Shown here: positions 1 to 64,000 of the stretch, piece after piece
Layout: each line of letters starts with the position of its first letter
Position numbering within the stretch: the first letter of the stretch is position 1
UHGV virus genome: UHGV-0277313
Strand: one strand, 5' to 3'
DNA: 64,000 nt
Source: a virus
Made by a program: the position numbers and the translations under genes
The notes under the pieces: generated by a model
Databases searched by the model: none
The model's input: the letters and a program-made list of their open reading frames with translations, nothing else
Told to the model about the DNA's origin: nothing

Positions 1-260
1 CTGGTGACATTAACATTACTTCAGATGATATTACGACAAACGCGCCAGTGCATGCGGCTTCTTTAGATGCATATGCTGTAACAACTATAAATCTGTCAGC
101 TAGTTCAGCAAAAGTTCGCGGAAGTTTTCAAGGAAGTTTGAATGGGGGTAGTAGTTTTGCTTCTATTGCAACAGGAATTCAAGGCGATTACCCTGAAGTA
201 ATTTGTCCAAAACCAGCTGTAGATAAACCTGTAGCGCCAGATCTAGATTTTAAAGGTTGA
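1..260 (+). CDS. C-terminal end of an upstream gene (partial; Ser/Gly/Thr-rich, structural-like)
   Basis: The reading frame is open from the window edge to a stop at 258-260. Composition resembles a fibre or structural protein. Confidence 0.3.
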   Translation, partial: GDINITSDDITTNAPVHAASLDAYAVTTINLSASSAKVRGSFQGSLNGGSSFASIATGIQGDYPEVICPKPAVDKPVAPDLDFKG

Positions 261-263
261 TAA

Positions 264-2852
264 ATGACTGAGATTTCCGAAATAACAAAACTTCCGTATT
301 ACGAAGAAAAAAGTGATTTAGAGTATACTTCTGTTAATGAAGAAGTGTACGGGGAAATTGTTAAAGATGTTAATGGTACATTAAGTGCAGACTCAACATA
401 TAAATACCCTATTTATGAAAAAAGTGGTGATTTTGACAAATCAAACTCTGATTTGACAGTTATTGACGGATACTATTATTATTTACGTCCTTTTCCTGTC
501 GAAGGTGTATATGTTTTAGAAATTTATAGAAGAAACGATGAATATAAAGAATTAGAAGCACAAATATCAAATTATAAAGAGATGTTTGAGCATGATGGTG
601 AAGTTGAAAAGACATATATAGAAAAAAGAAACAACATTGTAAATAAGAAAGATGTTCGTGGAAAGTCTTTGCTAGATTGGAATAAACAGTTTATTGAATC
701 AAGAGATTATTTAATCGAACATTTAACAAATAGTTCAGATTATTTAGAGTCAGTTGATAAGTCAAATAATATAGATGCATTTAATGAGAAGCAAAACGTG
801 TTGAATGATGAAAGCGCAACACAAGAACAAAAAGATGCAGCAATTAAAAAATATAACGATACAATAACTGAATATCATAATAAGTTGTTGAATTTTAAGA
901 CTAAATTAGATTTGTATTCAACGTATTTGTCTTTGTATAATGTTATGTTTACAGATGTAAACCATGTTGTACCAAATACAGATACGGAAGCTGTTGAAAA
1001 TCAAAAGCAACAATATAAGAAAATTGAATCTGAATTCAAAGACGATTGTTTGTTTTTAACAAAATGTTCCTCACCTTTAATTTGGGTTGCTGAATTAAAA
1101 AAGGTTTCACCTGGTAAATTAACTGATTTTTCCGGAAGTAGGAGTAATGTGCAATCTGGTGTTTCAAATCTTTATGATGTAGATACAAAATTTTATGATC
1201 AGAAGATAAATGCTGAAAAAGAGAGGCCAAAATATGAAGAGGCTAAGAAAAAGATTGAAAAATATGGTGCTTCTAGTAAAGATAAAAAGTTTTTAGCATA
1301 TAAATTTATTAACCGTAAAGAAGATTTAGCTGACTCATATGGTTTGTATCGTGTAGTGTCTATTCAAGGTGATTCATATAGTATAGAAGTTAATTCAAAA
1401 CAGTCTATAGGTAATCAAATAAAGAAAAGTTTAGGTGTTGTAAATAATAAAAAATTCGACACTAGTTGGGTTACACCAAATAGGTATTTTATAGGGTTTG
1501 AGAAATTAGCATCTGGTACACCTGTATTTACAGTATCATCTTGTGATGATGATATTGCAAATGTTATATTAAAATATGAATATCGCGGGAATAATTCAGC
1601 GCCAACTATTGTTGACACAAAAAGTAGTTATGATACAGAAGGTTGTGATTCGACGAAGCGTTTCAGAACAACTTTTCAATTTTTCAGTGAAACGAAATCA
1701 TATAGAACAACAACAACGGATAGTAAAGGTAGTTTACAGGATTCAGTACGTTATAATTTGTTTGATGCTGTTGAACCTTATCCTGTAGTTGATAAAGTAG
1801 AAGTTAAACAGATTACCAAAAAACAATGGCAAGAGTTGCCAGCAAAAGAAAGATTAAAGTATCATAAAATTGGTACACCAACAATGGATGAACGGTTGCA
1901 AGAAATTTTAGGTGCATTAGAAGATGTGAAGCCAATTATTTCATCATTAATGCCTGTTCAGCAAATAATGGGTTCATTGCAGCCTTTCGTTGGTGTTTTA
2001 GAATCAACAAAATCAACTATAGATACTGTAAAAACAACAATAGGTACAGTAAAATCAACAATTGATAAAATTGCTAGTATGCCGATTGTTGGTGTAGTTG
2101 CTTCTCCTTTACAGAGTATTCTTGATATTATAACTAATTTAGCAGGTGTTTTTGCACAATTCTATATGCAGAATTATGAATTGATTAAAAAGATTCGTGA
2201 TATTAAAGAAGCAATAGATCCAGAAAATATAAAAAAGAAATTAAAAGAAGTTAAAGAAGTTATTGATGCAAATATTGATATGATTAAAGCAGAACGAGAA
2301 AAGATGAAAGCTTTAAAGAAGAATGGGTCACTTGAAGATATCGATAAAAAGAAAATGAATGTTGAATCACCGATCAAGGAAAATGATTTAGCAAAAGGTT
2401 CTGGAGCAGGTTTGTTTGCTGACTTTAATGCAAAAGCTTTAATACCAGCAATTCCAGATGAGATTTTAGAACAGATCGAACAAATCAAGACAACAATTGA
2501 TTCTTTTGAAACTTTGGCTGATACTGTTAATACAATGAAGGAATTAGGTGATTCTGTAGATCAGGCAATGACAACTATTTCAACCGTGAAAGCTGTATTA
2601 ACAGGAACGCCACCTCTGGAAATGGTGATGGATAATATTAGAACAGCAGCAAAACCGTCATTGGACGCGGCTTCATTGCAAATTAAAGATTTTGATAAAA
2701 AGCAAATAGCTTTAGCAGAAGCGGCAAAAGCTTCAAGAGAGAACGCATTGAAATATGAGATAAAAGAGAACGTTCCTATTGAAACACCATTTCCTGAAGC
2801 GGTCGATGAGCAAACAATAAAAGCAAGAACGAGTCCAAAAATTGAGGGGTAG
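264..2852 (+). CDS. large hypothetical protein (862 aa), coiled-coil rich; possibly a virion or internal protein
   Basis: A long ORF with an ATG shortly after the upstream stop and K/E-rich heptad-like segments. No catalytic motif was recognised. Confidence 0.6.
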   Translation: MTEISEITKLPYYEEKSDLEYTSVNEEVYGEIVKDVNGTLSADSTYKYPIYEKSGDFDKSNSDLTVIDGYYYYLRPFPVEGVYVLEIYRRNDEYKELEAQISNYKEMFEHDGEVEKTYIEKRNNIVNKKDVRGKSLLDWNKQFIESRDYLIEHLTNSSDYLESVDKSNNIDAFNEKQNVLNDESATQEQKDAAIKKYNDTITEYHNKLLNFKTKLDLYSTYLSLYNVMFTDVNHVVPNTDTEAVENQKQQYKKIESEFKDDCLFLTKCSSPLIWVAELKKVSPGKLTDFSGSRSNVQSGVSNLYDVDTKFYDQKINAEKERPKYEEAKKKIEKYGASSKDKKFLAYKFINRKEDLADSYGLYRVVSIQGDSYSIEVNSKQSIGNQIKKSLGVVNNKKFDTSWVTPNRYFIGFEKLASGTPVFTVSSCDDDIANVILKYEYRGNNSAPTIVDTKSSYDTEGCDSTKRFRTTFQFFSETKSYRTTTTDSKGSLQDSVRYNLFDAVEPYPVVDKVEVKQITKKQWQELPAKERLKYHKIGTPTMDERLQEILGALEDVKPIISSLMPVQQIMGSLQPFVGVLESTKSTIDTVKTTIGTVKSTIDKIASMPIVGVVASPLQSILDIITNLAGVFAQFYMQNYELIKKIRDIKEAIDPENIKKKLKEVKEVIDANIDMIKAEREKMKALKKNGSLEDIDKKKMNVESPIKENDLAKGSGAGLFADFNAKALIPAIPDEILEQIEQIKTTIDSFETLADTVNTMKELGDSVDQAMTTISTVKAVLTGTPPLEMVMDNIRTAAKPSLDAASLQIKDFDKKQIALAEAAKASRENALKYEIKENVPIETPFPEAVDEQTIKARTSPKIEG

Positions 2853-2854
2853 TT

Positions 2855-3115
2855 ATGAATACTTTATTTGAAAATGTAAAAAAACAATTTCTTTTAGAAG
2901 TGAAACAAGGAAAGTTAAGGAATCTTTTAGGTGTACCTGAAGATAAGCAAATAGAAGATGTTTATACATCAGGTAAGAAGTTAGCTGAAGATTTATTAAA
3001 GAAGGTTGATTATGAATCTGCAATAAAGATGTTGGTATTTGCAGCAAACATGAATCCTGAAATAAAAGTTTTAAAATCTGCTGTAAATGCTTGCAAACGT
3101 TTAAATGATCAATAA
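2855..3115 (+). CDS. hypothetical protein
   Basis: ORF with RBS GAGGGG 8 nt upstream of the ATG. Confidence 0.45.
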   Translation: MNTLFENVKKQFLLEVKQGKLRNLLGVPEDKQIEDVYTSGKKLAEDLLKKVDYESAIKMLVFAANMNPEIKVLKSAVNACKRLNDQ

Positions 3116-3173
3116 AAGGTTCTTCATTGATAGTCTATTTGCTTTTGGCTAAAGCAATTAAAGTAGAATTATC

Positions 3174-3485
3174 ATGTCTAGTGAAAAAGATTTTATAGAA
3201 TTTTTAATATTCATGAATAAATTTGTAGTTTTATGGGAACTGCTTAAATATTCACCTGATTCATGGGAAAGTTATTCTATTGTAGAAGATGAAAAAACTT
3301 TATGTTGTTCACTGGTAGATAAAGATGGCAATGAAATTACAGATGATATTTTAGATAATTTTGTTGAAATTTCTTTAAATAGTGTAGGTAAAGTTTTTTA
3401 TGAACGGTATATTTCAGGAGAGTTCTTTAAGAAAGAAGAGATTGCTGAAATCATAAGAGATGGGTTGCATTTCAAATATTTGTGA
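3174..3485 (+). CDS. hypothetical protein
   Basis: ORF in the co-directional block. Confidence 0.4.
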   Translation: MSSEKDFIEFLIFMNKFVVLWELLKYSPDSWESYSIVEDEKTLCCSLVDKDGNEITDDILDNFVEISLNSVGKVFYERYISGEFFKKEEIAEIIRDGLHFKYL

Positions 3486-3492
3486 GATTGTC

Positions 3493-4410
3493 ATGACAGA
3501 AAATAAAGAAACATTAATAGATGTTAACGATTTTGTATTATGTCCAAATGGTGAGTTAGGTATAATACAATGTTTTTTGTCAGATGAACTTGCGCAGGTC
3601 AAGAATTCTTTTGGCGTTAAATCGTTTAAAACTGAAAATTTGGTTAAACTAAAAAATATTTTTAAAGAAGATGAACAATCAAATCCTTATTTTCGTGATG
3701 AGTTAAATCCTGATTTGTTTGAAGATATGAGATTGATTCCTGAAGTAAAAGAATCAATTTTAAATATTGTAAACGAGTTTGTTAAAGAGATTGAAGATGA
3801 AGAGTTTAAATTACCAATTGTTGATATTGAGATAGTCGGTTCAAACGCTTCTTACAACTATACAGAGTTGTCAGATGTTGATGTTCATATAGTTGCAGAT
3901 ATTGAGAAAATAGAAACAGCAAAAACAAATGATTTTTTTGTAAAAAGTTATTTTGATGCAAAAAGAAAAATATTCTTTCAGCAACACGACATTCGTATAA
4001 AAGGTCATCCAATTGAACTTTATATCGAAGATTCTAGAACGCCTGGTGTTTATAATGGTGTTTATTCAGTTTTAAATAATAGATGGATTCAAGTTCCGTC
4101 AAAGGAAAAGGTTCAAATTAATACAACAGTTGTTCAGAATAAATTTGATAAATATCACGTAGAGATTTCAAGTTTAATCAATGAGCCTGGTCATATTAAA
4201 GAAGCTTTAAAAGTTTATAAACATTTATTTGATATGCGTAAATCTGGTTTGAAGAATGGCGGAGAGTTTTCGTCAGAAAATATTGTTTTTAAGAAGTTAC
4301 GTGATGCTGATCTGATTGATCGTTTAAGAGATTATATGTATAAAGAAAGAGATAAAGAACTTTCTTTAGAATCAGCAGAACAAGTTATAAAAGAAATATT
4401 TGTTGTTTAA
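3493..4410 (+). CDS. nucleotidyltransferase-fold protein (minimal NTase/KNTase/SMODS-like)
   Basis: Motif IVGSNASYNYTELSDVDVHIV matches the G-S-x(10)-DxD pattern of the Pol-beta NTase fold. An internal Met (MTENK...) is preferred as the start. Confidence 0.5.
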   Translation: MTENKETLIDVNDFVLCPNGELGIIQCFLSDELAQVKNSFGVKSFKTENLVKLKNIFKEDEQSNPYFRDELNPDLFEDMRLIPEVKESILNIVNEFVKEIEDEEFKLPIVDIEIVGSNASYNYTELSDVDVHIVADIEKIETAKTNDFFVKSYFDAKRKIFFQQHDIRIKGHPIELYIEDSRTPGVYNGVYSVLNNRWIQVPSKEKVQINTTVVQNKFDKYHVEISSLINEPGHIKEALKVYKHLFDMRKSGLKNGGEFSSENIVFKKLRDADLIDRLRDYMYKERDKELSLESAEQVIKEIFVV

Positions 4411-4421
4411 AGGTTTTCGTC

Positions 4422-5027
4422 ATGGGAAATGAAACATTCAATGGTAAAGTATTACAAGCTTTAGATTTAAAAGCGGATAAAGATTTGTTGAACGTTTCTT
4501 CGGAAACGTTACAAACAAAAGTTGAAGCTACATTGTATATGCTTGAACGTTTACCTAATTCTGAATACAGGTTTGTTCATAGATTAGAAAATCCAAAATT
4601 GTCTTTATACATTGAAGGCAGTGTTATTTATGATTCTGAAACAAAAACAACATATGTTAAAACAATCGACGGTCATGAGAAATTAGTCTATGCATCGCAA
4701 GTTCCAGCAGTTACAGAATATTGGTCAGATGGTGTTGGAAATTGGTATTGTAAATGGAATAATGGTTTGTTAGAACAAGGTGGTGTTGTTGAGGGAAACG
4801 GTAATTTTGGTGCAACAACAATTACAATGAAAAAATCTTTTCTAAATACAAATTATTCTTTAATAGTTACACCAAATTTAGAAAATGAATCAATTTTTAC
4901 TAATACTGATGCAATCGGAACGACAGCTTATCTTGCGGATGTTGCTGGTGTAGTTACAAATAAAACAGTGAATAGTTTTAAAATTTCTTCAAGATCAACG
5001 CATTGTTGGTTCGCTAAAGGATTTTAA
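4422..5027 (+). CDS. hypothetical protein
   Basis: ORF; no motif recognised. Confidence 0.45.
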   Translation: MGNETFNGKVLQALDLKADKDLLNVSSETLQTKVEATLYMLERLPNSEYRFVHRLENPKLSLYIEGSVIYDSETKTTYVKTIDGHEKLVYASQVPAVTEYWSDGVGNWYCKWNNGLLEQGGVVEGNGNFGATTITMKKSFLNTNYSLIVTPNLENESIFTNTDAIGTTAYLADVAGVVTNKTVNSFKISSRSTHCWFAKGF

Positions 5028-5065
5028 AAACTTCACACAAATCAATGAAATTTTAAGAAAAACAC

Positions 5066-5094
5066 TTGCAAAATTTCATCATTTGAGTTAATAT
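5066..5094 (+). promoter_or_regulatory. sigma70-like promoter (TTGCAA-N17-TAATAT) upstream of tnpB
   Basis: The hexamers with a 17-nt spacer are read directly from the sequence. Confidence 0.45.
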
Positions 5095-5123
5095 ATTAAA
5101 TTGAGAAAAGAAGCAAGAGAAAA

Positions 5124-6311
5124 ATGATTCGTAGCTCTGCATTGACGTTAAAATTTGCAACAAGCAAAAAGTTGAACACATTGGATTTGGTGTTCAATGA
5201 ATATGCCCGTGTTGTGAATTTGTATATTGATGCCTTGAATCAAACAAAAGTACTGCCCAAATTTACTAATTTCAAAATGGGTACTTGGCTATCAGCCAGA
5301 TTGCAACAATGCGCTGGCAAACAAGCAACTGAAATTGTGAAATCCACAAGGAAGAAAGACAAAGAGATTCGTTTAAAGAAATACAAGAAAATCTATAAGT
5401 ATTTCTTAAATACACAACGGCAAAAGAAATTTATTGGTAAGAAATTCAGTGAATTAAATCTAAATTACAAAATAAAACCAAGATTTGATGGTAAAACAAT
5501 CAATTTGGATAATAGGTTTTGGTCTTTAAATACATCAACCAACTCATTTGATTATTGGGTTAAACTTGGTTCCATTGGTAATAAAATTGGTTTATTGCTT
5601 CCATTGAAAGAGCATAAACATAACAAGAAATTCAGTAATTGGAAACGAGCTGGTTCTTGCCGTCTGCTGAGAAATAACGGGAAATTTAAGATAGAGTTAA
5701 TTTATGAAAAAGCAACTCCTGTTATTCATAAACCAAATAAAATACTTGCAATAGATGCTGGAATTAATTGCCTGATGTCTTGTTCTGACGGGCGTCAGAT
5801 TGGATTGGAATTAAAGAAACTACTAAATGAACTTAACAAGAAACAACAAAAATCAAAATCATACAATCGCAAATTGAATCAGATACACAACTACGTCCGT
5901 TGGTGTGTCAATCAATTGGATTGGAGTAATCTGTCTGATTTGGTTATTGAAAATCTAAAATATATTCAGATTGGAACAAAACAAAAAGTGAACAAAGCAA
6001 CCCGTAGGTTGCTTTCTAAATGGAATTTGGGTTTATGGCATCGCGCTATAGAACAGAAATGCGAAGCAAACTGTGTTTGTTTGCATTATGTTGAACCTAG
6101 ATACACAAGCCAGACTTGTCCGCGTTGTGGTAACGTGGACAAGGGGAATCGGGATGGTGTGTTGTTTAGATGCACAAGTTGCGGCTATGAAGCCAATGCA
6201 GATTTGAACGCGTCTATCAATATACTGAACCGATTTCGTCAGGAGAGGTTGAATTTATCAGCCGATATAGTCCCTGATATGGCAAAAGCTGATTTCATTG
6301 TTTTTCATTAA
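5124..6311 (+). CDS. tnpB: TnpB (IS200/IS605 OrfB family RuvC-like nuclease)
   Basis: RuvC-I AIDAGIN, RuvC-II VIENL and RuvC-III NADLNASINI motifs are present. A zinc finger CPRCG...CTSCG is also present. No adjacent tnpA. Confidence 0.8.
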   Translation: MIRSSALTLKFATSKKLNTLDLVFNEYARVVNLYIDALNQTKVLPKFTNFKMGTWLSARLQQCAGKQATEIVKSTRKKDKEIRLKKYKKIYKYFLNTQRQKKFIGKKFSELNLNYKIKPRFDGKTINLDNRFWSLNTSTNSFDYWVKLGSIGNKIGLLLPLKEHKHNKKFSNWKRAGSCRLLRNNGKFKIELIYEKATPVIHKPNKILAIDAGINCLMSCSDGRQIGLELKKLLNELNKKQQKSKSYNRKLNQIHNYVRWCVNQLDWSNLSDLVIENLKYIQIGTKQKVNKATRRLLSKWNLGLWHRAIEQKCEANCVCLHYVEPRYTSQTCPRCGNVDKGNRDGVLFRCTSCGYEANADLNASINILNRFRQERLNLSADIVPDMAKADFIVFH

Positions 6312-6330
6312 AATTGGAGACTATAGCGGG

Positions 6331-7284
6331 ATGAATATTTTAGTTACTGGTGCTGCTGGTTTTATTGGTTCACATTTGTTTAATAAGTTGTGCAACAATA
6401 AACATACAGTTGTTGGTATTGATAGTTTTACTGGCGATCTTTCTTTAAAAGATATTAAAGAATCTAGAGTTGATAACTTTTTAAGTAAAAGTGGTTTATT
6501 TAAAAAATGTGATATTTTTGATGAATATCTAAATACATTATTCGAACAATATAAATTTGATGTTGTGATACATTTAGCAGCACATTCAGGAGTTCGTGCT
6601 AGTCTTTTAGCACCTGAAGAGTATTATAGAAATAATGTTTTAGGTACTAATCATTTACTAAATCTGATGGTCAAGCATGATTGTAAAAACATTGTTTTTG
6701 CTTCATCATCATCTGTATATGGAAATTGTAAAGATGTAGAATTTAAAGAAACTGCGGTAGGTTTAAAACCTATATCACCGTATGCAGCAACAAAATTGGC
6801 ATGTGAAGAAATGCTTTTTACATATCATAATTTATATGAAATGAATGTTTCATGTTTACGTTTCTTTACTGTATACGGTCCAGAACAAAGACCAGATTTA
6901 GCAATACATAAATTTACAAATAAAATTCTTAATAAAGAAGTTATCAGTGTATTCGGAGATGGTCATAATGTTCGTGACTATACATATATTGATGACATTG
7001 TGAATGGAATCGTTTCTGCTATAAATTATACAGTCTATAATAAAGACGTTTACGATATATTTAATTTAGGTGGTGGAGAGCCTATTAGCATAACTGAAAT
7101 GATTCGTGTGATTGCTTGTAATTTAGGAGAAATTCCTGAAGTTGTTCATGTGTCAATGCAACCTGGTGATGTTGAAAAAACAGTTAGTAATTGTGATAAA
7201 GCAAAAGAGTTGTTAGGGTATTCCCCTAAAGTATCTTTTAATGATGGTATAAAAGAATTTTTAAAATGGAAGTTAAAACATTGA
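6331..7284 (+). CDS. NAD-dependent sugar epimerase/dehydratase (extended SDR family, GalE-like)
   Basis: N-terminal GAAGFIGSH Rossmann motif and catalytic YAATK (YxxxK). RBS GGAG upstream of MNILVTG. Confidence 0.8.
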   Translation: MNILVTGAAGFIGSHLFNKLCNNKHTVVGIDSFTGDLSLKDIKESRVDNFLSKSGLFKKCDIFDEYLNTLFEQYKFDVVIHLAAHSGVRASLLAPEEYYRNNVLGTNHLLNLMVKHDCKNIVFASSSSVYGNCKDVEFKETAVGLKPISPYAATKLACEEMLFTYHNLYEMNVSCLRFFTVYGPEQRPDLAIHKFTNKILNKEVISVFGDGHNVRDYTYIDDIVNGIVSAINYTVYNKDVYDIFNLGGGEPISITEMIRVIACNLGEIPEVVHVSMQPGDVEKTVSNCDKAKELLGYSPKVSFNDGIKEFLKWKLKH

Positions 7285-8081
7285 ATATTTTGTATTCACT
7301 CGATGATAATTTCATTAATTATACGAAGACATCAATGTTGTCTTTATTAAATAATTCAAAAGAGTTCGTGAATTTTTATTTGTTAACAAATTCAGAAGTT
7401 ATTAGTGAAAAAGATTTTGATGTCTTAAGAAGAGTTCGAGATTGTAACATTAAGTTAGTTTTTGTGCCTGAATCAAAATATAAGTTTTTAGAATCAAGAA
7501 AAATGTTTCAGCATTTAAGTGTGGCAACGTATTTTCGTCATTTTGCATCAGAATTAATAGAAGATGTATCAAAAGCTGTTTATATAGATTCAGATACTTT
7601 AATTGTTAGTGATATAAATAATATACTTAATGAAAATGTTGGAAGTTTTGAGTATGTACGTGGTGTAGAAGATGCCGCATCAGAAAAGAAAATGAAATTG
7701 TGGGATATAAATAGATACATAAATGCAGGTGTTTTGTTAATGAATCTAGATTATGCAAGAAAAGATTTGAATGAGTTTTATGAAAAGATTGCATACTTTT
7801 ATCAAAGATTCGGAAATAAAACAATATCTGGCGATCAGGATATGTTAAATTTTGTATTTAGACCAAAGTATATTCCATTTAGATATAATTTATATCATCC
7901 TTTTTTTAATAAACAGTTTGTACCAGCCAGTTGTTCACAAGATGTTTATTACGAAGAGTGTAAAACACCTGTTGTTATACATTTTGTTGGTAGTAGAAAA
8001 CCGTGGATAAGTGACGTTACTCATCCCTATAAAAGTTTATGGGAAAGTACGTTTAATTTATTGCAACATTTAGATAATTAA
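7266..8081 (+). CDS. family-8 glycosyltransferase (LPS alpha-1,3-galactosyl/glucosyltransferase-like)
   Basis: DxD motif YIDSDTLIV, NAGVLLMNL and HF..SRKPW resemble GT8 (RfaJ/glycogenin fold). Confidence 0.7.
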   Translation: MEVKTLNILYSLDDNFINYTKTSMLSLLNNSKEFVNFYLLTNSEVISEKDFDVLRRVRDCNIKLVFVPESKYKFLESRKMFQHLSVATYFRHFASELIEDVSKAVYIDSDTLIVSDINNILNENVGSFEYVRGVEDAASEKKMKLWDINRYINAGVLLMNLDYARKDLNEFYEKIAYFYQRFGNKTISGDQDMLNFVFRPKYIPFRYNLYHPFFNKQFVPASCSQDVYYEECKTPVVIHFVGSRKPWISDVTHPYKSLWESTFNLLQHLDN

Positions 8082-8132
8082 GGGTTTGTTCTTTAATTCA
8101 GTTGTTTTTAATTTCTATTTAGGTGATTTAAT

Positions 8133-8954
8133 ATGTCTGAAGATAAAAAAGATATTGCCGGTGAATGGATTAGATTTAAACTTCAAGAAGCTTTAAAAAA
8201 AGATCCTTTGTATAAAGACAATGAAGAAAAGAAAGCTGTCATGAAAGATGATGAAGTCGATGTGCATGACGGGATTTCTGATTTTTTGTCACGTGTCTTA
8301 TCAAAAGATGACATTAAGAAATTCAATTATCTTAATGGGTTCAATCCAGAAAGAGAAATACATAAAGAAGTTGTTCCAAATCCTGAAAAAGAAAAGATTA
8401 AAGAATCTGTTTCTATTAAAGAAGATGGTGCAGATAATGTGGAAAACACGTCTGTTGCAAACGAGGATGAAGCTTCTGCCGTTTCAAATGTAAGTAATGT
8501 TGAGAGTGATTCAAAAGATGAATCAGGTGATTTAGATGCGACTTTAGATGTTACTGATGTTGATAACAATTCAGATGATGAAAGCGCTGATGAGTCAAGC
8601 GAGCCTGAAGAAGTAAAAAATAAGGGCGTTGGGGCTTTTGACCGCATTCTTGAAAAATGTGAAAAAGATGAAATCTTATCAAAAGCTATTGCAGCTTTGA
8701 ACGAGCCTGATATTGCTGAAGCAAGAAAATCTTTTTATGGTTGGTTCGATTCGTTTGACGATGAACATTCTTCAGAAGAAGTACCAACAGAAGATGAAAC
8801 TGTTTCTGATACTGATGAAGATTCAGAAGAAGATAAAGCTGCTGATGAAAAGCCAGTTGAAAATGCAGAAAACAGTACTGATGCTGGAAATGAAGAAGCT
8901 AAAAATAATTCCGAACAAGAAGATTCATCAGCTTTAGATGATTTGTTTGCATAA
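8133..8954 (+). CDS. highly acidic Asp/Glu/Ser-rich protein
   Basis: 273 aa with very low pI and low complexity. The ORFs nested within it are artefacts. Confidence 0.55.
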   Translation: MSEDKKDIAGEWIRFKLQEALKKDPLYKDNEEKKAVMKDDEVDVHDGISDFLSRVLSKDDIKKFNYLNGFNPEREIHKEVVPNPEKEKIKESVSIKEDGADNVENTSVANEDEASAVSNVSNVESDSKDESGDLDATLDVTDVDNNSDDESADESSEPEEVKNKGVGAFDRILEKCEKDEILSKAIAALNEPDIAEARKSFYGWFDSFDDEHSSEEVPTEDETVSDTDEDSEEDKAADEKPVENAENSTDAGNEEAKNNSEQEDSSALDDLFA

Positions 8955-8980
8955 ACTTTTAAGAATTAAAAACAACATGA

Positions 8981-9008
8981 AAAGGCTACTGTTAGTAGCC
9001 TTTTTTGT
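8981..9008 (+). terminator. rho-independent terminator
   Basis: Hairpin ggctact-gtt-agtagcc followed by TTTTTT. Confidence 0.6.
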
Positions 9009-9131
9009 TTCAAAGCTAAATTTTATTATATTTTTTAAAAAAGTTCTTGACATGTTATATGTTTTATGTAATTCTTATTTTCGAAAAGGGAGTTTATCTT
9101 CCTTTAGGTTAAACTATATCGGAGACTATTT

Positions 9132-9395
9132 ATGATTAAATCTGAATTTGCTACAAAAGTTGCTGAAAAGACTGAATTGACAAAAGCTAAAGGTGCTGAA
9201 GTCGTTGAAGCTATGTTGAGCACTTTGGTCGAAGCTTTGAAGGCTGGCGAAGAAGTTAACTTCCTAGGTTTTGGTAAGTTTGAAGTACAGACAGTTAAGG
9301 CTCGTCAGTCCCGTAATCCTCGTACAGGTGAAAAGATTATGGTTCCTGAACATAAACGTGTTCGCTTTAAAGTCAGCAAAAAATTAGAAGTTTAA
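9132..9395 (+). CDS. HU/IHF-family DNA-binding protein
   Basis: 87 aa with the conserved HU arm GFGKFEV and the R..RNPRTGE motif. Confidence 0.85.
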   Translation: MIKSEFATKVAEKTELTKAKGAEVVEAMLSTLVEALKAGEEVNFLGFGKFEVQTVKARQSRNPRTGEKIMVPEHKRVRFKVSKKLEV

Positions 9396-9412
9396 TAAAT
9401 TAAAGATGTTTG

Positions 9413-9456
9413 AGAGGTACCCGGTATTGTTCTATATGCCGGGTACCTTTTTTTAT
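9413..9456 (+). terminator. rho-independent terminator
   Basis: GC stem ggtacccgg/ccgggtacc followed by a T7 run. Confidence 0.7.
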
Positions 9457-9467
9457 AGGCTAATTTA

Positions 9468-10061
9468 ATGGGTTTTTATAGGAAGAAAATAGCTTTTATC
9501 ATTGGAAACGGTGAATCAAGAAAGCCAGTGAAGTTAGATTTTTTACGGGAACAAGGTATTATTTATGGGTGTAATGCACTTTATAGAGATTTTTATCCCG
9601 ATGTGCTGGTGTCATTAGATGAAGCAATGACAAAAGAAATTATTGATGCGAAATATGAAGGTTGTCATATTTACAAAGATAAAAATAAAAGCAAATTAGG
9701 TGTTTTTCTTGTTGATCAAGAAGGAACAAAAGTTACATTAAATAAAGGTTGGTCATCAGGTGCCACTGCAGCCTTTTTAGCTGCTTCATGTGTTGAGTTT
9801 GATGATATTTATTTACTAGGTTTTGATGTTTATAAAACTAGATTTGTGGACAATGTTTATAAAGGTACGGCAAATTATGTTGCTGCAAATGCAAAACCAA
9901 TTAACACAGTACAGTTTCGTGAACAATTAGGTCGTGTTATGAAAAACGCACCTTATAAACATTTTATTTGGGTAACTGATTTCGGTCAAAAAGTGTGGGA
10001 TAACGCAGACAATTGTGACATCATGAAAGTGTCTGATTTTAAACAGAAATTTGGTTGCTAA
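9468..10061 (+). CDS. hypothetical protein; possible CMP-sugar glycosyltransferase-like (GT42/MAF-like) fold
   Basis: N-terminal IIGNGESRK...YGCNALY recalls the IAGNGPS...RCNQFY of Cst-type/DUF115 proteins. Weak. Confidence 0.35.
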   Translation: MGFYRKKIAFIIGNGESRKPVKLDFLREQGIIYGCNALYRDFYPDVLVSLDEAMTKEIIDAKYEGCHIYKDKNKSKLGVFLVDQEGTKVTLNKGWSSGATAAFLAASCVEFDDIYLLGFDVYKTRFVDNVYKGTANYVAANAKPINTVQFREQLGRVMKNAPYKHFIWVTDFGQKVWDNADNCDIMKVSDFKQKFGC

Positions 10062-10598
10062 ATGGCTTATCAGTTAGAATTATTTCCTAAAGAACAGACG
10101 TTTTGGCGTATTACGGCTGATGAGTTAAAAGTCGCAATAATGAAGAAGTATGTGTTTGAAAAACATTATGAATTAGCTGCAAGTGAAGTACATTATTGTG
10201 ATATAGTCATTACAAACATAGATGCAAATCCAATTTTAGAAGTTGAAACGAAGATTAGTTATAATGACTTTTTAGCTGATTTTGATAAAGAAAAACATGA
10301 AAAGTATTTAAATCTTGAAGGTATGGTTCCAGATTATTTTTTCTTTGGCATTCCAGATTATTTAGAAAAACAAGTTTTAGAGTTTTTAGCAAATTCAAAA
10401 TATGATTATTACGGCGTAATTGTTGTAAATTCTGTTGGTTTTGTAACAACTGCAAAAAGGGCTAAAAGGTTTCCAACATCGTCAGCAAACAGACGCCAGT
10501 TTAAAGAGTATTTACTGAAAAGGGAAACAAGACAATTGATTAATTTTTATGACGAGAAGAATTTACAGAATTACTCTTCAGGAATTTCTTTGATTTAA
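10062..10598 (+). CDS. hypothetical protein, possible PD-(D/E)XK-like
   Basis: D-IVIT ... EVETK spacing suggests a nuclease core. Weak. Confidence 0.3.
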   Translation: MAYQLELFPKEQTFWRITADELKVAIMKKYVFEKHYELAASEVHYCDIVITNIDANPILEVETKISYNDFLADFDKEKHEKYLNLEGMVPDYFFFGIPDYLEKQVLEFLANSKYDYYGVIVVNSVGFVTTAKRAKRFPTSSANRRQFKEYLLKRETRQLINFYDEKNLQNYSSGISLI

Positions 10599-10655
10599 GT
10601 CTTGACATATGAACTGAATCTTGATAATCTTTATGAAAGTTTCAAGGAGTTTGTA

Positions 10656-11117
10656 ATGTCTAAAAAAGAATATAAAGCTTATGTAAATTATTTGCCTCAT
10701 TTTCAAGGTGAGAAGCTAAAGTATGCAACAGCAGGTTCAATTGGTTTTGATTTGAATGCTTCTGTTGAAGATACTGTGACAATTAATAGTGGCAAACGTT
10801 TGCTAATTCCAACAGGAATTAGAATTTATTCACCTGATACTGCATGGTTTATTTATCCACGTTCAGGTTTAGCTGCAAAGTTAGGTGTGAACTTAATGAA
10901 TTGTGTAGCTGTAATTGATAGTGATTATTTAGGTGAAGTCAAGGTTTGTATGTTTAATTCTGGTGATAGTGAATTTTTAGTAGGGCCTGGCATGAGGATT
11001 GCACAAGGTGTTATTAATAATGTAGATACGTTCAAATTTATTGAAGTATCAGACGAAGAATTTGATTCTTTCAATACTGAACGTGGCGCTGGTGGTTTTG
11101 GAAGTACGGGTGTTTAA
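10656..11117 (+). CDS. dut: dUTP diphosphatase (dUTPase)
   Basis: Motifs AGSIGFDL, RSGL, IDSDYLGE, RIAQ and RGAGGFGSTG. The start is at the internal Met, preceded by the perfect SD AAGGAG. Confidence 0.85.
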   Translation: MSKKEYKAYVNYLPHFQGEKLKYATAGSIGFDLNASVEDTVTINSGKRLLIPTGIRIYSPDTAWFIYPRSGLAAKLGVNLMNCVAVIDSDYLGEVKVCMFNSGDSEFLVGPGMRIAQGVINNVDTFKFIEVSDEEFDSFNTERGAGGFGSTGV

Positions 11118-11119
11118 TT

Positions 11120-11476
11120 TTGGCTAAAAATGTTATTAAAAATTCGATAAATAAAAATGATTTAGGACATTCAGTATCGTCTTCTGCTGAAATGTTGTTA
11201 GTTGATCATTCAGATTATGGATTGAAATTTGCTTTAGTTTCAAGTGGTTCGTCAACAATTGCTGGTTTGTATGATGATTTAGCAAAAGCTGATATCGATA
11301 GAAAAGGTTTTACAAACATCGAAAGTGGAGTGAAACCTATAGATATGGTTGATTCTGTAAGTGTGAAGAGAGCTTCAAAAAAATCAGTAAGAATACATTT
11401 TATGGATGAACAAACTATATCAAAATATTTAGTGAAATGTACAAAAGTAATGTATGACGATAAAACATCTATTTGA
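11120..11476 (+). CDS. hypothetical protein
   Basis: ORF in an operon context. Confidence 0.4.
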   Translation: MAKNVIKNSINKNDLGHSVSSSAEMLLVDHSDYGLKFALVSSGSSTIAGLYDDLAKADIDRKGFTNIESGVKPIDMVDSVSVKRASKKSVRIHFMDEQTISKYLVKCTKVMYDDKTSI

Positions 11477-11488
11477 TAGGTTTATTTA

Positions 11489-13876
11489 ATGTCTGATCTA
11501 GTTTTTCAAGATTTAATTTCTAAAGATCCTAGCGTTCTTGTATTGTTCGATAAATTTGATTTTGATGATGTGAAAAAATCCAAAGCATTTACATCATCAG
11601 CAGCACGTGGGATTTTAAAGGATATTTATAGTCGCGGTTTTACGAATAATTCCGTCTGTGCGATGTATGTTAAAAATACAGCAGTGTTTGATTTCGATGG
11701 TAATTTAGAAGTATATCGTTTACCAAATGAAAAAGCAAAATCAAAAGGTCAGATTATTGTTAATGAGAAGGATAAAGCCGATTTTAAAAATAGACTTATT
11801 GCGCTATTAATGAGAAACGACTTCAAGTCTTTAATTATTTTAGGGAGAGAAGTTGCGAATGTACTGCAAGAGTTTGGATTTTATGGAGCTGGAAGTTGTT
11901 TAGATACAGCTAAAGAGATTAATTTTGTAGGCAATAAAGTTTTAACAATTGAAACTGTCAGTCCTTTAGAATATTCTTTAGGTTTGACTGAAAGAAATAA
12001 GTTCATTTCAGCAATAGATCAGATTTATTCGACACAGTATGAAGTCACATCTATTGATAATGCAAGTTACGTTGATATTGATACGTTTGCAGGGTATCTT
12101 CGTAAACTTGAAATATTATACGATAATAAAAAGATTGACTGTATGGGTTTTGACTATGAGACGAATTGTTCAGAGTGGTCAGTTCCGTGGGCGAAATTAG
12201 TTGCAGTTTCTTGTTCTGATCGTATTACAAATCACGCTTTTTCGTGTGCGTTGTATCATCCTGAAAAGATTATGCACCCTCGCAAAAAGACTTTGTTAAA
12301 GTGGTTGTTTGCACACATCTTTACAGAAACATTGACAACAAATGAAGAGTATATCAAGCTTGCAAAGAAGTTAGAGCATTTTTATAAAGATGTTTATCCT
12401 AGAATTGAGGAGTTACCGTATAAAGAAGTTCTGAATGACGATGAGTATTTTGTTCTAGAATCTTTGCCTGATTTGGTAAAAGTGTTTAAGAAAGCTGCAA
12501 AAAAGGCTTTTGAAGAAAAGACAAAAGCACATGAAGAATATAAAAAACTTATTTTTGAAGCGGTTAAACGTCTGACGTTTTTAATAAACGATACAGAGTA
12601 TCCGAAAAAGTTGCATGATTTTTATTATTTGCTAGATAAGGTTTTATCAAAAATTCCTGTTGTAGGACACAATATTAAGTTCGATATTGGTTGGTGTGCA
12701 AACATGTGTATTGGTTTGCGTAATTTACGTGTTAAAGCCGATACATTTGGTCAAGCTGTTGCTGTAATGGGGCAAAATTTAGGGACAAAATTAAATCTAG
12801 AATCGTTATCAGTTGACCTTTTAGGTGTTGAGAATAAATGGAAATCAGCATTTCATGCATCACCTCGTTTAGGTAAAGGATCAAAGTTACGTTTTGATCG
12901 TGTTCCTTTAAAGTTGTTAGGACCTTATTCTGCAGCGGATGCTATTACAACAGATTTATTGGATGAATACTTCCAAAAGAAAATGGAAGGTCAACCTATG
13001 AATCTTGTTGAAAAGGAACAAAACATTGCTATTGTCATGTTTTCTTTAGGTGAAGTTCATGGTTTTTCTATACATCCTGAAACAGAAACAAAATTGTATA
13101 AATGGGTTAACAATGGGTTAAGAGATTTACGTAATCAATTAGTTCAGCTTCCGACAGTAAAACGTTTTGTTGAAGATAGAAAGCAAGAGTTGCCTGAAAA
13201 GGAAGCAAGTTTATTTGAATTTAATACAAACACTTCTGGTGCGCAGTCACATAATGCAGCTGTTTTATTCAGGAAAGAATACTTTGGTCTAAAGTCATTA
13301 ACATCAACAGATTCAGGTTATCCTTCTGCTGATGCAGATACTTTAAAAGAGATAAAGAAACAATTGAGTGTTTCAATTAAACAATTTGAAACTGCTAAAT
13401 TAGGTGAAAAAGTTTATTGTGATAATAATGGTGAATTAATTACAAATAAAAATATTGATCGTTTTAAAGAAGCATGTACTTTTTGCGATAACTTGATTAA
13501 AACATCAGGGTTTAGTCAGTTAAACAATATGTATTATAAAGTTTCGTATGATGAGAAAAATGATCGACCTTTAGATAAATTTATTGCAGTATTTAAATTG
13601 GTAGGTGCAACAAAAACAGGACGATTGTCTTCACGTTTTCATTTAGCACCTAAAACAGGCGGCGTGCGATATGTTTATTGTTCAGCGTGGTCAAAAGATA
13701 ATATTCGTAAATATCAGTTTTCGCATGAACCAGGTGTTCGTTATGAACCTTTGTATGGCTTAATGGATGTAGTTTATGAAGACGGTACAACAGAAAAAGT
13801 GTCATACGGTGATTTATTAAATCGTGGTTATACAAAAGACGAAATAGAATCTATTTATAAAGCTAATCAAGTGTAG
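11489..13876 (+). CDS. family-A DNA polymerase, N-terminal half (3'-5' exonuclease plus N-terminal polymerase region ending at the TGRLSS motif)
   Basis: ExoI FDYETN, ExoII VGHNIKFDIGW and ExoIII YSAADAITT are present. The gene ends with KTGRLSSRF...; palm motifs A, B and C are absent. Confidence 0.8.
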   Translation: MSDLVFQDLISKDPSVLVLFDKFDFDDVKKSKAFTSSAARGILKDIYSRGFTNNSVCAMYVKNTAVFDFDGNLEVYRLPNEKAKSKGQIIVNEKDKADFKNRLIALLMRNDFKSLIILGREVANVLQEFGFYGAGSCLDTAKEINFVGNKVLTIETVSPLEYSLGLTERNKFISAIDQIYSTQYEVTSIDNASYVDIDTFAGYLRKLEILYDNKKIDCMGFDYETNCSEWSVPWAKLVAVSCSDRITNHAFSCALYHPEKIMHPRKKTLLKWLFAHIFTETLTTNEEYIKLAKKLEHFYKDVYPRIEELPYKEVLNDDEYFVLESLPDLVKVFKKAAKKAFEEKTKAHEEYKKLIFEAVKRLTFLINDTEYPKKLHDFYYLLDKVLSKIPVVGHNIKFDIGWCANMCIGLRNLRVKADTFGQAVAVMGQNLGTKLNLESLSVDLLGVENKWKSAFHASPRLGKGSKLRFDRVPLKLLGPYSAADAITTDLLDEYFQKKMEGQPMNLVEKEQNIAIVMFSLGEVHGFSIHPETETKLYKWVNNGLRDLRNQLVQLPTVKRFVEDRKQELPEKEASLFEFNTNTSGAQSHNAAVLFRKEYFGLKSLTSTDSGYPSADADTLKEIKKQLSVSIKQFETAKLGEKVYCDNNGELITNKNIDRFKEACTFCDNLIKTSGFSQLNNMYYKVSYDEKNDRPLDKFIAVFKLVGATKTGRLSSRFHLAPKTGGVRYVYCSAWSKDNIRKYQFSHEPGVRYEPLYGLMDVVYEDGTTEKVSYGDLLNRGYTKDEIESIYKANQV

Positions 13877-13882
13877 GTCGTA

Positions 13883-14959
13883 ATGAAAATTTTAACTTTT
13901 GGTGATTTACATTTTCATCATTATCATCAATTTAGTCATCCTGTTGAGTTTGGGTATACAGTTCGTTTACAGGAACAAATCAATACTTGTAAGGAAATTG
14001 CAAAAGTTGTTGTAAAAGAAAATCCAGACGTGATTTGTTGTGGCGGTGATGTATTTCATACATGGTCAACAGTAGATACAATTGTTTTAGATGCGGTTGT
14101 AGAAGGTTTGCATGAAATAGATTTAGCTTGTCAATCAATAGGGAAGAAATTTCATATTATCGTCGGAAACCATGATCAGTTGTCTGATAATAATATGTCT
14201 TCGAATTCATTGCGTCCGTTTAAATATTATCCAAATATTGTTTTACATGAACAGATGGAAGAAGATTTGGAAAATAATATTGTGTATATTCCATATGTTA
14301 TGGAAAGTTCTAGAGTTTCTTCTTTCGTATCAAATATTGAGAACAAAGAGAATAAAGTTGCTATTGCACATCTGGATTTTTTAGGTGCAAAGTATAGTGA
14401 TACAATTGTTGATCAATCAGGAAATGATACGAATGTATTCAAAACATTTAAAAAAGTAATTGGTCATCATTATCATTTACCACAAAAGTTGGGAAAGAAT
14501 TTTGTATTTCCAGGTTCACCACAAGTGTTTTCTTTTAATGAACCACGTTCAGCATTAACTAGAGGTGTTTTATTATATGATACAGAAACAGATAAAGTAA
14601 AAAGAATATCTTTAAATGTTCCTGATTGGGTTAAGATCGATGATATGATGCCTATTGGTGAAATTATTAAAGAGCTTAAATCGAATAATTATGTGAAATT
14701 ATCTTTAGCAAGTGATTATTCATTAAGTGAAGAAGGTTTATCTTTAGAAGATATAAAAAGTAAATTTTTAGGTGTTGAAGTAGAGTTTGATGTTGAGAGA
14801 ATAAAAATATCATCTAGACGACGTGATTCAGAAGAAATCACTTTAGAATCAGAAGAAGATGTGTTAAAAGAGTTTATAAAGAGTCAAGATTGTAGTGAAG
14901 AGTTAAAGAAAAAATATCAACAAGTTGGTTTAAGTATTTTAGGAAAGGTGAGACGATAA
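13883..14959 (+). CDS. Mre11/SbcD-like nuclease (calcineurin-like phosphoesterase)
   Basis: Motifs GDLHF, GGDVFH and VGNHDQ. Confidence 0.85.
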   Translation: MKILTFGDLHFHHYHQFSHPVEFGYTVRLQEQINTCKEIAKVVVKENPDVICCGGDVFHTWSTVDTIVLDAVVEGLHEIDLACQSIGKKFHIIVGNHDQLSDNNMSSNSLRPFKYYPNIVLHEQMEEDLENNIVYIPYVMESSRVSSFVSNIENKENKVAIAHLDFLGAKYSDTIVDQSGNDTNVFKTFKKVIGHHYHLPQKLGKNFVFPGSPQVFSFNEPRSALTRGVLLYDTETDKVKRISLNVPDWVKIDDMMPIGEIIKELKSNNYVKLSLASDYSLSEEGLSLEDIKSKFLGVEVEFDVERIKISSRRRDSEEITLESEEDVLKEFIKSQDCSEELKKKYQQVGLSILGKVRR

Positions 14960-15279
14960 TGTTTGGTAGGATCAAAAGATATTTTATAAAAAGAATGTAC
15001 AAAAGTTGTTCCGAAGAGATAATTTTCATTAGGAATTTTTATAGAAAAGGTATCCTATTGGATCCGAGTAGTTTTTCAGATTTACCGTCAGAAAGACGTT
15101 TAAAGATTTATGAAGAAGAGATTTTAGTCCACATTCCTTATGATGCATATAAAATTTATAAGAGTATGTTTGGTGTAGGTTTTCATATTCATTTAATGTT
15201 TGATGCTTTTGGCTATAGCGATTTTAAAAATGAAGTAGTTGAAGATTTATTTATGGATAAATGTCGTGATGCAAAATGA
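14959..15279 (+). CDS. hypothetical protein
   Basis: ORF whose start is coupled to the sbcD stop (TAATG). Confidence 0.4.
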   Translation: MFGRIKRYFIKRMYKSCSEEIIFIRNFYRKGILLDPSSFSDLPSERRLKIYEEEILVHIPYDAYKIYKSMFGVGFHIHLMFDAFGYSDFKNEVVEDLFMDKCRDAK

Positions 15280-16276
15280 AAATAAAAGGGCTTTAGTTGT
15301 TGACTTGTCATATCAAGTACATCGTTATTTATCTGTACCTCAAATGAGTGAATTGAGGAATAAAGATAAAGTAAAAGTTGGTGGTGTATTTGGTGTTTTA
15401 AAAGCTTTAAACAATGCGTTATCAAACGATTGTTTTAGTAAAGTTATTTGTTGCATGGATAGTTACCCTGCATATAGAAAACAATTGTTTCCTTCATATA
15501 AATCATCGAGAAGAAACAATCCTGATAGTCCAGAGTACGCTTCTTATATAGCAACAGATAAATGGGGTTGGTCACAAAAAAGTACGCAAGAATTTACATT
15601 TAGGACGTTAAAGTTTCTTTTACCTAAATTAAAAATCAAGACAATTATTCAGGAAAATGTCGAAGGGGATGATTTAGTTTATCATACTTGCAAACATTTA
15701 ACTGAACAAGGTTGGTCTTGTACAGCAATGTCTGATGATAAAGATTATTTGCAATTGGTTAATTTAATCCCTGGTATTAAAATTTTACGTGCTATGCATG
15801 GTGATGTTGTTACATCTTTAAACTTTTTCGATAAATGTAAAGTTTATCCAGAGTGGTTTATTTTTTATAAAGCGTTGTTAGGAGACCCTTCAGATGAAAT
15901 CCCAAATGTTGTTAAAGGGTTTGGAGAGGCCTCGATCATTAAGTTCGTGAACAAAGCGCATGAATTAGGGATAGATCCAAATGATTTAAACATGTATGAC
16001 AAATTGTTTAGTCTTGCGGAGAATTGGGAAGATTCAAGATCTAAAAGAAGCGTTCAGAAATTTACAAAAGATTGTTTGCATCTTTTAGAAAAAAATTTAA
16101 ATTTAATGGATTTTCGTAGATGCCCGTATGGGTCAAATAAACATGAAGAGTTGCAGTCATTATTAAATGAAAGCGTTGTCGCTGATGAAAGTGGTGCAAT
16201 TGAACTTTTAGAAAAGCTTGAAATGAAGACAATGATGGCTTTACCGTATTCACCAATAATTAAACGCTTGACTTAA
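15269..16276 (+). CDS. 5'-3' exonuclease/flap endonuclease (T5 D15/RNase H-like)
   Basis: PIN-like VEGDDLV and H3TH LLGDPSDEIPNVVKGFGE motifs. Confidence 0.8.
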   Translation: MQNENKRALVVDLSYQVHRYLSVPQMSELRNKDKVKVGGVFGVLKALNNALSNDCFSKVICCMDSYPAYRKQLFPSYKSSRRNNPDSPEYASYIATDKWGWSQKSTQEFTFRTLKFLLPKLKIKTIIQENVEGDDLVYHTCKHLTEQGWSCTAMSDDKDYLQLVNLIPGIKILRAMHGDVVTSLNFFDKCKVYPEWFIFYKALLGDPSDEIPNVVKGFGEASIIKFVNKAHELGIDPNDLNMYDKLFSLAENWEDSRSKRSVQKFTKDCLHLLEKNLNLMDFRRCPYGSNKHEELQSLLNESVVADESGAIELLEKLEMKTMMALPYSPIIKRLT

Positions 16277-16315
16277 AGTTCTTTTTATTTTATAGTAATG
16301 TTGTTTTGGTGAATT

Positions 16316-16462
16316 ATGGCTGAAGAAATTAAAAATAAGCAAGTTGAAAATGAAGACAATGACGACAATGACGACAATGAAAACAAAGAAATTGATGAAA
16401 TTGTCAGTGAGATTGCAGAAAAAGTAGATGGTTTCTTTTACAACAAGGAACCTGAAAAATGA
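16316..16462 (+). CDS. small acidic protein (48 aa)
   Basis: Unlisted short ORF MAEEIKNKQVENEDNDDNDDNENKEIDEIVSEIAEKVDGFFYNKEPEK with an NDD repeat. Confidence 0.3.
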   Translation: MAEEIKNKQVENEDNDDNDDNENKEIDEIVSEIAEKVDGFFYNKEPEK

Positions 16463-16812
16463 AACATGAAGAATCAAAAATACAAAGACAGGTTGTCAAT
16501 TATTTAAGATTAGAACTTCGTCAGTGTGGAGGATTGGTTTTTGCTGTTCCAAATGGTGGAAAGAGAAGTAAGATAGAGGCACGTATTCAAGTTGCAGAAG
16601 GTACGTTGCACGGGGTTTCTGATTTGATTTTGTTGTTGCCTAATTCAAGGACGGTATTCGTAGAAATGAAAACTGACAAGGGAAAACAGAGTGAATATCA
16701 GAAACAATTTGAAGATTCTGTAACAAACTTGGGTTTTGAATATGTCATTTGGCGTTCAATTGACGATTCAATAAATTGGGTAAAAGAAGCTAAACAAAAT
16801 GGGTGGTTTTAA
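16459..16812 (+). CDS. VRR-NUC domain nuclease
   Basis: AVPNGG..R, D-LILLLP and VFVEMK form a PD-(D/E)XK core typical of VRR-NUC. Confidence 0.7.
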   Translation: MKHEESKIQRQVVNYLRLELRQCGGLVFAVPNGGKRSKIEARIQVAEGTLHGVSDLILLLPNSRTVFVEMKTDKGKQSEYQKQFEDSVTNLGFEYVIWRSIDDSINWVKEAKQNGWF

Positions 16813-17027
16813 TGGTAACTAAAGGTGAAGTTTATCGTCATTTTAAAGGCGGAGTTTATGGTGTTGTAGAAATTGCAACGGATCATAATACAAAGGAGTT
16901 GTGTGTAGTTTATCGTAATTTAGAAACTAGTGAATGTTATGTTCGTCCGATGTGTGATTTCGAATCTAAAGCAATTGGTGGTGTTCAACGTTTTACATTG
17001 ATCGACAAGGTTGACATTAAAAACTAA
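16803..17027 (+). CDS. DUF1653-like small protein
   Basis: YRHFKGGVYGV signature. Confidence 0.45.
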   Translation: MVLMVTKGEVYRHFKGGVYGVVEIATDHNTKELCVVYRNLETSECYVRPMCDFESKAIGGVQRFTLIDKVDIKN

Positions 17028-17068
17028 AAATTTTTTTGTTCTTATTGTATAAAAAAAGGAAAAGCACG

Positions 17069-17407
17069 ATGACAGAGTATGTAAAAAGTTTAGTTGAAAA
17101 CCTTTATAAAGAGTCAGATTTTTATGAACAGGATTTAGAAATTTATCCATATGTAGAAAAATTGGCAACTTTTTTAGGTTTAGAAGATGCAGCTGATCTT
17201 TACGCATTCTATAATCGTGCTTTATTTTACGATTCTTTAGATGATGTAAAAAGACATGAATCATCAATGGACGATTGGGAATTCGAAATTTATAAACGAT
17301 TTTTTGAGAAGTTTGGAAAACTTGATGAAGATTTTACAGAAGAAGACTTCAAAAAGTTTAATTCAAATCAAAAAGAATATGATGAGTTTCACAGTACGTT
17401 AAATTAA
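17069..17407 (+). CDS. hypothetical protein
   Basis: ORF with RBS AAAGGAAAAG. Confidence 0.45.
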   Translation: MTEYVKSLVENLYKESDFYEQDLEIYPYVEKLATFLGLEDAADLYAFYNRALFYDSLDDVKRHESSMDDWEFEIYKRFFEKFGKLDEDFTEEDFKKFNSNQKEYDEFHSTLN

Positions 17408-17434
17408 TTCAACTTTAATCTAAAGATTATCTAA

Positions 17435-19330
17435 ATGTTGCAAATTGTTTCTGTAAAAGGCGAGAATTTTCGTTCCTTTAAAAAGTTTGACTTCCAAATA
17501 AAAGAAGGTTTGTGGGTAGTAAAAGGCGCAAATAAAGATGATAGTGCGTCTGATTCAAACGGAAGTGGTAAGTCAACATTATTTTGTGATAGCATTATTT
17601 GGTGTTTAACTGGCAATACTGTTAATGGTCTTGACAGTGAAGATGATGTTGTTAATTTGAAAGCAAAAAAAGATTGTTTTGTTGAAGTAACAATTAATAA
17701 TGATAATCATGTTGTTAAAGTTATTCGAACAAGAAAACATACACAGTTTAAAAATAATCTTTTATTAGAAGTAGATGGTCAGTCGCTTTCTGCGCATCGT
17801 ATTAAAGACACACAAGACCGTGTGAATCAAATCATTAAGATTAGTCCTGCATTGTTAAAGTCAACGATTATTATGGCAGGTGATATCTCTAATAGATTTT
17901 CTGAATTAACGCCAAAAGATCGTATTGCATTATTGGAATCAGTACGTGATTATAAAGTTTGGTCTGATTTCCGCGAAGAATCAAAGATTTCATTGAATCA
18001 ATATATTTCACAAATTGATGATTTGAAGGCATCTAATTCAAATAGCGAGGGCCAGCTTACAGCTATTTCAGGTTTCATTGAAGGATTGTCAAAAGATTAT
18101 CTAGAGGAAAAAGAAAAAACTTTTTCTGAAGATGAAATTCATGTTCTCGAAAATGAATTAAACGAATTAAATTCTTTAAATGATAATAAGGAAGAAATAA
18201 ATCGTTTATCAGTTGAGTTAAAAGAAAAGAACGAAGAAGTTGCAATTGTTACAAACGAACATAATAAAGCAGTTGGTGCGTTAAATAGTTTGTATGCAGA
18301 AAGCTCAAATTTGAAGTATGAAATACAATCGGCTCAAAATAGTATTAAACAGTATAGTACTTTATTGACAACTGATAATGTTTGTCCGACATGTGGCCAA
18401 AAGGTGATTATGTCGGAAGAAAAAAAGTTGGAATTATTGCGGTCATTATCAACAACAAAAAAATCTTTTTTGGAAGCTGTAGAAAAAGAAAAGTTGGTTG
18501 CTGAAAAGATATCTTCGACTTCTATAAGCGAACCTGACGGTTTAGCAAATTTAAGAAATGCGATCACAAATATTTCTTTAAAAATTCAGGAATTGTCTTT
18601 TAAAGATAATGCTGTGAAAGATAAAATTGTTTCGTTAACTCGTAACATCAAAGCATTAAAAGATAATATTGCATCACATAGTTTACGTTTAGAAAGTTTG
18701 ATTAATCAGATTTCTCAATATAAACAGCAAGCATTGTCTATTAAAACGATTATTGAGGAAAATAATAAATTATTAATTGAACTTGATCAAGAACGTAATG
18801 CATATCAATTTTTTTATGATAGTTTAGGGCCTAGAGGTAATTTACGACCATACCTGTTGCGTAAAGATGTTGCATATCTTAATAATGTATTGCAGTACTA
18901 CGCAGCTAGATTATATTCAGGATGTTCAATTAAATTAACTATTCCAACTATTGATTCAAACAAAATAGACATTATTTTTGAGAATACAAATGGTTTAGTT
19001 AAATCTGTTTCAATGTTATCAAAAGGTGAACGTAAGCGTTTAGATTTGTGTATTCAATTTGCTATTTATGATTTAGTACGCTCAACAGCAATGTTTGATA
19101 CTAATATCCTAATACTTGATGAGATATTTGAAAGTCTTGATGTAGCAGGAATTAATCACGTTGTGACAATGTTGGAAGAAAGATCAGAGGTTATTCCTAG
19201 CATTTATGTCATCACACATAATCCAAATGCATATGGGTTGATTCCAAGACAAATTCTTGTTAGTAAAAATAATGATATTTCAAAAGTAACTTTTAAAAGT
19301 GGTGAGTCTGATGGAAAAACAGAAGCTTAA
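17435..19330 (+). CDS. Rad50/SbcC-like ATPase
   Basis: Walker A SNGSGKST, zinc-hook CPTCGQ, signature LSKGERKR, Walker B LILDE and H-loop ITHN. Confidence 0.85.
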   Translation: MLQIVSVKGENFRSFKKFDFQIKEGLWVVKGANKDDSASDSNGSGKSTLFCDSIIWCLTGNTVNGLDSEDDVVNLKAKKDCFVEVTINNDNHVVKVIRTRKHTQFKNNLLLEVDGQSLSAHRIKDTQDRVNQIIKISPALLKSTIIMAGDISNRFSELTPKDRIALLESVRDYKVWSDFREESKISLNQYISQIDDLKASNSNSEGQLTAISGFIEGLSKDYLEEKEKTFSEDEIHVLENELNELNSLNDNKEEINRLSVELKEKNEEVAIVTNEHNKAVGALNSLYAESSNLKYEIQSAQNSIKQYSTLLTTDNVCPTCGQKVIMSEEKKLELLRSLSTTKKSFLEAVEKEKLVAEKISSTSISEPDGLANLRNAITNISLKIQELSFKDNAVKDKIVSLTRNIKALKDNIASHSLRLESLINQISQYKQQALSIKTIIEENNKLLIELDQERNAYQFFYDSLGPRGNLRPYLLRKDVAYLNNVLQYYAARLYSGCSIKLTIPTIDSNKIDIIFENTNGLVKSVSMLSKGERKRLDLCIQFAIYDLVRSTAMFDTNILILDEIFESLDVAGINHVVTMLEERSEVIPSIYVITHNPNAYGLIPRQILVSKNNDISKVTFKSGESDGKTEA

Positions 19331-19565
19331 AGATGCTTTAATTCGTTTGTCAGTGTTAAAAGATGTTGACATTTCTGATAAATTTGATAAGATAGCAAAT
19401 GCAAAAATAATCTTGAATGTTGGGTTTAGATGTCCATGTTGTCCTAATGATCGAGAGATGGCTTGCATTAGTAGAAAGTGTTACAATGATATTCAGAAAA
19501 ATGGTGTATGTCATTGTGGATTGTTTAAAAAAAAAAGAAAGAAGAAAGTAAGGTTTAAAAGTTAA
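19299..19565 (+). CDS. small Cys-rich (zinc-binding) protein
   Basis: CPCCPN...C..CHCG. Confidence 0.4.
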   Translation: MVSLMEKQKLKDALIRLSVLKDVDISDKFDKIANAKIILNVGFRCPCCPNDREMACISRKCYNDIQKNGVCHCGLFKKKRKKKVRFKS

Positions 19566-20069
19566 ATGAATAAAGACGATATGTTTGATAAACTGTTTGA
19601 AAATAAAGGTTTTTCTGTTTATCATGATGGTGAAAAATTAGCACGTTATGTTTGTGATGATGGTAGTATTGATTATGTTGATGAAGATACAGATGATACT
19701 ATGATCACAATTTCTAATGGCAAAATTTGTTGTACAGAATGTGATTGCAAAATCGGTTATAGTAATTGTGAAGTTGTTAATGATCATTCTATTAATCTAA
19801 TTTGTCCTGATTGTCTTTATGAATATAAAGTCGTATTTTCGAACGTTGACAAGATTCCAATGTCAAAAGATATCAAAGCTTTACTTGATGGAAGTATTTA
19901 TGAAGCGTTGTTAGGGAATCAGATTATTCATGTTAAATATTCTGACGGAAAGTTTTTGTGTATTGAGGAAAATGACAAACCTGTAAAACCCGAAATGTTA
20001 AATAAAGAAGTCTTTTTATCAAATGCACAGTTGGCTGATTTGAGAAAAGAAGAGAAAAGTTGTGAATAA
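19566..20069 (+). CDS. Cys-rich hypothetical protein
   Basis: Multiple CxxC pairs. Confidence 0.5.
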   Translation: MNKDDMFDKLFENKGFSVYHDGEKLARYVCDDGSIDYVDEDTDDTMITISNGKICCTECDCKIGYSNCEVVNDHSINLICPDCLYEYKVVFSNVDKIPMSKDIKALLDGSIYEALLGNQIIHVKYSDGKFLCIEENDKPVKPEMLNKEVFLSNAQLADLRKEEKSCE

Positions 20070-20172
20070 TGGCTTCAAAATCTTTAGTGAATAAGGTGTT
20101 TGGTTTGACGGTTGAAATCATTTTTTAATGAATTCAAAGAATATTTAGTGATAGAATAAGAGTGGGAAAGTT

Positions 20173-20679
20173 ATGATTGTAATTGGTTACCAAGGAATTG
20201 GGAAATCAACATTGGTAAAAGACAGCAATTCTTATATCGATTTTGAAAGCTCCAATTTCAAAATTAATGGGAAACGCCCGGATGGGTGGGAACAGATGTA
20301 TTGCGAAGCGGCGTTGGATTTAAGTCGTCAGGGGCACGTTGTTTTTACGGCATCCCATAAATGCATACGGGATTATTTGAAAGATCGCCAAGGTAGCGAA
20401 GTTGTGCTGATTGTTGCACCGTCCGTAGACTTGAAAGACTTGTGGTTGGAAAAACTTAGAAATCGTTACAAAGAAACTGGTCTTGAAAAAGATAAGTTGG
20501 CTTTGCTCAACGCAGAAGATTGTTTTGGCGAAAACATAAAAGAAATGCAGAATTATGCAAGTGTTTTCCCGTTTTATGAAATCACTGATATGAGCTACAA
20601 ATTGCGTTTTCTGTTTGATAACTTTTTAAAAGACGAAGAAGTCCTTAAAACTTTTGGATTTAAACGTTTACATGTTTAA
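20173..20679 (+). CDS. P-loop kinase-like protein (nucleotide or polynucleotide kinase-like)
   Basis: N-terminal GYQGIGKST Walker A. Locally elevated GC. Confidence 0.55.
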   Translation: MIVIGYQGIGKSTLVKDSNSYIDFESSNFKINGKRPDGWEQMYCEAALDLSRQGHVVFTASHKCIRDYLKDRQGSEVVLIVAPSVDLKDLWLEKLRNRYKETGLEKDKLALLNAEDCFGENIKEMQNYASVFPFYEITDMSYKLRFLFDNFLKDEEVLKTFGFKRLHV

Positions 20680-20789
20680 TCATGATTAATACCGAAGAAA
20701 ATGCAAGTGTAATTATTAATACTTAAAACTCAAAAACAAAATTTCGATTGAGAAAATTTTTAAGTTTCTTTAACAGTTAGGTAAGTAAA

Positions 20790-22784
20790 ATGAAGCAAGT
20801 AATAAAACGCGATGGAAAAGAAGTTAAATTTAATTTGAAAAAGATTGTATCGGCTATTCGTAGGGCTGGAGAGTCTTCTGGTGAATTTGGTTATGACGAA
20901 GCTTTAGATTTAACAAATTCAGTAATTCAAATGTTTGATAATAAAGAAAAAGCAACTGTTGAAGAGATTCAAGATGCTGTTGAAAAAGTGTTGAATGAAA
21001 ATAATTACACAAAGACAGCACGCGCTTTTATTGTGTATCGTGAAAAACATAATGATATGAGAAAAGATAATAATGTAATGATTGATGCTGTTCAGTCAAT
21101 TGATGATTATCTTGATCGTTCAGATTGGCGTGTAAACGCTAACGCAAATCAGGGGTATTCTTTAGGTGGTATGATTCTAAATACTTCTGGTAAAGTAACA
21201 GCAAATTATTGGTTGAGCCATGTGTACCCTAAAGAAGCTGGTGAAGCACATCGTAATGGTGATATACAGATTCACGATTTAGATATGTTAGCAAATTATT
21301 GTACTGGATGGTCATTGCGTGCATTGCTTCAGGAAGGCTTTAACGGTGTTAAAGGTAAAGTTGAAAGTAAACCACCAAAACATTTAGCTTCAGCTTTAGG
21401 ACAAATGGTGAATTTTTGGGGTTGTTTACAGAATGAGAATGCAGGTGCACAGGCATTTAGTAGTTTCGACACATATCTTGCACCTTATGTTCGTAATGAT
21501 AAATTGACATACAAACAGGTTTATGATGCTATTCAGGAATTTGTATTTAATGTGAATGTTCCTTCAAGATGGGGAACACAGACGCCTTTTACGAACATTA
21601 CATTAGATTGGACATGTCCGGAAGATTTGAAGGATTCACAACCTATAATTGCTGGTGAAGAGATGGATTATACATATTCTGAACTTCAACCAGAAATGGA
21701 CATGATTAATAAAGCCTTTATTGAAGTCATGATTAAAGGTGATGCACATGGACGTTTATTTACATTTCCTATTCCGACATATAATATTACACCAGACTTC
21801 CCGTGGGAAAGCGAAAATACAAAGTTGTTGTTCGAAATGACGGCAAAGTATGGGTTGCCGTATTTTCAGAATTTCTTGAATTCAGATTTGAAAGTTGGTG
21901 ATGTTAGAAGTATGTGCTGTCGTCTTCAACTTGACTTGCGTGAAATTAAAAAACGCGGTGGCGGTCTATTTGGTTCAGGGGAACAGACAGGTTCAATTGG
22001 TGTTATAACAATTAACTGTGCGCGTTTAGGGTATCTGTTTAAGAATGATATAACAGGTTTATATAAACGTTTAGATGAATTGATGAATATTGCTAGAAAT
22101 GCATTAGAACAAAAAAGAAAGTCATTAAATAAATGGATGGAGCAAGGTTTGTATCCTTATTCTAAACGTTATTTAGGTGGTTACAACACTTTGTTTTCAA
22201 CGATAGGAATTAATGGTGTAAACGAAATGATTCGTAACTTTACAAACGATGAACATGATATCACAGATGACTATGGACAGAAGTTTGCAATGTCTTTAAT
22301 GGATCATATTAATGAGGTGTTAAAACAATTTCAGGTTGAAACTGGTAATTTATACAACTTGGAGGCTACGCCAGGAGAAGGAACTACTTTTAGGTTTGCG
22401 AAAGAAGATAAAAAACGCTATCCTGAAATTATTCAAGCAGGAAAACCTGAAGCACCTTATTATACAAACTCAACACAGATACCTGTTGGGTATACAAATG
22501 ATCCATTTACTGCATTAAATCTGCAGGAAGGTTTGCAGAGACGCTATAGTGGCGGCACAGTTGTACACCTTTACATGGGAGAAGCAATGTCATCATCAGA
22601 TTCTTGCAAGACTTTAGTGAAGCGTGTTCTGGAGAATTATCACATTCCATATTTAACAATTACACCTACGTTCTCGATTTGTCCTAAGCATGGGTATATC
22701 TCAGGTGAACATAAATATTGTCCTATTTGTGATGAAGAGTTAACTTCACCAAAGCAAGAGCAATGTAAAGCTTGTAAGGGTTAA
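20790..22784 (+). CDS. nrdD: anaerobic ribonucleoside-triphosphate reductase
   Basis: N-terminal ATP cone and a C-terminal Cys cluster CPKHGYISGEHKYCPIC with a glycyl-radical-like GY. Confidence 0.9.
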   Translation: MKQVIKRDGKEVKFNLKKIVSAIRRAGESSGEFGYDEALDLTNSVIQMFDNKEKATVEEIQDAVEKVLNENNYTKTARAFIVYREKHNDMRKDNNVMIDAVQSIDDYLDRSDWRVNANANQGYSLGGMILNTSGKVTANYWLSHVYPKEAGEAHRNGDIQIHDLDMLANYCTGWSLRALLQEGFNGVKGKVESKPPKHLASALGQMVNFWGCLQNENAGAQAFSSFDTYLAPYVRNDKLTYKQVYDAIQEFVFNVNVPSRWGTQTPFTNITLDWTCPEDLKDSQPIIAGEEMDYTYSELQPEMDMINKAFIEVMIKGDAHGRLFTFPIPTYNITPDFPWESENTKLLFEMTAKYGLPYFQNFLNSDLKVGDVRSMCCRLQLDLREIKKRGGGLFGSGEQTGSIGVITINCARLGYLFKNDITGLYKRLDELMNIARNALEQKRKSLNKWMEQGLYPYSKRYLGGYNTLFSTIGINGVNEMIRNFTNDEHDITDDYGQKFAMSLMDHINEVLKQFQVETGNLYNLEATPGEGTTFRFAKEDKKRYPEIIQAGKPEAPYYTNSTQIPVGYTNDPFTALNLQEGLQRRYSGGTVVHLYMGEAMSSSDSCKTLVKRVLENYHIPYLTITPTFSICPKHGYISGEHKYCPICDEELTSPKQEQCKACKG

Positions 22785-22789
22785 TGCAA

Positions 22790-22825
22790 AAGGGCGGAAG
22801 TTAAACGCTTCCGCCCTTGTTTTAA
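22790..22825 (+). terminator. hairpin and T-run between nrdD and nrdG
   Basis: gggcggaag-ttaaac-gcttccgccc followed by ttgtttt. Confidence 0.55.
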
Positions 22826-22839
22826 AGAAAGGAATTAAA

Positions 22840-23535
22840 ATGATTTTGGGTGGAATACAGCCATTTACAACAATAGATTATCCAAATAAATTAGCAGCGG
22901 TTTTCTTTTCAAAGGGATGTCCTTTAAGGTGTCCTTATTGTCAAAATCCATCATTGCAACAAGTATCTAATAAATCGGATCTTGCATGGTCTATTGCAGA
23001 ACAATTTATGAAGTCTAGAAAAGGGTTGCTTGATGCCGTCGTATTTTCAGGAGGTGAACCATTAATTCAATATGATTTAAAAGAAGCAATGTTATATGCG
23101 AAAGAAAATGGTTTTTTGGTAGGATTACATACATCTGGAGTGTCATTGTCAGCATTTGAAAGAGTTATATCTGTTGTTGATTGGGTTGGTTTAGATGTTA
23201 AGACTTGTTTTGATTTATACAATGAAAGATTAGGGTGTTCTGGAAATATTCAAACAGAACAGTGTTTGGATCTATTGTTAAAGTTAAACAAAGATTTTGA
23301 AGTTCGAACAACATTGGATCCACGTGTCATTAGTGTTGATGAATTAATGTGTTTAGCAAAGTGTTTAAGTAATAAAGGTGTAAAGACATTTGCTATTCAA
23401 GAATATCATGCTTTTCCTGAAGCTAAAGAAATACCTGATGCAATACAAACGAAGGCTTATTTTAAAGATGATGTTCTTAAAAAGATAGAATGTTTATTTG
23501 AGAATTTTATTGTACGTAGAAGTGGTGGTATTTAA
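22840..23535 (+). CDS. nrdG: anaerobic RNR activating enzyme (radical SAM)
   Basis: CPLRCPYC CxxxCxxC cluster. Confidence 0.85.
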   Translation: MILGGIQPFTTIDYPNKLAAVFFSKGCPLRCPYCQNPSLQQVSNKSDLAWSIAEQFMKSRKGLLDAVVFSGGEPLIQYDLKEAMLYAKENGFLVGLHTSGVSLSAFERVISVVDWVGLDVKTCFDLYNERLGCSGNIQTEQCLDLLLKLNKDFEVRTTLDPRVISVDELMCLAKCLSNKGVKTFAIQEYHAFPEAKEIPDAIQTKAYFKDDVLKKIECLFENFIVRRSGGI

Positions 23536-23936
23536 TGTTTGATATTTTTGCAAAATTAGGTTTACCGATTCCTTCAAAAAAGGATATTATCTTCGTTACT
23601 ATTATTGTTGTTTTAGCGTTAATTTGTTGGAAGCAACATTGTGTAATCAGTGATAAAAATGAAATTATTGATGGAAAGAATACAGAAATTTCTGTACAAA
23701 AAAAGACTATTAGTGAGCTTGATAAAAGTTACAAAGAATCATCTGAAAAAATAAATCAGATGAATGCGAAACTTAATGTAGTTGAAAATACATATCAAGC
23801 TAAATTAAATGAAATTCTTTTGACAGCTGGAAAATGCAAATCTGATTTAAACCCATCGGAAATTGAAAAGAAAGCTAGAGTAGATTTTCAGAAAATTATT
23901 GATGATTTAGCACATTCAACAAAAAAGGAAAGATGA
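23535..23936 (+). CDS. membrane-anchored coiled-coil protein (i-spanin-like)
   Basis: N-terminal TM segment IIFVTIIVVLALICW followed by a coiled coil. Confidence 0.4.
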   Translation: MFDIFAKLGLPIPSKKDIIFVTIIVVLALICWKQHCVISDKNEIIDGKNTEISVQKKTISELDKSYKESSEKINQMNAKLNVVENTYQAKLNEILLTAGKCKSDLNPSEIEKKARVDFQKIIDDLAHSTKKER

Positions 23937-23937
23937 C

Positions 23938-24252
23938 ATGTTTAAAAAGTTTTGTACAAGTATTTTAGTAACATTTGTATTATCAGGTTGTTCACATAAA
24001 GAAGTAGCAATTGTAGTTGATAAACCAACTGTTCCTGTGTATGTTCCAGCTGAAGTAACATCACCTGAAATTATATTATTTGTAACTAAAGATAGTGAAG
24101 GTAATACATTGTATTCTTTTGATGAAAACAACTTTATTAAGTTAAAAAAGTTCCTGTTAGATATCACAAGAAACAATGAATTTACAAGAGAAGTTGTATG
24201 CTACTATAATAAAGACATTTGTGAATTAAAAATAGTTGAAAAGAAAAAATGA
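23938..24252 (+). CDS. lipoprotein (o-spanin-like)
   Basis: Signal peptide with lipobox LSGC. Confidence 0.5.
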   Translation: MFKKFCTSILVTFVLSGCSHKEVAIVVDKPTVPVYVPAEVTSPEIILFVTKDSEGNTLYSFDENNFIKLKKFLLDITRNNEFTREVVCYYNKDICELKIVEKKK

Positions 24253-25250
24253 TTAATTGTTTTGATGTAGAATCTTTATCCGTGTTACAAAAGTATTGTT
24301 TTAAACAAACTTTTCTAATTGGTGAAAATGTTGAAGAGTTTATTTTTGATAAACCTTTTGTAGATGAAAGACTAAGAGCATCAGAATACTTTTTAAAAGA
24401 TGTGCAACAAGGAATTCTATCTTTAGAAAATTTTATTAAAATAAATAAAATTAAAACGTTTAACGAATTAACAAAGAAAAGATCAATGTTTGCTTTTGAG
24501 TGTTTTGAGACGGAAAATTATGAAAAGAAAGTTTCAAAAGAATGTTTACCTATTTTTTGTCGTTTTATTTTAGATAGAAGATTAGCAAAAGATGGCTATT
24601 TTGGCGACACTCAAAAGTTTACACAAAACAATAGAGAAGCTATTTTAGTTACAGTTTATGAATGTAATTTTGTGTACGAAACTGGATTACAAAATAATTA
24701 TACAACTGAAAATTTTATACAATCATTAAAATATAGATTCCAACCAAGTTTTGTTTATCGTTCGAATTGTGTTTATGAATTTCAGCATGTCATTCAAATT
24801 GTTCATAATTTATGTAATGAAAATCAATATGATTTAGATGGCGATTTAGATAAGATTTTAGGTTCAGATGATTTTAATGTGTACTATTCAGTTGCAACAG
24901 AAAAAGAAGCTTTCTTTATTCAAATTTTAAATCTAGTAAGTGAAAAGAATGGTTTAAATAATTTTAATAGTTTTGACGATTTAAAAATGAATTTCATAGA
25001 TGCAATGAAACAAATAGGACTATTCAAGTCTGAACAGACATTTGCTATTTTTGAAGATCCTTTAAAAAAATATTTTAATAGTGTTTCAATTAATGAATCA
25101 TTGTCAGAAAGTGACGTAAAACATGTGCTGAAAACAATTCATTCAAAAAATGTAGAAGGTGTCTTAAAAGTTAGCGATATCTTAAAGAAAATGACAAATG
25201 ATGAATTGAGGGATGAGTTTAAACGTTTTTTAAGAAATGGCGTGAAATAA
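24249..25250 (+). CDS. hypothetical protein
   Basis: ORF. Confidence 0.5.
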   Translation: MINCFDVESLSVLQKYCFKQTFLIGENVEEFIFDKPFVDERLRASEYFLKDVQQGILSLENFIKINKIKTFNELTKKRSMFAFECFETENYEKKVSKECLPIFCRFILDRRLAKDGYFGDTQKFTQNNREAILVTVYECNFVYETGLQNNYTTENFIQSLKYRFQPSFVYRSNCVYEFQHVIQIVHNLCNENQYDLDGDLDKILGSDDFNVYYSVATEKEAFFIQILNLVSEKNGLNNFNSFDDLKMNFIDAMKQIGLFKSEQTFAIFEDPLKKYFNSVSINESLSESDVKHVLKTIHSKNVEGVLKVSDILKKMTNDELRDEFKRFLRNGVK

Positions 25251-25283
25251 AAATAATAGATGTTTTTAATTTGAGAGTGAACA

Positions 25284-26036
25284 ATGCCAAAAGCTGATAC
25301 ATATAGAAGAGATTTATTTAAAAGTAAAAATGATTTCTTTGCATCTCATAAAAGAGAACAAGATTTTATTGGCAATTTGACTCAATTTGGAGATGTTTCA
25401 ATTTTTGGCGGGATATTACGGGATTTTGCATTCAGGAATTTTTCTAGCCCTAAGTCAGATATAGATATTGTTATCAATTCTGCAAAAAAAGAAGGCATAT
25501 TTAATATATTAAATAATTTTTGTTATACAAAAAATAAGTTTGGCGGATATAGAATTAAAGACGAAGGAATAAAGGATTTTGATGTTTGGTTTTTAGAAGA
25601 TACTTGGGCTTTTAAAAATAAAATTATAAAGAAAAAACCAAGTTTTGAAGCGTTATTGGATACCACATTTTTCAATGTAGATTCTATTTTGTATTTATAT
25701 TCTTTTAATAGATTTCTTACATATGAGAATTACTTTTCTGATTTAGAAAATAAGCTTTTAGATATTCGTCTTGAGGAAAATCCAAATCCGTTATCATCTT
25801 TTGTTAGGGCGATATATTTATCAAATACGTTAAACTTAAAAGTTGGAAGAAAGTTATTTCATTTCTTAAAAAAAGAAATTAGAAATTTTGATGCTAACCT
25901 TATAGAAAATTATGCAAGAGAAAAATATGGGGCATCAGATATTTTTTTAAAAAGCAACATAGAAAACCTGCTTAATAAAATTGATATGTCTTCTGAAAAT
26001 GTCTTTTTAAGTGAAGAGGCATTTTCTATTTTTTAA
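25284..26036 (+). CDS. nucleotidyltransferase of the CCA-adding/poly(A) polymerase family (head domain only)
   Basis: FGGILRDFAF...SDIDIVI matches the GGxxRD...DxD signature. Confidence 0.5.
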   Translation: MPKADTYRRDLFKSKNDFFASHKREQDFIGNLTQFGDVSIFGGILRDFAFRNFSSPKSDIDIVINSAKKEGIFNILNNFCYTKNKFGGYRIKDEGIKDFDVWFLEDTWAFKNKIIKKKPSFEALLDTTFFNVDSILYLYSFNRFLTYENYFSDLENKLLDIRLEENPNPLSSFVRAIYLSNTLNLKVGRKLFHFLKKEIRNFDANLIENYAREKYGASDIFLKSNIENLLNKIDMSSENVFLSEEAFSIF

Positions 26037-26271
26037 AAATTTTTTAAGAATAAGTCTTGATTTCTAATTCAATATAAGTTAATCTAACTAAAGACAAAAG
26101 TTTGATAAGGTTTTAACTTTGAAGACAATTAGCTTACAATATGCCTGTTCAGAAGACGACCGAATCTTTATCAAAGACGAAATTCGGAAGTCATCTAAAT
26201 CTATTGTAAATTTATATAAAATTTATAATAGATTTAGATAAGTGAGTTATTTTAAATAATTGGAGGTTTTT

Positions 26272-26859
26272 ATGATTTCATTAAATAATTTTACAGTTGA
26301 TTATCTGAATGAAGATGAAGAAAATTACATGCACATTATTCAGAGTCATGATCCACGAACAGGAAAAATCTTTTCATCATGGGAAGAAGTGTGTGATTAT
26401 TTGGCAACATTTGATTTAGATAAAAAATCAAAGCATATTGTTGATGAAGCTATTGTATGGTTTGAAGAAAATGAAATTAAACCTACAGATAATTTGTTTG
26501 CAAATAGATTATCTGAATTAAAAGAAAAAAAGAGAGAAGAAATAAAAGCAGAAAAGATTGCTACCTTATCAAAAGGTTTACTTTATAAGGAAAAACATTT
26601 TCAATACGATGCAGATGGTAAATCAACAATTCTTTCAATTCGTTTAGGAATTATTGACGGCTCAATTAAAGAGTTTCCGATCGCATTTAAAACTTATGAA
26701 AATGTGTATGTTGAATTAACAGAAGAAGAATTTATTGATATGTCAAATAAAGCAGTTCAGTTTGAAACTCATTGTTTGCTTGTTAAAGATAATTGTTTAA
26801 AGCAAATTGACAATGCGAAAACTTTAACTGAATTGAGTACTGTAAAGTTCGACATTTAA
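26272..26859 (+). CDS. hypothetical protein
   Basis: RBS GGAGG upstream of the internal Met. Confidence 0.5.
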   Translation: MISLNNFTVDYLNEDEENYMHIIQSHDPRTGKIFSSWEEVCDYLATFDLDKKSKHIVDEAIVWFEENEIKPTDNLFANRLSELKEKKREEIKAEKIATLSKGLLYKEKHFQYDADGKSTILSIRLGIIDGSIKEFPIAFKTYENVYVELTEEEFIDMSNKAVQFETHCLLVKDNCLKQIDNAKTLTELSTVKFDI

Positions 26860-26936
26860 AAAGATTCAAACAAGATTTAACACGTTCTTGTTTATAACTG
26901 TTTTAAAACACTAATTTCGTCATTAAAGAGAATAAC

Positions 26937-27539
26937 ATGGCGCGCAACTCCATTAAATATGTTGTTGATATTGATTTAAATAAAAATTATCTTAAAAAAG
27001 CACGTTTTGAAAATCTTGCTGAAGCCCCTGCAGATCCAGCAGAGGGTCAAGTATACTATAATACAACAGATAAATGTTTTTATTTTTTCCATGAAAGCAG
27101 TTGGGAAAAGTTTGTTAAAACTTCTGAATTATTAACACTATTAAACGAGATGCTTCTTCCTGGTGACGGTGTTGATATTAAATTATACCCAGCTGAAAAT
27201 CCGACAAAATTACAAGTTTCTGTAAAAAATAAAAGCGCACTGTATGTAAAAGAATTTGGCGTTTCTGATTGGACTAATGGTGTCATGACTATTACTAAAG
27301 CAGTGCATCAATGCGGTGCAAAACCTGTACTTCAGGAAGTTATGGAATACGTTACTGTTGGTGATAAAACCATATCTCGTGATGTTGAAGTTGGTTTTGA
27401 ATATAATGCTGATGGTGATGTAACACTATACTCATCAGAAGGGTTTGTAGGGTATCTTCAGATAGGTTCACCTTATTCTGACCCAGTTCCTGTTGAAAGC
27501 AGTTTGAATGATATTCTATATGGCCCTGTTGTAGAGTAA
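26937..27539 (+). CDS. hypothetical protein
   Basis: ORF. Confidence 0.5.
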   Translation: MARNSIKYVVDIDLNKNYLKKARFENLAEAPADPAEGQVYYNTTDKCFYFFHESSWEKFVKTSELLTLLNEMLLPGDGVDIKLYPAENPTKLQVSVKNKSALYVKEFGVSDWTNGVMTITKAVHQCGAKPVLQEVMEYVTVGDKTISRDVEVGFEYNADGDVTLYSSEGFVGYLQIGSPYSDPVPVESSLNDILYGPVVE

Positions 27540-27555
27540 ATAGATGACAATAAAA

Positions 27556-27597
27556 ATAACGGGTTTCTTAATTGAAACCCGTTATTTTATTTTTTAT
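27556..27597. terminator. bidirectional rho-independent terminator
   Basis: aacgggtttc-ttaatt-gaaacccgtt flanked by T-runs on both strands. Confidence 0.65.
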
Positions 27598-27938
27598 TGT
27601 TTAATTTTAATCGTTAAAGAATATTTACCATTATCTTTTTTGATATTTGTTAAAGTGGCTGTCAGATATTCTTTTGACGTGTGTGAATTATTGAAGCATT
27701 GCAATTCAATCGTTTTAAAGTCAATAAATTTGCTTGCTATTTGCTGTATTTTACTTGAATGTGCTCTTGTGATAGTAATTTCCTCAAGTTGCTGTAGCCC
27801 TTTAAAAAGGGGTTTAGGAAGTACTATTTTAAAAGATGCAATTTCGTTTTTAATCACTGCATGGGCTTTCTTCTTTAAGAATTTAGAAATTAAATTTTTC
27901 AAGAATTCAACAATTTTCTTAAACATGGCAAACCTCAA
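27594..27938 (-). CDS. small basic hypothetical protein
   Basis: RBS GAGG 8 nt upstream, with terminators on both sides. Preferred over the overlapping + strand ORF. Confidence 0.45.
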   Translation of the reverse strand: MRFAMFKKIVEFLKNLISKFLKKKAHAVIKNEIASFKIVLPKPLFKGLQQLEEITITRAHSSKIQQIASKFIDFKTIELQCFNNSHTSKEYLTATLTNIKKDNGKYSLTIKIKQ

Positions 27939-27954
27939 ATTTATTATTTGATAT

Positions 27955-28030
27955 AAAAAATAGAACCCGTGTCAATAACAAATCACTATAATTAATTCGT
28001 TATCAACACGGGTTTCTTTTGTTTTTTATT
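27955..28030. terminator. long-stem bidirectional terminator between convergent gene blocks
   Basis: gaacccgtgtcaataac ... gttatcaacacgggtttc followed by ttttgtttttt. There is a T-run on the opposite strand as well. Confidence 0.6.
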
Positions 28031-28146
28031 CAGCAGCAATTGCTGAAACTTCCGTATGTTTGAAAGCAATATTTTCTTTGAAGTATTTGCGTTCTTCAAA
28101 TTCTGATTTCTTTCCAACATTGAAGTTTTCGTATGGACGGAAATAC

Positions 28147-28872
28147 TTAATCGACTATTACTTCAGATTTATCTGTTGTTTCGTTTAGTCTGTCAAGGTA
28201 GCTTCTAGCAATACCATAATTTCTTTGTAATAGGTATCGAGGTTTGCCGTCGTACATAAAGTTAATAAGTTTCAGGCATTCAGATTGATTAAAACGTAAT
28301 CTAAACAGTTTACCGTTTGTAACAATCTTTTTTGTTTCATTTATTACTTTATGTCTTACTAAAATACTTTTTACATTTTTTAGTACAGGCATGTAACCAA
28401 TAATTTCTGCAAACAGATGGTTGTTATGTAAACCGTCATAATAAAAAGAACCGTCGGCATCAAAAAGACCTCTGATAAAATCTTTTGAGATTTCATCTTG
28501 TAACAGGTCTATATGAATATCTCCACGGTCTTTTTTAAGTTTTGTTAATTCATAGCGTTTTAAAGCTTTATGCAACTTCCAGCTTCGAATTTCAAAACCA
28601 CATGATGGGTATTTATTTTTAGCAAGGAAACGTTTAATCGGTTTATCACTACCAATAAAATTTCTAAAATTGGTTAATAAATTTATATCCTTTTCAGCAC
28701 AACATATTCTGATTTTATTTTCTGTTGTACAGTTTCCTTCACCGTATAAATAACCAATCCAATATGCAGATTCATGATTTATACAATCAAACACTTGTTC
28801 ATTAAGTGTATATTTTCGTTTGTTCATTTTTACATCCTTTCGGATAAGTCTTCCGACTTGAGCTTTCCTCAT
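28147..28872 (-). CDS. LAGLIDADG homing endonuclease (free-standing)
   Basis: Two LAGLIDADG-type motifs: YWIGYLYGEG and IRGLFDADGSF. Confidence 0.8.
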   Translation of the reverse strand: MRKAQVGRLIRKDVKMNKRKYTLNEQVFDCINHESAYWIGYLYGEGNCTTENKIRICCAEKDINLLTNFRNFIGSDKPIKRFLAKNKYPSCGFEIRSWKLHKALKRYELTKLKKDRGDIHIDLLQDEISKDFIRGLFDADGSFYYDGLHNNHLFAEIIGYMPVLKNVKSILVRHKVINETKKIVTNGKLFRLRFNQSECLKLINFMYDGKPRYLLQRNYGIARSYLDRLNETTDKSEVIVD

Positions 28873-28935
28873 CGTTACTTTAATGTTTAATTAAAGCTTT
28901 CGATTATTATTAGAAACAATTTTATTTGGGCTATT

Positions 28936-29097
28936 TCACTTATGCGCACCCATGACGCGGGTCCATACTTCTGTTAACTGATGTTTATTGCCATCTTTCA
29001 TAGTGACAATTTGTTCAGTTTCATCGTAGTCTTCAATTTCATTGAAATCTTTGACTCCCTTTAGGCGCAACAACGCCATCTTTTTTTCATTTAACAT
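28936..29097 (-). CDS. small ORF (53 aa)
   Basis: Unlisted ORF MLNEKKMALLRLKGVKDFNEIEDYDETEQIVTMKDGNKHQLTEVWTRVMGAHK with SD GGAG 8 nt upstream. Confidence 0.3.
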   Translation of the reverse strand: MLNEKKMALLRLKGVKDFNEIEDYDETEQIVTMKDGNKHQLTEVWTRVMGAHK

Positions 29098-29449
29098 TTT
29101 AATTCTCCATTAAGTTAAGTGGAAATAAAAATCCGAAATGGAGTTCCAGATTCTTATTTGTGTGTTTTCCTATTTACTGTGTGTAAAAGCACATTCTTTA
29201 AGAAACATACTGTTTCCTAAAGGTAGATTGAAGAACTAAAGCTTTTATCTATCATACTGATAATAGCTTTAAAAATTCTTCTTTATTTTCAATAAGTTAA
29301 GGTTGTTGACAAACATTTTTATTTAGTTTAAAACGTTGAAAAACAACAAACATTTCAAGAACAAAAAGTTAATTTTAGAAGAAATGTTCCTAACCTATTG
29401 AAATCGTTAAGTTGCAAAAGATGTTTTTGTCTAATGCAATTTAATTGTG

Positions 29450-29644
29450 TTAAAATGGCAATTCTGGCTCATCACTTGTATCAACAAACACCTGTTTCTT
29501 TATCAAGTTTGATTTACCTTTAAACTCAAGCTTATTTGATTTCAGAAAAGAAAACCAAATTGAATAAAATTCAGATTCTGTTAAATTATCAGGTAACTCG
29601 ATTGAACCTGATACAGTGAAAGATTTAATCGTCTTCGTACTCAA
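29450..29644 (-). CDS. small acidic protein, paralog of the next gene
   Basis: Shares a SGSIE(L/T)P motif with 29625..29828. Confidence 0.45.
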   Translation of the reverse strand: MSTKTIKSFTVSGSIELPDNLTESEFYSIWFSFLKSNKLEFKGKSNLIKKQVFVDTSDEPELPF

Positions 29645-29828
29645 AATCTATCTCTTCTTCCATATCTTCTAGTTCACGATCTGTATCCTCTGTTGGTTCA
29701 ACGGTTCCTGCAAAAGTCCATCCGTTTTCTTCCATCAATTCAATAATAGCATCAATTACAGTATCAGCATCCTCTGTTCTTGGAGTTTCAATTGAACCGC
29801 TAATATCAAACCAAATACGTTTACTCAT
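29625..29828 (-). CDS. small acidic protein
   Basis: ISGSIETP motif and an acidic tail. Confidence 0.45.
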   Translation of the reverse strand: MSKRIWFDISGSIETPRTEDADTVIDAIIELMEENGWTFAGTVEPTEDTDRELEDMEEEIDFEYEDD

Positions 29829-29905
29829 TAATTAAATCCTTTTATTAAGTAAAATTATGATAGCAAAAGACCGCATAAATGTCAAGTAAAATAGAAAAAT
29901 TTTAT

Positions 29906-32281
29906 CTATTCTTCACGTTTACCATAAAAACCGTTGCCGACAAAATACTTGCTTTTGAAATCCATATTTGGGCAAGGATCTTCAAATTCAAGCTTCAGTG
30001 AAATAAGTTGTGTCGGGACTTCAATAGGTAACTCTTCACGTTCTTCTGGAGGGATAGGGTCACCTTCTTTCATCTCAAGTATTTTGTAGTCGTATGCTTC
30101 ATCAAGTTCACGTTTTAAATAATCCCAATTGCAGTTGCCTCCCTTGATATTTAAAATGAATTTACCATCCTTCTCTTCAAAAGATTTAATATCCATTTCA
30201 CGTCCCCATGATTGACCTAAACCAAAATCAATGAACATTTTGTTTCCGTTCATCCAATCATAAATAACATTTGGTACCGTACCTGCATGAAATTGACAAA
30301 TCTTAAAAACTGGAATTAATTCACCTGGGTATATGTCAAGATATGTTGAATCATGAACACCACCAATCATTACTGATTGTAAATCGTGCATCAACATCTC
30401 TTCTGCAATATGTGTACCTGCAATCCATGCCATACGGCTAGCGGATGAATTGTGTACAAAAACACCAGCTTCTAATGCGAAATTGTGTGTATTTTCATTG
30501 TTTTCAACTTCAATATCATATACTGAAATTTTGTTTGGTAGTTTAATTACTTCAACAGATGTAACTTTATGGTTGTTGAATAATTCTGCTACTAAACGTT
30601 CATAATTTTCTTTTGAAAAGTGCGGAACACTTGAAGCTCTAGCTCCTTCATTAATATAAGACAATCTGTATTCTTCAAAAATATTTTCGAAAGAAGAATC
30701 TAGTAATATATTTTTACCAAGTTTTTCAATAATTTTTAAAGAAAGTTTTTTGAACTTATAAAAAGTTGTATTCTTTCCACATTTTCTGATATTATTTTTC
30801 ATATGCTGTATCTTTTCTAGATCATTACCTTTCCAAATTTTATTTATTGTTTTTCTGGCAGATTCAGACAATTGTTCTTTAGACATACAGAATGCATTTC
30901 CATATGTTTCAATGCGTTTTTTTACCAAAGCTTTAACTGCTTCTCTTTGGTTAAAATCCCAATCTTTATAAAGTTCTTTTCTTTTTTTATTTTTTTCAGC
31001 CATTAATTTAGATTGTTTTTCAGAATGTTCTTGTGTTAAAAAATGTTTCCAAATATTGTTTTCACGTTTGCCTTCTCGTATTTCACGTACACGTTTTTGA
31101 GTGTCAATACTACGTTGTTTTGAAGTATATTTCAAACCCATTTGACGTAAATATTCGTGAACAGATACACCTGTCAGGTCAGCATGTCTTTTAATAGTAG
31201 ACATTACAAGAGATGAATGATATTTTATATGTTCTGCCTTATCCATAATAAGTAAATTATCAGGGTTGTTGTTTAATTTGTTGAAATCTTTGTGATGTAC
31301 TGCTTCATTTTTTTCAATAGTACGATCATAATATTTACTTACTATACGATGTACAGAGGCCCAAGGTTTTGTAGTTAAATCATTTCTTTTAACATATTTA
31401 TACCCTAACTTGTCATATTTTGTATAACAAGGCATTAAGCTTTCATTATTTTTTAAATCGATAGCATGTTTATATGTTCCATCCCTTAACATAAACTGGT
31501 GTTCAGGTGTGCATGTAATAATTTCGCCAGAATCTAATGTAACTTTACAAATTGTGTCAGTTTCTCCAGATTTAAAAGCGTTAATAATTTTGCCAGGTAT
31601 AATTTTACCATCATTACAACAAGATAAAACATACTTATTTTCAAAATTATTCACAAGGTTTTGAATTTCAACAACACTGCCATCTAATAAAGGTATTTTA
31701 GTATCACCAACAAAACATTGGATCCCACTATTCTGGCTTGCATTCATAGCATGATTCAACAACTTCCTGTTGCTTTTAGTGTCAGGCAACATTGCATCTG
31801 GTAACGGTCTAGTACAACCAAATACGTCAACAATATATCCATGCTCACGGGCGAACTTGTGTTGATATTCAACGTATGTTTTAATACCAGGGTATGCCCC
31901 CATCATTTTATCAATAGTTTCTTGAGCTTCTTCGACAGTGCATCCCCACTCTTTTGAAAAGTTGTAGGCTGATTTTCCATAGAGTAGACCAAACATTGTT
32001 GACTTCGCCTTTGAACGCAACCCAGAGTGGTGTTCTTTAATTTCTTTATCACTCATGTTTTTTAGTTCAGGAAAAATATTTCTGGCCGTATTACAATGCA
32101 GATCAGCACCTGACAGTAGTACATCTCGAAGTGTTGGATCACAACTAATAGCTGAAAAAATTCGAATTTCCAAAGTACTGTAGTCGTACGAAACTATTAT
32201 ACCACCACCGTTGTGTCTTGTCAAGCTTTTTATTTTCTTTTTTGCAAAATTTTTATTTTTTATTTCCATTTTTCTAGCCAA
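29906..32281 (-). CDS. family-A DNA polymerase, C-terminal half (motifs A, B, C) interrupted by an intein
   Basis: Motif A DYSTLEIRIF, motif B KSTMFGLLYG and motif C VHDS are present. An insertion from Cys189 to ...VHN is followed by SSAS. Confidence 0.8.
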   Translation of the reverse strand: MARKMEIKNKNFAKKKIKSLTRHNGGGIIVSYDYSTLEIRIFSAISCDPTLRDVLLSGADLHCNTARNIFPELKNMSDKEIKEHHSGLRSKAKSTMFGLLYGKSAYNFSKEWGCTVEEAQETIDKMMGAYPGIKTYVEYQHKFAREHGYIVDVFGCTRPLPDAMLPDTKSNRKLLNHAMNASQNSGIQCFVGDTKIPLLDGSVVEIQNLVNNFENKYVLSCCNDGKIIPGKIINAFKSGETDTICKVTLDSGEIITCTPEHQFMLRDGTYKHAIDLKNNESLMPCYTKYDKLGYKYVKRNDLTTKPWASVHRIVSKYYDRTIEKNEAVHHKDFNKLNNNPDNLLIMDKAEHIKYHSSLVMSTIKRHADLTGVSVHEYLRQMGLKYTSKQRSIDTQKRVREIREGKRENNIWKHFLTQEHSEKQSKLMAEKNKKRKELYKDWDFNQREAVKALVKKRIETYGNAFCMSKEQLSESARKTINKIWKGNDLEKIQHMKNNIRKCGKNTTFYKFKKLSLKIIEKLGKNILLDSSFENIFEEYRLSYINEGARASSVPHFSKENYERLVAELFNNHKVTSVEVIKLPNKISVYDIEVENNENTHNFALEAGVFVHNSSASRMAWIAGTHIAEEMLMHDLQSVMIGGVHDSTYLDIYPGELIPVFKICQFHAGTVPNVIYDWMNGNKMFIDFGLGQSWGREMDIKSFEEKDGKFILNIKGGNCNWDYLKRELDEAYDYKILEMKEGDPIPPEEREELPIEVPTQLISLKLEFEDPCPNMDFKSKYFVGNGFYGKREE
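30449..31717 (-). mobile_element. intein with HNH homing-endonuclease domain inside the PolA C-half
   Basis: The insertion starts CFVGDTKIPLLDGS and ends FVHN followed by S. It contains the HNH motif VHHKDFNKLNNNPDNLLIMDKAEHIKYH. Host motif B precedes the insertion and motif C follows it. Confidence 0.65.
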
Positions 32282-33387
32282 TCAGTAAAATCTTTCATGT
32301 TAAAGAATTCGAGATATTTTAAGTTGTTTTGTTTAGCTACTTCTCGTTTTTTGACATCCAAAACAGTCCAATTATGAATTGCTAAATTATAAAAATTTTT
32401 ACTTCTGCCTTTGAAATTGTTTTCATCAGCTGAAGCCTTCCATTTATTAACGAGTTTAATGTCTTCAATATTGTTTTTATCAAAAGGATGAGGTCCATGC
32501 GTCCACATTCCTTGATATTCAATAAATAAATCCAAAGAAGGAATATAAAAGTCACATTTATACGGATATCTGTCTTCCATATATTGATCTTTAACCTCGT
32601 TACCAAATTTTTCTTGTAATAGTTTTAATATTTCAACTTCTTCACTTGAGTAGTTAAAAGAGTTGTTTAACTTTTTAGTTGCATACTCTTTTTCACGAAT
32701 TTTTTTATTAAACTCGTCACCGCCGCCATTAGAAGGCCACAGTTGTTTAAACTGATCTGATTGTGAAAAGTATTCGACACCGTAACGTTCCTTCATGGTT
32801 TCTTTACGTTTGTTAATATCGCCGAATTTGTTGCCATATTTTTCGAGACGAGTTTCCTGACTTTTTTCTTGAAATTCTTTTACTTGCATAGCATTTTCGA
32901 CACCATAACGTTCTTTAATGGTTTCTTTAGCTTTTTTCTGATTTTCAGCATTAGAAAAAGGTGATTTTCCGTCCCATTTTTCAAGTGTCTTTTTATGAGT
33001 ATCTTTATTTTGAAGATTATATGCAACACCGTATTTTTTAATTGTAGATTGAACGCTACGTTTCAAGCGAAAATCTTTAGCGTGTTCAGCGCAGCAAGCA
33101 CTGTAAGTGACTTTAGCTTTATTAAACATGCCAATTTTACCGCAAGTACATGTTGCAGTTTCTACGATTTCTTCGACATTACCAATACTTTTCCACAAAA
33201 ACAATTCAAGATTGTTTGGAATATATTTAGTATGCAAGTTATCAAGAATTTGCTTGCATGCAGCTTTGTTTATAGAATTACCACGTTGTAATTCATCATG
33301 AAGTGTATGAAGATTAGGAAGGCATGTTTCCACACATTCTTTAAATTCTTCAACAGTCACATCTTGTCGTTTATTATAGTCAACCAT
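32260..33387 (-). CDS. homing-endonuclease-like protein with DUF559/Vsr-like PD-(D/E)XK domain and repeated N-terminal modules
   Basis: C-terminal CDFYIPSLDLFIEYQG, plus three or more approximately 35-aa repeats of the KERYGVEN..Q type. Confidence 0.55.
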   Translation of the reverse strand: MVDYNKRQDVTVEEFKECVETCLPNLHTLHDELQRGNSINKAACKQILDNLHTKYIPNNLELFLWKSIGNVEEIVETATCTCGKIGMFNKAKVTYSACCAEHAKDFRLKRSVQSTIKKYGVAYNLQNKDTHKKTLEKWDGKSPFSNAENQKKAKETIKERYGVENAMQVKEFQEKSQETRLEKYGNKFGDINKRKETMKERYGVEYFSQSDQFKQLWPSNGGGDEFNKKIREKEYATKKLNNSFNYSSEEVEILKLLQEKFGNEVKDQYMEDRYPYKCDFYIPSLDLFIEYQGMWTHGPHPFDKNNIEDIKLVNKWKASADENNFKGRSKNFYNLAIHNWTVLDVKKREVAKQNNLKYLEFFNMKDFTDWLEKWK

Positions 33388-33466
33388 TTCGCGAATAGCC
33401 TTTATCTGTTTCAGTACATGTATTTATACTATATTTCAAAACAAATGTCAACAGTTTATATAATGG

Positions 33467-34408
33467 TTATTTCTTTTTCCAAATCAAAAGGACTTCACCA
33501 TTTCTTGAAACATTACCTTTACGTTGAAAATGATTATTATTTGTATGGGAACCTATTTCTTGTTCTTTAATGAAATCGAAAACAGTATCATCCACCACGC
33601 TCATCATTTTTTCTTTAAATTTATTACTGATGATGAATGCGAAGATTTTGCAAGAATCTTTAGAAGTAGCTGTTTTTACAACATTACTCCACCAAATCAG
33701 AAAGTCTTTTTTGGAAAGGTGTTCAGCGCCTTTATCTGAATAGATTTCTTGATTAAAGTAAGGGGGACAAGTGAATACAGCTTCATAAGCTTGATCGGGA
33801 ATAAAATCTTCTGCATCATTGTTATTGAAGAAAACGCTATCAGAAATGTTATTATCAAGTGTTTTCATATCTTTATACATTTCTTTAACATTATTATATG
33901 TAGCTGTATTAATGTCATTGTATATGTATGTAATATCTGGAATTGAGATAGCTCCTAAACAACGGTGTCCCCACCCACCACAAGGGTCATATATAGATTT
34001 AACATTAAAATCTTTAATGAATTGTTTAATATAAAATGGTGAATGATAACTTTTGCCACGGTAGATTCCGGCTTTGCGAAACCCTTGAATAACTTCACCT
34101 TTAGTTAATTCACCAAAACCTTTATTGATATATTGTTTGCGATTTTGATATAGCCAATCACGCAAAGGCATTCCGTGATAGTTTTCATTTTTATTCCACA
34201 TATCAATTTCATGTTTAAACATTTCTTTTGATTGATATTTATTGACGATTTTATTTGTATTGTATAATGCAGAATATCCACGATCTTCTTTTTTAATATG
34301 TTTCCATTCTTGTAGAATTGATTTGTCAGAAACTTCGATATAAAGATCATCATAATAAGAAGCGGGGTAATTAGGTTGTGTTTTAGTTATCATTTTAGTT
34401 ATTTCCAC
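33467..34408 (-). CDS. DNA methyltransferase (N6-adenine or N4-cytosine, orphan)
   Basis: Motif I DPCGGWG followed by motif IV TCPPY. Confidence 0.7.
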   Translation of the reverse strand: MEITKMITKTQPNYPASYYDDLYIEVSDKSILQEWKHIKKEDRGYSALYNTNKIVNKYQSKEMFKHEIDMWNKNENYHGMPLRDWLYQNRKQYINKGFGELTKGEVIQGFRKAGIYRGKSYHSPFYIKQFIKDFNVKSIYDPCGGWGHRCLGAISIPDITYIYNDINTATYNNVKEMYKDMKTLDNNISDSVFFNNNDAEDFIPDQAYEAVFTCPPYFNQEIYSDKGAEHLSKKDFLIWWSNVVKTATSKDSCKIFAFIISNKFKEKMMSVVDDTVFDFIKEQEIGSHTNNNHFQRKGNVSRNGEVLLIWKKK

Positions 34409-34553
34409 AAATTAGTGAATCTTTAAAGATATGAATAAATTATCAGAAACTTTATTAGCTGTCAATTTAAAAATTAATTAAATTGCGAATTTGTTTAGAA
34501 CAAATAACTAAAGTTCTAAATTTATAATTTAACACAACATATGGTGTATTAAA

Positions 34554-34838
34554 ATGTCTGATGAAACTTTAAATTTTGACAATCTTCCAGATATGGAAAA
34601 CTTAATGCAAGAAGATGATGCCGATTCAAATGTTGCTGAAATTGAAAACAACGATTCAGCAAACAATGAAAATGAAGCAGATGACATTGAAAATGAAATG
34701 GAAGCTTCCGAAGATAATGATGAAGATTTTGAAGAATCCGTGATTACATTATTCAATAAAAGTCTTGCTGAAATGGTTGAAAAAGAAACTTTCGATAATA
34801 AAGCGTTGCATGAAGCTTTTGTAAAAGCTTTAGGTTAA
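34554..34838 (+). CDS. small highly acidic protein
   Basis: D/E/N-rich, 94 aa. Confidence 0.5.
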   Translation: MSDETLNFDNLPDMENLMQEDDADSNVAEIENNDSANNENEADDIENEMEASEDNDEDFEESVITLFNKSLAEMVEKETFDNKALHEAFVKALG

Positions 34839-34858
34839 TTCTATAATAGGTAAGAACA

Positions 34859-35311
34859 ATGGCGGATAATAAACCAGTTGCATATCGTTATGATGATAAA
34901 GGGTATTATATTGGTGAGATTACTTGTCAATTAGATCCTCTAGAATCAAAACTAGCAGGAAAGTCTATATATTTAGTTCCAGGTGAATCAACTTTAGTAA
35001 AACCTTTAAAAGGAAAAGAAGGTTTTAAAGTTAAATGGGACAGTGATTCGTATAAATGGTTTTACGAAGAAGTAATAGTAGAAAAGCCTGAAGAATATGT
35101 TCCGACTGAAGCTGAAAAACTTCAAATGGAAATTTCACAGAAGAAAGGTGAATTGTATAAATCCGATTATAAAGCAATTAAATACGCCGAAGGCTGGATT
35201 TCAGAAGAAGAGTACGCACCTGTAAAAGCTGAAAGACAAGCGATTAGAGACGAAATAAACGCTCTAGAAGCAAAGTTAGCTGAAATCAACGGGAATACAG
35301 CTCAATCTTAA
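34859..35311 (+). CDS. hypothetical protein
   Basis: ORF. Confidence 0.55.
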   Translation: MADNKPVAYRYDDKGYYIGEITCQLDPLESKLAGKSIYLVPGESTLVKPLKGKEGFKVKWDSDSYKWFYEEVIVEKPEEYVPTEAEKLQMEISQKKGELYKSDYKAIKYAEGWISEEEYAPVKAERQAIRDEINALEAKLAEINGNTAQS

Positions 35312-35330
35312 TTAAATTGTTGTGTTAATT

Positions 35331-35363
35331 AGAAAGGCCGCTTTAAGCGGCCTTTCTTTTTAT
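35331..35363. terminator. terminator between convergent genes
   Basis: aaaggccgc-tttaa-gcggccttt followed by ctttttat. Confidence 0.65.
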
Positions 35364-35365
35364 GT

Positions 35366-38005
35366 TTATGCAATGTTGAATGTTGGATAACGTGATTTGA
35401 CATAAGGATGAATTTTGTCATCTTTATCTGTATACACGTAGAACAACTGTTTATCAGCGATTTGCGAACCACAAACCAAAGGCATATCTTCTTCAGCAAT
35501 AGGTTGCATCATTTCACCATTTGGCATTCTGAAATTGTAAATATTGATTACAATTTTTTCAGGAGCGAACAGATTGTTTTCTTCAATTTTATCAAGTGGT
35601 GAAGTATAGTCTTGACAAATGATCATGCCAGCCCATTGTGGTGTTGTATCCCAATGGTCGCATGAACAATTTGTAAAGTTCACTGTCATTGAAGTGTTTG
35701 TTCTGTTTGACAAGCGCAATACGTTTGATACATGTTCAAAGTAGCAATTATTAAAGTTAACAATTGCACCAGCTTGAGTACCAAAAATTGAAACAGCATT
35801 GTTTGTAAAGTTACCACGGAAGTTGCAATTTTCAAACAAGATGTTTTTAGCTAATTTATCACCAGCCAAACCAATTTCAATACAGTTATATAAGGTTGCA
35901 TCAATATTCATATTTCTGAAAGTAATTGTTTCAGAATCGCTGACAGCAACAACTGTATTTCCGCTAGATTTCTTGAATTCACCAGTGATTGTTGTATCAA
36001 TCATACGAGTTTCTTCAGCAGCAGAAACTTTTACACGGGCGTCGTTTGTGACTGTAGCGCCTTTTAGATCAACTGATTTACCTGTTGCACTCAATGTTGC
36101 AGCAACGTTACCTGAAATAACATAGTCTTTTGTTGTATCAGACAATGTTGTAGGTTCAGTTGTTTCAATTGTAACAGGTTCAATTGATGTTTTCGACAAT
36201 TGAGAAACACGTTCTTCAAGAGCAGTTAAGCGTGTCAAAGCGGATTCAGCTGAACCAGACGCTGATACAGCAGTTTGTTTAACTGAATTCAATTCTGATT
36301 TATCAGCTTTCAGATTGATAGAACCGTTCAAACCTTCAACTTCTGTCGTTAATTCAGCTTTATCAGCTTTTGTATTAACGGTTTCAGTTAAGGCTTCAAC
36401 ATCAGCTTTAGCAGCTTTTGTTTCTAATGTTGAATTGATACCTGAAACAGAGGATGTCAATTCATCTTTATCAGCCTTCAGAGCCAAACCAGAAGTTAAT
36501 TCTTCTTTAGAAGCGAGGCCTGAAAGATCAATACTCGCAACTTTTTCATCAACTTCAGATTTTGAATAAACTTCAGATTTTGCAGCTTTCAGTTCGACTT
36601 TTCCTGACAGTGCTTCGACTTCGGTTTTATCGGCTTTTAAAGCTAAATCTTTATCTGTTGCAATAACGTCATTGTCATTGATGGTAGCCGCGTCTTTTGA
36701 ATTCAGGTTCAAGTGAACTTTAACTGAACCAAAATCAGCAACGTCCCATTTTGACAACATAGCTAGATTTGCACCGTCACCATTTGTCATGACACCAGAA
36801 AGAGCACCATGATTTTCCATCTGAATAAATTTGCGACCTTCATAATCACTGAAAGTAACAACTTTATCTTTATTGACATCAAGCTGATTCTCGTTGAGGG
36901 TTAAGTTTTCAGACGCTGCTAATTTGTCTTGCTTTTTAGCAACTTCATCCATCGCGGCTTTTTCAGCAGCTTTAGCACGTTCAGCTTCTAGTTGTAGATC
37001 TGAAGCAACAGCGCCAACTTTTTCATTGACTTCTGTCTTTTCAGCAAATGTTGACAGATCAATTGTTTCAGAAAGTTTATCCCATTCTGAACCATCCCAT
37101 GCATAATTGGCACCAGTTGATTTAACATTGTAAACATCGCCAATTTCAGCATCAGAAGGTAAGTCATTTGTTGTTTCCACTTGACCTTTATATTTCATAA
37201 AGGAACTTGTTTTAGCATCAATTTCCGCTTTTGTGTAAGCATCGGTGATACCATAACCTTCAAGTGTTGTTGCTTTATCAGCTTTTTTGTTTAGTGTTAC
37301 TGACAGTTCAGCTTTCACAGTTTCAGCAGATGATTCAATTTGAGAAGTTGTTGTATCTGAATTCCAATAATTATCAGCAAGATTCTTTTTATCAGCATTC
37401 AAATCAGATTCGATTTTAGATAAATTTGAACCTAAAGTGTTAACTGTTGTTTGGTCAGCCTTTAGATCTAATTTTTCAGAAATAGTTGTCATTTCTGATT
37501 TGTCAGCTTTTTCAGCTAAAGAAGAATCAAGCTTGCCATCTAAATCTGAAACTGAAAGTTTAACTTCAGCAATAGCAGAAGTATTTTCAGCAACTTTCCG
37601 TTCCAATTCAGCTGTTGAACCACCACTTCCAGATTGTTCAACCCAATTAACAAACCCACCTTCAACAACAGAAAGGACTTTCCCTTCCATTCCTTCAGAA
37701 GAAGGTAAGCATTTTCCGGTTGTTGTTAAATCAGTATTTTCAGCAACATACCGACCGTCTTCTTTATACAGTTTTGTGTATGTGTTTTTGACACGAGCAC
37801 CATTACGAGCTAAATGAACTGTAATAGCAACACTGCTATCAAGTTTAATTTCACCCATATCAGATTGATAGCCTTCACGCGAAACGATCCATTTAACAAT
37901 CGTTCCTTCAGGGACTTCAATTTGATTGCGAGCAACTTCATTTAACTTAACGCTTGCGTCAGAAACGTTATCCACGAATAATTTAAACTTGCAAGTTGTA
38001 GCCAT
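35366..38005 (-). CDS. tail fibre/tailspike-like protein with C-terminal right-handed beta-helix (pectate-lyase-like) domain
   Basis: Repeated NCxF/NFxN rungs (NCNFRGNF, NFNNCYFEH, NFTNCSCDHW) at the C-terminus. The central region has repeated LKADK coiled-coil units. Confidence 0.7.
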   Translation of the reverse strand: MATTCKFKLFVDNVSDASVKLNEVARNQIEVPEGTIVKWIVSREGYQSDMGEIKLDSSVAITVHLARNGARVKNTYTKLYKEDGRYVAENTDLTTTGKCLPSSEGMEGKVLSVVEGGFVNWVEQSGSGGSTAELERKVAENTSAIAEVKLSVSDLDGKLDSSLAEKADKSEMTTISEKLDLKADQTTVNTLGSNLSKIESDLNADKKNLADNYWNSDTTTSQIESSAETVKAELSVTLNKKADKATTLEGYGITDAYTKAEIDAKTSSFMKYKGQVETTNDLPSDAEIGDVYNVKSTGANYAWDGSEWDKLSETIDLSTFAEKTEVNEKVGAVASDLQLEAERAKAAEKAAMDEVAKKQDKLAASENLTLNENQLDVNKDKVVTFSDYEGRKFIQMENHGALSGVMTNGDGANLAMLSKWDVADFGSVKVHLNLNSKDAATINDNDVIATDKDLALKADKTEVEALSGKVELKAAKSEVYSKSEVDEKVASIDLSGLASKEELTSGLALKADKDELTSSVSGINSTLETKAAKADVEALTETVNTKADKAELTTEVEGLNGSINLKADKSELNSVKQTAVSASGSAESALTRLTALEERVSQLSKTSIEPVTIETTEPTTLSDTTKDYVISGNVAATLSATGKSVDLKGATVTNDARVKVSAAEETRMIDTTITGEFKKSSGNTVVAVSDSETITFRNMNIDATLYNCIEIGLAGDKLAKNILFENCNFRGNFTNNAVSIFGTQAGAIVNFNNCYFEHVSNVLRLSNRTNTSMTVNFTNCSCDHWDTTPQWAGMIICQDYTSPLDKIEENNLFAPEKIVINIYNFRMPNGEMMQPIAEEDMPLVCGSQIADKQLFYVYTDKDDKIHPYVKSRYPTFNIA

Positions 38006-38062
38006 AGGCTTTCTCCGTTAAGAATTTAGTTTCTTCAAATTCAAGAACGGTTTTTTAATTGT

Positions 38063-38467
38063 TCAATCTTGCTTTAGCTTCGTTTCGTCAACTGCACCAA
38101 ATTGAATATGAGTTATTGTACCGTCATCATCAGAATAATAAACGTTTTTAATTCCAACATGCCTAATGATTTTTTCACACATAGGGCAAGGTTTTGCACA
38201 ACCAACAACTTTATCTTTAGAGTAACGATACACTAGAATTGAACAACCTTTTAGTTTATTCCAATCAACTTTTAACAGGGCAGATTGTTCAGCATGCAAA
38301 GATTCAGGCCAATGACGATGTTTCATAGGAATGCTAGAGCTACGAATGTCATTATAACCACGAGAAAAAATTCGTTTTCCTTTAAAAATAATAGCTCCAA
38401 TACGAGGGTAGCAAGTAGATTTTTTAGCTTCTTCAATAGCTGCATTAACAATAGATTGATAGATCAT
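38063..38467 (-). CDS. dCMP deaminase (cytidine/deoxycytidylate deaminase family)
   Basis: Zinc-binding motifs HAEQSAL and PCPMC. Confidence 0.8.
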   Translation of the reverse strand: MIYQSIVNAAIEEAKKSTCYPRIGAIIFKGKRIFSRGYNDIRSSSIPMKHRHWPESLHAEQSALLKVDWNKLKGCSILVYRYSKDKVVGCAKPCPMCEKIIRHVGIKNVYYSDDDGTITHIQFGAVDETKLKQD

Positions 38468-38539
38468 TTAGTTCGTCTTTGTTCCTGTTAAACAATAAAT
38501 AATTTATATCACACACATAGGATATTGTCAACAGTAATT

Positions 38540-39040
38540 TTAAATTTTATCTAAAACGTCTTCATAGCTTTTAAAAACAATATCGCTTAGTGCATCTTTT
38601 GCGTTGTAGTATGTTTTGCAATAGTCATGCTCAAAGTCAATTGGTTCATTTATTTGATGTTTGCAAAAATCTTTTGTTTTGGGTTCGTATAGAAGAAAAG
38701 TTGTAGGAAGTCTAACAACTAACATTGGAGGATTTTGTTCAGTTGCACTTTTCCATGCAAAGAATTGTACTATAAATCCTTTGTATTGTTGTTTGATAAA
38801 AGAAGACATTTCATTAAATAAATCATAGTCTGTATCAAAATAAATTGTTGTACTATCAGTGTCTTCAGTAAAGCTTTTGATTGTTTCAAAATTAGCGAAA
38901 TTGTCTTCAAAATTTAGTTCGTTAGTTAAATTGTCTTTAGAAATAGTTAGACAGATAGCTTTACCGTTAATCGCATAGTAGCTAAACAGATAATAGACGT
39001 CATCAAATTTTGATTCATTGCAAACTTTAAAATATTCCAT
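38540..39040 (-). CDS. paralog family protein 1 of 7
   Basis: C-terminal ..YEDVLDKI and shared internal blocks. Confidence 0.55.
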   Translation of the reverse strand: MEYFKVCNESKFDDVYYLFSYYAINGKAICLTISKDNLTNELNFEDNFANFETIKSFTEDTDSTTIYFDTDYDLFNEMSSFIKQQYKGFIVQFFAWKSATEQNPPMLVVRLPTTFLLYEPKTKDFCKHQINEPIDFEHDYCKTYYNAKDALSDIVFKSYEDVLDKI

Positions 39041-39049
39041 AAAAATCCT

Positions 39050-39529
39050 TTAAATTTCATTAAGAACATCTTGATAGCTGAACATTTCAGGTGATTTCAA
39101 TGCATCAGAAACAGTATCATAGTATTCAATGATTTTAAAATTTTCTGTATTCTTTCCAGACCATAGCGGTTTGGCATCAAAATCATTTGCTAATCTATAT
39201 ACTTGAACAGCATCAATGTCAATTATAATTATTGAAGTATGCAACAAACCAATCACAGTGTGTCCGGTATTTTTATCAAGTAATGTGCAAATTACAGGTT
39301 CAATATTATTTTCCTCTAAAGTATCGTCTAAATGTGACAGCATTTCTTTCAAGGAATTGTTGTGAATAATTTTATATTCTTTATTTGGAATTTTAGAAGG
39401 AAATATATATAGACGATTGTCGTCTATATAAAGTGCTTGAACTGTTGTTGTATCTTCTGTTTTATTAAACACTTCTAAAACATAAATAATATTTTTTGAG
39501 AAGATAATATCAAATTGTTTTATTTGCAT
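39050..39529 (-). CDS. paralog family protein 2 of 7
   Basis: C-terminal ..YQDVLNEI. Confidence 0.55.
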   Translation of the reverse strand: MQIKQFDIIFSKNIIYVLEVFNKTEDTTTVQALYIDDNRLYIFPSKIPNKEYKIIHNNSLKEMLSHLDDTLEENNIEPVICTLLDKNTGHTVIGLLHTSIIIIDIDAVQVYRLANDFDAKPLWSGKNTENFKIIEYYDTVSDALKSPEMFSYQDVLNEI

Positions 39530-39541
39530 GTCCTGTTCCTT

Positions 39542-40054
39542 TTAGATTTCGTTTAAAATGTCAATATAATTTTTAAAGATAGGATCTTGAAAGGCGTCTT
39601 CTATGTTTGTATAAAGTTTAACATAATTATTTTCATCTTGTAATTTAGATTCAGCGCTTGTTGAACTTAAGACTTCGAACTTTTTACTGTTTGGTGAATA
39701 AATTAAATATTGGTCATCAATGTTAATTAACAATTTTGGTTTACTGTATGCACTATCACAAAATACAAATACGTCAGAAGTATTAAGCTTGAATATTCTT
39801 TTATACGATTGTTGTATGTCATTCAACATTTCAACATCTGTATCAAAATCTGTTTTGACATAATCGTCCAAATGTTCGTCAGTAAAGTTTTTAATAATCC
39901 AGATGTTAGCATGGTGATAATCACGATTATTTGTTGTAAGAGAGAAGTTTAATGTGTTGTTAACTTCAACACCTTCAATAACATAAAATGTAATGAATGT
40001 GTCAAGTACATCAATAGTTTGTCTTGTTTTTGAATACTTACAATATTTTGTCAT
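39542..40054 (-). CDS. paralog family protein 3 of 7
   Basis: N-terminus MTKYCKYSKTRQT, C-terminus FQDPIFKNYIDILNEI. Confidence 0.6.
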   Translation of the reverse strand: MTKYCKYSKTRQTIDVLDTFITFYVIEGVEVNNTLNFSLTTNNRDYHHANIWIIKNFTDEHLDDYVKTDFDTDVEMLNDIQQSYKRIFKLNTSDVFVFCDSAYSKPKLLINIDDQYLIYSPNSKKFEVLSSTSAESKLQDENNYVKLYTNIEDAFQDPIFKNYIDILNEI

Positions 40055-40080
40055 TGTTATATTCCTATTTAAATTTCGTT
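40017..40080. repeat. 64-bp repeat, copy A (identical to 41567..41630)
   Basis: gtttgtcttgtttttgaatacttacaatattttgtcattgttatattcctatttaaatttcgtt spans the gene start, the intergenic spacer and the neighbouring gene's end. Confidence 0.85.
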
Positions 40081-40584
40081 AAGTACATCAACATAGTTTT
40101 TAAAAATAGGATCGTTGAAAGCTTGCAGAATATCACTGTATTCTCGTATGTAATAATCTTCATTTTGAAGTTTCATGTTTAAAAGATATCGTGACGTAAA
40201 AAAGATTGTTTGTTTTTTAGGTGTATAAACTAAAGAATTGTTTTTATAATTTATAGCAATATTTGGTATACTTTTAAGTGATTCAGCATATACCATAATG
40301 TTGTTTGTATCAATATTATTTGCTTTCTTTATGGAATTTTCAAGATCTTCGAACATTTTGATGTCATTGTCAAAATCAACCTTCTGTAAATTTTCATTTG
40401 GAGTTTTAGGGTCGAAATTAAAACTTTGCGAAATGAGTAAATCATAGTAGTTATCTTTTTTATAATAAGTCAATAAAGTTTGAATTACACTACATTCGTT
40501 GTTCGTTGAAATACAATAATAGCTTTCATACATATCAACAAATTGTAAATGCTCTTCTCGATAATATTTATAAAAATTGCTCAT
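40069..40584 (-). CDS. paralog family protein 4 of 7
   Basis: C-terminal FNDPIFKNYVDVLNEI. Confidence 0.6.
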   Translation of the reverse strand: MSNFYKYYREEHLQFVDMYESYYCISTNNECSVIQTLLTYYKKDNYYDLLISQSFNFDPKTPNENLQKVDFDNDIKMFEDLENSIKKANNIDTNNIMVYAESLKSIPNIAINYKNNSLVYTPKKQTIFFTSRYLLNMKLQNEDYYIREYSDILQAFNDPIFKNYVDVLNEI

Positions 40585-40593
40585 GTCAAACCT

Positions 40594-41100
40594 TTAAATT
40601 TCATCTAAAACATTTATATAACTTAAAAAGATTGGATCTTTAAAAGCATCTGAAATATCACTATATGTCTTAAAATAATCATATTGTTTATTGATTTCTT
40701 CTCGAATGTTGGCAACAAAATCCAAAATGATATTTTTATAAATTGGGGAGTATATCAAAATATCATTTTCAATAGGTATAATGATTTTAGGAGTTTCTTT
40801 CAGATCTGCCATTTGCCAGACATATACTTCATAATTCTTTATTTTATACATATCTGTATATAAACGTTGTATATCTTCAAATAATTCGACATCACTTGAA
40901 AAGTTGATTCTTTTATAATCATTATCTAAACTATTAAGAATTTGTATGTTGCTGCTAGTGTTGACAACATACCCATTAGAACCGTCAACGTATTGTGAAC
41001 ATACAAAAGCAAAACATTGTTTATCAATCACATAAAAATTTCTTACGTGATGTCCGCTTTTATTTGTATTCTCAAAAACATATTTACAAAATTTTGTCAT
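40594..41100 (-). CDS. paralog family protein 5 of 7
   Basis: C-terminal FKDPIFLSYINVLDEI. Confidence 0.6.
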   Translation of the reverse strand: MTKFCKYVFENTNKSGHHVRNFYVIDKQCFAFVCSQYVDGSNGYVVNTSSNIQILNSLDNDYKRINFSSDVELFEDIQRLYTDMYKIKNYEVYVWQMADLKETPKIIIPIENDILIYSPIYKNIILDFVANIREEINKQYDYFKTYSDISDAFKDPIFLSYINVLDEI

Positions 41101-41604
41101 TTAAATCTCGTTTAATACGTCAATGTAATTTGTGAATATTAAATCTTTTAAAGCAGTTTCAACAAAGTTGTATTTTTGATGATAGGCAATCTCATTTTCA
41201 TCAAACCATTGATCAACGACATATCCACTGACAGCATTAACATCGTCTGTTGCAGGTGTATATATAATAGCGTCACTTTGAATGAACATTATAAGTTTAG
41301 GTTTAGAATAGATATCATTGAATTGAATTACTAAATTCTCAACTGTCTTCTTTTCATAAAAGCTTTTATATTGATTTTGTAAATCAGAAAACAACTCTAT
41401 TGCATTATTAAAATCTGTTTTGTTTTTTTCATCTAAAGAGACAATAATTTCATCCGCATTTCCTGAAGTAATATTATATGTAGGAAAGACACGCTCAACA
41501 GAAAATTGTACTAAAATATATTTTTTATTAATAATATAATAGGCTGTATAATGTTTTCCTGTATTTGTTTGTCTTGTTTTTGAATACTTACAATATTTTG
41601 TCAT
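41101..41604 (-). CDS. paralog family protein 6 of 7
   Basis: N-terminus MTKYCKYSKTRQT, C-terminus ..NYIDVLNEI. Confidence 0.6.
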   Translation of the reverse strand: MTKYCKYSKTRQTNTGKHYTAYYIINKKYILVQFSVERVFPTYNITSGNADEIIVSLDEKNKTDFNNAIELFSDLQNQYKSFYEKKTVENLVIQFNDIYSKPKLIMFIQSDAIIYTPATDDVNAVSGYVVDQWFDENEIAYHQKYNFVETALKDLIFTNYIDVLNEI

Positions 41605-41630
41605 TGTTATATTCCTATTTAAATTTCGTT
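41567..41630. repeat. 64-bp repeat, copy B
   Basis: Identical to copy A when read by eye. Confidence 0.85.
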
Positions 41631-42137
41631 TAAAACATCAATGTAATTTATAATAGAAGGGTCTTTGAAAGCTTCAGCAACTGTTTCATAACGTTTCAAA
41701 TATACAGCATCTTCTGTCATAAATTTAGGTATTTTGGTTGCTTTTATACTATTAACAGAATCATTCTCAAATGAATAGTAAAAACTATAATCAGTATCAT
41801 TTATTGCAAATAATATGGCAGGACGCTTGTTAATATCGGTTAAAATAACAAAAATTTGTAAAGGTAAATTTTCGAAATGTTTTTTAAACCCATTGACAAA
41901 GTCTTTAAACAATTCCTCAACATTATCAAACATGATGGTTTTATAATCTAAAAATGAAAGAGGTACATCTAGTGTAGGTGATGTATGTACGTCATATTTT
42001 AAATAATCATCTTTTAAATACTTTGTAAAAACAGATATAAATGCCGTTTTGTTAACTATGTATTTATTATATTCAGATTCTTCTTTAAATCGTGACGAAG
42101 TTGCTTCTTCATAATATTTAAAATATAGATTATTCAT
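41619..42137 (-). CDS. paralog family protein 7 of 7
   Basis: C-terminal FKDPSIINYIDVLNEI. Confidence 0.6.
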   Translation of the reverse strand: MNNLYFKYYEEATSSRFKEESEYNKYIVNKTAFISVFTKYLKDDYLKYDVHTSPTLDVPLSFLDYKTIMFDNVEELFKDFVNGFKKHFENLPLQIFVILTDINKRPAILFAINDTDYSFYYSFENDSVNSIKATKIPKFMTEDAVYLKRYETVAEAFKDPSIINYIDVLNEI

Positions 42138-42279
42138 TTTGATTCCAGTTATGAATTTACCTTTATGTTTGAAGAACCTTTTTTCTTGTTTTTTAGCTTA
42201 AAGTAAAACTAAAGGCGAGTCAATTAAAATTGGCTCGCCTTGATACTCATAAAAACACATTTCTTTAAAAAGAATAAAT

Positions 42280-43887
42280 TTAGACATTATTTTCAGCAAG
42301 TGAAACTTTTGTATAAGAATTGATAACATCAGTAGTATTACCAACACCTAAGTTACCAAGTTTGTTATAACCAACTAAATAAGCATCACCTTTTGTTGTT
42401 ACATACCCAGAGTTGTACATTGTCATTCCGTGTACATAATTTAGCGTGAAATCTGCAACATTACTGTTAATAAGTACAAGACCTGTTTCAGCAGAATTTC
42501 CAACGACATTGTTTGATGTATTATTAGAATATTTATATAATTCACCGTTTTCAGTTAAAGCTAACAGTGCATATTTATTATTTTGCCCACCAGATGAAAC
42601 ATCAAAAATGTGTTGCAATTTTTTCACTTTTGCTATTAAAACATTTGACGGATAGTAACTATATGTATTGATATAGGAAAGGTGACATAAAGAACCATCA
42701 TCTAATAAAACCAAACCACCAGAATATAGTGAATCTGTTAAGCTAAGTATATTTTTAATATTTTTAGCAATTTCTTTTTTGGAAGAATCTGTATAAATAG
42801 AATAACTATGGCTTCCAGGGCTATTTGAAGAGTAGTAATATTCTTTTATATTTATTTTATTGTTAGCTTCATAAAGGACATCCAAATGATAAACTGTCGA
42901 ACTATAATGTTTATATACAATTGATAGTATCTTCATACTTCCTGACATTAATTTGAAAGAGTATGATTTAGGTGAATATTTTGCCGAAAAATCAGAATAA
43001 GGGCCAGTACAGTATAATTTATGATCATTAGTAATGTAATAAGTCGCCCAATCAGCAAATTGGTATATGTCTTTTACGTTTGTCGCTAGTTCAATAAATG
43101 TTGTTGCTTCTTGTCCATTATTGCTTAACAGACGATCAGAGTCACTTCCGATACCAAAAAGTGTATCATCATTTGTTATATAGAAAGCATTCACGTAACC
43201 TTCATATATTGTTTTTACATAATCAGCAATTTTTTCAAAATCCCCAGTTTTTGAATAATATTGCTTTGAAGATATAAATAATTCATCGTTTTCTGTTACA
43301 TACATTGGCATTAAATATGTCCCAGAGTATGACATTCCCAAACAAGCATCGCGAACATTTTCAGCCACTTTTGTAAATTCAGTAACTGCATTTGTTGATG
43401 AAGGATTACCTAAAAGACGTGAATGACCAGCGGCATATAAATCACCATTATCCATAATCAAATAAGTGCCATATTGGCCACATAATTTAATTTTCTTAAC
43501 GCCTTGACCTAAACGTTGCAACAGAATTTGAATCTCTTTATTTGTATCAGCAATTGTTGAGCCTGATAAGTCTTGCATGCCGACATGTTTTGCAGTATAG
43601 TTAATTTGTTCGTTTTGGTTCGTAATAACCATATTACCGAAATTCAATAACTCATTACCGTCATTATCTGTAAATGTCATTTCAGAATCATTTGGTTTAG
43701 GAGAGAATTTAGTAATCTTTAAATCACCTAAATCAACTTTTCCTGATGTTGTTTTAATTTCAGAAATCTTTTGTGCATAGTTTTCAAAAGGTGCAGTTTT
43801 ATTAATATCTGAACCTTTTTTCACAATAGACTGATATATGTCTTTTTTAATTTTAAGAATTTCTTTAATCTGCTCAATATTTGACAT
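42280..43887 (-). CDS. large hypothetical protein, possibly tail fibre/host-recognition (repeat-containing)
   Basis: 535 aa, Ser/Asn/Tyr-rich repeats and an N-terminal coiled coil. Confidence 0.5.
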   Translation of the reverse strand: MSNIEQIKEILKIKKDIYQSIVKKGSDINKTAPFENYAQKISEIKTTSGKVDLGDLKITKFSPKPNDSEMTFTDNDGNELLNFGNMVITNQNEQINYTAKHVGMQDLSGSTIADTNKEIQILLQRLGQGVKKIKLCGQYGTYLIMDNGDLYAAGHSRLLGNPSSTNAVTEFTKVAENVRDACLGMSYSGTYLMPMYVTENDELFISSKQYYSKTGDFEKIADYVKTIYEGYVNAFYITNDDTLFGIGSDSDRLLSNNGQEATTFIELATNVKDIYQFADWATYYITNDHKLYCTGPYSDFSAKYSPKSYSFKLMSGSMKILSIVYKHYSSTVYHLDVLYEANNKINIKEYYYSSNSPGSHSYSIYTDSSKKEIAKNIKNILSLTDSLYSGGLVLLDDGSLCHLSYINTYSYYPSNVLIAKVKKLQHIFDVSSGGQNNKYALLALTENGELYKYSNNTSNNVVGNSAETGLVLINSNVADFTLNYVHGMTMYNSGYVTTKGDAYLVGYNKLGNLGVGNTTDVINSYTKVSLAENNV

Positions 43888-44386
43888 ATCTTTTATATTA
43901 AATCTTTTTAAATTAGTGTGTTCAATACATAGAACAATAATTTAAACAATTCTAAACTATTCGTCATTATGTCAGTTGATTTTTAACAGACCATACATTG
44001 GCATTACGTTTAAATGTACCCTCATCACATATTTTATTTAGACCGTTTTAGGAGGTCTTTAAAATGCCAGCAACAGCTATTTTAAAACACTTCATAATCT
44101 TTAATGAAGTTTGAATGTAAAATCTAGATTTTGAATCTATTGCAGTACAATATAATGCATTTGCACTATGTCAACATATGTGTTAATATATAATAGATAT
44201 TGCTGTTTTCGTCTAATTTGTCTACAATATAAAATACAAACATTTGTCAAGAAGTGTATATAATAAAATAAATTCTTTTTTGTTGACATAGTCTGACATT
44301 GGTATAGTTTTAATTTTCTTGACAATTTTTTGTAAGTTTGTTATTGTTTAAAAAATCTAAAATTTTAACTATTCACGGATTTTAAA

Positions 44387-45442
44387 ATGACTTATTTGAC
44401 TGAAGAAGAAAGAGCTGCTAGAAAACAGTTGGCCCAACAAAAATACAAAAACAAAGAAGAAGTAAAAATAAGAAAAAGATTCAATGATTGCAACAGTCGA
44501 AGAAGACGGTTGGGTCTTTCTGTTTTCACATTTAATGAATGGCAGGAGTGGTATAAAAACAAGCATGCGCCAAAAGGATCATTGCTTCATAAATATAAAC
44601 AGTTTATTCAAGGTAGAAAAAAGAGAAAGTTGGAAATAATTTCGTTTGAAAAATATTGCGAATTGATTGCTGAACGTAATAGAAACAAATCAGCTAATGC
44701 TGAAGAGAGACGTTTACGCGCAAATCAAAAGGCAAAAGAAAGATATCATTCCAACGAAGAAGTGCGAAAAAGAAAAATGGAATATAGTAAGAAATACAGA
44801 AAAGAACATCCAGAAGTTCGAAGTAAATGTTATTATAAAAAGGCATACGAAAAGTATAAAGAAAAAGTTGCAAACATGTCTGAAGCAGAACGTGAGCTGT
44901 TGAAAAGAAAAATTTATGAAAATAAACAGAGATTTTTAAAAAATATGTCCGAAGAAAAACGTTTGGAATATAAAAAGAAACATGCTGCTCGTTCAAGAGA
45001 CTATTGGCGTAATTTGTCACCTGAAAAACGTCTGGAACTTAAAGAGAGAAAAGCTGAATACTATAAAAATCGTTGCAAAAATAATTTGGAAAAAGTATAT
45101 GAACATTTGGTAAAACAACGTGAAAGAACAGGTATAAAGAAAAAGGATAGTTTTGAAGATTACTTGAAAAAGAAACGTGATATGGATAATAAAACAAATC
45201 ACTATAATGAAGACTTAAGTTTTCTTAATGAAAAATTCCCGTTAAGTCAAAAATTATTGTCTATTGAAGAATACAATAGAAGAACATTTATAATGCAAAA
45301 ATTACAACGTGTCCTTAAACATTTAGGTTTATCAACTAAAATTTTGATGAATTATAAAAGAGGTCACTATACAATGCAACAACTAAAGACTTTTTTAGAA
45401 ATGTACCAAAATAAAGAATGGAAAAATAATGAACGAAAATGA
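44387..45442 (+). CDS. highly basic K/R/E-rich repetitive protein
   Basis: Repeated units of the N.SEEKRLEYKKKH / NLSPEKRLELKERK type. Confidence 0.55.
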   Translation: MTYLTEEERAARKQLAQQKYKNKEEVKIRKRFNDCNSRRRRLGLSVFTFNEWQEWYKNKHAPKGSLLHKYKQFIQGRKKRKLEIISFEKYCELIAERNRNKSANAEERRLRANQKAKERYHSNEEVRKRKMEYSKKYRKEHPEVRSKCYYKKAYEKYKEKVANMSEAERELLKRKIYENKQRFLKNMSEEKRLEYKKKHAARSRDYWRNLSPEKRLELKERKAEYYKNRCKNNLEKVYEHLVKQRERTGIKKKDSFEDYLKKKRDMDNKTNHYNEDLSFLNEKFPLSQKLLSIEEYNRRTFIMQKLQRVLKHLGLSTKILMNYKRGHYTMQQLKTFLEMYQNKEWKNNERK

Positions 45443-45749
45443 GATCAGAGCTTTTCTAAAAGAAAACATTTATAACATTAAAAAGTTTGCAAACGGAAGT
45501 CCATATGATGGTGAAACAGTTTCCTATAATTTGGGAAACACTTTTGTTGTAACTTGTGAAGAATATTTTGATAAAGCATCATATCAATTAAGGTTTAATA
45601 ATAAAATTTCAGAAGATATATTGGCAAAAATTATCTTTGAGTATGTTGATAAACTTTATAAAGAGGTTGTTGAAAAGCCTGATAAAGATTCAGATTGGAA
45701 TTGGCGTTTGTCGCAAGCAACAAATACAACCTTAAGAAATCAGTGGTAG
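45429..45749 (+). CDS. hypothetical protein
   Basis: ORF. Confidence 0.5.
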   Translation: MNENEIRAFLKENIYNIKKFANGSPYDGETVSYNLGNTFVVTCEEYFDKASYQLRFNNKISEDILAKIIFEYVDKLYKEVVEKPDKDSDWNWRLSQATNTTLRNQW

Positions 45750-45751
45750 AT

Positions 45752-46261
45752 ATGCAATATAGATGTGTTGGTTTCGAAAGACTTGCCTTTAGCGGCTTTG
45801 ATCTTTTTATAAACGATTATCGTGATCACGATAATTTATTCGCATCAGGTTGTATTATCTTTTACAAAAAAGATAATTTGTTTCATTTTGTGCTATTAGG
45901 TCGATTAGGAATTTATGTATTAGCACCAGTTGTACAGTATATTTTAAAAGATATTGTAGAGGGCAGCATTTTAGATGCCGATAATTTCTATGCTTATGGT
46001 TTTAATAGTAAAGAAGAGGATCGATATATCACAAATAATTTTGTAAAAGTTAAACCTTTTTATGTGCTTTACGAAAAATTATCAGACGGAAACAACTTAT
46101 ATTGCGATTGTGAAAAGTTTTGTATAGGTTTAGAAAGAAATCAGTCTTTGATATTTAATAGTAAAAAAGATGCTCAAACGTTTATCAAAGATAATCAATT
46201 AAAGAATAACATTATTAAAGTTGATAGGTTGTTTCAAATGAAATTTGGGGATGCTATATGA
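45752..46261 (+). CDS. hypothetical protein
   Basis: Internal ATG chosen to avoid a 55-nt overlap with the upstream gene. Confidence 0.45.
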   Translation: MQYRCVGFERLAFSGFDLFINDYRDHDNLFASGCIIFYKKDNLFHFVLLGRLGIYVLAPVVQYILKDIVEGSILDADNFYAYGFNSKEEDRYITNNFVKVKPFYVLYEKLSDGNNLYCDCEKFCIGLERNQSLIFNSKKDAQTFIKDNQLKNNIIKVDRLFQMKFGDAI

Positions 46262-46812
46262 GGTTTGCTAATTTAAATTATTTGGGTGCGACATATCTAA
46301 CAGAAAATGAAATACAGAGAGTGTTTTTCTATAAGATAGATAACACCTTAATTCCTATATCCCTAAACTTTATTGATTTTATGAAGATTTTTTATATCGA
46401 TGCGAAGTGCGATCTGAATAGTTGCCTGACTAATATTTATTGCTATGATCTAAATGATGTAGACGACAATGATGTTTCTGTAGATAACAAAATATATATG
46501 ACGAAATCTTTTACAAACTATTCAAGACCTGTAGAAAATGTCTGTTTCTTCTATTATAAAAAGAAACGGTATTTGCAAATGCAAAAGATTTTATCATGGC
46601 AACAATCAGATGATTTTAACATTACAATATCTTCTGTAAAAAAAGTGCACCATTTCGAGAATGTTCAATTGATTGTTGTAGAAAATCAGTTTCAACATTA
46701 TGTTAGTGTGAATTCAATTGAGTACAATAAAAATGTTTACGGGTTACCTAGATATGAGACTGTGAAACTTTTAAAATACAATTCAAGTTTAAAGCAATAT
46801 GTTGAAGCTTGA
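46258..46812 (+). CDS. hypothetical protein
   Basis: ORF with ATGA coupling. Confidence 0.5.
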   Translation: MRFANLNYLGATYLTENEIQRVFFYKIDNTLIPISLNFIDFMKIFYIDAKCDLNSCLTNIYCYDLNDVDDNDVSVDNKIYMTKSFTNYSRPVENVCFFYYKKKRYLQMQKILSWQQSDDFNITISSVKKVHHFENVQLIVVENQFQHYVSVNSIEYNKNVYGLPRYETVKLLKYNSSLKQYVEA

Positions 46813-46865
46813 CAATGTTTGTTTTATGTGATAGATTGAACTATCAAATTATGAAAGGAACCTAA

Positions 46866-47213
46866 ATGCTGCATTTGTTTGGAAAACTGTTTTCGAATAA
46901 ACCTATTTATATTAAAAAGAAAAAGGATACAATTTTTTATTCAGTTAACTTTCCATTTGTAACAAGTGATTGGTTAACTTTTCACATTTTAGGTTTGAAG
47001 AAAATAAACGATCGTAGGGTTGTAGCAGTTATCAGAAACATTTTAACATGTGATATTTATGAGGTTGATATCGACGAGTTGAACCACTTTTATAAAAAGT
47101 TTGATAAATATAATTTGTTGTTTAAAAGTCAATTAAGTATTTATAATAAAAAGATTCACGATGGAACAATTCCTGTGATAGAATATAAAAAGTTTGAAAC
47201 TCTGTTTGTTTAA
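46866..47213 (+). CDS. hypothetical protein
   Basis: RBS AAAGGAA. Confidence 0.5.
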   Translation: MLHLFGKLFSNKPIYIKKKKDTIFYSVNFPFVTSDWLTFHILGLKKINDRRVVAVIRNILTCDIYEVDIDELNHFYKKFDKYNLLFKSQLSIYNKKIHDGTIPVIEYKKFETLFV

Positions 47214-47224
47214 AGGATTAAAAA

Positions 47225-47446
47225 ATGTCTGAAGATGATATCAATAATTTTTTTGTAAATTATATTAATGAAAATGGATCAAATGAAACAACAAGTTACC
47301 CTAAAAGTGTTTGTGGTAATATTATTTGTCCTAAATGTCATCATGATACAGGTTATCCGATGGTAACATGTGAAGTTGTTTATGCAGATAAACATTGTCC
47401 ATTTTGTGGAAATGTCGTTGTACATGCTATGAATATCATGTGTTGA
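47225..47446 (+). CDS. small zinc-ribbon protein
   Basis: CPKCHHD...CPFCG. Confidence 0.5.
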   Translation: MSEDDINNFFVNYINENGSNETTSYPKSVCGNIICPKCHHDTGYPMVTCEVVYADKHCPFCGNVVVHAMNIMC

Positions 47447-47453
47447 GGATTTA

Positions 47454-47834
47454 ATGGAATATAGTTATTTGCTTTGTGAAGTAGGTACTCAAGATAGAGT
47501 TATATTTTTTAAGACTTCAAGAAAGTTCAGAAAAACAAATGTCGTAACTACAGTAAACGAGTTTATGGATTTATGTGAATTGGAATTACAACAAAATAAT
47601 GTAATAAAAGTTCATGGGTACTATACAAAAAGAACACATGTTATTCATTATTATATAGACAACACAACTGTTTATACTGAAAGATCTTTGACTGTTACAG
47701 TTGGCTGGAAAACTTTACGTGATAAGTTTAAAAGAAGATTTGGATGTGATGTAGAGATACTTCATAAAAAATATTGTTCGTACATAATTGTCCAAAATGC
47801 TAGTATTGGAAGTAATCTATTGAAAGATATTTAA
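47454..47834 (+). CDS. hypothetical protein, tandem paralog A
   Basis: About 65% identical to 47852..48235. Confidence 0.55.
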   Translation: MEYSYLLCEVGTQDRVIFFKTSRKFRKTNVVTTVNEFMDLCELELQQNNVIKVHGYYTKRTHVIHYYIDNTTVYTERSLTVTVGWKTLRDKFKRRFGCDVEILHKKYCSYIIVQNASIGSNLLKDI

Positions 47835-47851
47835 ATAGTGTTGAGGTTTTA

Positions 47852-48235
47852 ATGGAATATTGTTTTTTGTTTGGTGAAGTAAGAGGAACTCAAGATAAAT
47901 TTATGTTTTTTAAATCTTCATGTAAGTTTAAAGAAACAAATATTGCCAACACAGTAAACGAGTTTATGAATTTATGTGAACTGGCATTGCAACAGAATAA
48001 TGTAATAAAAATTTATGGACATTATACAAAAAAGTCACATGTTACTCATTTTTATGCAGAAAGCACAACTATTTATACAGAAAAACCTCAACATGTCTAT
48101 GTTGGTTGGAAAGTTTTACGGGATAAGTTTAAAAGAAGGTTCGGGAGAGATGTAGAAATACTTCATGAAAAATATTATGGATCAATCATTGTTAAAAATA
48201 CTAATATTGGAAGTAATTTATTAAAAGATATTTAA
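47852..48235 (+). CDS. hypothetical protein, tandem paralog B
   Basis: Shares NVIK(V/I)(H/Y)G(Y/H)YTK and WK.LRDKFKRRFG blocks with paralog A. Confidence 0.55.
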   Translation: MEYCFLFGEVRGTQDKFMFFKSSCKFKETNIANTVNEFMNLCELALQQNNVIKIYGHYTKKSHVTHFYAESTTIYTEKPQHVYVGWKVLRDKFKRRFGRDVEILHEKYYGSIIVKNTNIGSNLLKDI

Positions 48236-48240
48236 ATAGC

Positions 48241-48459
48241 GTGGAGACTTTAATGAACGATTATGATGTTAAAGAGAAGTTGTTGTTGATATTGATTCTA
48301 ATTATTATCATCGCATTGCCTGCCTCGTGCAGTTATGATATAGGTAAAATTGAAGGTAAAGCTGAAACGGTCCAAGAACTGTGTTCAAAAACTGAATACG
48401 ATTTCTGTGTAAAAGTACAACAGAAACCTATATATACTCTTAAAAATGATATTGACTAA
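48241..48459 (+). CDS. small membrane/secreted protein
   Basis: Hydrophobic LLLILILIIIIALPASC segment. Confidence 0.4.
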   Translation: METLMNDYDVKEKLLLILILIIIIALPASCSYDIGKIEGKAETVQELCSKTEYDFCVKVQQKPIYTLKNDID

Positions 48460-48851
48460 ATGAAAGAAACAATATGTTCCAAAACCGAGAAGAATTAAAA
48501 GAAGACTTCGATGAAGTTCCTGTGAACGAAAATCAAATTTGTTACCCTGATGAAGATTGTTTGGAAATCTTAAAGGAAAATGAAGATTGAATAGACATAG
48601 CTTTTTTAAATTATTTCCAATTCTATACGACGTAAAATGATTTGTAAAATGGTGGAAAAAAGCATTTAGTTGAAAAGTGTTATATCAGATTTGGAAGAAT
48701 TCCTAAAAATGAAAAAAGTGGAATTCATTTAGGTAAAGATATACGTTTTGAAAATGGGGTTTCTGTTTGGGATGCTGTAAAATTAAAGGACGGTTATCAT
48801 CTTGTTGCTCCTCTTCAAGGAAATACTTGCACTTATACCGATTTTATAAAA

Positions 48852-49046
48852 ATGGCGTTTCCTCAAGAGTGGTATGGAGATTTCGTTTCACATGAACCAA
48901 TTTATGTCGTTTCTGGTGATGAAGTCGGTCGTGGAAGTGATAATGAACCTTTACTGAAAAATATAAAAATAATTGAAGAATTACCTTTTGATTATTTTAA
49001 CTATGGCCCCACATATGAAAAGTATATGCCAAAGGAAAAAGAATGA
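48852..49046 (+). CDS. hypothetical protein; the frame is open for a further 68 codons upstream (see findings)
   Basis: ATG ORF. The upstream in-frame translation looks protein-like but has no ATG. Confidence 0.4.
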   Translation: MAFPQEWYGDFVSHEPIYVVSGDEVGRGSDNEPLLKNIKIIEELPFDYFNYGPTYEKYMPKEKE

Positions 49047-49530
49047 ATGATTGTTGGTAAAGGAAAATTTTAAAGTCCATGAAATGTTTATAAAAAAATT
49101 CGTGAAGTTGAAAAATTGTGTGCACTTTAATAATAGGTAATGATAAGTGGTGCTTTGCGATAAAAGAAATGCTTTATGATAAAAAATAAAGAAAGATTAT
49201 AATAAAAGATAACTATAATAATGGTAAAAGAAAAAGAGAGTATTATAATGGGATGAATGAAAGTTAATGTTGTGTGAGTGATGATTAGGATGGGGTGATT
49301 TTGGTATGCAGGGAAAATGATGTATGAAGTAGTGAAGATGAAGACAGTAAGAGATGAAAGATATTAGTCTGAAGAAAGGGTAAGATGATTGGGGAAATGA
49401 GTGTGGGGGTTATGTGGTGGCAAAAGGTGAAGAAGATGAAGAATATGAATAACGGCGATGTTTATGGTGTTGCATGAAAATTGGATGAATCGAAGAGTAT
49501 TGTGTATTCTATCTCGTGCCTGTTTTTCGG

Positions 49531-49559
49531 TATAACTATATTATCGAAAGGGAATAGAG
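49531..49559 (+). repeat. repeat unit ataactat(att)atcgaaagggaatagag, copy 1
   Basis: Second copy at 49743..49765. Confidence 0.6.
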
Positions 49560-49713
49560 CAGATAGGAAAACGGCAAGCGGGGCGCAAGCCCCTATACCG
49601 AAAGCCTTATTGACTATATAGGGATATATAGTAGAGTTAGGTATAAGGAAATCAGTATAACAGGCTTGATAGGTAGTTAATACCGAAAAACCCGCTTGCC
49701 GTTAAAATTCCTG

Positions 49714-49742
49714 TTGACAAGTTTCTGATTTTTTGATAGTAT
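49714..49742 (+). promoter_or_regulatory. sigma70-like promoter TTGACA-N17-TAGTAT
   Basis: Predicts a transcript starting at repeat copy 2. Confidence 0.45.
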
Positions 49743-49765
49743 ATAACTATCGAAAGGGAATAGAG
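49743..49765 (+). repeat. repeat unit, copy 2
   Basis: ataactatcgaaagggaatagag. Confidence 0.6.
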
Positions 49766-50549
49766 GATAAACAGGGATTTAAGGTATCAGAGGAAACTGG
49801 TATCATAGGTAAAGCTTTTATTAAGCATTGTTTGACATATAAGACAGTGTTTAATAAAAGCTTTATTTGTTAATGGTACGGTATCCGATACCTGATAAAC
49901 AGTTAAGCTGTTGTATCACTTGTTAATAAAGAGTGGTATAGCGGGTTAACGACCTTTAATCAGTCATTATAAAGTGGTAAAGCAAAGTAATGACGAAATG
50001 ATTAAAGGAATTATCAGGTTCACGTGTGAAAAAGAAAGCACGGCGGAACTATATACAGAATAAATAAAGTGAATGAAATGTCGTTTCAATTTTGTTGAGT
50101 TTAGAAACGACTGAAAACTTTAATCTTAAAATCAATTAAGGTTAAAGTGAAACAATCTATATTATTTAATATAGATTTAAACAGTTAAGGCAAGACTGAA
50201 AAGAAATGCCTTGATAGGTAATAACTCAACGGGATCAAATTCCCTTAATGAAAATAGATGAATTAAAAATAGTTTGTTTATTTTTCGTTAAGGGTGAAAA
50301 TACGGTGGTGAGCCAATCGACAAAAAGTTTCACGACCGTAAAACAAACCGTCTGAAATGGTTTGGATTTGTCTAGGTCAGTTTACTGATTTGAACTCACT
50401 CCTGCTTTAAGTGTATGTGAGAAGTAGGCTGTGGAACAAATCTGTATTGAAATAGATTACTCTAAGTCATTTCAGATATTTTAAGAACAGATTGGAATAA
50501 ACTAAAATAGAATGAAATGGTTTATTCCGAAACAAGAAAGGAAAAGAAA

Positions 50550-50963
50550 ATGATTAGAAACTTCACGCCGCATAAAATCAATCTGTTCGCCGAAGACGGC
50601 AGAATATTGAAAGTATTCGAGCCGGAAGGGCTTGCAAGGGCGGAACAAAAGGCCATCATCGTTGACGAAATTCAATTCGGGAACGACATTGTTCCCGTCA
50701 AAAAGATGATTTTCGGGAGCGTCGAAGGACTTCCCGAAACGGCGGGAGAATACGATAAATTTATCGTGTCGTCCATCGCCGCACAGGCGGCGATGGAGAC
50801 GAACCATCCGTTGAAAAATCAGCTCTTGGTCGTTGCAGACCCTGTTCGCAACGAAGACGGACAAATTATAGGCTGTAAAGCCTTTTCGACTTTCCGAGAT
50901 GAGAATGATCTCGGCGAGATTATGAGCTTGGCTAACAAGCTCAACGACAAATACGCTCGGTAA
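50550..50963 (+). CDS. hypothetical protein (first gene of the higher-GC module)
   Basis: SD AAGGAAA upstream of MIRNF. Confidence 0.55.
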   Translation: MIRNFTPHKINLFAEDGRILKVFEPEGLARAEQKAIIVDEIQFGNDIVPVKKMIFGSVEGLPETAGEYDKFIVSSIAAQAAMETNHPLKNQLLVVADPVRNEDGQIIGCKAFSTFRDENDLGEIMSLANKLNDKYAR

Positions 50964-50970
50964 TATTAGA

Positions 50971-51010
50971 TTTAACAAGGTGGGAGTTGTCCAGATTCCC
51001 ACCCTTTAAA
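50971..51010 (+). promoter_or_regulatory. conserved intergenic stem-loop element, copy 1
   Basis: TTTAACAAG, then stem ggtggga ... tcccacc, then CTTTAAA. Confidence 0.55.
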
Positions 51011-51054
51011 TCTATTCCACAGTGGGGTGGATCCAACCAGAAAGGGAAAATAAT

Positions 51055-51348
51055 ATGACAATCAAAAAAGAAAAAAATTTCACCGTCACCGTAACTTACT
51101 TCAATGATTATAAAGGGGAATGGGTGACTGTTCCCCTGTCCGAAGCCCCGGACGAGTTGATAAACCCGTCTGCAACCGTGGCAGATATTGCCAATATGCA
51201 CGCTGAAATGCGTGCAAGTTTAAAGGCGTTGTACGACGCCTACGATGAAATGGAGCAAATAGAGTATCAGGAATGGTACTCTGAACAACAGGCGGCGGCG
51301 CAGAAAGCCGCCGAAATAGAAATGGCGTACAAACAAAGGTACGCCTAA
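51055..51348 (+). CDS. hypothetical protein
   Basis: RBS AGGGAAAA. Confidence 0.5.
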   Translation: MTIKKEKNFTVTVTYFNDYKGEWVTVPLSEAPDELINPSATVADIANMHAEMRASLKALYDAYDEMEQIEYQEWYSEQQAAAQKAAEIEMAYKQRYA

Positions 51349-51398
51349 ATGTTAATGATAGGACAAGATTGGACAGAAATTGTTTAGTCTTGCCCTAT

Positions 51399-51449
51399 CT
51401 AGTTTCATTTAGTGTAACTAGTTTTTATAATTGCACTAAATGAAACTAG
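51399..51449 (+). promoter_or_regulatory. 16-bp perfect inverted repeat (operator-like) flanking a TATAAT hexamer
   Basis: ctagtttcatttagtg - N19 containing TATAAT - cactaaatgaaactag. Confidence 0.55.
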
Positions 51450-51484
51450 ATCAGAGTGATCTAGTACAGCAAGGAGTTGCAAAA

Positions 51485-51832
51485 ATGAAAGCACAAAATT
51501 ACACATATAGAACGCCGTTCGGAGACGAACTGGCGATCATAACAGGAAAATCAGCAGCACGGGGACGTGATAACCTTCGCAACACCCGCAAAGCCCTAGC
51601 AGCTGCAAACGATATCATATCCACTTTACAAGCGGATGTTAAAGAAAGGCACGCTTGTACAGTTCGTTTGCGTCTTCGCAAGAACAAAGAAATTGCCAGT
51701 TTGTTGGCAGAGGTTGCCAGTTTGAAAGCTGAAAATGAAGCTTTGAAAGATGCGGCGGAGATGTGGCAAACTATTGCCAAATCGAGTGTGACGGCATCTG
51801 GAGAGCTGTTGGATGCTCTCGAAAATGACTAG
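51485..51832 (+). CDS. hypothetical coiled-coil protein
   Basis: SD AAGGAG. LKAENEALKD coiled coil. Confidence 0.55.
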   Translation: MKAQNYTYRTPFGDELAIITGKSAARGRDNLRNTRKALAAANDIISTLQADVKERHACTVRLRLRKNKEIASLLAEVASLKAENEALKDAAEMWQTIAKSSVTASGELLDALEND

Positions 51833-51835
51833 ATT

Positions 51836-51880
51836 GAATTTAACAAGATGGGGATTTGAATAAGATCCCCATCCTTTAAG
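51836..51880 (+). promoter_or_regulatory. conserved intergenic stem-loop element, copy 2
   Basis: TTTAACAAG, stem gatggggat/atccccatc, then CTTTAAG. Confidence 0.55.
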
Positions 51881-51904
51881 TTCAACTAATGAAAGGAAAC
51901 AGAA

Positions 51905-52198
51905 ATGAATATGGAAAAATACAACTATCGTTTCGGGGCAACAATGACCGAGATTATCAAAAATCTCGGTGTTGAAACGGCATTGCCAAACCCTGATTTG
52001 TCTCTGACGAACTTGACACGTGCTGTCAAGACGCACGTGCTTCAAACGCTTGAAAAAGACGGAAAGCAATACGTTATCGTCTCTGATTGCGGCGAGTATG
52101 CTATCGCCGAAATTAAGGCGATTGGTTCTGCGGAAGATGTTGCCAAATTCGTCAAAGAAAATGACTTGGGAGAGGAGTTGATCTCCGAAGTCATTTAA
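51905..52198 (+). CDS. hypothetical protein
   Basis: SD AAAGGAAA. Confidence 0.55.
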   Translation: MNMEKYNYRFGATMTEIIKNLGVETALPNPDLSLTNLTRAVKTHVLQTLEKDGKQYVIVSDCGEYAIAEIKAIGSAEDVAKFVKENDLGEELISEVI

Positions 52199-52202
52199 TC
52201 AG

Positions 52203-52247
52203 CTTAACAAGGTGGAATTGAATTTGATTTAGTTCCACTCTTTAAAC
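52203..52247 (+). promoter_or_regulatory. conserved intergenic stem-loop element, copy 3
   Basis: CTTAACAAG, stem ggtggaa/ttccact, then CTTTAAAC. Confidence 0.5.
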
Positions 52248-52272
52248 TGATTTTTAATTAGGGGGTGCGCAA

Positions 52273-52476
52273 ATGATAAAAAAGATCTTGAAGTTTATGA
52301 ATGATGAAATGATGATCCGTTATGACATAATGTATCCCATAGAATATGGGTACATTGAGAACGGTAAAGTGATATGTTCGAAATGGCGTGCACGGCGTCG
52401 TTTGGTCATTGATTGGTTTTTCGACGTGTGGATGAAAGGCCTTTCTGCTTACTCTTTGAAGAAAGTTGAGGAGTGA
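52273..52476 (+). CDS. hypothetical protein
   Basis: RBS GGGGGTG. Confidence 0.5.
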   Translation: MIKKILKFMNDEMMIRYDIMYPIEYGYIENGKVICSKWRARRRLVIDWFFDVWMKGLSAYSLKKVEE

Positions 52477-52481
52477 TTAAA

Positions 52482-52751
52482 ATGAAGCAATTCGAAATAA
52501 AGATTGTCAATGAACTTTGTGGTGTGCCAGACGAGATGTCGCCTGATACATCACTGACAGCATCACTAAAAGTTGCTATTAACTTTTACGAATGCATTGT
52601 GGAATATCTGTATTTTTCCTATATGCGATTGGAGAATTCGAATTTTCTGAAACGTCCGTGGTGGATGTTTTGGAAAAGTAAAGAAGAATACTTTCGGGAA
52701 CAATACATTCTCGATCGTAAAAGAAGAGGATTAGATCGAAATGCTTTATAG
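52482..52751 (+). CDS. hypothetical protein
   Basis: SD GAGGAG. Confidence 0.5.
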   Translation: MKQFEIKIVNELCGVPDEMSPDTSLTASLKVAINFYECIVEYLYFSYMRLENSNFLKRPWWMFWKSKEEYFREQYILDRKRRGLDRNAL

Positions 52752-52968
52752 TCTTCTTTTAATTGCGGTTGTTTTGTCAACGACTGCCTTTGTGTGTTAC
52801 AGTATGATTTCTGATTTTATTCAGAAACCGTACAGAAAAGAAAATTCGGGGAAAGTTTTGGTTGACAGAAGTTATTTCCCCGAAAAACGAACCGTTCGTC
52901 CTGAATTGGTCGCCTTGGCAAAAAGGTTGTCGATTGAGGATGAACTTGATTACAGAAGATGGAAATGA
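52741..52968 (+). CDS. small membrane protein
   Basis: TM segment LLLIAVVLSTTAFVCY. Confidence 0.45.
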   Translation: MLYSLLLIAVVLSTTAFVCYSMISDFIQKPYRKENSGKVLVDRSYFPEKRTVRPELVALAKRLSIEDELDYRRWK

Positions 52969-53057
52969 ATGCTTCTGTAATAGTTGTCACTGAATTTGGT
53001 GTGCTAAATAGTAAGTGAGGAAAATTCTTCCTTACTTTACTTTTAAGGAGAAAGAAA

Positions 53058-53249
53058 ATGGTGAAATTCAAGAATACAAAATTTGTTAATTGGTGTTATT
53101 ATCACTGGAAACAGTTGAGGGGCACATTAACAAAGACAGACATCGCTGTTCATTGTGCTATTTTCAATAACCAAAAAGTTGTTGAATTGCACGCGGCTCA
53201 ATTGAAACCGTCTGATTATACAGGCGTTGTGAAAAGAGGTGTAAGATGA
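53058..53249 (+). CDS. hypothetical protein
   Basis: SD AAGGAG. Confidence 0.5.
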   Translation: MVKFKNTKFVNWCYYHWKQLRGTLTKTDIAVHCAIFNNQKVVELHAAQLKPSDYTGVVKRGVR

Positions 53250-53464
53250 GTAGTTTTATCAAAATCGACTATGGTATCGTGAGAAAAGAATCGATTTCTG
53301 GTTTAACAAGGGCAAAGGGACAATACCCTTGGAACGGGAAGACGCACTGGGACATCGAAGTGCATCTTCAAGGCACAAAAGTGTGTTTGGAATTTGATTC
53401 GGAATTTGAACGAAACACGGAGTTCAGCCGAATTGCAAACGAACTCAAAAAAGAGGGTGATTAA
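53246..53464 (+). CDS. hypothetical protein
   Basis: Overlapping start and stop. Confidence 0.5.
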   Translation: MSSFIKIDYGIVRKESISGLTRAKGQYPWNGKTHWDIEVHLQGTKVCLEFDSEFERNTEFSRIANELKKEGD

Positions 53465-53465
53465 A

Positions 53466-53978
53466 ATGGCCAAACAAATTGAAGATTACACAGCGGATGA
53501 ACTGTCCGCGAAGATTAAGGCGATTAAGGCGGAACGCGAACGCACGGCAAATGCACTCAAGCGATATGAGGAAGAACTGGAACGGAGGAAAAACAAAAAC
53601 TGGCTTCCGTTGAAAGAAGAAGTTAACTTTACCATAAATAAGCTAACCCTTAGTACAGCTTGTATCGAAATAAAAGTTCGAGAAGGATTTTATGATGAAG
53701 ATTCGTTTCATAAATATCTTTCCGCCTTAAAATCCATTAGAAAGGCGTGGTTTGCTAATTCTAAAGGCGAACCGATTGATATTGAAGTTTTGAAGCCGTT
53801 ATTGCGGAAAGGCTGGGTTGCAATGGATAAAGACGGGGGTTGGTATTGGTATGAAAAAAAGCCGCGTAGATCGTATGCCAATTGGGGGACTGGGATTTGC
53901 CTTTCTAGAACTCTGGAAGGTTTCAATATCAAACCCGTAGAAAATTGGGAAAACAGTTTGCAGGAGTGTGGGTCATGA
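53466..53978 (+). CDS. hypothetical protein
   Basis: SD AGAGGGTG upstream of MAKQIEDY. Confidence 0.55.
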   Translation: MAKQIEDYTADELSAKIKAIKAERERTANALKRYEEELERRKNKNWLPLKEEVNFTINKLTLSTACIEIKVREGFYDEDSFHKYLSALKSIRKAWFANSKGEPIDIEVLKPLLRKGWVAMDKDGGWYWYEKKPRRSYANWGTGICLSRTLEGFNIKPVENWENSLQECGS

Positions 53979-54220
53979 AAAAAGATGAAAAGATATTCCT
54001 GCAAGCACGAAACCAAAAGAAGATGAAGCTTAACAAATGGTGGAAAAAGCTTCTGGAAAAATACCCTTTTATGGGATATGAACATGGAAGCATGAAATAT
54101 CTTTCTATAATGGGAAAAGATACAGGGCTTAAAATAAATTCACCAAGGTTGATTAAAAAGAACATCCTGAAACGGTCAAACGACCAAACCAAGTGGATTG
54201 TAGGAGGTGGGAATGAATAA
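53975..54220 (+). CDS. hypothetical protein
   Basis: SD AGGAG, ATGA overlap. Confidence 0.5.
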   Translation: MKKDEKIFLQARNQKKMKLNKWWKKLLEKYPFMGYEHGSMKYLSIMGKDTGLKINSPRLIKKNILKRSNDQTKWIVGGGNE

Positions 54221-54461
54221 TCCTATAATCATTGACGTTGAATGGAGAGAAGTTTCCTGTTCAACGGAAGCGGTTATTGAACCGAAAGTAATGGTTCAGA
54301 AACAAAAGTGGAACAAGGTGGATAAAGTGATATTCACCTTGTTTTATTCAGAAATCGCCTTTATTGTTCTGCGGTTCATGTATGAGTGTTATACAAATTA
54401 CATGTTCTGGTCTGAACATGGTGGTGTAACTTTACATAAGGTGTTCTTTGGAATGCCTTAA
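54213..54461 (+). CDS. hypothetical protein
   Basis: SD AGGAGGTG. Confidence 0.5.
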   Translation: MNNPIIIDVEWREVSCSTEAVIEPKVMVQKQKWNKVDKVIFTLFYSEIAFIVLRFMYECYTNYMFWSEHGGVTLHKVFFGMP

Positions 54462-54471
54462 GGAGAAAACA

Positions 54472-55275
54472 ATGTTAACTATTGAAAAATTGAAAAAAAT
54501 CGCATCCACATGTCCTTATGGTGGTTGGTTGGCAGTAACCGAAGGTACTGGTGAACTTGTGTGGTCATGGTTTAAAAGAAAACCGTATTTTAACGGTGAT
54601 GCTTGGGTGCGAGACGAAGATGAAGACGTAGAATGCTGTGAAGTATTTGATTGGCTCAACGAGCAGGGTGTAAAGTGGCATCAACTTGATGACTTGCTCG
54701 ACTTGATTGATACATCACCGGAAAGCGTTTGCATCAAGTGTGGAACTGCTAAAAAACAAAAACCTTTTAAACCGATTATAGACAAATTGAAACCGGAGAT
54801 AAAAGATGGCTTTCTGTGTGATGACGGTAAGAACATTTATTGGTCACCGGGTAATTTTGGTTTCGAAATCGCAGACCAAAATTTGGCATTCCCTGAAAAT
54901 GAATTCGTTTTCAAATTGGTGAAAAAACCTAAGGGGACGAAATATTGTCATACAAAAGAAAAGACGGTGATGATGTGCAGGGGCAATGGTTACCGTACTG
55001 TATATTTGTTCTCAACATTTAAAATGTTTGAGACAAATCTTTGCGAACAAAAGGTGTCGTTTGACGATTTGAATAAAGACTTCGCAAAAATTGAAAAAGG
55101 CACGGTAAGTTTTGCAAAGGTGTACCGTGATTACGGAACGTGGGGGTCTCCGAAATGGGTCGAGTGTAATAAAGAAGATTACATTCGCATTGTTAAAGAT
55201 TTTGACGAGTACAGCAAAACTTGGAAAGCAAAATACGACGAAGACCAAAAACAGTTAAAACTGGTTCACTTGTAA
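54472..55275 (+). CDS. hypothetical protein (Cys-rich)
   Basis: SD AAGGAG. Confidence 0.55.
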   Translation: MLTIEKLKKIASTCPYGGWLAVTEGTGELVWSWFKRKPYFNGDAWVRDEDEDVECCEVFDWLNEQGVKWHQLDDLLDLIDTSPESVCIKCGTAKKQKPFKPIIDKLKPEIKDGFLCDDGKNIYWSPGNFGFEIADQNLAFPENEFVFKLVKKPKGTKYCHTKEKTVMMCRGNGYRTVYLFSTFKMFETNLCEQKVSFDDLNKDFAKIEKGTVSFAKVYRDYGTWGSPKWVECNKEDYIRIVKDFDEYSKTWKAKYDEDQKQLKLVHL

Positions 55276-55297
55276 CAACAAAGGAGAAAAACGAGAG

Positions 55298-55678
55298 ATG
55301 TTAGAAAAAATCAAAAAAGAGATGGGTTTCGAATTCATGGATTTGGAACCCTTGTTCTACGAGGCTGTCTTAAGCCTTGAATTCGTACCGAACCCGTATG
55401 GCATTGTACGGGTGTTAAGTGCGCTCGACATGAAAAACATCTGCACGTGGGCGGACAGATGGATTGAGGGCATCGAGGAATTCAATCAATACCGCGAAAA
55501 AAAGTACGCGGCAAACACCTTGGAAAAGTTCAAGACGTTTGCCGAAATGTTGTATTCGGAACTGGAGAGCGACAGTGAAAAGAAGACGTATTTTATTTAT
55601 ACGCCTTCTGAAGAAGCAATCAATGCGTTCAAAAAAGAAAACGGGATTGCCGAAGACGACGACGGACTTCAGTGGTAA
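55298..55678 (+). CDS. hypothetical protein
   Basis: SD AAAGGAG. Confidence 0.55.
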   Translation: MLEKIKKEMGFEFMDLEPLFYEAVLSLEFVPNPYGIVRVLSALDMKNICTWADRWIEGIEEFNQYREKKYAANTLEKFKTFAEMLYSELESDSEKKTYFIYTPSEEAINAFKKENGIAEDDDGLQW

Positions 55679-55722
55679 ATTTAACAAGAAGTGCATTGGG
55701 GTTACTGATGCACTTCCTTTAA
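55678..55722 (+). promoter_or_regulatory. conserved intergenic stem-loop element, copy 4
   Basis: TTTAACAAG, stem gaagtgcat/atgcacttc, then CTTTAAG. Confidence 0.55.
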
Positions 55723-55751
55723 GTTTACAACATCAACAAAGGAGAAAGATC

Positions 55752-55973
55752 ATGAAACGTATGGGTCGTGAATTTTACAGAACGGGAAAAATCGAAGCAC
55801 AGAATGATGTGCTGAAAGGACGGTATGCGATTTATAAAACCCGTCAAGGGTTGGAAATCGTTTTTCATGAGTCGTATCGTGCGGACATTATGTCTGACAT
55901 TGAACGACAGATTGAAAAGAACCCGCGCGGAACGTGGTATTGTGAAAAGAAATATCACGTACTCAAGAAGTGA
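55752..55973 (+). CDS. small hypothetical protein
   Basis: SD AAAGGAG. An internal start is chosen within the longer frame. Confidence 0.5.
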   Translation: MKRMGREFYRTGKIEAQNDVLKGRYAIYKTRQGLEIVFHESYRADIMSDIERQIEKNPRGTWYCEKKYHVLKK

Positions 55974-56043
55974 AATTATAAAGAAGACATCTGAAATATG
56001 GTGTCTTCCTATAATTTCACTTGACAAGGAAAGGAGTAAGACG

Positions 56044-56214
56044 ATGAAAAAACAATTTCACAGATTACTTCTGACAAAGAGTCAGATGGAAAAACAAGCT
56101 AGACTGTATGCTGAACAGTTTGGCGATGATTATGATGAAGCTTTTGACGAGATGATAAAGTCTTGCCAAAAGTATAACAAATTTATTCTAGAAGGGAGTA
56201 AATGTGATGAATGA
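56044..56214 (+). CDS. small hypothetical protein
   Basis: SD GGAAAGGAG. Confidence 0.5.
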   Translation: MKKQFHRLLLTKSQMEKQARLYAEQFGDDYDEAFDEMIKSCQKYNKFILEGSKCDE

Positions 56215-56380
56215 GAAGGAAAGAATTTTCAGTCGTCTTAAACCGATTTCCTGCGTTGTCATGCTGATAGGTTTTATTCCTGCAATGATAACAGCTTTTG
56301 GCGACACGTATCTGACTTTTGTTGATTACGTGTCAGCGTTCGGTGGGTTCTTCGGAGCCTGTCTTATTAATGAAATTTAG
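56207..56380 (+). CDS. small membrane protein (57 aa)
   Basis: Unlisted ORF MNEKERIFSRLKPISCVVMLIGFIPAMITAFGDTYLTFVDYVSAFGGFFGACLINEI with SD GGGAG. Confidence 0.4.
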   Translation: MNEKERIFSRLKPISCVVMLIGFIPAMITAFGDTYLTFVDYVSAFGGFFGACLINEI

Positions 56381-56389
56381 GAGGAAGAA

Positions 56390-57049
56390 ATGAGTGTTAG
56401 CTTCGGGACAAAGTACGAACGCGAATTTACGGAACTGCAAATGGACGAAACCGGAGGGTTGCCCAAAGAAAAGTTCGAAAAGTTGTATAAAAACAATAAA
56501 CCGTCTGTACGGTATTTTTTATATCGTGCATACGGTTTGATGAAGAAAGCAAACGAAGCCTTTGCTGTTTCGTCGTGTGTGTCGAAAGCGACGAAAGACA
56601 AATCCAAAAAAATATGTTCGGAAGTCAGAGAATGTCTGATAAATATGTTGGTAGAGTGTGACGAAATGGAAAGATTTTTCGACACTGTAAAAACATATGG
56701 CGACATGCTGAAGAGCAATGCCGGATTTGTTAAAATCAGGACAGAGAATGATTTACGTTCAGTTTGTAATGATCATTCTGTGTTTTTTACAACGGACATG
56801 GAAAAGGCATGGTCTTTCTGGGAAAGAAAACAAAGTCTTGAACATTTTAAAGACACTTGTTACAACTCAAAAGAAATGCTCAATTTCTTTAAAGAGTTGG
56901 AACAGTCTTCGAGTGATACAGAGGTTAAGAAACATGCGAAACGTCTGTATGAAACAATCGAAGAACAGTTGAGGTTTTTCAAGGTATGTTATGGTGAGAC
57001 GTACCTTGATAACGCAAAAACTTTTGTCATATTTAACAAAGGAGAATGA
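56390..57049 (+). CDS. hypothetical protein
   Basis: SD AGGAGGAAG. Confidence 0.55.
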   Translation: MSVSFGTKYEREFTELQMDETGGLPKEKFEKLYKNNKPSVRYFLYRAYGLMKKANEAFAVSSCVSKATKDKSKKICSEVRECLINMLVECDEMERFFDTVKTYGDMLKSNAGFVKIRTENDLRSVCNDHSVFFTTDMEKAWSFWERKQSLEHFKDTCYNSKEMLNFFKELEQSSSDTEVKKHAKRLYETIEEQLRFFKVCYGETYLDNAKTFVIFNKGE

Positions 57050-57051
57050 CA

Positions 57052-57201
57052 ATGGAACCGAAACATGTTTCTAAAGGCATGAATGCCTATTTGGCCGAAA
57101 TGTTCAATAAGTGGGAAAGTGAAAACACACCCGCTTGGCAAAACAAAGAAATCCGCAAAAGCATTCTGGAATGGCGTGAAAAACATCCGGAATTGAAGTG
57201 A
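57052..57201 (+). CDS. small hypothetical protein (49 aa)
   Basis: Unlisted ORF MEPKHVSKGMNAYLAEMFNKWESENTPAWQNKEIRKSILEWREKHPELK with SD AAGGAG. Confidence 0.4.
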   Translation: MEPKHVSKGMNAYLAEMFNKWESENTPAWQNKEIRKSILEWREKHPELK

Positions 57202-57208
57202 GGGTAAA

Positions 57209-57919
57209 ATGGGAGAAACAGAAACAAAAACAAACACAAGATATAATCGTTCGGGTATTGAAACATATCTGAAACGAAATAAAGTGTTGCCGACAAAAAT
57301 CGGTTTTAAGGATTGTACCTTGACCGATGAAGACGTGGAACTTGTGAAAGGTCATAAGTTCGAGTCTGTCACTTTAAAAGATTGTCATATTCCAAGATTA
57401 TCAATGTTACCGAGATCTGAACAATACGTATTCAAGTATTCGGTTATTGATGAATACGACAGTCTTGCATTGACAAGTGAAAAACGAAGATTGGTTAAGT
57501 TTGACACTTGTCCGACAGTTATTCCGCATCTGAAGTGGTTGAAAGATTGGTTTCATATGTTGTTAATTATTGAAACACCGATCTTGACCGCAGATGGTTT
57601 GGAAAACATAACGTTGAAGTACAACAACGAAATTGCACTGATGGAATATACCTATTGGGACGCTTTTTATGTTTCAACATGTACGAAAGGTTTCGTACAG
57701 TCTGTGTTGGATCATTTACCCAAAGGTATTGTTCCTGATTACGACAACATGTACTTGCCCGTGACAAAGAAGACTTACTTGTATGATGGTGACGGTGTCT
57801 TTGCAACACACGTTCACATCGGCGCAAAAGATTGTGTGAAGTTACGGAACAAGTTGCAAAAAGCCTTGTCGAACATTGCAAACGGAAGATTAGGAGAGAA
57901 CAGTCTAGAAAGGATCTGA
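57209..57919 (+). CDS. hypothetical protein
   Basis: ORF. Confidence 0.55.
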   Translation: MGETETKTNTRYNRSGIETYLKRNKVLPTKIGFKDCTLTDEDVELVKGHKFESVTLKDCHIPRLSMLPRSEQYVFKYSVIDEYDSLALTSEKRRLVKFDTCPTVIPHLKWLKDWFHMLLIIETPILTADGLENITLKYNNEIALMEYTYWDAFYVSTCTKGFVQSVLDHLPKGIVPDYDNMYLPVTKKTYLYDGDGVFATHVHIGAKDCVKLRNKLQKALSNIANGRLGENSLERI

Positions 57920-58086
57920 AAAATGATAACACTGATGATTGTGTTGTTATACCGTTACACAACTATGTCAGGATTTATGGCAACCGTCTTAACGGTATGT
58001 TTGTGTTCATATCCGTCGTCTTTGGTGACTTTAGCTATTTTGACAATAGTTCCCAAAGACGACTTTTTTAATGAAGGAGAAAGAAA

Positions 58087-58458
58087 ATGAGTAAAGTTGA
58101 AACGATCTTCGAAGTGATGACGAGCAAAACGACAGGCGAAGAAAGCACGGTTCCGACGTTCGTTCGTAATTTCAAGTGTGGCTTTAAGGTCACAACGACG
58201 TATTACGAAAAATGGAAAGAAGCGATGACTGTCGTCTATTACAAAGACGTTCGTGTCAGCCGTCTTCACATTATGAAAGACATCGACGAAAAACAGGCGA
58301 AGAGTTTCCTGGAACATTTGCAGGATATGGACATCGCTGTTATTTTGGCGACAGGAAACGTCAAGCGGAAAAAAGAGGGTATTCGTACCGGAAACAAGAA
58401 ACGTTCGGTCAATGCCTATCTTGATAACACAATCGGACATAAAGCGTTCGGTAAATAA
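58087..58458 (+). CDS. hypothetical protein
   Basis: SD AAGGAG. Confidence 0.55.
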   Translation: MSKVETIFEVMTSKTTGEESTVPTFVRNFKCGFKVTTTYYEKWKEAMTVVYYKDVRVSRLHIMKDIDEKQAKSFLEHLQDMDIAVILATGNVKRKKEGIRTGNKKRSVNAYLDNTIGHKAFGK

Positions 58459-58461
58459 TTG

Positions 58462-58507
58462 TTGACAAACATCAGGTGATTGTATATAAATTATACAGTC
58501 ACCTGAT
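58462..58507 (+). promoter_or_regulatory. sigma70-like promoter (TTGACA-N17-TATAAA) overlapped by a 16-bp near-perfect palindrome
   Basis: The palindrome is atcaggtgattgtata / tatacagtcacctgat, matching 15 of 16 positions. Confidence 0.6.
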
Positions 58508-58520
58508 ATGGAGGTTAAAA

Positions 58521-59792
58521 ATGGAAAAAGAAAAGAAACTGACTGTCGAGAGCGTTCATGAAGAAGAAAAGGTCATGGACGAATTTGACATGACGGAGAT
58601 AGCCAAGAACATTGGTTGTTTTACCCCCGCCCCCAAACAACAGAAACAGCAATTGAATGCACAAGACGTACAGGTGATTGCTGATAAAGTTCTGACTGAA
58701 ATGGACAATGAAGATTTGTCTGATTTGTCTGATGATGAAGTCAAGAAAGAATTTGAAGAACGTCTAGCCAAAGAACGTCAAGAAAAACAAAAGGAGCTTG
58801 ACAAACAAAATGGCAAGACGGCTGTCAAAGTGAAGAAGAAATTAACCAAAGATGAAGACAAGTTTATTGCAAGCAATGATGCGGAAGTTGAAGATTTCCG
58901 TGTCAGAAAGTTGCAAGGCAAGGATCTTCATCATTTGAAGATTGAACGCAATTGTCCGAGAAATACTGTTCTGGATATTTTGCGGACGATGTGTTTGGAG
59001 GTGGAAGCTTTTACGAAAGGGAAGCAGCCTTCAGACTTCAGTGAAACGCCGTGTTTCCTGTCAGTCAAAGATTGGAACAACGACATTCAAGAACTTGCCG
59101 ATGACGAATATTGGGAAGTTGACTTGAAAGAACCGTATGATCTGACAGACGAAACAAAAGGAAAGATTGACGATGATTTGTATCCGTTAATCAATCTTGC
59201 CGTACATTGTTTTTCCTTTTATCGTAAAAAGTCGAATTTCACCGAAGAAGATGGGATTTGGCTTGAAAAGGGTGAAGACGGTGAATGGCAACCGATGTTG
59301 ACGTTTGCAATGAACGTTAACAAACAAATTCGTTCGGTCATGCCGGAGAATGTTGACAAACTGTTTGGCTTTAATTTGATGGACATGTTTTCGAAGAAGT
59401 CTATGGAAGCAATGGCCAAACGTGAAGCGATGTTCAATGACGAAGAGCGTCGTACAGTGGACAGGTTGTTCAAGTACTTTGATCATCTGTTGTTTGATGT
59501 CACGAAAGAAGATTTGATAAAAGAAGTTAAGAACAAATTGCTTGATGTTCCGAAAGCTTTGTACACAACTGTTCAAATCGACATCGACGAAACGGAAGTT
59601 CACTTGATGATGTTCATTGCGATGATGTTGAATAAACTGTCAACAGTCTATACCGGAATGGACATCAAAACATTGGCGAAAACAAAAAGTGGTAACGAGA
59701 AGGTTGATGACAGGTTCAAGACATTTTTCGAAGCCTTTAACGTTGGCAAACAATTGAAAAAGGCGATGAAAGATGGTAAGAATAAAGTTTAA
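58521..59792 (+). CDS. acidic hypothetical protein (424 aa)
   Basis: SD GGAGG. Lies downstream of the operator-bearing promoter. Confidence 0.6.
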   Translation: MEKEKKLTVESVHEEEKVMDEFDMTEIAKNIGCFTPAPKQQKQQLNAQDVQVIADKVLTEMDNEDLSDLSDDEVKKEFEERLAKERQEKQKELDKQNGKTAVKVKKKLTKDEDKFIASNDAEVEDFRVRKLQGKDLHHLKIERNCPRNTVLDILRTMCLEVEAFTKGKQPSDFSETPCFLSVKDWNNDIQELADDEYWEVDLKEPYDLTDETKGKIDDDLYPLINLAVHCFSFYRKKSNFTEEDGIWLEKGEDGEWQPMLTFAMNVNKQIRSVMPENVDKLFGFNLMDMFSKKSMEAMAKREAMFNDEERRTVDRLFKYFDHLLFDVTKEDLIKEVKNKLLDVPKALYTTVQIDIDETEVHLMMFIAMMLNKLSTVYTGMDIKTLAKTKSGNEKVDDRFKTFFEAFNVGKQLKKAMKDGKNKV

Positions 59793-59920
59793 ACCGAACA
59801 ACACCACATACAAAGTAATGGTAGACGACCTTGATATGGCAATCAAGGTCGCCTATACAGTTTTGGAATGTCGAAAGGAAGACATTCTTGTCATATCATA
59901 CAATAAGAAAGGAAACAAAA

Positions 59921-60253
59921 ATGACGAAAGCTTTGAATGAAACGAACACGAAACTGTTCTTTATCGACCACATCGAACCTGATTTCAAACTGAACGACGG
60001 AACGATGATTGTGTTCTGTCTTCCGCAGGAAAGTGGTCGTTCGGAAAAATTTGTGAAATTCAAAGTCAGTCCCGATCAGGTTCACGAAGATATTGTAGAT
60101 GGTATCGCGTGTGAAATGGGTTGGGAAGATGTTCACGGCAGTCCCGATGGTTTGTATGACGGATTGTTCATTCGTGTCAGTGATGATGTCATTGGCACAA
60201 AATCCAAAACCCCTGTGGATTTGGATGAAACAAAATTCCAAGTTGAAGAATAA
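59921..60253 (+). CDS. hypothetical protein
   Basis: RBS AAAGGAAA. Confidence 0.5.
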   Translation: MTKALNETNTKLFFIDHIEPDFKLNDGTMIVFCLPQESGRSEKFVKFKVSPDQVHEDIVDGIACEMGWEDVHGSPDGLYDGLFIRVSDDVIGTKSKTPVDLDETKFQVEE

Positions 60254-60265
60254 GGGAGGTTAAAC

Positions 60266-60631
60266 ATGAAGCCTGAAACGAAACTGTTTAAACTGATCGA
60301 CGAAATCTTGACAGCCAAAAAGGCGAAGAAAGAGTTGGACAGTAAGATTGAAAAAGCCGAAGAGACGATTGTCAAACTTGTCGGCGATGTTCAGAAAACA
60401 TCTGTTGAACGTGACGGGGTGGTTTATTCCGTCACGATTGGTGAAAACGTCCGATACGCTTTGGTTGAAGAGGGCAAACGGAAAATGTTGAATGACGTTC
60501 CGTTTGAGTCAGCCTTGTGGAAGAAGACGCCTGACATTGGTGAATGTCTTGAGGATGATGTGATGAAAGAATATGTCATTCGAAAGGACTTTACACCGAA
60601 AGTCATCATCAAAACGGATAAAATCAAATAG
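60266..60631 (+). CDS. hypothetical protein
   Basis: SD AAGGGAGG. Confidence 0.55.
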   Translation: MKPETKLFKLIDEILTAKKAKKELDSKIEKAEETIVKLVGDVQKTSVERDGVVYSVTIGENVRYALVEEGKRKMLNDVPFESALWKKTPDIGECLEDDVMKEYVIRKDFTPKVIIKTDKIK

Positions 60632-60646
60632 GAAAATAATTTCCTA

Positions 60647-60691
60647 TTGACAAACAACGAGTAACCGTATAGATATAGTGTCTATACGGTT
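60647..60691 (+). promoter_or_regulatory. promoter-like TTGACA-N17-TAGATA with an 11-bp perfect inverted repeat
   Basis: The inverted repeat aaccgtataga - N7 - tctatacggtt overlaps the -10 region. Confidence 0.55.
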
Positions 60692-60726
60692 TTGTTATAC
60701 AACCCAAACTTAAAGGAGTAATTATC

Positions 60727-62025
60727 ATGGGTATGTCTTTTAACGAATCGATCAAAGCCATTGACACCATTCGTGCTTGCACGATCAACAACGGAGCGTC
60801 GATTGTTCCGTTGCTGTTGGGTGAAACAGGTATTGGTAAAACCGAACTGGTTCGTGAATATTGTCAAGAGAACAACTTGACGTTGATTACAATTCACGTT
60901 TCGCAGATTGAACCGTCTGACTTGACTGGCTTGTTCAAAATCAACAAGTACGGTAAGACGGATAACTGTTCACCGTCTTGGTTGCCGTGGCTGTCTGAAG
61001 CCGAGTTTGCGAAAATTCAAGAAAGCGGTGCCGTCGAGGTGGAAGTGTTGAATACCTTGAAAGAAGGTGTCATTAACCCGAACGGTGGTATCGTCTTTTT
61101 GGATGAAGTCAACCGTGGTCATGAAGACATCAGACAGTCTTTGTATCAGCTGATTAACGAACGTCGTATGCATACGTTCACCTTGCCGAACAATTACACG
61201 ATTGTGGCAGCGGCGAACCCGTCAAACGGTTATGAAACGTATGACTTCGATAGAGCGTTGGTCAACCGTTTCGCATGGATTGATTTTCAACCGAAAGCGA
61301 AAGAAACTGTTGATTACTTGACGGGTAAGTATTCGACTTCGCCTGTGGTTCAATGGTTGAAGAACAACGAAGAAATGATTGAACTGTGTGCTGTTGACAA
61401 GAATGGTGCGCCGATTTCGAATGACATGGACGATCAGAAAACTATGTCACCCCGTATTTTGGAACAGGGTATCATCTTGTTGGAAGAAATGCACCGTCGT
61501 CATTATCCGCAGAAGTTGAAAAATCAGATTTTGCGGTCAATCTGGAAGAAGAGCGATGTGGAAAGCTACTTGTCTTTCGATGAAGAAGCTGAAAACGCTA
61601 TTGAACTGGAAGACATCTTTACCGGAAAATGGAAGGAACCTGTCAAGAAGTATGTTGAACAACAGAAACTTGATTTGTTGTCGGTCATTGTTTCCCGTAT
61701 GGCGCGGTTCTTTGTTGATTATGAATTCAGCAAGCCGCGTACTGACAAGGAAAGCAAAATGGTCGAGAACGTGGTCGCTTTCTATCACGCCGTTCCTGAA
61801 GAATTGTGTGTAACGTTCTTGAGTGCTTGCACGAATAAATACTTTGAGACGAAAGATGGTCGGAAGTATTTCGGCAAGAATTGCAAGGACGGCAAGTTGA
61901 TTGTCAATGAACATCACTTGTGCATGCAGCCGGAATTTTCTGGTGGCAAAACACAGTATTCCGACAAGGAAATCGGTTCGGTTTTGAAAGGTTCGAAGAA
62001 CATCGGAGCCGCAACGAATAAGTAA
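60727..62025 (+). CDS. MoxR-like AAA+ ATPase (AAA_5/CbbQ-GvpN family)
   Basis: Walker A GETGIGKT, Walker B IVFLDEV, and AAANP...ALVNRF sensor motifs. Confidence 0.75.
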   Translation: MGMSFNESIKAIDTIRACTINNGASIVPLLLGETGIGKTELVREYCQENNLTLITIHVSQIEPSDLTGLFKINKYGKTDNCSPSWLPWLSEAEFAKIQESGAVEVEVLNTLKEGVINPNGGIVFLDEVNRGHEDIRQSLYQLINERRMHTFTLPNNYTIVAAANPSNGYETYDFDRALVNRFAWIDFQPKAKETVDYLTGKYSTSPVVQWLKNNEEMIELCAVDKNGAPISNDMDDQKTMSPRILEQGIILLEEMHRRHYPQKLKNQILRSIWKKSDVESYLSFDEEAENAIELEDIFTGKWKEPVKKYVEQQKLDLLSVIVSRMARFFVDYEFSKPRTDKESKMVENVVAFYHAVPEELCVTFLSACTNKYFETKDGRKYFGKNCKDGKLIVNEHHLCMQPEFSGGKTQYSDKEIGSVLKGSKNIGAATNK

Positions 62026-62033
62026 AACAAATA

Positions 62034-62067
62034 AAGGGAAGGAGTTGAAACATATTCCTTCCCTTTT
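62034..62067 (+). terminator. rho-independent terminator
   Basis: gggaagga ... tccttccc followed by TTTT. Confidence 0.55.
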
Positions 62068-62088
62068 CACAACATTAAGGAGAACACA

Positions 62089-63363
62089 ATGACGACACAT
62101 ACCCTTGATGAACTGATTACCGCGACATTTGTTGCAACAGATGCAGACGGTAAAACGAATTCATACTATGCATTGGTCTTGAGTAAATGCAAGAAATATG
62201 CAAGTAAAGAAGTTCCGACGATGGGCGTTTGTTTCGACCAACGTGGAAAATTGGTTCTGTTGTGGAACCCTGACTTTCTTCGAAAGTTAACAGATGGTGA
62301 AGCGATTGCAGTGCTGAAACATGAAGCGATGCATATCTTCTTTAAACATCTGGCAAGGTTTCAGACAAAGAAAAATCACGAACGTGTGAACATCGCAACT
62401 GATATGGCAATCAATCAGTATTTGAGAGGATTGCCCGCAGGTTGTCAATTGCCTGAAACATACAATCTTCCGAGAGGTTTGTCAGCTGATGCATACTTGA
62501 AAGCATTGGAAGAACAAAACATCGCCGATCAGAAAAAGATGAAAGCATCAGGTGGTCAGGCAGGACAATCTGGTAAAGGTGGTAAAGGCGATAAAGACGA
62601 TGAAGGTGACGGTGATGGAAGCAGCGCCGGAACTGACAATCACGATACGTGGGATAAAGTCGTTGATGAAAATGGTAAAATCATCGGCGATACTGAAAGT
62701 GAAGGAGTTGATACACAATCGACACTGGATCGTATTTCACGAGCTGTTGCACAACGAATGAAAGAGAAAGGTGATACACCTGCATGGGCAACAGCAGTGG
62801 TTGACAATATGGATAAGAAATCAAAACACAATTGGAAAAACGAATTGCGGGTTTTGGTTAATTCCGTCTTGTCAACTGATAAACGTCGTTCGCAGAAACA
62901 TGTGGACAGAAGAATGATTTGTATCACAGATGACTTCTTGTTTCCTGGTAAAAAGAAAGACAGAAAGCCGTCAGTGTTATTGGTCAGAGATACTTCTGGT
63001 TCAATGTTTAATCCTGAAACACAAGCAGCGGTTTTGACTGAAATGGTGGCAATCAGTCGCAGGGCAGAGGTTCTGGTTTGCGATTGTGATGTGACCGTTC
63101 ATCAAGTCTATAAAGTCAGAAAACAATCTGATTTTAAAGAATATAAAGGTGGCGGTGGAACATCGTTCGTGCAACCTTTTGAGGAAGCCAAGAAACGAAA
63201 CGTTGATGCGGTCATTTATTTGACAGACTTGTATGGTGAATTTCCTGATCCGAGAAACATCGGGAAGTATGCAAGAAACACCGTATGGGTGACTGTTGAA
63301 AAAGATGCTGATACAAGAGACCCGCCGTTTGGTAAGGTTGTTCGTATTCAGGACGAGTTGTAA
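62089..63363 (+). CDS. VWA-domain protein with an N-terminal HExxH metallopeptidase-like motif (DUF2201-like)
   Basis: HEAMH N-terminally and a MIDAS-like DTSGSM C-terminally, with a Gly/Asp/Lys-rich linker. Confidence 0.65.
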   Translation: MTTHTLDELITATFVATDADGKTNSYYALVLSKCKKYASKEVPTMGVCFDQRGKLVLLWNPDFLRKLTDGEAIAVLKHEAMHIFFKHLARFQTKKNHERVNIATDMAINQYLRGLPAGCQLPETYNLPRGLSADAYLKALEEQNIADQKKMKASGGQAGQSGKGGKGDKDDEGDGDGSSAGTDNHDTWDKVVDENGKIIGDTESEGVDTQSTLDRISRAVAQRMKEKGDTPAWATAVVDNMDKKSKHNWKNELRVLVNSVLSTDKRRSQKHVDRRMICITDDFLFPGKKKDRKPSVLLVRDTSGSMFNPETQAAVLTEMVAISRRAEVLVCDCDVTVHQVYKVRKQSDFKEYKGGGGTSFVQPFEEAKKRNVDAVIYLTDLYGEFPDPRNIGKYARNTVWVTVEKDADTRDPPFGKVVRIQDEL

Positions 63364-63371
63364 ACATAATT

Positions 63372-63402
63372 GGGGGAGGAGTGAAAATTCCTTCCCTTTT
63401 TC
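63372..63402 (+). terminator. terminator-like hairpin and T-run
   Basis: gggagga ... ccttccc followed by TTTTT. Confidence 0.45.
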
Positions 63403-63421
63403 TTTATATGGGAGAAAAACA

Positions 63422-63946
63422 ATGGAAGAAAATGCAAATGAGATTAAACCTGTTGTTGGTCATTGTTTGGTCAATGGTGCAAGTTATTCTTTACCGATTA
63501 ACGGAAATACGATTATCGAACGTTGTGCTTCAGATAAAAAGTATATCAACCAAAGAAGTGTCATCTGTGAAAAGGAAGACAATGCCGCTAAAATTGTTGT
63601 CGGGTTGAGTGCTTTCTTCAATACTGATGAACGAACACAATTGTTCAGTATCACTGACCCGAAAGACAAACAAAAGAAAATCTTAATCATTCGAGTCAAT
63701 GGAGATTTCGCCGTTGTGTTATTTCATGACTTCGAATGTGTTGTAGCAACAAACGCTTCCAAAACAAAATACAATTCATTTGTATTCAACGATAAATTGA
63801 AATACGAAACTTTCCGTCACGGTGATCATTGCACAATCACCTTAACGAAATCCAAACGTTTCTATGGGACAATCAAAGAATACTTCGAACAGAATGGTTG
63901 TCACTTCGATATCGTTTTGGGTGAATTGATGATGGAGATGTTATAA
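63422..63946 (+). CDS. hypothetical protein
   Basis: SD GGAG upstream of MEENANE. Confidence 0.5.
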   Translation: MEENANEIKPVVGHCLVNGASYSLPINGNTIIERCASDKKYINQRSVICEKEDNAAKIVVGLSAFFNTDERTQLFSITDPKDKQKKILIIRVNGDFAVVLFHDFECVVATNASKTKYNSFVFNDKLKYETFRHGDHCTITLTKSKRFYGTIKEYFEQNGCHFDIVLGELMMEML

Positions 63947-63957
63947 GGGAGGTTAAA

Positions 63958-64000
63958 ATGTTAACCAAAGAACAACGTGAACATTTCGACAGCTTGAATG
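63958..64000 (+). CDS. hypothetical protein (5' fragment, continues past the window)
   Basis: SD AAGGGAGG upstream of MLTKEQREHF. Confidence 0.4.
   Translation, partial: MLTKEQREHFDSLN

Follow-up and report, generated by a model that had tools for sequence, protein, structure and literature searches.

In the 64,000-nt stretch of viral DNA analysed here (UHGV virus genome UHGV-0277313; hereafter, the window), a tnpB gene stands in a row of phage genes, close upstream of a gene for a nucleotide-sugar epimerase. What unit does this gene belong to, how did it come to lie there and what would its product act on? A reading of the letters alone (the sequence-only reading) had offered two origins, a recently inserted IS1341-type element or a domesticated phage nuclease. 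The window is phage DNA, with SbcCD, NrdD, DNA polymerase and HNH genes present, and the host of the element is a lytic-type gut phage of ∼280–310 kb. Features of the locus are listed below.

4422..5027, + strand: upstream phage gene with a weak match to a tail-fibre gp53-like C-terminus
5021..6324, + strand: probable whole insertion sequence, non-autonomous, IS607 family, 1,304 bp (delimited by blastn against copies elsewhere and by empty-site alleles)
5021..5123, + strand: left end and 5′ leader, starting AT|TTTAAAAAC, kept among copies at different sites
5044-5051, + strand: AATGAAAT in the left end
5066-5094, + strand: promoter-like TTGCAA-N17-TAATAT (TTGCAA from 5066, TAATAT at 5089-5094)
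5124..6311, + strand: tnpB ORF, ATG to TAA, 395 aa
6109..6324, + strand: predicted ωRNA scaffold, ∼216 nt, overlapping the tnpB 3′ end (RNAalifold, pair counts)
6292..6324, + strand: right end ATTTCATTGTTTTTCATTAAAATTGGAGACTAT, with two TTTCATT motifs and the terminal bases CTAT
6325..6344, + strand: predicted guide template AGCGGGATGAATATTTTAGT, holding the epimerase start codon (6331-6333)
6331..7284, + strand: NAD-dependent nucleotide-sugar epimerase gene, its ATG 19 nt after the tnpB stop

The 19-nt gap bears out the close downstream position of the epimerase gene noted earlier. A GT8 glycosyltransferase gene follows the epimerase gene.

The product of tnpB matched the Pfam family Cas12f1-like_TNB (PF07282; 4.7e-19; 68.7 bits, cut-off 26.3) and PHROG 506 ‘transposase’ (1.9e-29). 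It scored 99.3 bits with the NCBIfam model guided_TnpB, 0.7 bit short of the cut-off of 100, 21 bits with Pfam OrfB_IS605 (under the cut-off) and far under the cut-offs of both IS607_TnpB and IS200_TnpB of NCBIfam. The top PDB sequence matches were Cas12f, TnpB and CasPhi, covering only the C-terminal RuvC/zinc-finger part; ISDra2 TnpB was not found among these matches. The best phage TnpB had only 34% identity. Residues of the predicted active centre and of the zinc finger are the following.

D211 (AIDAG), E276 (VIENL), D360 (NADLN): candidate catalytic residues of the RuvC domain
C332, C335, C350, C353: zinc-finger ligands (CxxC...CxxC, TNB domain, between RuvC-II and RuvC-III)

Across 35 cluster representatives (29–58% identity) no change was seen at D211, E276 or the four cysteines, and D360 is kept in at least 90%; the triad and the zinc residues are all invariant in 22 close homologues. 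The HMMER local alignment to Cas12f places G284, not E276, opposite the RuvC-II Glu of Cas12f. Despite this offset we take E276 to be the catalytic RuvC-II residue, because it is invariant and lies within the usual h-h-h-E-x-L motif. The earlier description of a solo TnpB with intact RuvC motifs and zinc finger in a phage gene row holds. An AlphaFold2 model built on a shallow alignment (the 22 close homologues) had a mean pLDDT of 40.3.

All nine other copies translated have an intact tnpB frame. In comparisons with the L146 contig copy and with seven copies located elsewhere dN/dS is 0.07–0.17, which shows tnpB to be under purifying selection. The gene thus encodes an intact TnpB, for which RNA-guided nuclease activity is predicted. 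A TldR-like nuclease-dead repressor is ruled out by the intact RuvC triad and zinc finger.

An ωRNA overlapping the tnpB 3′ end had been anticipated, and a structured RNA was indeed found at 6109-6324. The last ∼230 nt of 12 copies were aligned, the structure was computed with RNAalifold, and 43 pairs were counted; as a control, the 3′ partners were slid by 1–3 columns. The predicted scaffold has these helices.

6109-6112/6280-6283: long-range helix, GCCA/TGGC changing to GCAG/CTGC along with the encoded amino acids
6115-6127/6131-6143: helix
6145-6152/6230-6237: helix
6238-6246/6271-6278: helix
6247-6252/6258-6263: hairpin whose stem takes seven different sequences in the set of copies

In the alignment 96.9% of the cells were paired (36–44% when slid), 14 pairs had changed on both sides (2–4 when slid) and the covariation score was 0.345 (0.03–0.08 when slid). 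The same structure came out when the window sequence was folded by itself (−81.6 kcal/mol, z = −5.65). In the model no pairs involve the tail, 6284-6324, which is almost invariant among the copies. In most comparisons dS is 2–3 times lower in the last 100 tnpB codons than in the rest of the gene; the drop is smaller, 1.2–1.9-fold, for B/L002, L139, L146 and L012. The conserved 3′ RNA structure, as modelled with its compensatory changes, is most likely the ωRNA scaffold.

Neither at the gathering threshold nor with E values as high as 10 did the scaffold match any Rfam family, RAGATH-18 and the group I intron included; an IStron (IS607 plus group I intron) is ruled out on this ground. A covariance model, suggested earlier as a check, was built from the last 101 positions and run with filters off over the 64-kb window; it found the element itself only and no orphan right ends. 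No repeat array is present in the window, which rules out a CRISPR-associated nuclease.

Likeness between copies ends exactly after ACTAT, and therefore the guide template would begin at 6325 (AGCGGGATGAAT...); by analogy with known systems the guide is expected to be ∼16–20 nt long. The sole match of the predicted guide sequence in the window is its own site. The guide had been proposed to read into the epimerase ribosome-binding site. The predicted guide does cover the epimerase start, but the Shine–Dalgarno-like GGAG (6317-6320, 10 nt before the epimerase ATG) lies within the element and not in the guide. A 12/13 complementarity between 6039-6051 and 6321-6333 is likely due to chance.

The limits of the element follow from copies at other sites. 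In blastn against them similarity opens at 5018-5021 and closes at 6324. Copies with the same ends lie at nine different sites with unrelated flanks, on related gut phage contigs of ∼170–310 kb; those without tnpA at other sites measure 1,295–1,311 bp and those with tnpA 1,864–1,888 bp. A second copy (TnpB 76% identical) belongs to the same genome, ∼124 kb away on the same 276,920-bp contig. When the two copies of this contig are aligned, similarity opens ∼105 nt before the ATG, at ATTTTAAAAAC, and ends 13 nt past the stop codon, at ...GGnnACTAT. Other copies adjoin nrdD, Band_7, HD and further genes.

Neighbourhoods of relatives were read within ±10 kb around exact protein matches; the longest metagenomic contig with an identical TnpB is 313,355 bp. 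INPHARED phages gave no DNA match to the region, IMG/VR searched by peptide patterns gave no match, and a 15-mer DNA pattern returned chance matches only, none with TnpB; a longer DNA pattern returned one locus each in IMG/VR, JGI and GTDB. Among filled alleles the flanks are 99.5–99.9% identical and the differences within the element are patchy, a pattern that suggests exchange between element copies.

The site also exists without the element. Among the contigs read after a look-up of the exact epimerase protein, 13 were filled and 9 empty. A comparison with empty-site homologues had been called for, and six contigs with an identical epimerase provide it. They read ...GCTAAAGGTAT|AGCGGTATGA... 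(junction ...AAAGGTAT|AGCGG...), so that AAAGG(T)AT is joined straight to AGCGG; the filled allele reads ...GCTAAAGG-AT[TTTAAAAAC ... GGAGACTAT]AGCGGGATGA.... The flanks of filled and empty phages are 98.4–99.4% identical, and the polymorphism is therefore recent. Empty sites of the other insertions were looked for among the compared loci and none was found; the site of the full IS607 element in L147 corresponds to a replaced segment, 20091-20725 of the window, with no simple empty site.

At seven of the nine sites the left flank and the first two bases together read N-GTAT; one site has ATAT, and the window has GGAT. The right end has CTAT (CTAC in L139). At eight of nine sites AT both follows the left flank and closes the right end, the exception being AC at the right end of L139, and the empty site reads GGT-AT-AGCGG. 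From these junctions, and by analogy with known elements, we propose AT as the crossover dinucleotide; the base that discriminates target from right end would be G versus C at −4. The window junction, GGAT, has one T fewer than this model gives. Either the filled lineage lost this T or the insertion was not perfectly conservative; the empty alleles and an outgroup empty site keep GGT, and the outgroup argues for the loss.

Both ends are fixed among copies, and the target (GTAT) and the right end (CTAT) have their last bases in common. The sequence-only reading had proposed a search for IS605-like hairpins; what the repeat scan gave between the two ends is only a short, imperfect subterminal inverted repeat (5039-5064 versus 6292-6315). 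AATGAAA of the left end and the two TTTCATT motifs of the right end are in inverted orientation; these motifs are plausible recombinase binding sites.

The left end also holds the string to which a promoter had been ascribed. TTGCAA-N17-TAATAT is present and conserved, but it matches the sigma-70 consensus at 8 of 12 positions only, is absent from the promoter scan list and lies in an AT-rich region where promoter-like matches occur at the level of chance (17 found versus 15.4 expected). Its support is the conservation of CTTGCAAAATTTCAT, which is kept in copies at other sites, tnpA-bearing copies included, and not its sigma-70 score. The left end could serve as a promoter or as a TnpA binding site.

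At the epimerase site the insertion appears fitted to its neighbours. In empty-site phages the stop codon of the upstream gene (203 aa) overlaps the epimerase ATG (ATGA), and the upstream protein ends ...AKGIAV*; in filled phages it ends ...AKGF*, and retention of the T at the left junction would have added 12 residues instead. The original ribosome-binding site of the epimerase gene, AAAGG, has been moved 1.3 kb away by the insertion. The GGAG before the epimerase ATG is specific to copies at this site, which have GGAGAC where copies elsewhere have GGTAAC. Both the lost T and the change of GGTAAC to GGAGAC are found only here and look like accommodation to the host genes.

Filled and empty alleles also differ close to the junction, at −9, +6, +24 and +27; of the five empty alleles compared, three differ also at +30. 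Other differences in the flanks lie mostly hundreds of bases off; two empty alleles differ also at −21/−107 and at −207..−230.

This local excess of substitutions and the site-specific fit to the flanking genes (...AKGF*, GGAG), together with the absence of tnpA and the strong purifying selection on tnpB, might favour a domesticated nuclease: TnpB and its RNA, no longer mobile, would be kept for a benefit to the phage such as destroying co-infecting relatives without insertion or cutting host DNA. We consider this improbable. The same-ended unit occurs at nine sites whose unrelated flanks entail unrelated guides; only about half of the near-identical phages carry it, and autonomous copies circulate in the same clade. 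As for the selection on tnpB, selfish homing accounts for it without any benefit to the phage. With the unit at nine sites and polymorphic in the population, the earlier suggestion of domestication finds no support.

Could the unit instead be an old insertion that has become an inactive relic, its protein and RNA both without function? The absence of tnpA, the loss of GTAT from the left junction and the mismatch of the sampled empty sites to guide position 6 (see below) would fit such a view, which we nevertheless find very hard to maintain given the intact frame in nine of nine other copies, the dN/dS of 0.07–0.17, the conserved catalytic and zinc residues, the RNA helices kept by compensatory changes and the youth of an insertion still polymorphic among phages with 98.4–99.4% identical flanks.

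The family of the element is revealed by its relatives. In L139 (TnpB 89% identical) a tnpA gene overlaps the tnpB start; its product has a MerR-like HTH and a resolvase domain (AIYARVSS), and the gene is frameshifted. The repaired remnant scored 183.5 bits with the NCBIfam model ‘IS607 family transposase’ (transpos_IS607; cut-off 110). Intact tnpA and tnpB are present in L146, from pig gut (189 and 395 aa), and in L147 (190 and 397 aa); the L147 element shares its 225,258-bp phage contig with an empty epimerase site (L013). Since relatives with TnpB identity of 72–89% carry an IS607-type serine-recombinase tnpA overlapping tnpB, the family is IS607-like and not IS605/IS1341.

The absence of tnpA noted at the outset was confirmed by tblastn over the 64-kb window, with the IS607 TnpA of a relative as the query, and the 313,355-bp contig was absent among the longest contigs of the 120 best TnpA relatives. 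Lacking a serine-recombinase tnpA, the copy in the window counts as a non-autonomous derivative and not as a full IS607 member. The tnpA-less copies at four readable sites (A, B, L005, L141) have one common leader after CTTGCAAAATTTCAT, which suggests that one tnpA-less derivative itself spread.

An IS200/IS605-type (IS1341-like) solo TnpB, mobilised as single-stranded DNA by a Y1 HUH transposase, would agree with a solo tnpB followed by a 3′ structured RNA and with the OrfB_IS605 match below cut-off, but we give it almost no credence against the overlapping IS607-type serine recombinase of the relatives, the short subterminal inverted motifs found in place of IS605-style hairpins and the last bases common to GTAT and CTAT, as for a crossover dinucleotide. 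Of the earlier proposal of a recently inserted IS1341-type element, recent insertion stands, given the empty sites and the copies elsewhere; the lineage is IS607.

We therefore assign a probability of about 85% to the reading that a 1.3-kb insertion sequence of IS607 descent occupies 5021-6324, having lost tnpA but kept an intact tnpB with a ∼216-nt ωRNA scaffold. The element is an ordinary, recently mobile insertion sequence of a known kind, and no new kind of system is involved.

For such an insertion sequence the following course of events can be proposed. TnpA supplied in trans would insert the element at a GTAT target, with AT as the crossover dinucleotide, and the element would be transcribed from a promoter in its own left end. 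TnpB would bind the scaffold, and the ∼16–20 nt after 6324 would serve as the guide. The junctions suggest GTAT as the TAM; the TnpB-ωRNA complex would then cut the empty allele, where GTAT stands next to the guide sequence (GTAT-AGCGGGATGAATATTT), and would spare the filled locus, which has CTAT in front of that sequence. A cut made during replication or co-infection might be repaired from a filled genome, and the element would thereby be kept and spread (transposon homing); a 2026 review calls such repair-driven spread transposon non-restorative homing. Homing between co-infecting phages is suggested here by analogy.

At position 6 all six empty alleles have T where the predicted guide has G. 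Position +6 would fall in the guide seed, and the sampled empty sites may thus not be cleavable. A further proposal, which we put forward tentatively and think rather unlikely, is that the tnpA-less unit acts as an RNA-guided homing endonuclease between co-infecting members of this group of large gut phages, and that the persisting empty alleles owe their survival to the guide-seed mismatch (T for G at position 6) and to the nearby changes. If the homing reading were true, the locus would document, in nature, how a selfish RNA-guided nuclease and the phages it targets have been engaged in an arms race. Polarisation with the outgroup L152 (83% epimerase identity) was mixed: the change at −9 is derived in the filled alleles, that at +27 is derived in the empty alleles and the rest are uninformative. 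The arms-race reading therefore stays speculative.

TnpB elements lacking tnpA, the self/non-self logic of IS607 elements and the idea of homing into co-infecting phages are already in the literature. The locus offers a clean natural case of an IS607-derived TnpB/ωRNA element inside large lytic-type phages. Filled alleles can be set against matching empty ones, the genome holds a second copy, and the phage group includes autonomous relatives. This material suits a direct test of transposon homing, of the TAM (predicted GTAT) and of the guide of a compact 395-aa nuclease.

The nearest known systems are the IS607-family TnpB/ωRNA elements, such as the Clostridium botulinum IStron (Žedaveinytė et al., bioRxiv 10.1101/2023.11.20.567912) and the RAGATH-18-guided ISFba1 (Cell Res 2024, PMC11061315). 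As in these elements, the serine-recombinase tnpA of autonomous relatives overlaps tnpB, loss or frameshift of tnpA is common, the right end holds the scaffold and TnpB has ∼390 aa. In the C. botulinum IStron the target/TAM is TGGG and the right end TCGG, with a common GG crossover dinucleotide, and one position separates self from non-self (bioRxiv 10.1101/2023.11.20.567912). The presumed TAM of the window element is likewise its target, one base off the right end (GTAT/CTAT here, TGGG/TCGG there), but the proposed crossover dinucleotide is AT instead of GG. Unlike the IStron and ISFba1, the window element has neither a group I intron nor a RAGATH-18 match in Rfam. Its predicted scaffold lies inside the tnpB coding region and not, as in other IS607 TnpB elements, in a downstream spacer; it differs from them also in its host, a large lytic-type gut phage, and in the absence of tnpA from the window copy.

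With the TnpB of ISDra2/IS605 (Karvelis et al.) the predicted system shares an RNA-guided RuvC nuclease of ∼400 aa, an ωRNA overlapping the tnpB 3′ end, a guide taken from the right flank and a proposed role in cutting the empty donor joint; ISDra2, unlike the window element, has a Y1 HUH partner transposase and hairpin ends. Cas12f and CasPhi (Cas12j) are the best sequence matches of solved structure, in the RuvC/zinc-finger part. CasPhi occurs in huge phages. In contrast to both nucleases, the TnpB described here has no CRISPR array in the window and is embedded in an insertion sequence with defined ends; it is also shorter than CasPhi. Finally, like the free-standing homing endonucleases of T4-like phages (Seg/Mob; reviewed in PMC13565253), the element places a selfish nuclease gene between conserved phage genes, is carried by some relatives but not by others, and would be expected to spread during co-infection. 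Unlike Seg/Mob, it would recognize its target by a predicted RNA guide and a short motif rather than by protein; its ends are those of a transposon, and copies of it occur at unrelated sites.

In the filled alleles of the epimerase site, the TnpB element of L011 is 97.1–97.8% identical to that of L012 and L014, whereas the flanks of the same alleles are 99.5–99.9% identical. The differences within the element are clustered in patches, at the following element positions:

168–273, difference patch
666–691, difference patch
1226–1242, difference patch

Such clustering inside the element, together with nearly identical flanks, suggests that gene conversion has occurred among copies of the element. 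A separate feature of the element is a stretch inside tnpB, CATCGCGCTATAG (6039–6051), that could pair with CTATAGCGGGATG at the junction of right end and predicted guide (6321–6333); 12 of the 13 bases are complementary, probably by chance.

The flanks (1–336 and 2204–2327) around the intact tnpA and tnpB genes of the related element in L146, a pig-gut contig, have a GC content noticeably above that of the phage. A bacterial genome, possibly that of the host, may also harbour the autonomous element. The right end of the TnpB element was also found at the very start of L144 (GTDB, JAKSVT010000017.1), a 50-kb contig from a horse-faeces MAG labelled Alphaproteobacteria. The contig probably belongs to a phage and was placed in a bacterial MAG during binning.

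Elsewhere in the window, the DNA polymerase appears to be encoded by two separate genes on opposite strands, 16 kb apart:

11489–13876, + strand, putative DNA polymerase part 1 (PHROG 17 profile positions 715–979, plus a 3′-5′ exonuclease domain)
29906–32281, − strand, putative DNA polymerase part 2 (PHROG 17 profile positions 1004–1150, matched at the N-terminus; HNH endonuclease domain at aa 286–500)

Seven tandem paralogous ORFs, each of 159–172 aa, lie in a row at 38540–42137 (− strand); the single one tested had no PHROG match. A tandem duplication of 401 nt (80% identity) at 47440–48255 coincides with ORFs 47454–47834 and 47852–48235.

One more gene is likely to be a further selfish element of the same genome:

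62089–63363, + strand, free-standing HNH endonuclease gene (PHROG 1314, 1.6e-56)

In the 98%-identical relative phage L147, nrdD holds an intein of ∼980 nt (L147 6981–7961) with Intein_splicing and LAGLIDADG domains; the window nrdD (20790–22784) is free of it, the corresponding position being 21574/21576. The two phages also differ by a replaced segment with surroundings 97–98% identical: window 20091–20725 contains one 168-aa ORF, whereas L147 3688–6132 contains two tiny ORFs, a 148-aa ORF and a full IS607 element of 1,888 bp (tnpA and tnpB).

Follow-up and report, generated by a model that had tools for sequence, protein, structure and literature searches.

Organization of the two polymerase genes

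The family A DNA polymerase (PolA) of this large uncultured phage is encoded by two open reading frames (ORFs) that lie 16 kb apart on opposite strands, at positions 11489 to 13876 (+) and 29906 to 32281 (−) of the window, the 64-kb stretch of DNA that we analyzed. Both ORFs were found where the initial annotation had placed them. The first one, described there as carrying the exonuclease motifs up to TGRLSS and ending before motif A, indeed contains ExoI, ExoII, and ExoIII and has no motif A, and motifs A, B, and C are all located in the second ORF. The motif positions bear out a break between TGRLSS and motif A, which places the cut inside the catalytic palm. With the TGR motif on the N-terminal half (N-half) and motifs A, B, and C on the C-terminal half (C-half), the full PolA polymerase motif set is present.

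The full-length relative P0015 aligns with its residues 254 to 627 to the N-half and from residue 624 onward to the C-half, and in this alignment the two halves abut without overlap. In line with the initial claim, neither ORF is complete and together they make up one PolA without duplication, and the concern that the halves might duplicate the same region does not hold. The polymerase search covered the 64-kb window of a genome of roughly 175 to 313 kb and revealed no further PolA-like sequence in the window beyond the two halves and hence no third, complete PolA. It is confirmed that PolA is encoded here as two separately translated proteins, with exteins that total 1159 residues (N-half plus spliced C-half). 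A single polypeptide is a criterion of family A from which this two-gene layout departs, and relatives keep that layout.

Elsewhere in the window, stop-codon recoding was considered for the fragmented ORFs at 50 to 58 kb and rejected, since no single reassignment restores long ORFs. Absent from the initial annotation were four features described below, namely the HNH intein, the homing-endonuclease-like gene, the UDG-like domain, and the tail that is conserved at the break.

Domains of the N-half

The N-half gene (11489 to 13876, + strand, from the ORF and its translation) encodes 795 residues, and its stop codon sits 6 nt ahead of the next conserved gene. The protein begins with a UDG-like domain, which is followed by a 3'-5' exonuclease that contains a helical insert, then by a thumb, the TGR motif, and a C-terminal tail. 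DNA_pol_A_exo1 is the only Pfam match, and the PHROG match is PHROG 17, named “DNA polymerase”. The homologs (n = 14) are 785 to 803 residues long, with identities down to 46%, and the dN/dS of the N-half is 0.067 (versus L001).

The first 190 residues or so (11489 to 12058, +) are predicted by AlphaFold2 to adopt a UDG fold (pLDDT of 83), and the Foldseek matches for this model are UdgX and family 4 UDGs (E value of 3.6e-8, TM score of about 0.62) as well as the phiLo DNA polymerase (PDB ID 9qhs). The Pfam UDG signal is weak, being found in 2 of 12 N-half homologs with an E value of 0.002, and by eye the position of the UDG family 4 motif A reads FDKFD versus GExPG, and LEKPD in a clade with 47% identity.

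The exonuclease core, delimited by its motif positions, spans 12149 to 12943 (+) and includes ExoI (FDYETN, residues 221 to 226, 12149 to 12166), ExoII (GHNIKFDIG, residues 393 to 401, 12665 to 12691), and ExoIII (YSAADA, residues 480 to 485, 12926 to 12943), all on the + strand. The residues D222, E224, N395, D399, Y480, and D484 are invariant in the N-half alignment A1, and the acidic and tyrosine residues of the exonuclease show no variation in 13 homologs. The PDB search with the single N-half sequence gave no match, and a PDB sequence search with the N-half profile gave a weak match to the Klenow exonuclease domain (E value of 2.6e-4). ExoI and ExoII are separated by a helical insert of about 125 residues, with AlphaFold2 predicting five helices at residues 264 to 388 in this interval and an extended helical thumb at residues 530 to 709. 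The thumb is followed by TGRLSS (residues 710 to 715, 13616 to 13633, +), the last canonical PolA motif of the N-half, which is invariant in alignments A1 and A5.

Domains of the C-half and its intein

For the C-half ORF the coordinates stood and the start did not: translation most likely begins at an ATG (32269) 12 nt inside 32281, because the intein-free homolog P0016 begins with MEIKNK. The C-half gene (29906 to 32269, −) would then encode a precursor of 787 residues, of which 364 form the mature protein once spliced, starting about 28 residues ahead of motif A. The Pfam match is DNA_pol_A (E value of 1.2e-31, profile positions 137 to 300 of 381).

The N-extein (31718 to 32269, −) comprises a head, a GGG motif, motif A (DYSTLEIR, 32162 to 32185, −), and the fingers with motif B (RSKAKSTMFGLLYG, 31976 to 32017, −), and runs to NSGIQ. 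The C-extein (29909 to 30448, −) begins with SSASR and includes motif C (GGVHDS, 30347 to 30364, −) and a C-terminal domain of about 110 residues ending in KSKYFVGNG. The head is about 20 residues long (MEIKNKNFAKKKIKSLTRHN), and the alignment of P0016 to the Bst, Klenow, and Taq polymerases begins at about residues 20 to 24. With a dN/dS of 0.38 the head is fast evolving, which makes it weak as a dedicated interface element. The dN/dS is 0.11 for the C-half and 0.037 for its C-terminal domain.

Stand-alone C-halves are 361 to 376 residues long, with identities down to 38%, and the C-terminal extension is conserved in all C-halves aligned. The polymerase and exonuclease catalytic residues are all invariant across the homologs of both halves. 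The best PDB match for the C-half is the SP15-like DNA polymerase of phiLo (PDB ID 9qhs, E value of 2.2e-24), with further matches to Bst, Taq, and Klenow. In phmmer, P0016 aligns to 9qhs as far as residue 1107 of 1142, with the C-terminal extension included.

The two exteins are separated, between motifs B and C, by an intein of 423 residues with an HNH domain (30449 to 31717, −), which runs from CFVGDT to VFVHN with a serine at position +1 and matches the Pfam families Intein_splicing (E value of 5.6e-18) and HNH_3 (E value of 3.8e-7). Its boundaries are fixed because the intein-free allele P0016, with 364 residues, is 99% identical to the spliced exteins of the window. Mini-intein variants occupy the same site in P0017, P0018, P0021, P0023, and P0035.

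A free-standing homing-endonuclease-like gene (32260 to 33387, −) lies upstream of the C-half gene, its stop codon overlapping the C-half ATG (ATGGAAATAA). It matches Pfam DUF7487 (E value of 2.4e-14) and PHROG 3339 and 12131, named “homing endonuclease” (E value of 3.2e-14).

A conserved tail at the break

The N-half continues past the last homologous palm strand with a tail of 64 residues (13682 to 13873, +), described here by conservation, dN/dS, and AlphaFold2. The tail has the consensus SAW...PG..Y.P.YG..D..YEDGT.E...L..RGY and is predicted to contain a beta-hairpin (13760 to 13807) and two short helices, which AlphaFold2 places at residues 758 to 772 and 773 to 792, respectively, with a pLDDT of about 70 to 86. 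It has a dN/dS of 0.077 and is conserved as far as the N-half of L005, which is 30% identical. A counterpart is absent from the full-length relative P0015, and L018 and P0030, which are fused, carry the hairpin in frame.

The AlphaFold2 model of the concatenated halves, which was computed for a covalent fusion from a shallow alignment (21 sequences, pTM of 0.62), folds into a complete PolA with exonuclease, thumb, palm, and fingers and an ordered tail. Foldseek matches it to the whole Bst and Klenow large fragments (E value of about 1e-20), with TM scores normalized to the target of 0.62 to 0.67. We propose that the tail contributes to the interface through which the halves assemble.

Fused, overlapping, adjacent, and dispersed relatives

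A few relatives come from the IMG/VR and JGI metagenome scans, and most of the diversity stems from protein searches; the tblastn search against GenBank phages gave one distant match only, with 25% identity, which leaves these phages without an annotated reference. The split, for which a search among related phages had been suggested, was found repeatedly in independent assemblies. The flanks of both junctions recur in assemblies from different samples (L001 to L004, L009 to L012, L017, and L023 to L025), and a 313-kb UViG relative keeps the convergent, opposite-strand layout with the halves about 24 kb apart. These findings exclude the misassembly that the initial annotation had raised as a concern.

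Relatives with one chain are L018, P0050, P0053, and P0054, the latter three having 926 to 975 residues, and P0030 carries the hairpin and the C-half in one frame. In L021 the two genes share 8 nt that are read in different frames, and the C gene has its own AAAGGAGGT Shine-Dalgarno (SD) sequence and ATG; in L005 the genes are adjacent, with a 64-nt spacer and AAGGAG plus ATG. The genes for the two halves are dispersed in L058. L018, which is in frame, is 88% identical to the C-half of L021 and a 13-nt indel apart. Because the C genes of L005 and L021 have their own SD and ATG, the two genes are, judging from these start signals, translated separately. Split and fused forms alternate among close relatives, so the parts are interchangeable with a single chain, and the fused relatives show the single chain to be equivalent to the split pair.

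Alternative explanations

The alternative that survives best, and which we still regard as improbable, is that the halves are uncoupled, with the N-half acting as an exonuclease or DNA-binding factor, the C-half being a separate or decaying fragment, and another polymerase replicating the genome. The two genes belong to different transcription units, stand-alone exonucleases exist in phages, and our analysis covers the 64-kb window only. However, no other PolA is found in this window, and strong purifying selection maintains every PolA catalytic and DNA-binding motif of both halves, among them the N-half thumb and TGR motif, which have no function without a palm. The alternation of fused and split forms among close relatives also speaks against two unrelated functions.

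Very improbable, in our view, is protein trans-splicing, in which the N-tail and the C-head would constitute a split intein ligating the halves into one chain. The tail begins near C731, which is invariant in the clade of the window, the C-head of the window ends in HN, and on visual comparison the hairpin is similar to intein block B and the head to the beginning of an intein C-part. A related lineage does appear to use a split intein about 17 residues upstream, at TGRLS/S; the N-part of this candidate is present only in P0051 and the C-part only in P0030/L022. Against this, the +1 residue is a glycine in every homolog, the HN varies among homologs (HR, SR, VK, and IM), the cysteine is replaced by Asn, Ala, Val, or Thr in other lineages, and the C-head of only about 20 residues does not include intein blocks F and G. 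No N-half has a Pfam Hint/Intein domain, the fused L018 and P0030 carry the element in-frame as an ordinary insertion, and an HMM representing 8 inteins of this family gave the tail plus head at most 2.4 bits, versus up to 8.3 bits for shuffled sequences. A split-intein remnant was likewise rejected as an established homology, since comparing the tail and head with these inteins, by eye and with the HMM against the shuffled controls, gave no signal above noise.

An assembly artifact or a programmed DNA inversion, with the halves being contiguous in the real or active genome, is extremely improbable. Flipping the segment between the junctions would put the C-half right after the N-half on the same strand, but the N-half has its own stop and the C-half its own ATG, the same flanks occur in many independent assemblies from different samples, and the relatives with adjacent genes still have a stop and an SD-ATG between the genes. 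Programmed inversion was rejected on the inverted-repeat scan of 13.0 to 33.5 kb, which gave no inverted repeats at the two junctions and only chance AT-rich matches of 70 to 80%.

Just as hard to credit is a repair at the RNA level, whether by a trans-splicing group I/II intron or by programmed frameshifting. Mobile introns and inteins abound in such phages (PMC12880540), and the L021 ORFs overlap in different frames, but the overlap contains a strong SD with an ATG and lacks a slippery site, non-coding space is absent at both junctions, the halves are 16 kb apart on opposite strands, and introns and trans-splicing were rejected because the Rfam scan of the whole window at the gathering threshold gave zero matches.

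Proposed assembly of the polymerase

We consider it likely that the two independently expressed genes yield a functional replicative family A polymerase, which would assemble non-covalently after cis-splicing of the C-half. Both genes would be transcribed and translated independently, with the UDG-fold domain, the exonuclease for proofreading, the thumb, and the TGR motif that contacts the primer all residing on the N-subunit. The C-subunit would be made as a precursor, excise the 423-residue HNH intein by protein cis-splicing, and supply motifs A and C with the catalytic carboxylates, the fingers that bear motif B, and the C-terminal domain. The two polypeptides would then associate non-covalently into one PolA fold. 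The break would lie in a lineage-specific insertion in the loop leading from the palm strand after TGRLSS to the motif A strand, where the N-tail, perhaps with the short C-head, probably forms or stabilizes the subunit interface. From the sequences we infer assembly in trans because of the conservation, the purifying selection, and the lack of a splicing or rearrangement signal, and we likewise infer that the subunits bind each other, that the tail has a role in this, and that the enzyme is active.

Comparison with known polymerases and fractured genes

Family A polymerases are textbook single-chain polymerases and major biotechnology reagents, and split PolB, split Pol III alpha, and PolA split between exonuclease and polymerase have already been described. 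The two halves of the phage have the same domain order as the SP15-like UDG-fused PolA of YerA41 and phiLo (PDB ID 9qhs), which consists of a UDG fold, an exonuclease that harbors a helical insert, thumb, palm, fingers, and a C-terminal domain. Features of this subfamily are helical inserts in the exonuclease (Insert 1) and in the thumb (Insert 2) and some 80 residues of C-terminal domain following motif C (10.1101/2025.03.26.645540). The exteins have 1159 residues here versus 1175 in phiLo, the SP15-like C-terminal domain after motif C is present according to the alignment of P0016 to 9qhs, and the N-terminal UDG domain is present by fold (Foldseek). A sequence match of the N-half to 9qhs was undetectable in single-sequence and profile searches. 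The SP15-like enzymes known so far consist of one polypeptide and conserve the UDG catalytic motifs, whereas the phage has two genes, FDKFD at the UDG motif A position, and an extra palm hairpin insertion. The ORF at 3460 to 4410 (NTP_transf_2) was considered as the X-family polymerase accompanying SP15-like polymerases and found no support, as it has no PDB sequence match.

The phiKZ PolB (gp82 and gp50) is split in a palm insertion, its genes are distant, and the segments flanking the break fold together in a stable 1:1 complex seen by cryo-EM (PMC13648687). Both phiKZ and the phage described here share the jumbo phage context, the distant genes, and a break inside a lineage-specific palm insertion. 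However, phiKZ PolB belongs to family B with motif A on the N-subunit, whereas here a family A polymerase has motifs A and C on the C-subunit, and the phiKZ complex is shown experimentally, whereas ours is a proposed one. The T7-like PolA of the cyanophage S-SBP1 type is also a two-gene family A polymerase whose association is presumed, but its break lies at the exonuclease/polymerase boundary, with adjacent genes, and is the only natural PolA split that we found described (PMC10201439); in our case it is the polymerase domain itself that is cut, and the two genes lie far apart on opposite strands.

Here the cut lies in the palm, which puts the TGR motif and thumb on one subunit and the catalytic aspartate motifs and fingers on another, encoded by genes that are now 16 to 24 kb apart on opposite strands and still strongly selected. 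This offers a natural permissive split site in PolA and a candidate interface element for engineered split polymerases. Annotation pipelines will label such phages as “polymerase-less” or “truncated”, and polymerase-based phylogenies will miss or split them.

The relatives also provide a rare extant series of the fracture and uncoupling of an essential gene, from fused over overlapping and adjacent to dispersed. In Aeh1, a homing endonuclease gene (mobE) splits NrdA, and the tails at the break are needed for activity (PMC3045599). Reminiscent of Aeh1 nrdA/mobE, an endonuclease-like gene lies directly upstream of the C-part with its stop overlapping the ATG, and each of the two polypeptides carries a unique tail at the break, with the tail function being a candidate one in our case. 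In the model of fractured genes by Dassa, a class that also includes the T4-like gp43, the uncoupling of parts into separate loci is step IV, which matches the stage seen here (PMC2677866). Unlike in fractured genes, there is no endonuclease gene between the halves and no split intein at the break, and the tail hairpin occurs in fused relatives too.

It is possible, although doubtful, that the tail and head are a dedicated heterodimerization module that descends from a mobile element, be it a homing endonuclease gene or a split intein that has degenerated. If so, living lineages would keep the steps from an intact gene through mobile-element invasion and fracture to adjacent and then uncoupled genes, with occasional re-fusion by a 13-nt deletion, and a sister lineage would solve the nearby TGRLS/S break by a true split intein. 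The DUF7487 gene is found upstream of the C-half in L004 and L009 to L011 and may have arrived after the split, because it is absent in L012, L005, and L021. Copies of DUF7487 are also found in Lak megaphages, with 5 to 9 in each genome.

A DNA polymerase divided between two genes

The initial annotation, made from sequence alone, had described a family-A DNA polymerase (PolA) in two halves 16 kb apart, and both open reading frames (ORFs) are present as described. The N-half (11489-13876, + strand, 795 aa) carries ExoI (FDYETN, aa 221-226), ExoII (GHNIKFDIG, aa 393-401), ExoIII (YSAADA, aa 480-485) and TGRLSS (aa 710-715) and terminates without motif A; the PolA exonuclease domain is its sole Pfam match, and PHROGs assigns it to a DNA-polymerase family. 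The C-half (29906-32281, - strand) carries motifs A (DYSTLEIR), B (RSKAKSTMFGLLYG) and C (GGVHDS), as had been claimed, and its Pfam DNA_pol_A match begins at profile position 137. When the full-length relative P0015 was compared with the window by tblastn, its aa 254-627 aligned to the N-half and aa 624 onward to the C-half, and the halves therefore abut without overlap. The same search revealed neither overlap or duplication of the halves nor anything else PolA-like in the 64-kb window, two of the findings that had been named as speaking against a split.

The N-half runs on for 64 aa (the tail, aa 732-795) beyond the last homologous palm strand. Because related loci show a series of fused, overlapping, adjacent and dispersed states, the sequence comparison indicates that the break falls within a lineage-specific insertion, in the loop that joins the post-TGR palm strand to the motif-A strand. 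By PDB alignments and textbook Klenow numbering, this corresponds roughly to Pol I residues 690-700.

The C-half ORF encodes a precursor with an HNH-containing intein, identified by Pfam and unnoticed in the initial annotation, at residues 189-611 (30449-31717; CFVGDT...VFVHN, then Ser). Its boundaries are confirmed by P0016, an intein-free homologue of 364 aa with 99% identity to the spliced exteins of the window, and the same site is occupied by mini-inteins in other relatives. The comparison with P0016 also points to the ATG at 32269 as the most likely real start. A third intein site in this PolA family, within motif B (KAK[SA]/C[MI]FGLLYG), holds a 136-aa mini-intein in P0019 and P0028 (10001-11515 in the related loci L009-L011).

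Directly upstream of the C-half is a DUF7487 ORF (32260-33387, - strand) matching PHROG homing-endonuclease families; Lak megaphages carry several copies of such a gene. The initial annotation likewise did not mention this ORF, the tail, or the N-terminal fold and C-terminal extension described below. The stop codon of the ORF and the ATG of the C-half overlap (ATGGAAATAA), an arrangement described by Dassa et al. for endonuclease-fractured genes (PMC2677866). Beside the C-half of relatives the occurrence of this gene varies, being present in L004 and L009-L011 and absent in L012.

Conservation of the split

A search of related phages found the same split in relatives of both halves. The N-half has 14 cluster representatives with 46-99% identity, every one 785-803 aa long, on contigs reaching 220 kb, with the conserved gene order dUTPase, small ORF, N-half, Mre11-like and FEN. 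Stand-alone C-half homologues have 361-376 aa and identities down to 38%, and intein-bearing versions also occur. On a 313,762-bp IMG/VR contig, the N-half (about 287.2-289.6 kb, + strand) and the C-half (- strand, spanning the contig ends) are about 24 kb apart and convergent, as in the window. Comparison of the window with the 220-kb contig L001 gives a dN/dS of 0.067 across the N-half and 0.077 in the tail; comparison with the relative L017 gives 0.11 across the C-half exteins and 0.037 in the C-terminal domain. The tail motif SAW...PG..Y.P.YG..D..YEDGT.E is kept even in the L005 N-half, at 30% identity. Judged from these sequences, the split is real and old, and misassembly, pseudogenisation and chance are excluded by the recurring halves, the kept layout, the low dN/dS and the conservation of the tail.

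Two GTDB MAG contigs of this phage (CALBJM010000301.1 and CALAFU010000258.1) are binned, discordantly, as Erysipelotrichaceae and Melainabacteria, probably through binning contamination, which makes them unsuitable for host assignment.

Fused, overlapping, adjacent and dispersed forms

Single chains of 926-975 aa without the predicted tail hairpin (P0050, P0053, P0054) read TGRLSS...SAW...PG..Y.P...GGG...DYSQLE. Single chains with the hairpin are found in L018, in one frame (...YNPPYGLVEVEYEDGSKETITYKDYLNNGKKSKSIKPIMGGGLFLSFDFSSLEV), and alike in P0030, both from short contigs. The L021 genes overlap by 8 nt in different frames, the junction AAAGGAGGTCAAAATGAATAA giving Shine-Dalgarno sequence, ATG and stop; the L021 C-half is 88% identical to L018, from which a 13-nt indel separates it. 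In L005 and L006 the genes are adjacent, with a 64-nt AT-rich spacer containing AAGGAG and ATG. Dispersed genes characterise the window clade, a 47-60% clade (L002, L009-L012) and L058, which has a 732-aa N-half and no C-half found within 4 kb. These states form a series of evolutionary intermediates, and the direction could be fission or re-fusion.

A related PolA lineage appears to have a natural split intein at TGRLS/S. The C-terminal ~117 aa of P0051 are an intein N-part (CLLGETLI...RCTPDHRF...), and aa 1-37 of P0030 (L022, 35-145) a 37-aa C-part (MKIKSIKRHTGELKVYDISV...SFVHN/S) after an in-frame stop and GGAG; coming from different contigs, the two do not form a matched pair.

Proposed assembly of the halves

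Each of the other routes by which the halves might be joined was tested, and none held up. Ligation by a split intein is contradicted by a Gly at the +1 residue, by unconserved HN and Cys, by a head of only ~20 aa at the C-half start, and by an HMM from eight same-family inteins, which gives the junction modules at most 2.4 bits, whereas shuffled sequences reach 8.3 bits. Joining at the RNA level by an intron finds no support in Rfam, and spare non-coding sequence is absent at both junctions. Inversion fails for want of inverted repeats at the junctions.

The best-supported mechanism is cis-splicing followed by non-covalent assembly. The C-half precursor would first splice in cis, and the N- and C-subunits would then associate into a composite active site, to which the N-subunit contributes TGR and thumb and the C-subunit motifs A, B and C. 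The AlphaFold2 model of the concatenated halves as one chain (pLDDT 73.7, pTM 0.62) has a complete PolI large-fragment fold according to Foldseek (E ~1e-20, target-normalised TM 0.62-0.67). Its tail forms a beta-hairpin and two short helices (pLDDT ~70-86), and disorder is confined to residues around the junction. Subunit association and a role of the tail are inferred for the window enzyme. The split PolB of phiKZ likewise has its break in a palm insertion and distant genes, and assembly of its two subunits is established experimentally (PMC13648687); the split NrdA of phage Aeh1, which depends on its tails (PMC3045599), also agrees with the proposed mechanism.

Split polymerases are already known from T4-like gp43 and Methanothermobacter PolB and, with split inteins, from Nanoarchaeum PolB and cyanobacterial DnaE (PMC2677866), as well as from Pol III alpha of jumbo phages (PMC7824862) and phiKZ PolB (PMC13648687). 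Among PolAs, an exonuclease/polymerase split into adjacent genes in T7-like cyanophages was reported as the first case (PMC10201439). Adjacent "split DNA polymerase" genes are also known from marine phages (bioRxiv 10.1101/325100; PMC10580990). In the literature we came across neither a PolA broken within the polymerase domain, with its halves far apart on opposite strands, nor a fused-to-dispersed series of intermediates.

Additional domains and neighbouring genes

For the N-terminal ~200 aa of the N-half, AlphaFold2 predicts a uracil-DNA-glycosylase (UDG) fold (pLDDT 83), which matches UdgX and family-4 UDGs in Foldseek (E 3.6e-8, TM 0.62). The C-half ends in an extension of ~110 aa, and the phiLo polymerase (9qhs) has a C-terminal domain that aligns with it, a likeness that puts the enzyme close to the SP15-like UDG-fused PolAs (bioRxiv 10.1101/2025.03.26.645540). 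A GDP-mannose-dehydratase/epimerase-like gene, a GT8 glycosyltransferase and a dUTPase (6298-8081 and 10602-11117, + strand) adjoin the polymerase and may indicate that thymidine is hypermodified with sugar, a modification already proposed for SP15-like phages.

A TnpB/Cas12f-like ORF (5124-6311, + strand; Pfam Cas12f1-like_TNB, 4.7e-19, and OrfB_IS605) has the epimerase gene on one side and a 201-aa ORF on the other; these two are directly adjacent in the 88%-related L001, so the ORF looks like a recent insertion into the phage genome. The window has an intact copy of nrdD, the gene for anaerobic ribonucleotide reductase (20790-22784, + strand); in L001 (18817-22385) this gene is interrupted by Intein_splicing and LAGLIDADG inserts. 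This phage has GC content and nrdD fragmentation in common with the "Jug" gut jumbo phages (PMC12880540). A free-standing LAGLIDADG-like ORF (28147-28872, - strand) lies at the convergent strand switch, just upstream of which two near-perfect hairpins (26193-26239 and 27544-27597) look like terminators.

Seven diverged paralogous ORFs of 159-172 aa (23-39% pairwise identity) stand in tandem at 38540-42137 (- strand), with no family match found. At roughly 50 kb the GC content rises from ~30% to ~40%. No ORF of at least 200 aa was found at 48.2-53.3 kb, even with any single stop codon reassigned, and no tRNAs or Rfam hits at 48200-64000. The ORF-poor stretch is followed downstream by a MoxR-like AAA ATPase at 60727-62025 and, at 62089-63363, an HNH endonuclease identified by PHROG.

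Follow-up and report, generated by a model that had tools for sequence, protein, structure and literature searches.

An apparent class 1 intein with an HNH homing endonuclease domain in the catalytic subunit of a two-piece viral family A DNA polymerase

Our analysis of the window (the whole 64,000-nucleotide stretch of viral DNA studied here, from UHGV virus genome UHGV-0277313) reveals that the C-half gene of its family A DNA polymerase is interrupted in frame by a 423-aa insertion (positions 30449–31717, minus strand). We interpret the insertion as a class 1 intein with an HNH homing endonuclease, located in the catalytic (C-terminal) subunit of a polymerase that a large gut phage makes in two pieces, and put the probability of this reading, in which the element would both splice and cleave DNA, at about 0.93. 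Translation gives 423 residues that run from CFVGDTKIP to GVFVHN and are followed by SSASRM, with the first codon, TGT (Cys1), at 31717–31715 and the last codon, AAT (Asn423), at 30451–30449. An initial annotation had claimed an insertion of about 423 aa between polymerase motifs B and C, starting with Cys and ending in His-Asn before a Ser; translation makes these borders exact. The strand had been left unsaid.

The host ORF (29906–32281, minus strand) encodes 791 aa from a TTG start or 787 aa from an ATG at 32269, and the gene called from the ATG is on record on 15 contigs. In the 791-aa numbering, which we use for all residues of the C-half, motif A (DYSTLE) occupies aa 33–38 and motif B (RSKAKSTMFGLLYG) aa 89–102, the intein spans aa 189–611, with the HNH string VHHKDFNKLNNNPDNL...AEHIKYH at aa 328–355, and motif C (GGVHDS) occupies aa 640–645, so that motifs B and C flank the insertion as proposed. 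The N-extein holds motifs A and B and ends in NASQNSGIQ. The G+C content is 28.1% in the intein versus 37.0% in the exteins. Coordinates of all features are collected in Table 1.

Table 1. Features of the intein, its host gene and associated genes in the window
Feature	Coordinates	Strand	Evidence
Complete intein, Cys1 to His422-Asn423, 423 aa, predicted 49.4 kDa	30449..31717	-	Translation; PF14890, PF13392; TIGR01445, TIGR01443; 1269 nt absent from L004
Hint N-terminal lobe, intein aa 1–98, with block A (Cys1) and block B (Thr70-x-x-His73, CTPEH)	31424..31717	-	40-sequence alignment; model; Foldseek
HNH endonuclease core, intein aa 99–170, predicted beta-beta-alpha element	31208..31423	-	HNH_3; PHROG; alignment A2; model
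All-helical region of about 210 aa, intein aa 171–380, presumed DNA-binding module	30578..31207	-	Model; GyrB intein alignment
Hint C-terminal lobe, intein aa 381–423, with block F (VYDIEV...THNFAL) and block G (GVFVHN)	30449..30577	-	Alignment; TIGR01443; model
N-extein of C-half, 184 aa from ATG 32269 (TTG 32281 also possible)	31718..32269	-	DNA_pol_A; alignment A1
C-extein of C-half, 180 aa and stop codon, starting at Ser+1 (SSASRMAW), with motif C (GGVHDS)	29906..30448	-	tblastn with QdP_Psa3 polymerase; alignment A1
Polymerase N-half, separate gene, 795 aa, 91.0 kDa	11489..13876	+	tblastn against QdP_Psa3 aa 164–711; DNA_pol_A_exo1; PHROG 17
Free-standing homing-endonuclease-like gene, 375 aa, DUF7487	32260..33387	-	DUF7487 2.4e-14 (Pfam); PHROG 3339 'homing endonuclease' 3.2e-14

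Profile searches place Hint blocks at both ends of the insertion, which bears out the canonical intein architecture suggested for it initially. Pfam Intein_splicing (PF14890) matches intein aa 9–423 at 60.5 bits (cut-off 35.8), and the NCBIfam models intein_Nterm (TIGR01445; aa 189–264, 50 bits, cut-off 24.5) and intein_Cterm (TIGR01443; aa 587–612, 21 bits, cut-off 15.6) sit exactly at the two junctions. Residue conservation was scored in an alignment of 40 family members (A2): residues C1, T70 and H73 of the N-terminal lobe and N382, H383, N412, G418 and N423 of the C-terminal lobe are invariant, while D401 and H422 are kept in at least 90% of the sequences. An AlphaFold2 model of the intein (md209696e6a5a) has a mean pLDDT of 83, with both Hint lobes mostly above 90 (N-terminal lobe above 90, C-terminal lobe about 90–98). 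The best Foldseek matches in the PDB are intein splicing domains (2imz, 6frg, 1zd7, 1mi8 and 4kl5; E 1e-6 to 1e-5, probability 1.0); for the Hint-N lobe the matches, again at probability 1.0, are to the Mtu RecA, Ssp DnaB, Ssp DnaE and Npu DnaE inteins. The insertion thus splits a conserved motif in frame, carries blocks A, B, F and G with Ser+1 and is modelled with a Hint fold, as in class 1 inteins.

Between the Hint lobes lie an HNH core and a helical region. The HNH motif noted initially is matched by Pfam HNH_3 (PF13392; intein aa 122–163, 32.3 bits, cut-off 24.8) and by eight PHROG HNH families, and H141, H142, N150, N154, H163 and H167 are invariant in alignment A2. The model contains strands at residues 138–142 and 155–159, then a helix from residue 160, so that the two strands and helix of a beta-beta-alpha-metal motif, with its conserved His and Asn residues, are modelled at aa 138–182. 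The region at aa 171–380 is modelled as helices throughout with moderate confidence (pLDDT 46–94), can be aligned to the same region of GyrB inteins and is the part deleted in the endonuclease-free alleles described below; we presume that the endonuclease binds DNA through this module. No known DNA-binding domain matched it significantly, the NikA-like and MbpA matches being weak and sub-threshold, and a sequence search of the PDB with the endonuclease and helical region returned nothing significant.

Comparison of related contigs reveals three kinds of allele. In the empty allele L004, exactly the 1269 nt of the insertion (gene nt 565–1833) are missing relative to the window; identity is 95% and 98.7% in the two flanks and complete over the surrounding 30 residues. 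P0011 (94% identical over the alignment) and a second empty allele, L016 from IMG/VR, both read NSGIQSSASRMAW with nothing inserted; the empty-site DNA given for the intein-free allele is AATAGTGGGATCCAGTCCTCCGCTAGCCGT, and an example of the empty-site sequence of L004 or L016 is ...CAGAATAGTGGGATCCAGTCCTCCGCTAGCCGTATGGCA... At the place where the window has NSGIQ[intein]SSAS, the Pseudomonas phage QdP_Psa3 polymerase has NTPIQ/STAS, and Maribacter phage polymerases are also without the segment. QdP_Psa3, P0011 and L016 are thus homologues precisely without the segment, and none of them carries it as a normal PolA domain. Full-length inteins (419–423 aa) are present in the window, P0001, P0002, P0005 and P0006, and mini-inteins (140–154 aa) in P0003, P0004, P0007, P0008, P0010 and P0012. 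The deletion junctions of the mini-inteins are visibly of at least three kinds, and in L003 855 nt are deleted within the intein. Near-identical contigs that have the intein whole, without its endonuclease part or not at all are what is expected of a mobile intein.

The C-half gene of relatives has two further intein sites, one in motif B and one (site b) four codons upstream of the window's site. A recent four-codon jump of the window's intein as the origin of the site-b intein is not supported: at 39% identity the latter is no closer than inteins of the same family in other host proteins, which are 40–48% identical to the window's over the same part. We rejected synonymous "immunity" changes at the junction. 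The difference between the window (CAA/TCA) and empty L004 (CAG/TCC) first looked suggestive, but empty L016 has CAA/TCA and occupied L012 has CAG, with no correlation with occupancy. Because the junction codons do not separate occupied from empty alleles, no recognition site is deducible from them.

Two further accounts would deny that the insertion is a working intein. A permanent inserted domain, that is, an intein relic that no longer splices, so that the mature polymerase would retain an HNH module of 423 aa between its motifs B and C, has nothing specific in its favour and is very unlikely: Cys1, Thr70/His73, block F, His422-Asn423 and Ser+1 are all there, the insertion breaks a strictly conserved helix (N-x-x-I-Q/S-S-A) that is contiguous in every intein-free homologue, and relatives with 94–98% identical exteins work without the insertion or have it in a version of 142 aa. 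Phage polymerase genes are often interrupted by introns and free-standing endonuclease genes, and two genes of this kind flank the C-half gene. Even so, a group I intron, a free-standing HNH gene between polymerase fragments or a sequencing or assembly chimera is the least probable explanation of all, and we give it almost no weight. One continuous 791-codon ORF stays open in frame across both junctions, the Hint blocks lie exactly at the borders, and members of the family are also in-frame insertions in GyrB, GyrA and further proteins; moreover, the exact same precursor was independently assembled in 15 contigs from several samples with identical gene order, which rules out an assembly artefact.

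A closer competitor, still unlikely, is an intein that splices but whose HNH endonuclease is inactive, a 'domesticated' or decaying passenger inherited only vertically. The endonuclease region is wholly lost in many relatives and is therefore dispensable once the site is occupied. On the other side, the HNH residues are all intact and invariant across the family, and purifying selection is seen in this part: the Hint-N and HNH parts differ from L014 at 10 nucleotides, in every case synonymously (HNH core dN = 0), and comparison with L012 gives dN 0.16 and dS 3.2 for the HNH part (dN/dS about 0.05; dS is saturated against more distant relatives, for which ratios are rough). Against close relatives, dN/dS of the C-extein is about 0.02–0.06. 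In addition, empty and occupied alleles coexist in contigs with flanks about 98% identical, which indicates recent gain or loss. We therefore favour an intein with a functional endonuclease.

Of 120 database matches, 85 cover intein residues 1–423, and among the matches listed all begin at Cys1 and end at Asn, in unrelated host proteins. The end-to-end matches, about 30% identical, are HNH inteins of GyrB, GyrA and several hosts unidentified from their flanks; matches to the N-terminal third only also occur in portal-type (PF07230) and RtcB proteins. NCBI names two of the matches (P0046 and P0100) 'intein-containing DNA gyrase subunit B', and a passage of bioRxiv 10.1101/2025.01.02.630785 traces the GyrB HNH intein class to Dalgaard et al. 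1997. Like the window's intein, GyrB inteins comprise Hint-N, HNH, a helical region of about 210 aa and Hint-C, are colinear with it over 423 residues (about 29–34% identity, E down to 6e-48) and share Cys1, His-Asn and Ser+1. The insertion site differs, being the PolA helix (IQ^SSAS) in the window and the Toprim sequence DSAGG^SAKQG (DSAGG^C...HN^SAKQG) in GyrB. With identity of only about 30%, the window's intein is a separate lineage of the GyrB-intein-like HNH family. The same HNH-intein family is represented in the NCBIfam model of an intein-containing RtcB-family RNA ligase (NF052663), whose intein part matches precursor aa 182–615 (E = 1.3e-42); since the two proteins have just the intein in common, the score over the whole protein (146 bits) falls far short of the model's 1050-bit cut-off.

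A parallel in a phage polymerase is in Rhodobacter phage RcKickapoo (OP009274.1, RCKICKAPOO_74, annotated 'DNA polymerase'), a family A enzyme with an HNH-bearing intein that is 35% identical to the window's over intein aa 1–168. It lies at another site, upstream of motif A (TVTGRS^C...VHN^SDNP), the polymerase is unsplit, and nothing is inserted at the position that the intein occupies in the window (AINSPVQSIASD). What looked like intein matches in the Thermus phage phiFa and Enterobacter phage KKP_3711 polymerases proved to be alignment overhang; both lack an insertion. None of 50,697 deposited phage genomes has an intein of the window's family at the window's polymerase site, megablast against deposited phages gave no match, and scans of IMG/VR gave a single related contig. 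A search of an incomplete literature library found no paper on an intein at this site of a family A polymerase. The allele is new to isolates, yet common in gut metagenome assemblies.

The initial claim that the phage polymerase is split also stands, both genes being located with the QdP_Psa3 polymerase in tblastn: its aa 164–711 correspond to window positions 12119–13750 (plus strand), aa 738–917 to 32278–31703 (minus strand) and aa 912–1024 to 30451–30104 (minus strand). The halves are convergent, 16 kb apart on opposite strands, a distance and orientation that had gone unmentioned. The N-half contains the 3'-5' exonuclease domain (DNA_pol_A_exo1) and thumb up to the TGRLSS motif, and its homologues form 14 clusters, all of 785–803 aa. 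The C-half, with motifs A (consensus DxSxxE), B (RxxAKxxxFGxxYG) and C (HDS/HDE), matches Pfam DNA_pol_A (1.2e-31), and its spliced sequence matches PDB polymerase I chains (E 2e-24 to 1e-17), as for a family A polymerase. The split is kept in all relatives, and from the conservation of the two halves we assume that they associate. A candidate N-half beside the C-half, an 879-aa ORF (35366–38005, minus strand), proved to be a fibre-like structural protein.

The split is unrelated to the intein and involves no split intein, points that the initial annotation had also left out. At the break, both halves have extein sequence at their ends: the N-half C-terminal end is homologous to unsplit QdP_Psa3, and the C-half, which begins about 20 residues ahead of motif A, has no His-Asn-Cys/Ser/Thr junction there; tblastn with three inteins found no second Hint sequence in the window. 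Nor is the split caused by the DUF7487 gene, a neighbour outside the intein that lies immediately upstream of the C-half and overlaps with the beginning of that gene, because the DUF7487 gene is missing from this position in L012, L013 and L016, which are still split. Phage polymerases split without inteins are known, namely T4-like gp43, broken around a homing endonuclease gene, the 'fractured genes' (Dassa et al. 2009, PMC2677866) and the PolA of OM43 phages (PMC10580990). The window shares with them two polypeptides and a free-standing homing-endonuclease-like gene abutting one half; its halves are, in contrast, distant and on opposite strands rather than adjacent, and it differs from the fractured genes in having no split intein at the break.

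We propose the following route of maturation and spread. A precursor of predicted mass 90.9 kDa would be translated from the C-half gene; Cys1, aided by Thr70 and His73 of block B, would attack the Gln(-1)-Cys1 peptide bond, the N-extein would be moved to Ser+1, and Asn423 would cyclise with the aid of His422. The intein and a 41.5-kDa polymerase fragment would thereby be released, with the native NSGIQ-SSAS sequence restored, and the fragment would have to join the separately encoded N-half non-covalently to give a polymerase. In a mixed infection, the HNH domain and helical region would cut or nick the intein-free polymerase site, and recombinational repair would copy the intein into that allele. 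More speculatively, and in our view improbable, the polymerase of this phage clade might be a three-step assembly in which splicing at the catalytic helix acts as a conditional replication checkpoint (responding, for example, to redox state or temperature), with the three sites forming a hot spot of competing HNH inteins. Two of the three sites are only four codons apart and carry related HNH inteins, whose target DNA would overlap.

The intein is real but ordinary, a well-known kind of selfish element, and leaves the general understanding of inteins unchanged. Full, empty and several independent mini-intein alleles represent stages of the homing cycle in one gene, and the naturally minimised Cys1/Ser+1 inteins could be tried as protein-engineering tools. 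The mature catalytic subunit is predicted to be a 364-aa spliced protein rather than the 787-aa ORF, with its partner encoded 16 kb away, and polymerase-based surveys and automatic annotation would misread both the spliced subunit and the distant partner gene.

Translation of the minus strand places the insertion in the polymerase C-half at exactly 30449-31717 and yields 423 aa that begin with Cys (CFVGDTKIP), end in His-Asn (GVFVHN), and are followed by Ser (SSASRM). As the initial annotation proposed, the insertion sits between polymerase motifs B and C. The C-half ORF starts at a TTG codon; gene callers start it at ATG 32269, giving 787 aa.

Coordinates of the polymerase halves, the intein, and neighboring features (aa positions in 791-aa C-half numbering)
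Feature	Position	Strand	Description
Polymerase N-half	11489-13876	+	795 aa; 3'-5' exonuclease domain; encloses tblastn match 12119-13750
LAGLIDADG-like endonuclease gene	28147-28872	-	241 aa; PHROG 4645, 8e-30
C-half ORF	29906-32281	-	791 aa
Motif A (DYSTLE)	aa 33-38		
Motif B (RSKAKSTMFGLLYG)	aa 89-102		
Insertion (intein)	aa 189-611		
HNH string (VHHKDFNKLNNNPDNL...AEHIKYH)	aa 328-355		
Motif C (GGVHDS)	aa 640-645		
DUF7487 gene	32260-33387	-	375 aa; PHROG 3339 'homing endonuclease'
Gene for protein with FTCPPY motif	33467-34408	-	313 aa; weak PHROG matches to DNA methyltransferases
Tandem array, seven diverged paralogous genes	38540-42137	-	159-172 aa; 24-39% identical

Profiles, residues, fold, and occurrence as a discrete unit in unrelated hosts are independent lines that identify the insertion as an intein. 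In particular, Pfam Intein_splicing covers intein aa 9-423 (60.5 bits, cut-off 35.8), and NCBIfam intein_Nterm (50 bits, cut-off 24.5; precursor aa 189-264) and intein_Cterm (21 bits, cut-off 15.6; precursor aa 587-612) are placed exactly at both extein-intein junctions. The HNH motif noted in the initial annotation is recovered by Pfam HNH_3 (32.3 bits, cut-off 24.8) and by eight PHROG HNH families. In an alignment of the intein with 39 database relatives, invariant positions comprise the block A/B residues Cys1, Thr70, and His73 (the latter two in block B), the HNH residues His141, His142, Asn150, Asn154, His163, and His167, and Asn382, His383, Asn412, Gly418, and Asn423; Asp401 and His422 are kept in at least 90%. 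This residue set is that of a class 1 intein and rules out class 2, which has no Cys1, and class 3. An AlphaFold2 model of the intein has a mean pLDDT of 83, mostly >90 in both lobes of the splicing (Hint) domain and lower in the central helical region, and its best Foldseek matches in the PDB belong without exception to intein splicing domains (Mtu RecA, Ssp DnaB, Ssp DnaE, and Npu DnaE; probability 1.0).

The end-to-end alignment of the intein with inteins in unrelated hosts, including GyrB (DSAGG^C...HN^SAKQG) and GyrA, assigns it by sequence to a known HNH-intein family with GyrB as classical host. Residues 1-423 are aligned throughout in 85 of the best 120 database matches, at ~30% identity and colinearly through splicing, HNH, and helical parts, and each example among the matches listed runs from Cys1 to Asn. 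For several other related inteins the host is not identifiable from the flanks, and matches limited to the N-terminal third also occur in portal-type and RtcB proteins. Intein endonuclease types named by Dassa et al. (2009) are LAGLIDADG and HNH (PMC2677866); in-frame HNH inteins date back to 1997, and a 2025 actinophage survey (bioRxiv 10.1101/2025.01.02.630785) classes them as a rarer, 'non-canonical' type. In a set of 50,697 deposited phage genomes, full-length relatives are limited to Bacillus phage SP-15, where the host is a hypothetical protein, and a single record of an uncultured megaphage, and no intein of this family occupies the window's PolA site. Rhodobacter phage RcKickapoo also has an HNH intein in PolA, but at a different insertion site. 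The element therefore counts as a new allele: its family is known, its host site is new.

A homologue with the segment as a normal domain, which the initial annotation named as refuting the intein, was not found; on the contrary, some close relatives are uninterrupted at the site, as are the more distant polymerases of QdP_Psa3, a Pseudomonas phage, and Maribacter phages, whose tblastn matches stop exactly at the intein borders. Among the 13 closest C-half relatives (P0001-P0013, 47-98% identical), the site holds full-length HNH forms of 419-423 aa (P0001, P0002, P0005, and P0006, as in the window), mini-inteins of 140-154 aa without the HNH and helical parts and with differing deletion junctions (P0003, P0004, P0007, P0008, P0010, and P0012), or is precisely empty (P0009, P0011, and P0013). 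Relative to the window, the related contig L003 has a single internal 855-nt deletion with flanks 98.1% identical, and L004 is missing exactly nt 565-1833 of the gene; identity in its flanks is 95% and 98.7%, and the 30 residues surrounding the site do not differ. A 313,762-bp IMG/VR contig (L016) also has a C-half without any intein. Unsplit, more distant polymerases (P0014 and P0023) carry mini-inteins at the window's site.

Two additional intein sites are present in the same gene of relatives (C-half alignment A1: P0002, P0006, and P0008-P0013): one in motif B (KAKS^C...HN^CMFGLLYG), with mini-inteins of ~135 aa, and another (NAxQN^C...^SPIQ) that precedes the site used in the window by four codons. 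P0010 is occupied at all three, with only the residues SPIQ between two of its inteins.

G+C content is 28.1% in the intein, 37.0% in the exteins, and 32.7% in the window. Over the 170 codons that make up the Hint-N and HNH parts, the related contig L014 differs at 10 nucleotides, in every case synonymously; comparison with L012 gives dN 0.16 and dS ~3.2 for the HNH part (saturated, making the ratio rough); and C-extein dN/dS versus close relatives is ~0.02-0.06. These mainly synonymous changes and low ratios indicate that endonuclease and polymerase are both under maintenance. The first ~30 residues of the C-half (window 32170-32269, minus strand) are far more divergent among close relatives than the rest of the gene (MEIKNKNFAKKKIKSLTRHNGGGIIV... 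versus MAENVKNLKKIQQIVAHKGGGTIL..., L014 and L004 versus window), and dS is 0.25-0.42 in the N-extein versus 0.07-0.08 in the C-extein, suggesting that recombination or gene conversion has acted at the 5' end.

The polymerase is split, as first proposed: a tblastn search with the unsplit 1066-aa QdP_Psa3 polymerase matches its aa 164-711 to 12119-13750 (plus strand), apart from the C-half. The two genes are convergent, on opposite strands, and 16 kb apart. The C-half starts ~20 residues ahead of motif A, its Pfam match begins at profile position 137/381, and the break point falls in lineage-specific sequence that follows the TGRLSS motif and precedes motif A. A split intein at the break is rejected, as neither end of the split looks like part of an intein and the window has no further Hint sequence. 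An assembly artefact is likewise rejected, as the exact precursor recurs on 15 contigs, one of them a 276,920-bp scaffold in which gene order is unchanged; the N-half side is visible on a 174,558-bp contig. The C-half start is the same in 13/13 relatives, N-half length is 785-803 aa in 14/14, and the split is present in every relative found, including alleles without the intein and without the neighboring endonuclease gene. One relative's contig is labelled gut metagenome; in DNA sequence, none of the deposited phages is a close match.

That neighboring gene (DUF7487) overlaps the C-half start by 10 nt and encodes repeated KERYGVE-like motifs and a CDFYIP...EYQG motif; L012, L013, and L016 lack it at that position, so it is probably an independent mobile gene for a free-standing endonuclease. 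Just upstream lies the FTCPPY gene, whose L016 counterpart abuts the C-half directly. The LAGLIDADG-like gene, slightly under the Pfam LAGLIDADG_3 cut-off, lies shortly downstream of the C-half as the third endonuclease-type gene within 6 kb. The paralogue array has only three copies in L003. The anaerobic ribonucleotide reductase NrdD (20790-22784, plus strand) is 664 aa in the window and 955 aa in a closely related 174.6-kb contig (L005 20558-22388), where it has at least two insertions with intein-like starts (SRWG^CVLPDTEIL... and VRSMC^PLTGDTEV...), neither present in the window; L005 also has an IS605 OrfB/TnpB gene, which the window is without.

By established intein chemistry, splicing would proceed through an N-S acyl shift at Gln(-1)-Cys1, trans-esterification onto Ser+1, Asn423 cyclization, and an O-N shift, releasing a polymerase fragment with its native helix restored and a free intein (computed masses 41.5 and 49.4 kDa). 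The insertion point lies within a conserved N-x-x-(I/V/M)-Q-(G/S)-(S/T)-A helix, which we take to carry the residues corresponding to Asn845 and Gln849 of E. coli Pol I. Inteins are usually placed so that the unspliced host protein is inactive, and the unspliced precursor should, by analogy, be inactive. Homing by the HNH domain in co-infection would be the expected route of spread. Overall, the insertion noted in the initial annotation is confirmed, and its reading as an intein is supported. This split phage PolA carries a well-behaved class 1 intein of the HNH type at a new site, which makes for a good annotation and a natural allele series but would not surprise a specialist.

Follow-up and report, generated by a model that had tools for sequence, protein, structure and literature searches.

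The minus strand of the window, a 64,000-nucleotide stretch of the virus genome UHGV-0277313, carries seven consecutive genes between positions 38540 and 42137. The list of open reading frames confirms the initial annotation, according to which all seven share one orientation and encode proteins of 159-172 amino acids. The first gene of the array, g7 (41619-42137, 172 amino acids), is followed by g6 (41101-41604, 167 amino acids), g5 (40594-41100, 168 amino acids), g4 (40069-40584, 171 amino acids), and g3 (39542-40054, 170 amino acids), which are main-type members of the family. The last gene, g1 (38540-39040, 166 amino acids), is the most divergent of the main type, matches the family HMM with an E-value of 1e-39, and encodes the tail ...VFKSYEDVLDKI. 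The remaining gene, g2 (39050-39529, 159 amino acids), is the sole member of a separate subfamily marked by an HNxSxKEML motif, an SGKNTENFxII insert, and the tail SPEMFSYQDVLNEI. Each related locus extending over the deaminase-proximal end of the array contains exactly one g2-type gene; in contigs that include the dCMP deaminase gene, this gene is positioned directly upstream of the deaminase or separated from it by a g1-type gene or its remnant alone.

The genes of the array are separated by spacers of 0-14 nucleotides containing GGA/AGG motifs. Six of the seven have their own Shine-Dalgarno sequence, and the start codon of the remaining gene, g5, instead abuts the stop codon of g6 (TAAATG). 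Promoter and terminator scans gave the same result as expected for shuffled sequences, and we infer the timing of array expression from gene order alone. Proteins of the family are acidic and soluble, with lengths of ~160-185 residues. The seven encoded in the window have isoelectric points of 4.5-5.0, and neither transmembrane segments nor signal peptides were found in them; therefore, we consider them cytoplasmic.

The downstream neighbour of the array, conserved in all lineages, is the gene of dCMP deaminase (38063-38467, minus strand; Pfam PF00383, E 4e-14), and a gene encoding an RCC1-like beta-propeller (42280-43887, minus strand) is located upstream. This corrects the earlier placement of the array between dCMP deaminase and a fibre-like gene, since the latter, encoding 879 residues (35366-38005), lies beyond the dCMP deaminase as seen from the array. 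Synteny between the array and a head-fibre-like or fibre-like gene is kept in all lineages, and the array has the same orientation as the DNA polymerase gene. The RCC1-like gene is a presence/absence cassette, and its linkage to the array is not obligatory. It is missing from the relatives L002 and L003, in which the segment corresponding to window positions 42319-43911 is absent and the array persists, and it is shrunk to an 84-residue open reading frame in L008-L010. Its position is taken by two open reading frames of 530 and 554 residues without a Pfam match in L007, L028, and L029, and by two small ones in L027. The array is situated inside a region of nucleotide-metabolism and replication genes, at a site where genes are frequently gained and lost.

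Paralogy, predicted fold, and distribution of the family

BLASTP, profile-profile comparisons, and the predicted fold identify the seven genes as genuine paralogs that share one architecture, as had been proposed. The homology of g1 and g3-g7 extends past the C-terminus, since most pairs match with BLASTP E-values of 1e-5 to 1e-17 after the removal of the 40 C-terminal residues. At the sequence level, g2 is connected to the other members chiefly by the tail (E 2e-9 in a profile-profile comparison that includes it); without the tail, the profiles still align in register with P ~0.0015, and the predicted order of secondary-structure elements is the same. At the protein level, the suggested pattern of conserved edges and a divergent middle holds, with identities of 46% in residues 1-10, 17-22% in the body, and 57% in the tail. 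The N-termini of g3 and g6, described earlier as identical, both carry MTKYCKYSKTRQT.

The confident AF2 models of g3 (pLDDT 82.5, pTM 0.81) and g2 (pLDDT 91.2) were calculated independently and have the same order of elements, and therefore the family has one shared fold. According to the models, it is a predicted alpha/beta fold composed of a beta-meander and a helix, four strands and a helix, and a terminal strand-helix-helix. The short N-terminal M-x-K-Y-x-K-Y segment forms the first beta-strand of the g3 model. Invariant and near-invariant residues are limited to Y, A, L, I, D, and E, all located in the tail or at structural positions, which argues for a non-enzymatic function.

The inability of the initial annotation to assign the array to a known family was borne out by searches of Pfam-A, PHROGs v4, NCBIfam 20, PADLOC-DB 2, PDB, and BFVD, which gave no significant match. 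In the first four databases, all matches were far below the curated cut-offs and differed from paralog to paralog; the best were Pfam E 0.0047, PHROG E 0.012, and, for one paralog, PADLOC JetB E 4e-4. A sequence-profile search of PDB returned nothing below E 0.1, and fold searches identified no structural neighbour in PDB (Foldseek; best E 0.055, TM up to 0.26) or BFVD (best E 0.01, query TM-score up to 0.31). No anti-defence family was matched in Pfam or PHROGs, both of which cover some of these families. An array of polymorphic-toxin immunity proteins was considered and rejected, as the only match was that of g2 to Imm26 (E 0.035, 14.8 bits versus a cut-off of 23.3); no toxin-like gene was found among the neighbours of the array.

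Of 1.84 billion cluster representatives, 26 belong to the family, and every one of them comes from a single clade of ~300 kb phages. No match was obtained when 50,697 deposited phage genomes were searched at the nucleotide and protein levels. A search of IMG/VR with a degenerate tail pattern yielded 16 loci, of which 15 were chance matches and L023 alone was a true member, and a word-indexed search with a broader family profile added only one protein. The array is thus a clade-specific multigene family of ~300 kb uncultured phages. A literature search for comparable paralog arrays in phages found nothing relevant.

The C-terminal tail, selection, and recombination

The shared C-terminal motif is present in all seven proteins, which end in Y-x-[DN]-[VI]-L-[ND]-[EK]-I-stop. 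All 123 distinct full-length family sequences stop exactly after the motif. It was not found elsewhere in the 64 kb window, so the possibility that the tail is common to other phage proteins was rejected for the window, where it is confined to the array. The predicted tail helix is amphipathic, its hydrophobic face is wide (i, i+1, i+4, i+5, i+7, i+8, i+11), and its conserved polar residues D165 and E169 are positioned alongside the hydrophobic Y163, L167, and I170. In both AF2 models, the pLDDT falls to ~60 solely in the last ~10 residues. The 16 tail codons have a mean pS of 0.78 and a pN of 0.26 between paralogs; because the synonymous sites are saturated, the tail has been kept by selection on the peptide and not by homogenisation of the DNA. 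Among population variants, 9 of 154 positions are polymorphic in the tail versus 174 of 1019 in the body (p = 1.2e-4), and the dN/dS of orthologs is lower in the tails (0.07-0.19). Constraint on the protein is strongest in the tail, whose proposed use as a shared docking element is plausible.

The rapid diversification that had been suspected for the paralogs is not supported. Six of the seven have orthologs in divergent relatives (g3 in L007 and L027; g6 and g7 in L008, L007, and L027), and in the tree an ortholog of g4 was not found outside the window's own lineage. The orthogroups span genomes with ~70-93% DNA identity, and, according to the tree, the paralogs are older than the split of lineages that are ~70% identical in DNA. 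Ortholog dN/dS values of ~0.13-0.3 correspond to purifying selection, and a hypervariable patch is absent among population variants, of which the 90%-identity cluster of g7 contains 53. The seven copies are therefore ancient paralogs maintained by purifying selection.

The 64-nucleotide identity between 40017-40080 and 41567-41630 reported earlier is exact. The former copy comprises the first 13 codons of g3, the Shine-Dalgarno spacer, and the stop codon and last three codons of g4; the latter covers the corresponding parts of g6 and g7. An assembly artefact was ruled out, as two independent assemblies, L002 and L003, also contain the block, with its boundaries shifted slightly. No identical runs of at least 20 nucleotides were found between the junctions in L007, L008, and L027. 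Concerted evolution at the gene edges thus stands for one recent gene-conversion junction pair, to which recent conversion is limited, but it fails as a general cause of tail conservation, given the synonymous saturation. In the 5' third of g3, the part encoding the N-terminal beta-sheet, there is a separate allelic recombination tract (39872-40037, minus strand). When the window is compared with LR756497.1 (L002) across positions 38401-42320, 20 of the 36 differences fall into this tract, with a dN/dS of ~0.8 between genomes that are otherwise 99.5% identical. Its substitutions are mixed transitions and transversions at all bases; diversity-generating retroelement (DGR) mutagenesis was rejected because the changes are not adenine-specific, and no DGR template repeat was detected in 38000-42400.

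Relatives contain from three to at least six copies in shuffled order, and close relatives have three, four, five, or seven, keeping different orthogroups. The g1 gene is deleted in L007 and L008, a 1.4 kb insertion interrupts the g1-type gene in L027-L029, and a TnpB gene resides inside the array of one relative. Two deletion junctions among the relatives fall inside tails; L008 contains a hybrid of a g6 body and a g3 tail, as well as a junction of the g2 tail with the sequence downstream of g1. Unequal recombination uses the tail-coding DNA and also the conserved 5' ends as homology patches and results in the deletion, reordering, and occasional conversion of cassettes. Because copies vary in number, the g1-type gene can be split, TnpB has been inserted, and the RCC1-like cassette comes and goes, the family appears to be accessory and its individual copies dispensable.

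Candidate roles and comparison with known systems

Based on the conservation of the tail and the divergence of the bodies, a function of the array can be proposed. The last ~12 residues (...Y-x-D-V-L-N-E-I-COOH) would form an amphipathic acidic helix, always at the end of the protein, which in the models appears free, without confident packing on the body. The conserved peptide probably docks all paralogs onto one shared partner, so that it would tether each of them to this putative common partner, and the divergent bodies may bind differing targets. Proteins with a docking tail and divergent bodies would therefore be modular, non-enzymatic binders or adaptors. Their likely role is an accessory one in host interaction, either counter-defence or host takeover; the anti-defence or superinfection-exclusion role suggested initially is a reasonable guess from the context. 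We favour this explanation tentatively, giving it as a whole somewhat less than an even chance. The low pLDDT of the terminal helix in the models would also be expected from self-association or weak packing, no homology or fold match in the searched databases points to a binding function, and purifying selection and old orthologs are atypical of arms-race effectors. The conserved place beside dCMP deaminase could alternatively reflect housekeeping in nucleotide metabolism or replication. We speculate further, and consider it unlikely, that the paralogs are interchangeable adaptors with a new fold, which insert the C-terminal peptide (...YxDVLNEI-COOH) into a single hub while each body captures a different host protein. 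The hub might be a host AAA+ protease, a replisome clamp, or a phage machine, the captured protein might be a defence factor, and the tail-coding DNA would double as a recombination handle for cassette shuffling. Such proteins would be a phage counterpart of the poxvirus ankyrin/F-box or SspB-type logic.

The partner of the tail may be the family itself, with the tails assembling the paralogs into a homo- or hetero-oligomer of one g2-type and several main-type subunits. Each locus covering the deaminase-proximal end contains exactly one g2-type and at least two main-type genes, the tight operon organisation favours co-translation, and the amphipathic tail helix, whose hydrophobic face is wide and whose pLDDT in the monomer is low, has features typical of oligomerisation helices. 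However, close relatives differ freely in the number and composition of their copies, as would hardly be expected of a fixed complex, and the conserved acidic residues on the polar face of the helix suggest a basic recognition surface, which these acidic proteins lack. Therefore, we regard an oligomer as doubtful. An arms-race family with edges homogenised by concerted evolution could account for the copy-number variation, the single 64-nucleotide conversion tract with its strain-specific boundaries, and the dense allelic tract in the N-terminal sheet of g3. This explanation is largely refuted by the age and low dN/dS of the orthogroups, the saturated synonymous sites of the tails, the population polymorphism without a hypervariable patch, and the junctions of L007, L008, and L027, and we consider it very improbable.

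A role of the array proteins as accessory factors of replication or dNTP supply, with the hydrophobic-acidic tail binding a replisome hub such as the sliding clamp or SSB, is consistent with the orientation shared with DNA polymerase and with the place directly upstream of dCMP deaminase, which a rearranged lineage has kept as well. T4 gp43, gp33, and gp55 bind gp45 through their C-terminal tails, and the I-D-V-L core of the array tail presumably bears a loose resemblance to the L-D-F-L clamp-binding tails of T4. However, neither a clamp nor a clamp loader was found in the window, a canonical QL[SD]LF-type motif is absent, individual copies are dispensable, and there is no obvious rationale for seven different clamp binders, which makes this role very unlikely. 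The proteins might instead be associated with the virion, packaged and ejected or attached to fibres, considering the fibre-like gene syntenic in all lineages, the RCC1-like propeller gene that often adjoins the array, and the precedent of T4 proteins that are diverse, share a targeting sequence alone, and have anti-restriction roles (PMC3012670). We find this unlikely too, as the array is surrounded by genes of nucleotide metabolism and replication and has the orientation of the DNA polymerase gene, the conserved signal is C-terminal with no residues ever following it, structural or tail PHROGs were not matched, the RCC1-like gene is dispensable, and the proteins are acidic.

Huge phages contain many unexplained multicopy gene families, among which the family of this array is unusually tractable, with seven small soluble proteins, confident models, and no known relatives of the fold found. 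The eight-residue C-terminal peptide, present family-wide, provides direct bait for the partner, and natural variants with three to seven copies reveal dispensable members. The conserved peptide-coding segment was directly shown to be a crossover point for the loss and reordering of cassettes. Should the partner turn out to be a host hub or a component of a defence system, modular phage effectors of a new class would be defined by the family; otherwise, the family would be one more clade-restricted orphan.

Resemblances to known systems are partial. Tail assembly and tail-fibre chaperones are similarly small and encoded near fibre-like or propeller genes, but they differ in that the array has seven copies and persists where the RCC1-like gene is deleted; they were rejected, as no Pfam, PHROG, or NCBIfam match was found. 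The similarity to PUR/Whirly-like folds, which are composed of repeats of four beta-strands and a helix, has noise-level scores and covers one repeat; Pfam PurA does not match the array proteins, and their strong acidity argues against nucleic-acid binding. The internal proteins of T4 are a highly diverse set that counters host defences and in which the targeting sequence alone is conserved (PMC3012670). T4-type loci and the array both encode several small accessory proteins with one short conserved terminal peptide. However, this peptide is N-terminal in T4 and at the extreme C-terminus in the array, the bodies of the array proteins are homologous with a shared fold whereas the rest of the T4 proteins differs, the T4 proteins are basic and contact DNA whereas those of the array are acidic, and the array is located in a replication and nucleotide-metabolism region. 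Membership among T4-type internal proteins with an N-terminal capsid-targeting sequence was rejected, as the dominant conserved element is C-terminal.

Poxvirus ankyrin/PRANC F-box proteins combine a variable target-binding body with a conserved C-terminal docking element, and bacterial SspB has a C-terminal ClpX-binding peptide. The array family has no sequence or fold relationship to these adaptors, and nothing ties it to proteolysis or ubiquitin-like systems. Nevertheless, it shares with both the combination of a folded variable body with a short conserved C-terminal element that would bind one hub, and with the poxvirus proteins also the presence of multiple paralogs in an accessory region of the genome.

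Seven tandem paralogs with a common fold

The minus strand encodes seven consecutive ORFs at 38540–42137, with lengths of 166, 159, 170, 171, 168, 167 and 172 residues, numbered g1 to g7 from low to high coordinate; g7 is the first in the direction of transcription. The spacers between the genes are 0–14 nt long, six of the seven genes are preceded by a GGA/AGG-type Shine-Dalgarno motif, and the ATG of g5 directly abuts the TAA of g6. All seven proteins end with the sequence Y-x-[DN]-[VI]-L-[ND]-[EK]-I, immediately followed by the stop codon, and this tail motif was not found elsewhere in the 64-kb window in any frame. The ORF coordinates and the alignment of tails bear out the initial annotation of seven co-oriented genes with a common C-terminal tail. 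The N-termini of g3 and g6 are identical, as had been claimed (MTKYCKYSKTRQT), and the reported 64-nt identity between 40017–40080 and 41567–41630 is exact. The array had been placed between the genes for dCMP deaminase and a fibre-like protein. The deaminase gene (38063–38467, minus strand) is one of the flanks; the fibre-like gene (35366–38005, minus strand) is located beyond it, and the other flank is an RCC1-like beta-propeller gene (42280–43887, minus strand). The fibre-like gene is syntenic with the array and deaminase in every lineage, and encodes 879 residues in the window, 896 in the related metagenomic locus L027, and 1011 in L031. Judged from its sequence, the N-terminus of the protein is weakly head-fibre-like, its long K-A-D-K-rich repeats resemble a coiled coil, and its Cys/Asn-rich C-terminal part resembles a beta-helix. 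The coding sequence of g2 holds a perfect palindrome with an 11-bp stem (39406–39430, minus strand; TATATAGACGA CAA TCGTCTATATA), which was flagged as terminator-like and may be a chance occurrence in AT-rich DNA.

The mean pairwise identity among the seven proteins is 46% in residues 1–10, 17–22% in the body, 35% just ahead of the tail, and 57% in the final 16 residues, which agrees with the proposed conserved edges and divergent middle. The paralogy extends past the C-terminus: when 40 residues are removed from the C-terminus, BLASTP still connects most pairs of the main-type genes, g1 and g3–g7, at E-values of 1e-5 to 1e-17. The outlier is g2, the single member in the window of a distinct subfamily, whose BLAST similarity to the other six is mostly due to the tail. 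Profile–profile comparison of the two subfamilies gave an E-value of 2e-9 with the tail and a P-value of only about 0.0015 without it, but in register over about 75 columns. In the predicted structures of g2 (pLDDT 91.2, pTM 0.83) and g3 (pLDDT 82.5, pTM 0.81), the elements occur in an identical order: five strands and a helix, then four strands and a second helix, and finally a single strand followed by two short helices. These models settle the paralogy of g2 beyond the tail. The array is a real, ancient and clade-restricted paralog family with one fold.

The low confidence in both models is restricted to the tail (pLDDT about 60). The tail sequence D-P-I-F-K-N-Y-I-D-V-L-N-E-I is predicted to form a helix, one face of which is broad and hydrophobic, and the other face of which bears the conserved acidic or polar residues. 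A stop codon directly follows the tail in all 123 distinct full-length family sequences. Residues Y24, Y148, A154, Y163, D165, L167, E169 and I170 (g3 numbering) are invariant or nearly so throughout the family, and no catalytic-looking constellation was found among the conserved residues. The seven proteins are acidic (pI 4.5–5.0, net charge −5 to −12), as are most relatives, and contain neither a hydrophobic segment nor a signal peptide.

Genomic setting and remodelling of the array

L001, a 277-kb metagenomic scaffold, matches the window at 100% identity over 19.4 kb; in the shared array block, the identity to the contigs L003 (297 kb) and L002 (309 kb; NCBI LR756497.1) is 97–99.5%. SbcC proteins of the closest cultured phages, mostly SPO1/Twort-like phages of Firmicutes, are only 27–30% identical, and therefore the source is a huge, uncultured phage. 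The array sits in a plastic spot of a region devoted mostly to replication and nucleotide metabolism, with genes for SbcCD, NrdD/NrdG, dUTPase, dCMP deaminase, a family-A DNA polymerase broken by an intein and a homing-endonuclease gene, and an IS605-type transposase.

The polymerase gene is fragmented (29906–33387, minus strand). A 791-aa ORF carries polymerase motifs and an intein with an HNH domain, and a 375-aa ORF just upstream (32260–33387) matches homing-endonuclease families in PHROGs and Pfam DUF7487. The intein segment (30449–31718) is cleanly missing in L002 and L003 and kept in L001, L004 and L008. IS605-type OrfB/TnpB (Cas12f-like) genes are scattered through the phage clade: at 5124–6311 (plus strand) in the window, at 7725–8930 of L031, inserted within the paralog array of L031–L032, and at 19375–20486 of L008, where, as in L009, the copy adjoins the DNA polymerase. 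The sole other paralog pair in the window is a smaller tandem duplication at 47454–47834 and 47852–48235 (plus strand; 126 and 127 aa; 67% protein and about 80% DNA identity), without an assigned family. A 351-aa repetitive protein, extremely rich in Lys, Arg and Glu (44387–45442, plus strand), is encoded divergently from the RCC1/array block; it is kept in all relatives (343–351 aa) and has no Pfam or PHROG match. The G+C content rises from about 29–32% to about 38–43% near 50 kb and remains high as far as the window end (~50000–64000), where a MoxR-type AAA+ ATPase (60727–62025) and a DUF2201 metallopeptidase/VWA-like protein (62089–63363) are encoded.

The position of the array is the same in related genomes, and its copy number varies: seven in the window and L001–L003 (truncated L004 shows six of these), five in L027–L029, four in L007, three in L008–L010, three to four in L031 and L034, and at least five, probably six, in the 2.9-kb fragment L030. 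In a neighbour-joining tree, the genes cluster by type across genomes, not by genome. Relatives have orthologs of g2, g3, g5, g6 and g7, and also of g1, through P0022. The paralogs therefore arose before the split of lineages whose DNA identity is now only about 70%. The order g7-g6-g5-g4-g3-g2-g1 of the window becomes g7-g3-g6-g2 in L007 and g7-g6-g3-g5-g2-(g1 remnant) in L027. Individual copies are dispensable: g1 is missing in L007 and L008, and in L027–L029 an insertion of ~1.4 kb with a 437-aa ORF interrupts the g1-type gene after codon 16 (L027 10526–12149; the 5′ piece reads MQYFKVFQQIIDYYYC and then stops, and the final 63 codons follow the insertion). The 437-aa ORF has a precomputed Pfam match to PF27229 SSO2105_N and none in a fresh Pfam scan. 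Every locus that covers the deaminase-proximal end of the array has exactly one g2-type gene. It lies upstream of the dCMP deaminase gene, either directly or separated from it by no more than a g1-type gene or remnant, in the rearranged lineage too. The RCC1-like gene is a presence/absence cassette; window positions 42319–43911 are precisely missing from L002 and L003. Its position is occupied by an 84-aa ORF in L008, two ORFs of 530 and 554 aa without Pfam match in L007, L028 and L029, and two small unrelated ORFs in L027.

The array is remodelled by recombination in its conserved end sequences. L008 contains a hybrid gene made of the g6 body and g3 tail, followed by g2, the tail of which is joined to sequence downstream of g1; therefore, both deletion junctions lie within tail-coding DNA. 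A recent conversion between the g4|g3 and g7|g6 junctions gave rise to the 64-nt block, which occurs in independent assemblies, where its boundaries are shifted, and is absent from L007, L008 and L027. The window and LR756497.1 differ at 36 positions across the array, 24 of which are in g3. Twenty of these fall within 39872–40037 and change 15 residues in the N-terminal sheet. Because the substitutions are of mixed types, with no restriction to adenines, DGR mutagenesis was rejected as their source, and the tract is imported.

Selection on the array genes

The array genes are under purifying selection, and the tail is constrained at the peptide level. The dN/dS ratios are 0.13–0.3 between orthologs where dS is unsaturated, and 0.07–0.19 for the tails. 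Among the seven paralogs, synonymous differences in the 16 tail codons are saturated (mean pS 0.78), and the mean pN is low (0.26; 0.13–0.20 among g3–g7). Therefore, the tail is kept by selection on the peptide and not by DNA homogenisation. Concerted evolution at the gene edges, as initially proposed, holds for the recent 64-nt conversion but not as a general process. Among population variants, about 50 sequences for each gene's 90% cluster, 9 of 154 tail positions are polymorphic vs 174 of 1019 in the body (p = 1.2e-4), and no hypervariable patch was found. In view of these values and of the age of the orthogroups, the claim of a rapidly diversifying family does not hold.

Possible role and relation to known phage systems

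We infer, tentatively, that the free C-terminal helix may be a docking peptide for one shared partner, and that the divergent bodies may provide different specificities. With docking tails and divergent bodies, the array proteins would be modular non-enzymatic binders, and accessory host interaction would be their most plausible role. It is unlikely that the tails assemble the paralogs with each other. Somewhat less probable still is incorporation into the virion like that of T4 internal proteins, which provide a precedent (PMC3012670). We consider it very doubtful that the proteins are accessory factors of the replisome or a dNTP complex with a clamp- or SSB-type tail. Equally improbable is the arms-race model with concerted evolution from the initial annotation, which is largely contradicted by the old orthogroups in the tree, ortholog dN/dS, saturated synonymous sites in paralog tails, and population variants lacking a hypervariable patch.

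No member of the family was found in deposited phage genomes. Only 26 family proteins were identified when 1.84 billion cluster representatives were searched exhaustively with an HMM; all are 82–188 aa long, and none is a fusion with another domain. Among 5.8 billion clusters, two word-indexed searches gave only 14 and 11 matches, which added one further member, and IMG/VR contains a single true family locus on a 313.8-kb contig. The observation of a tailed paralog array is confirmed and sharpened. The family is undescribed and lacks relatives among known proteins, but phage accessory multigene families whose members have a terminal peptide in common are a familiar kind.
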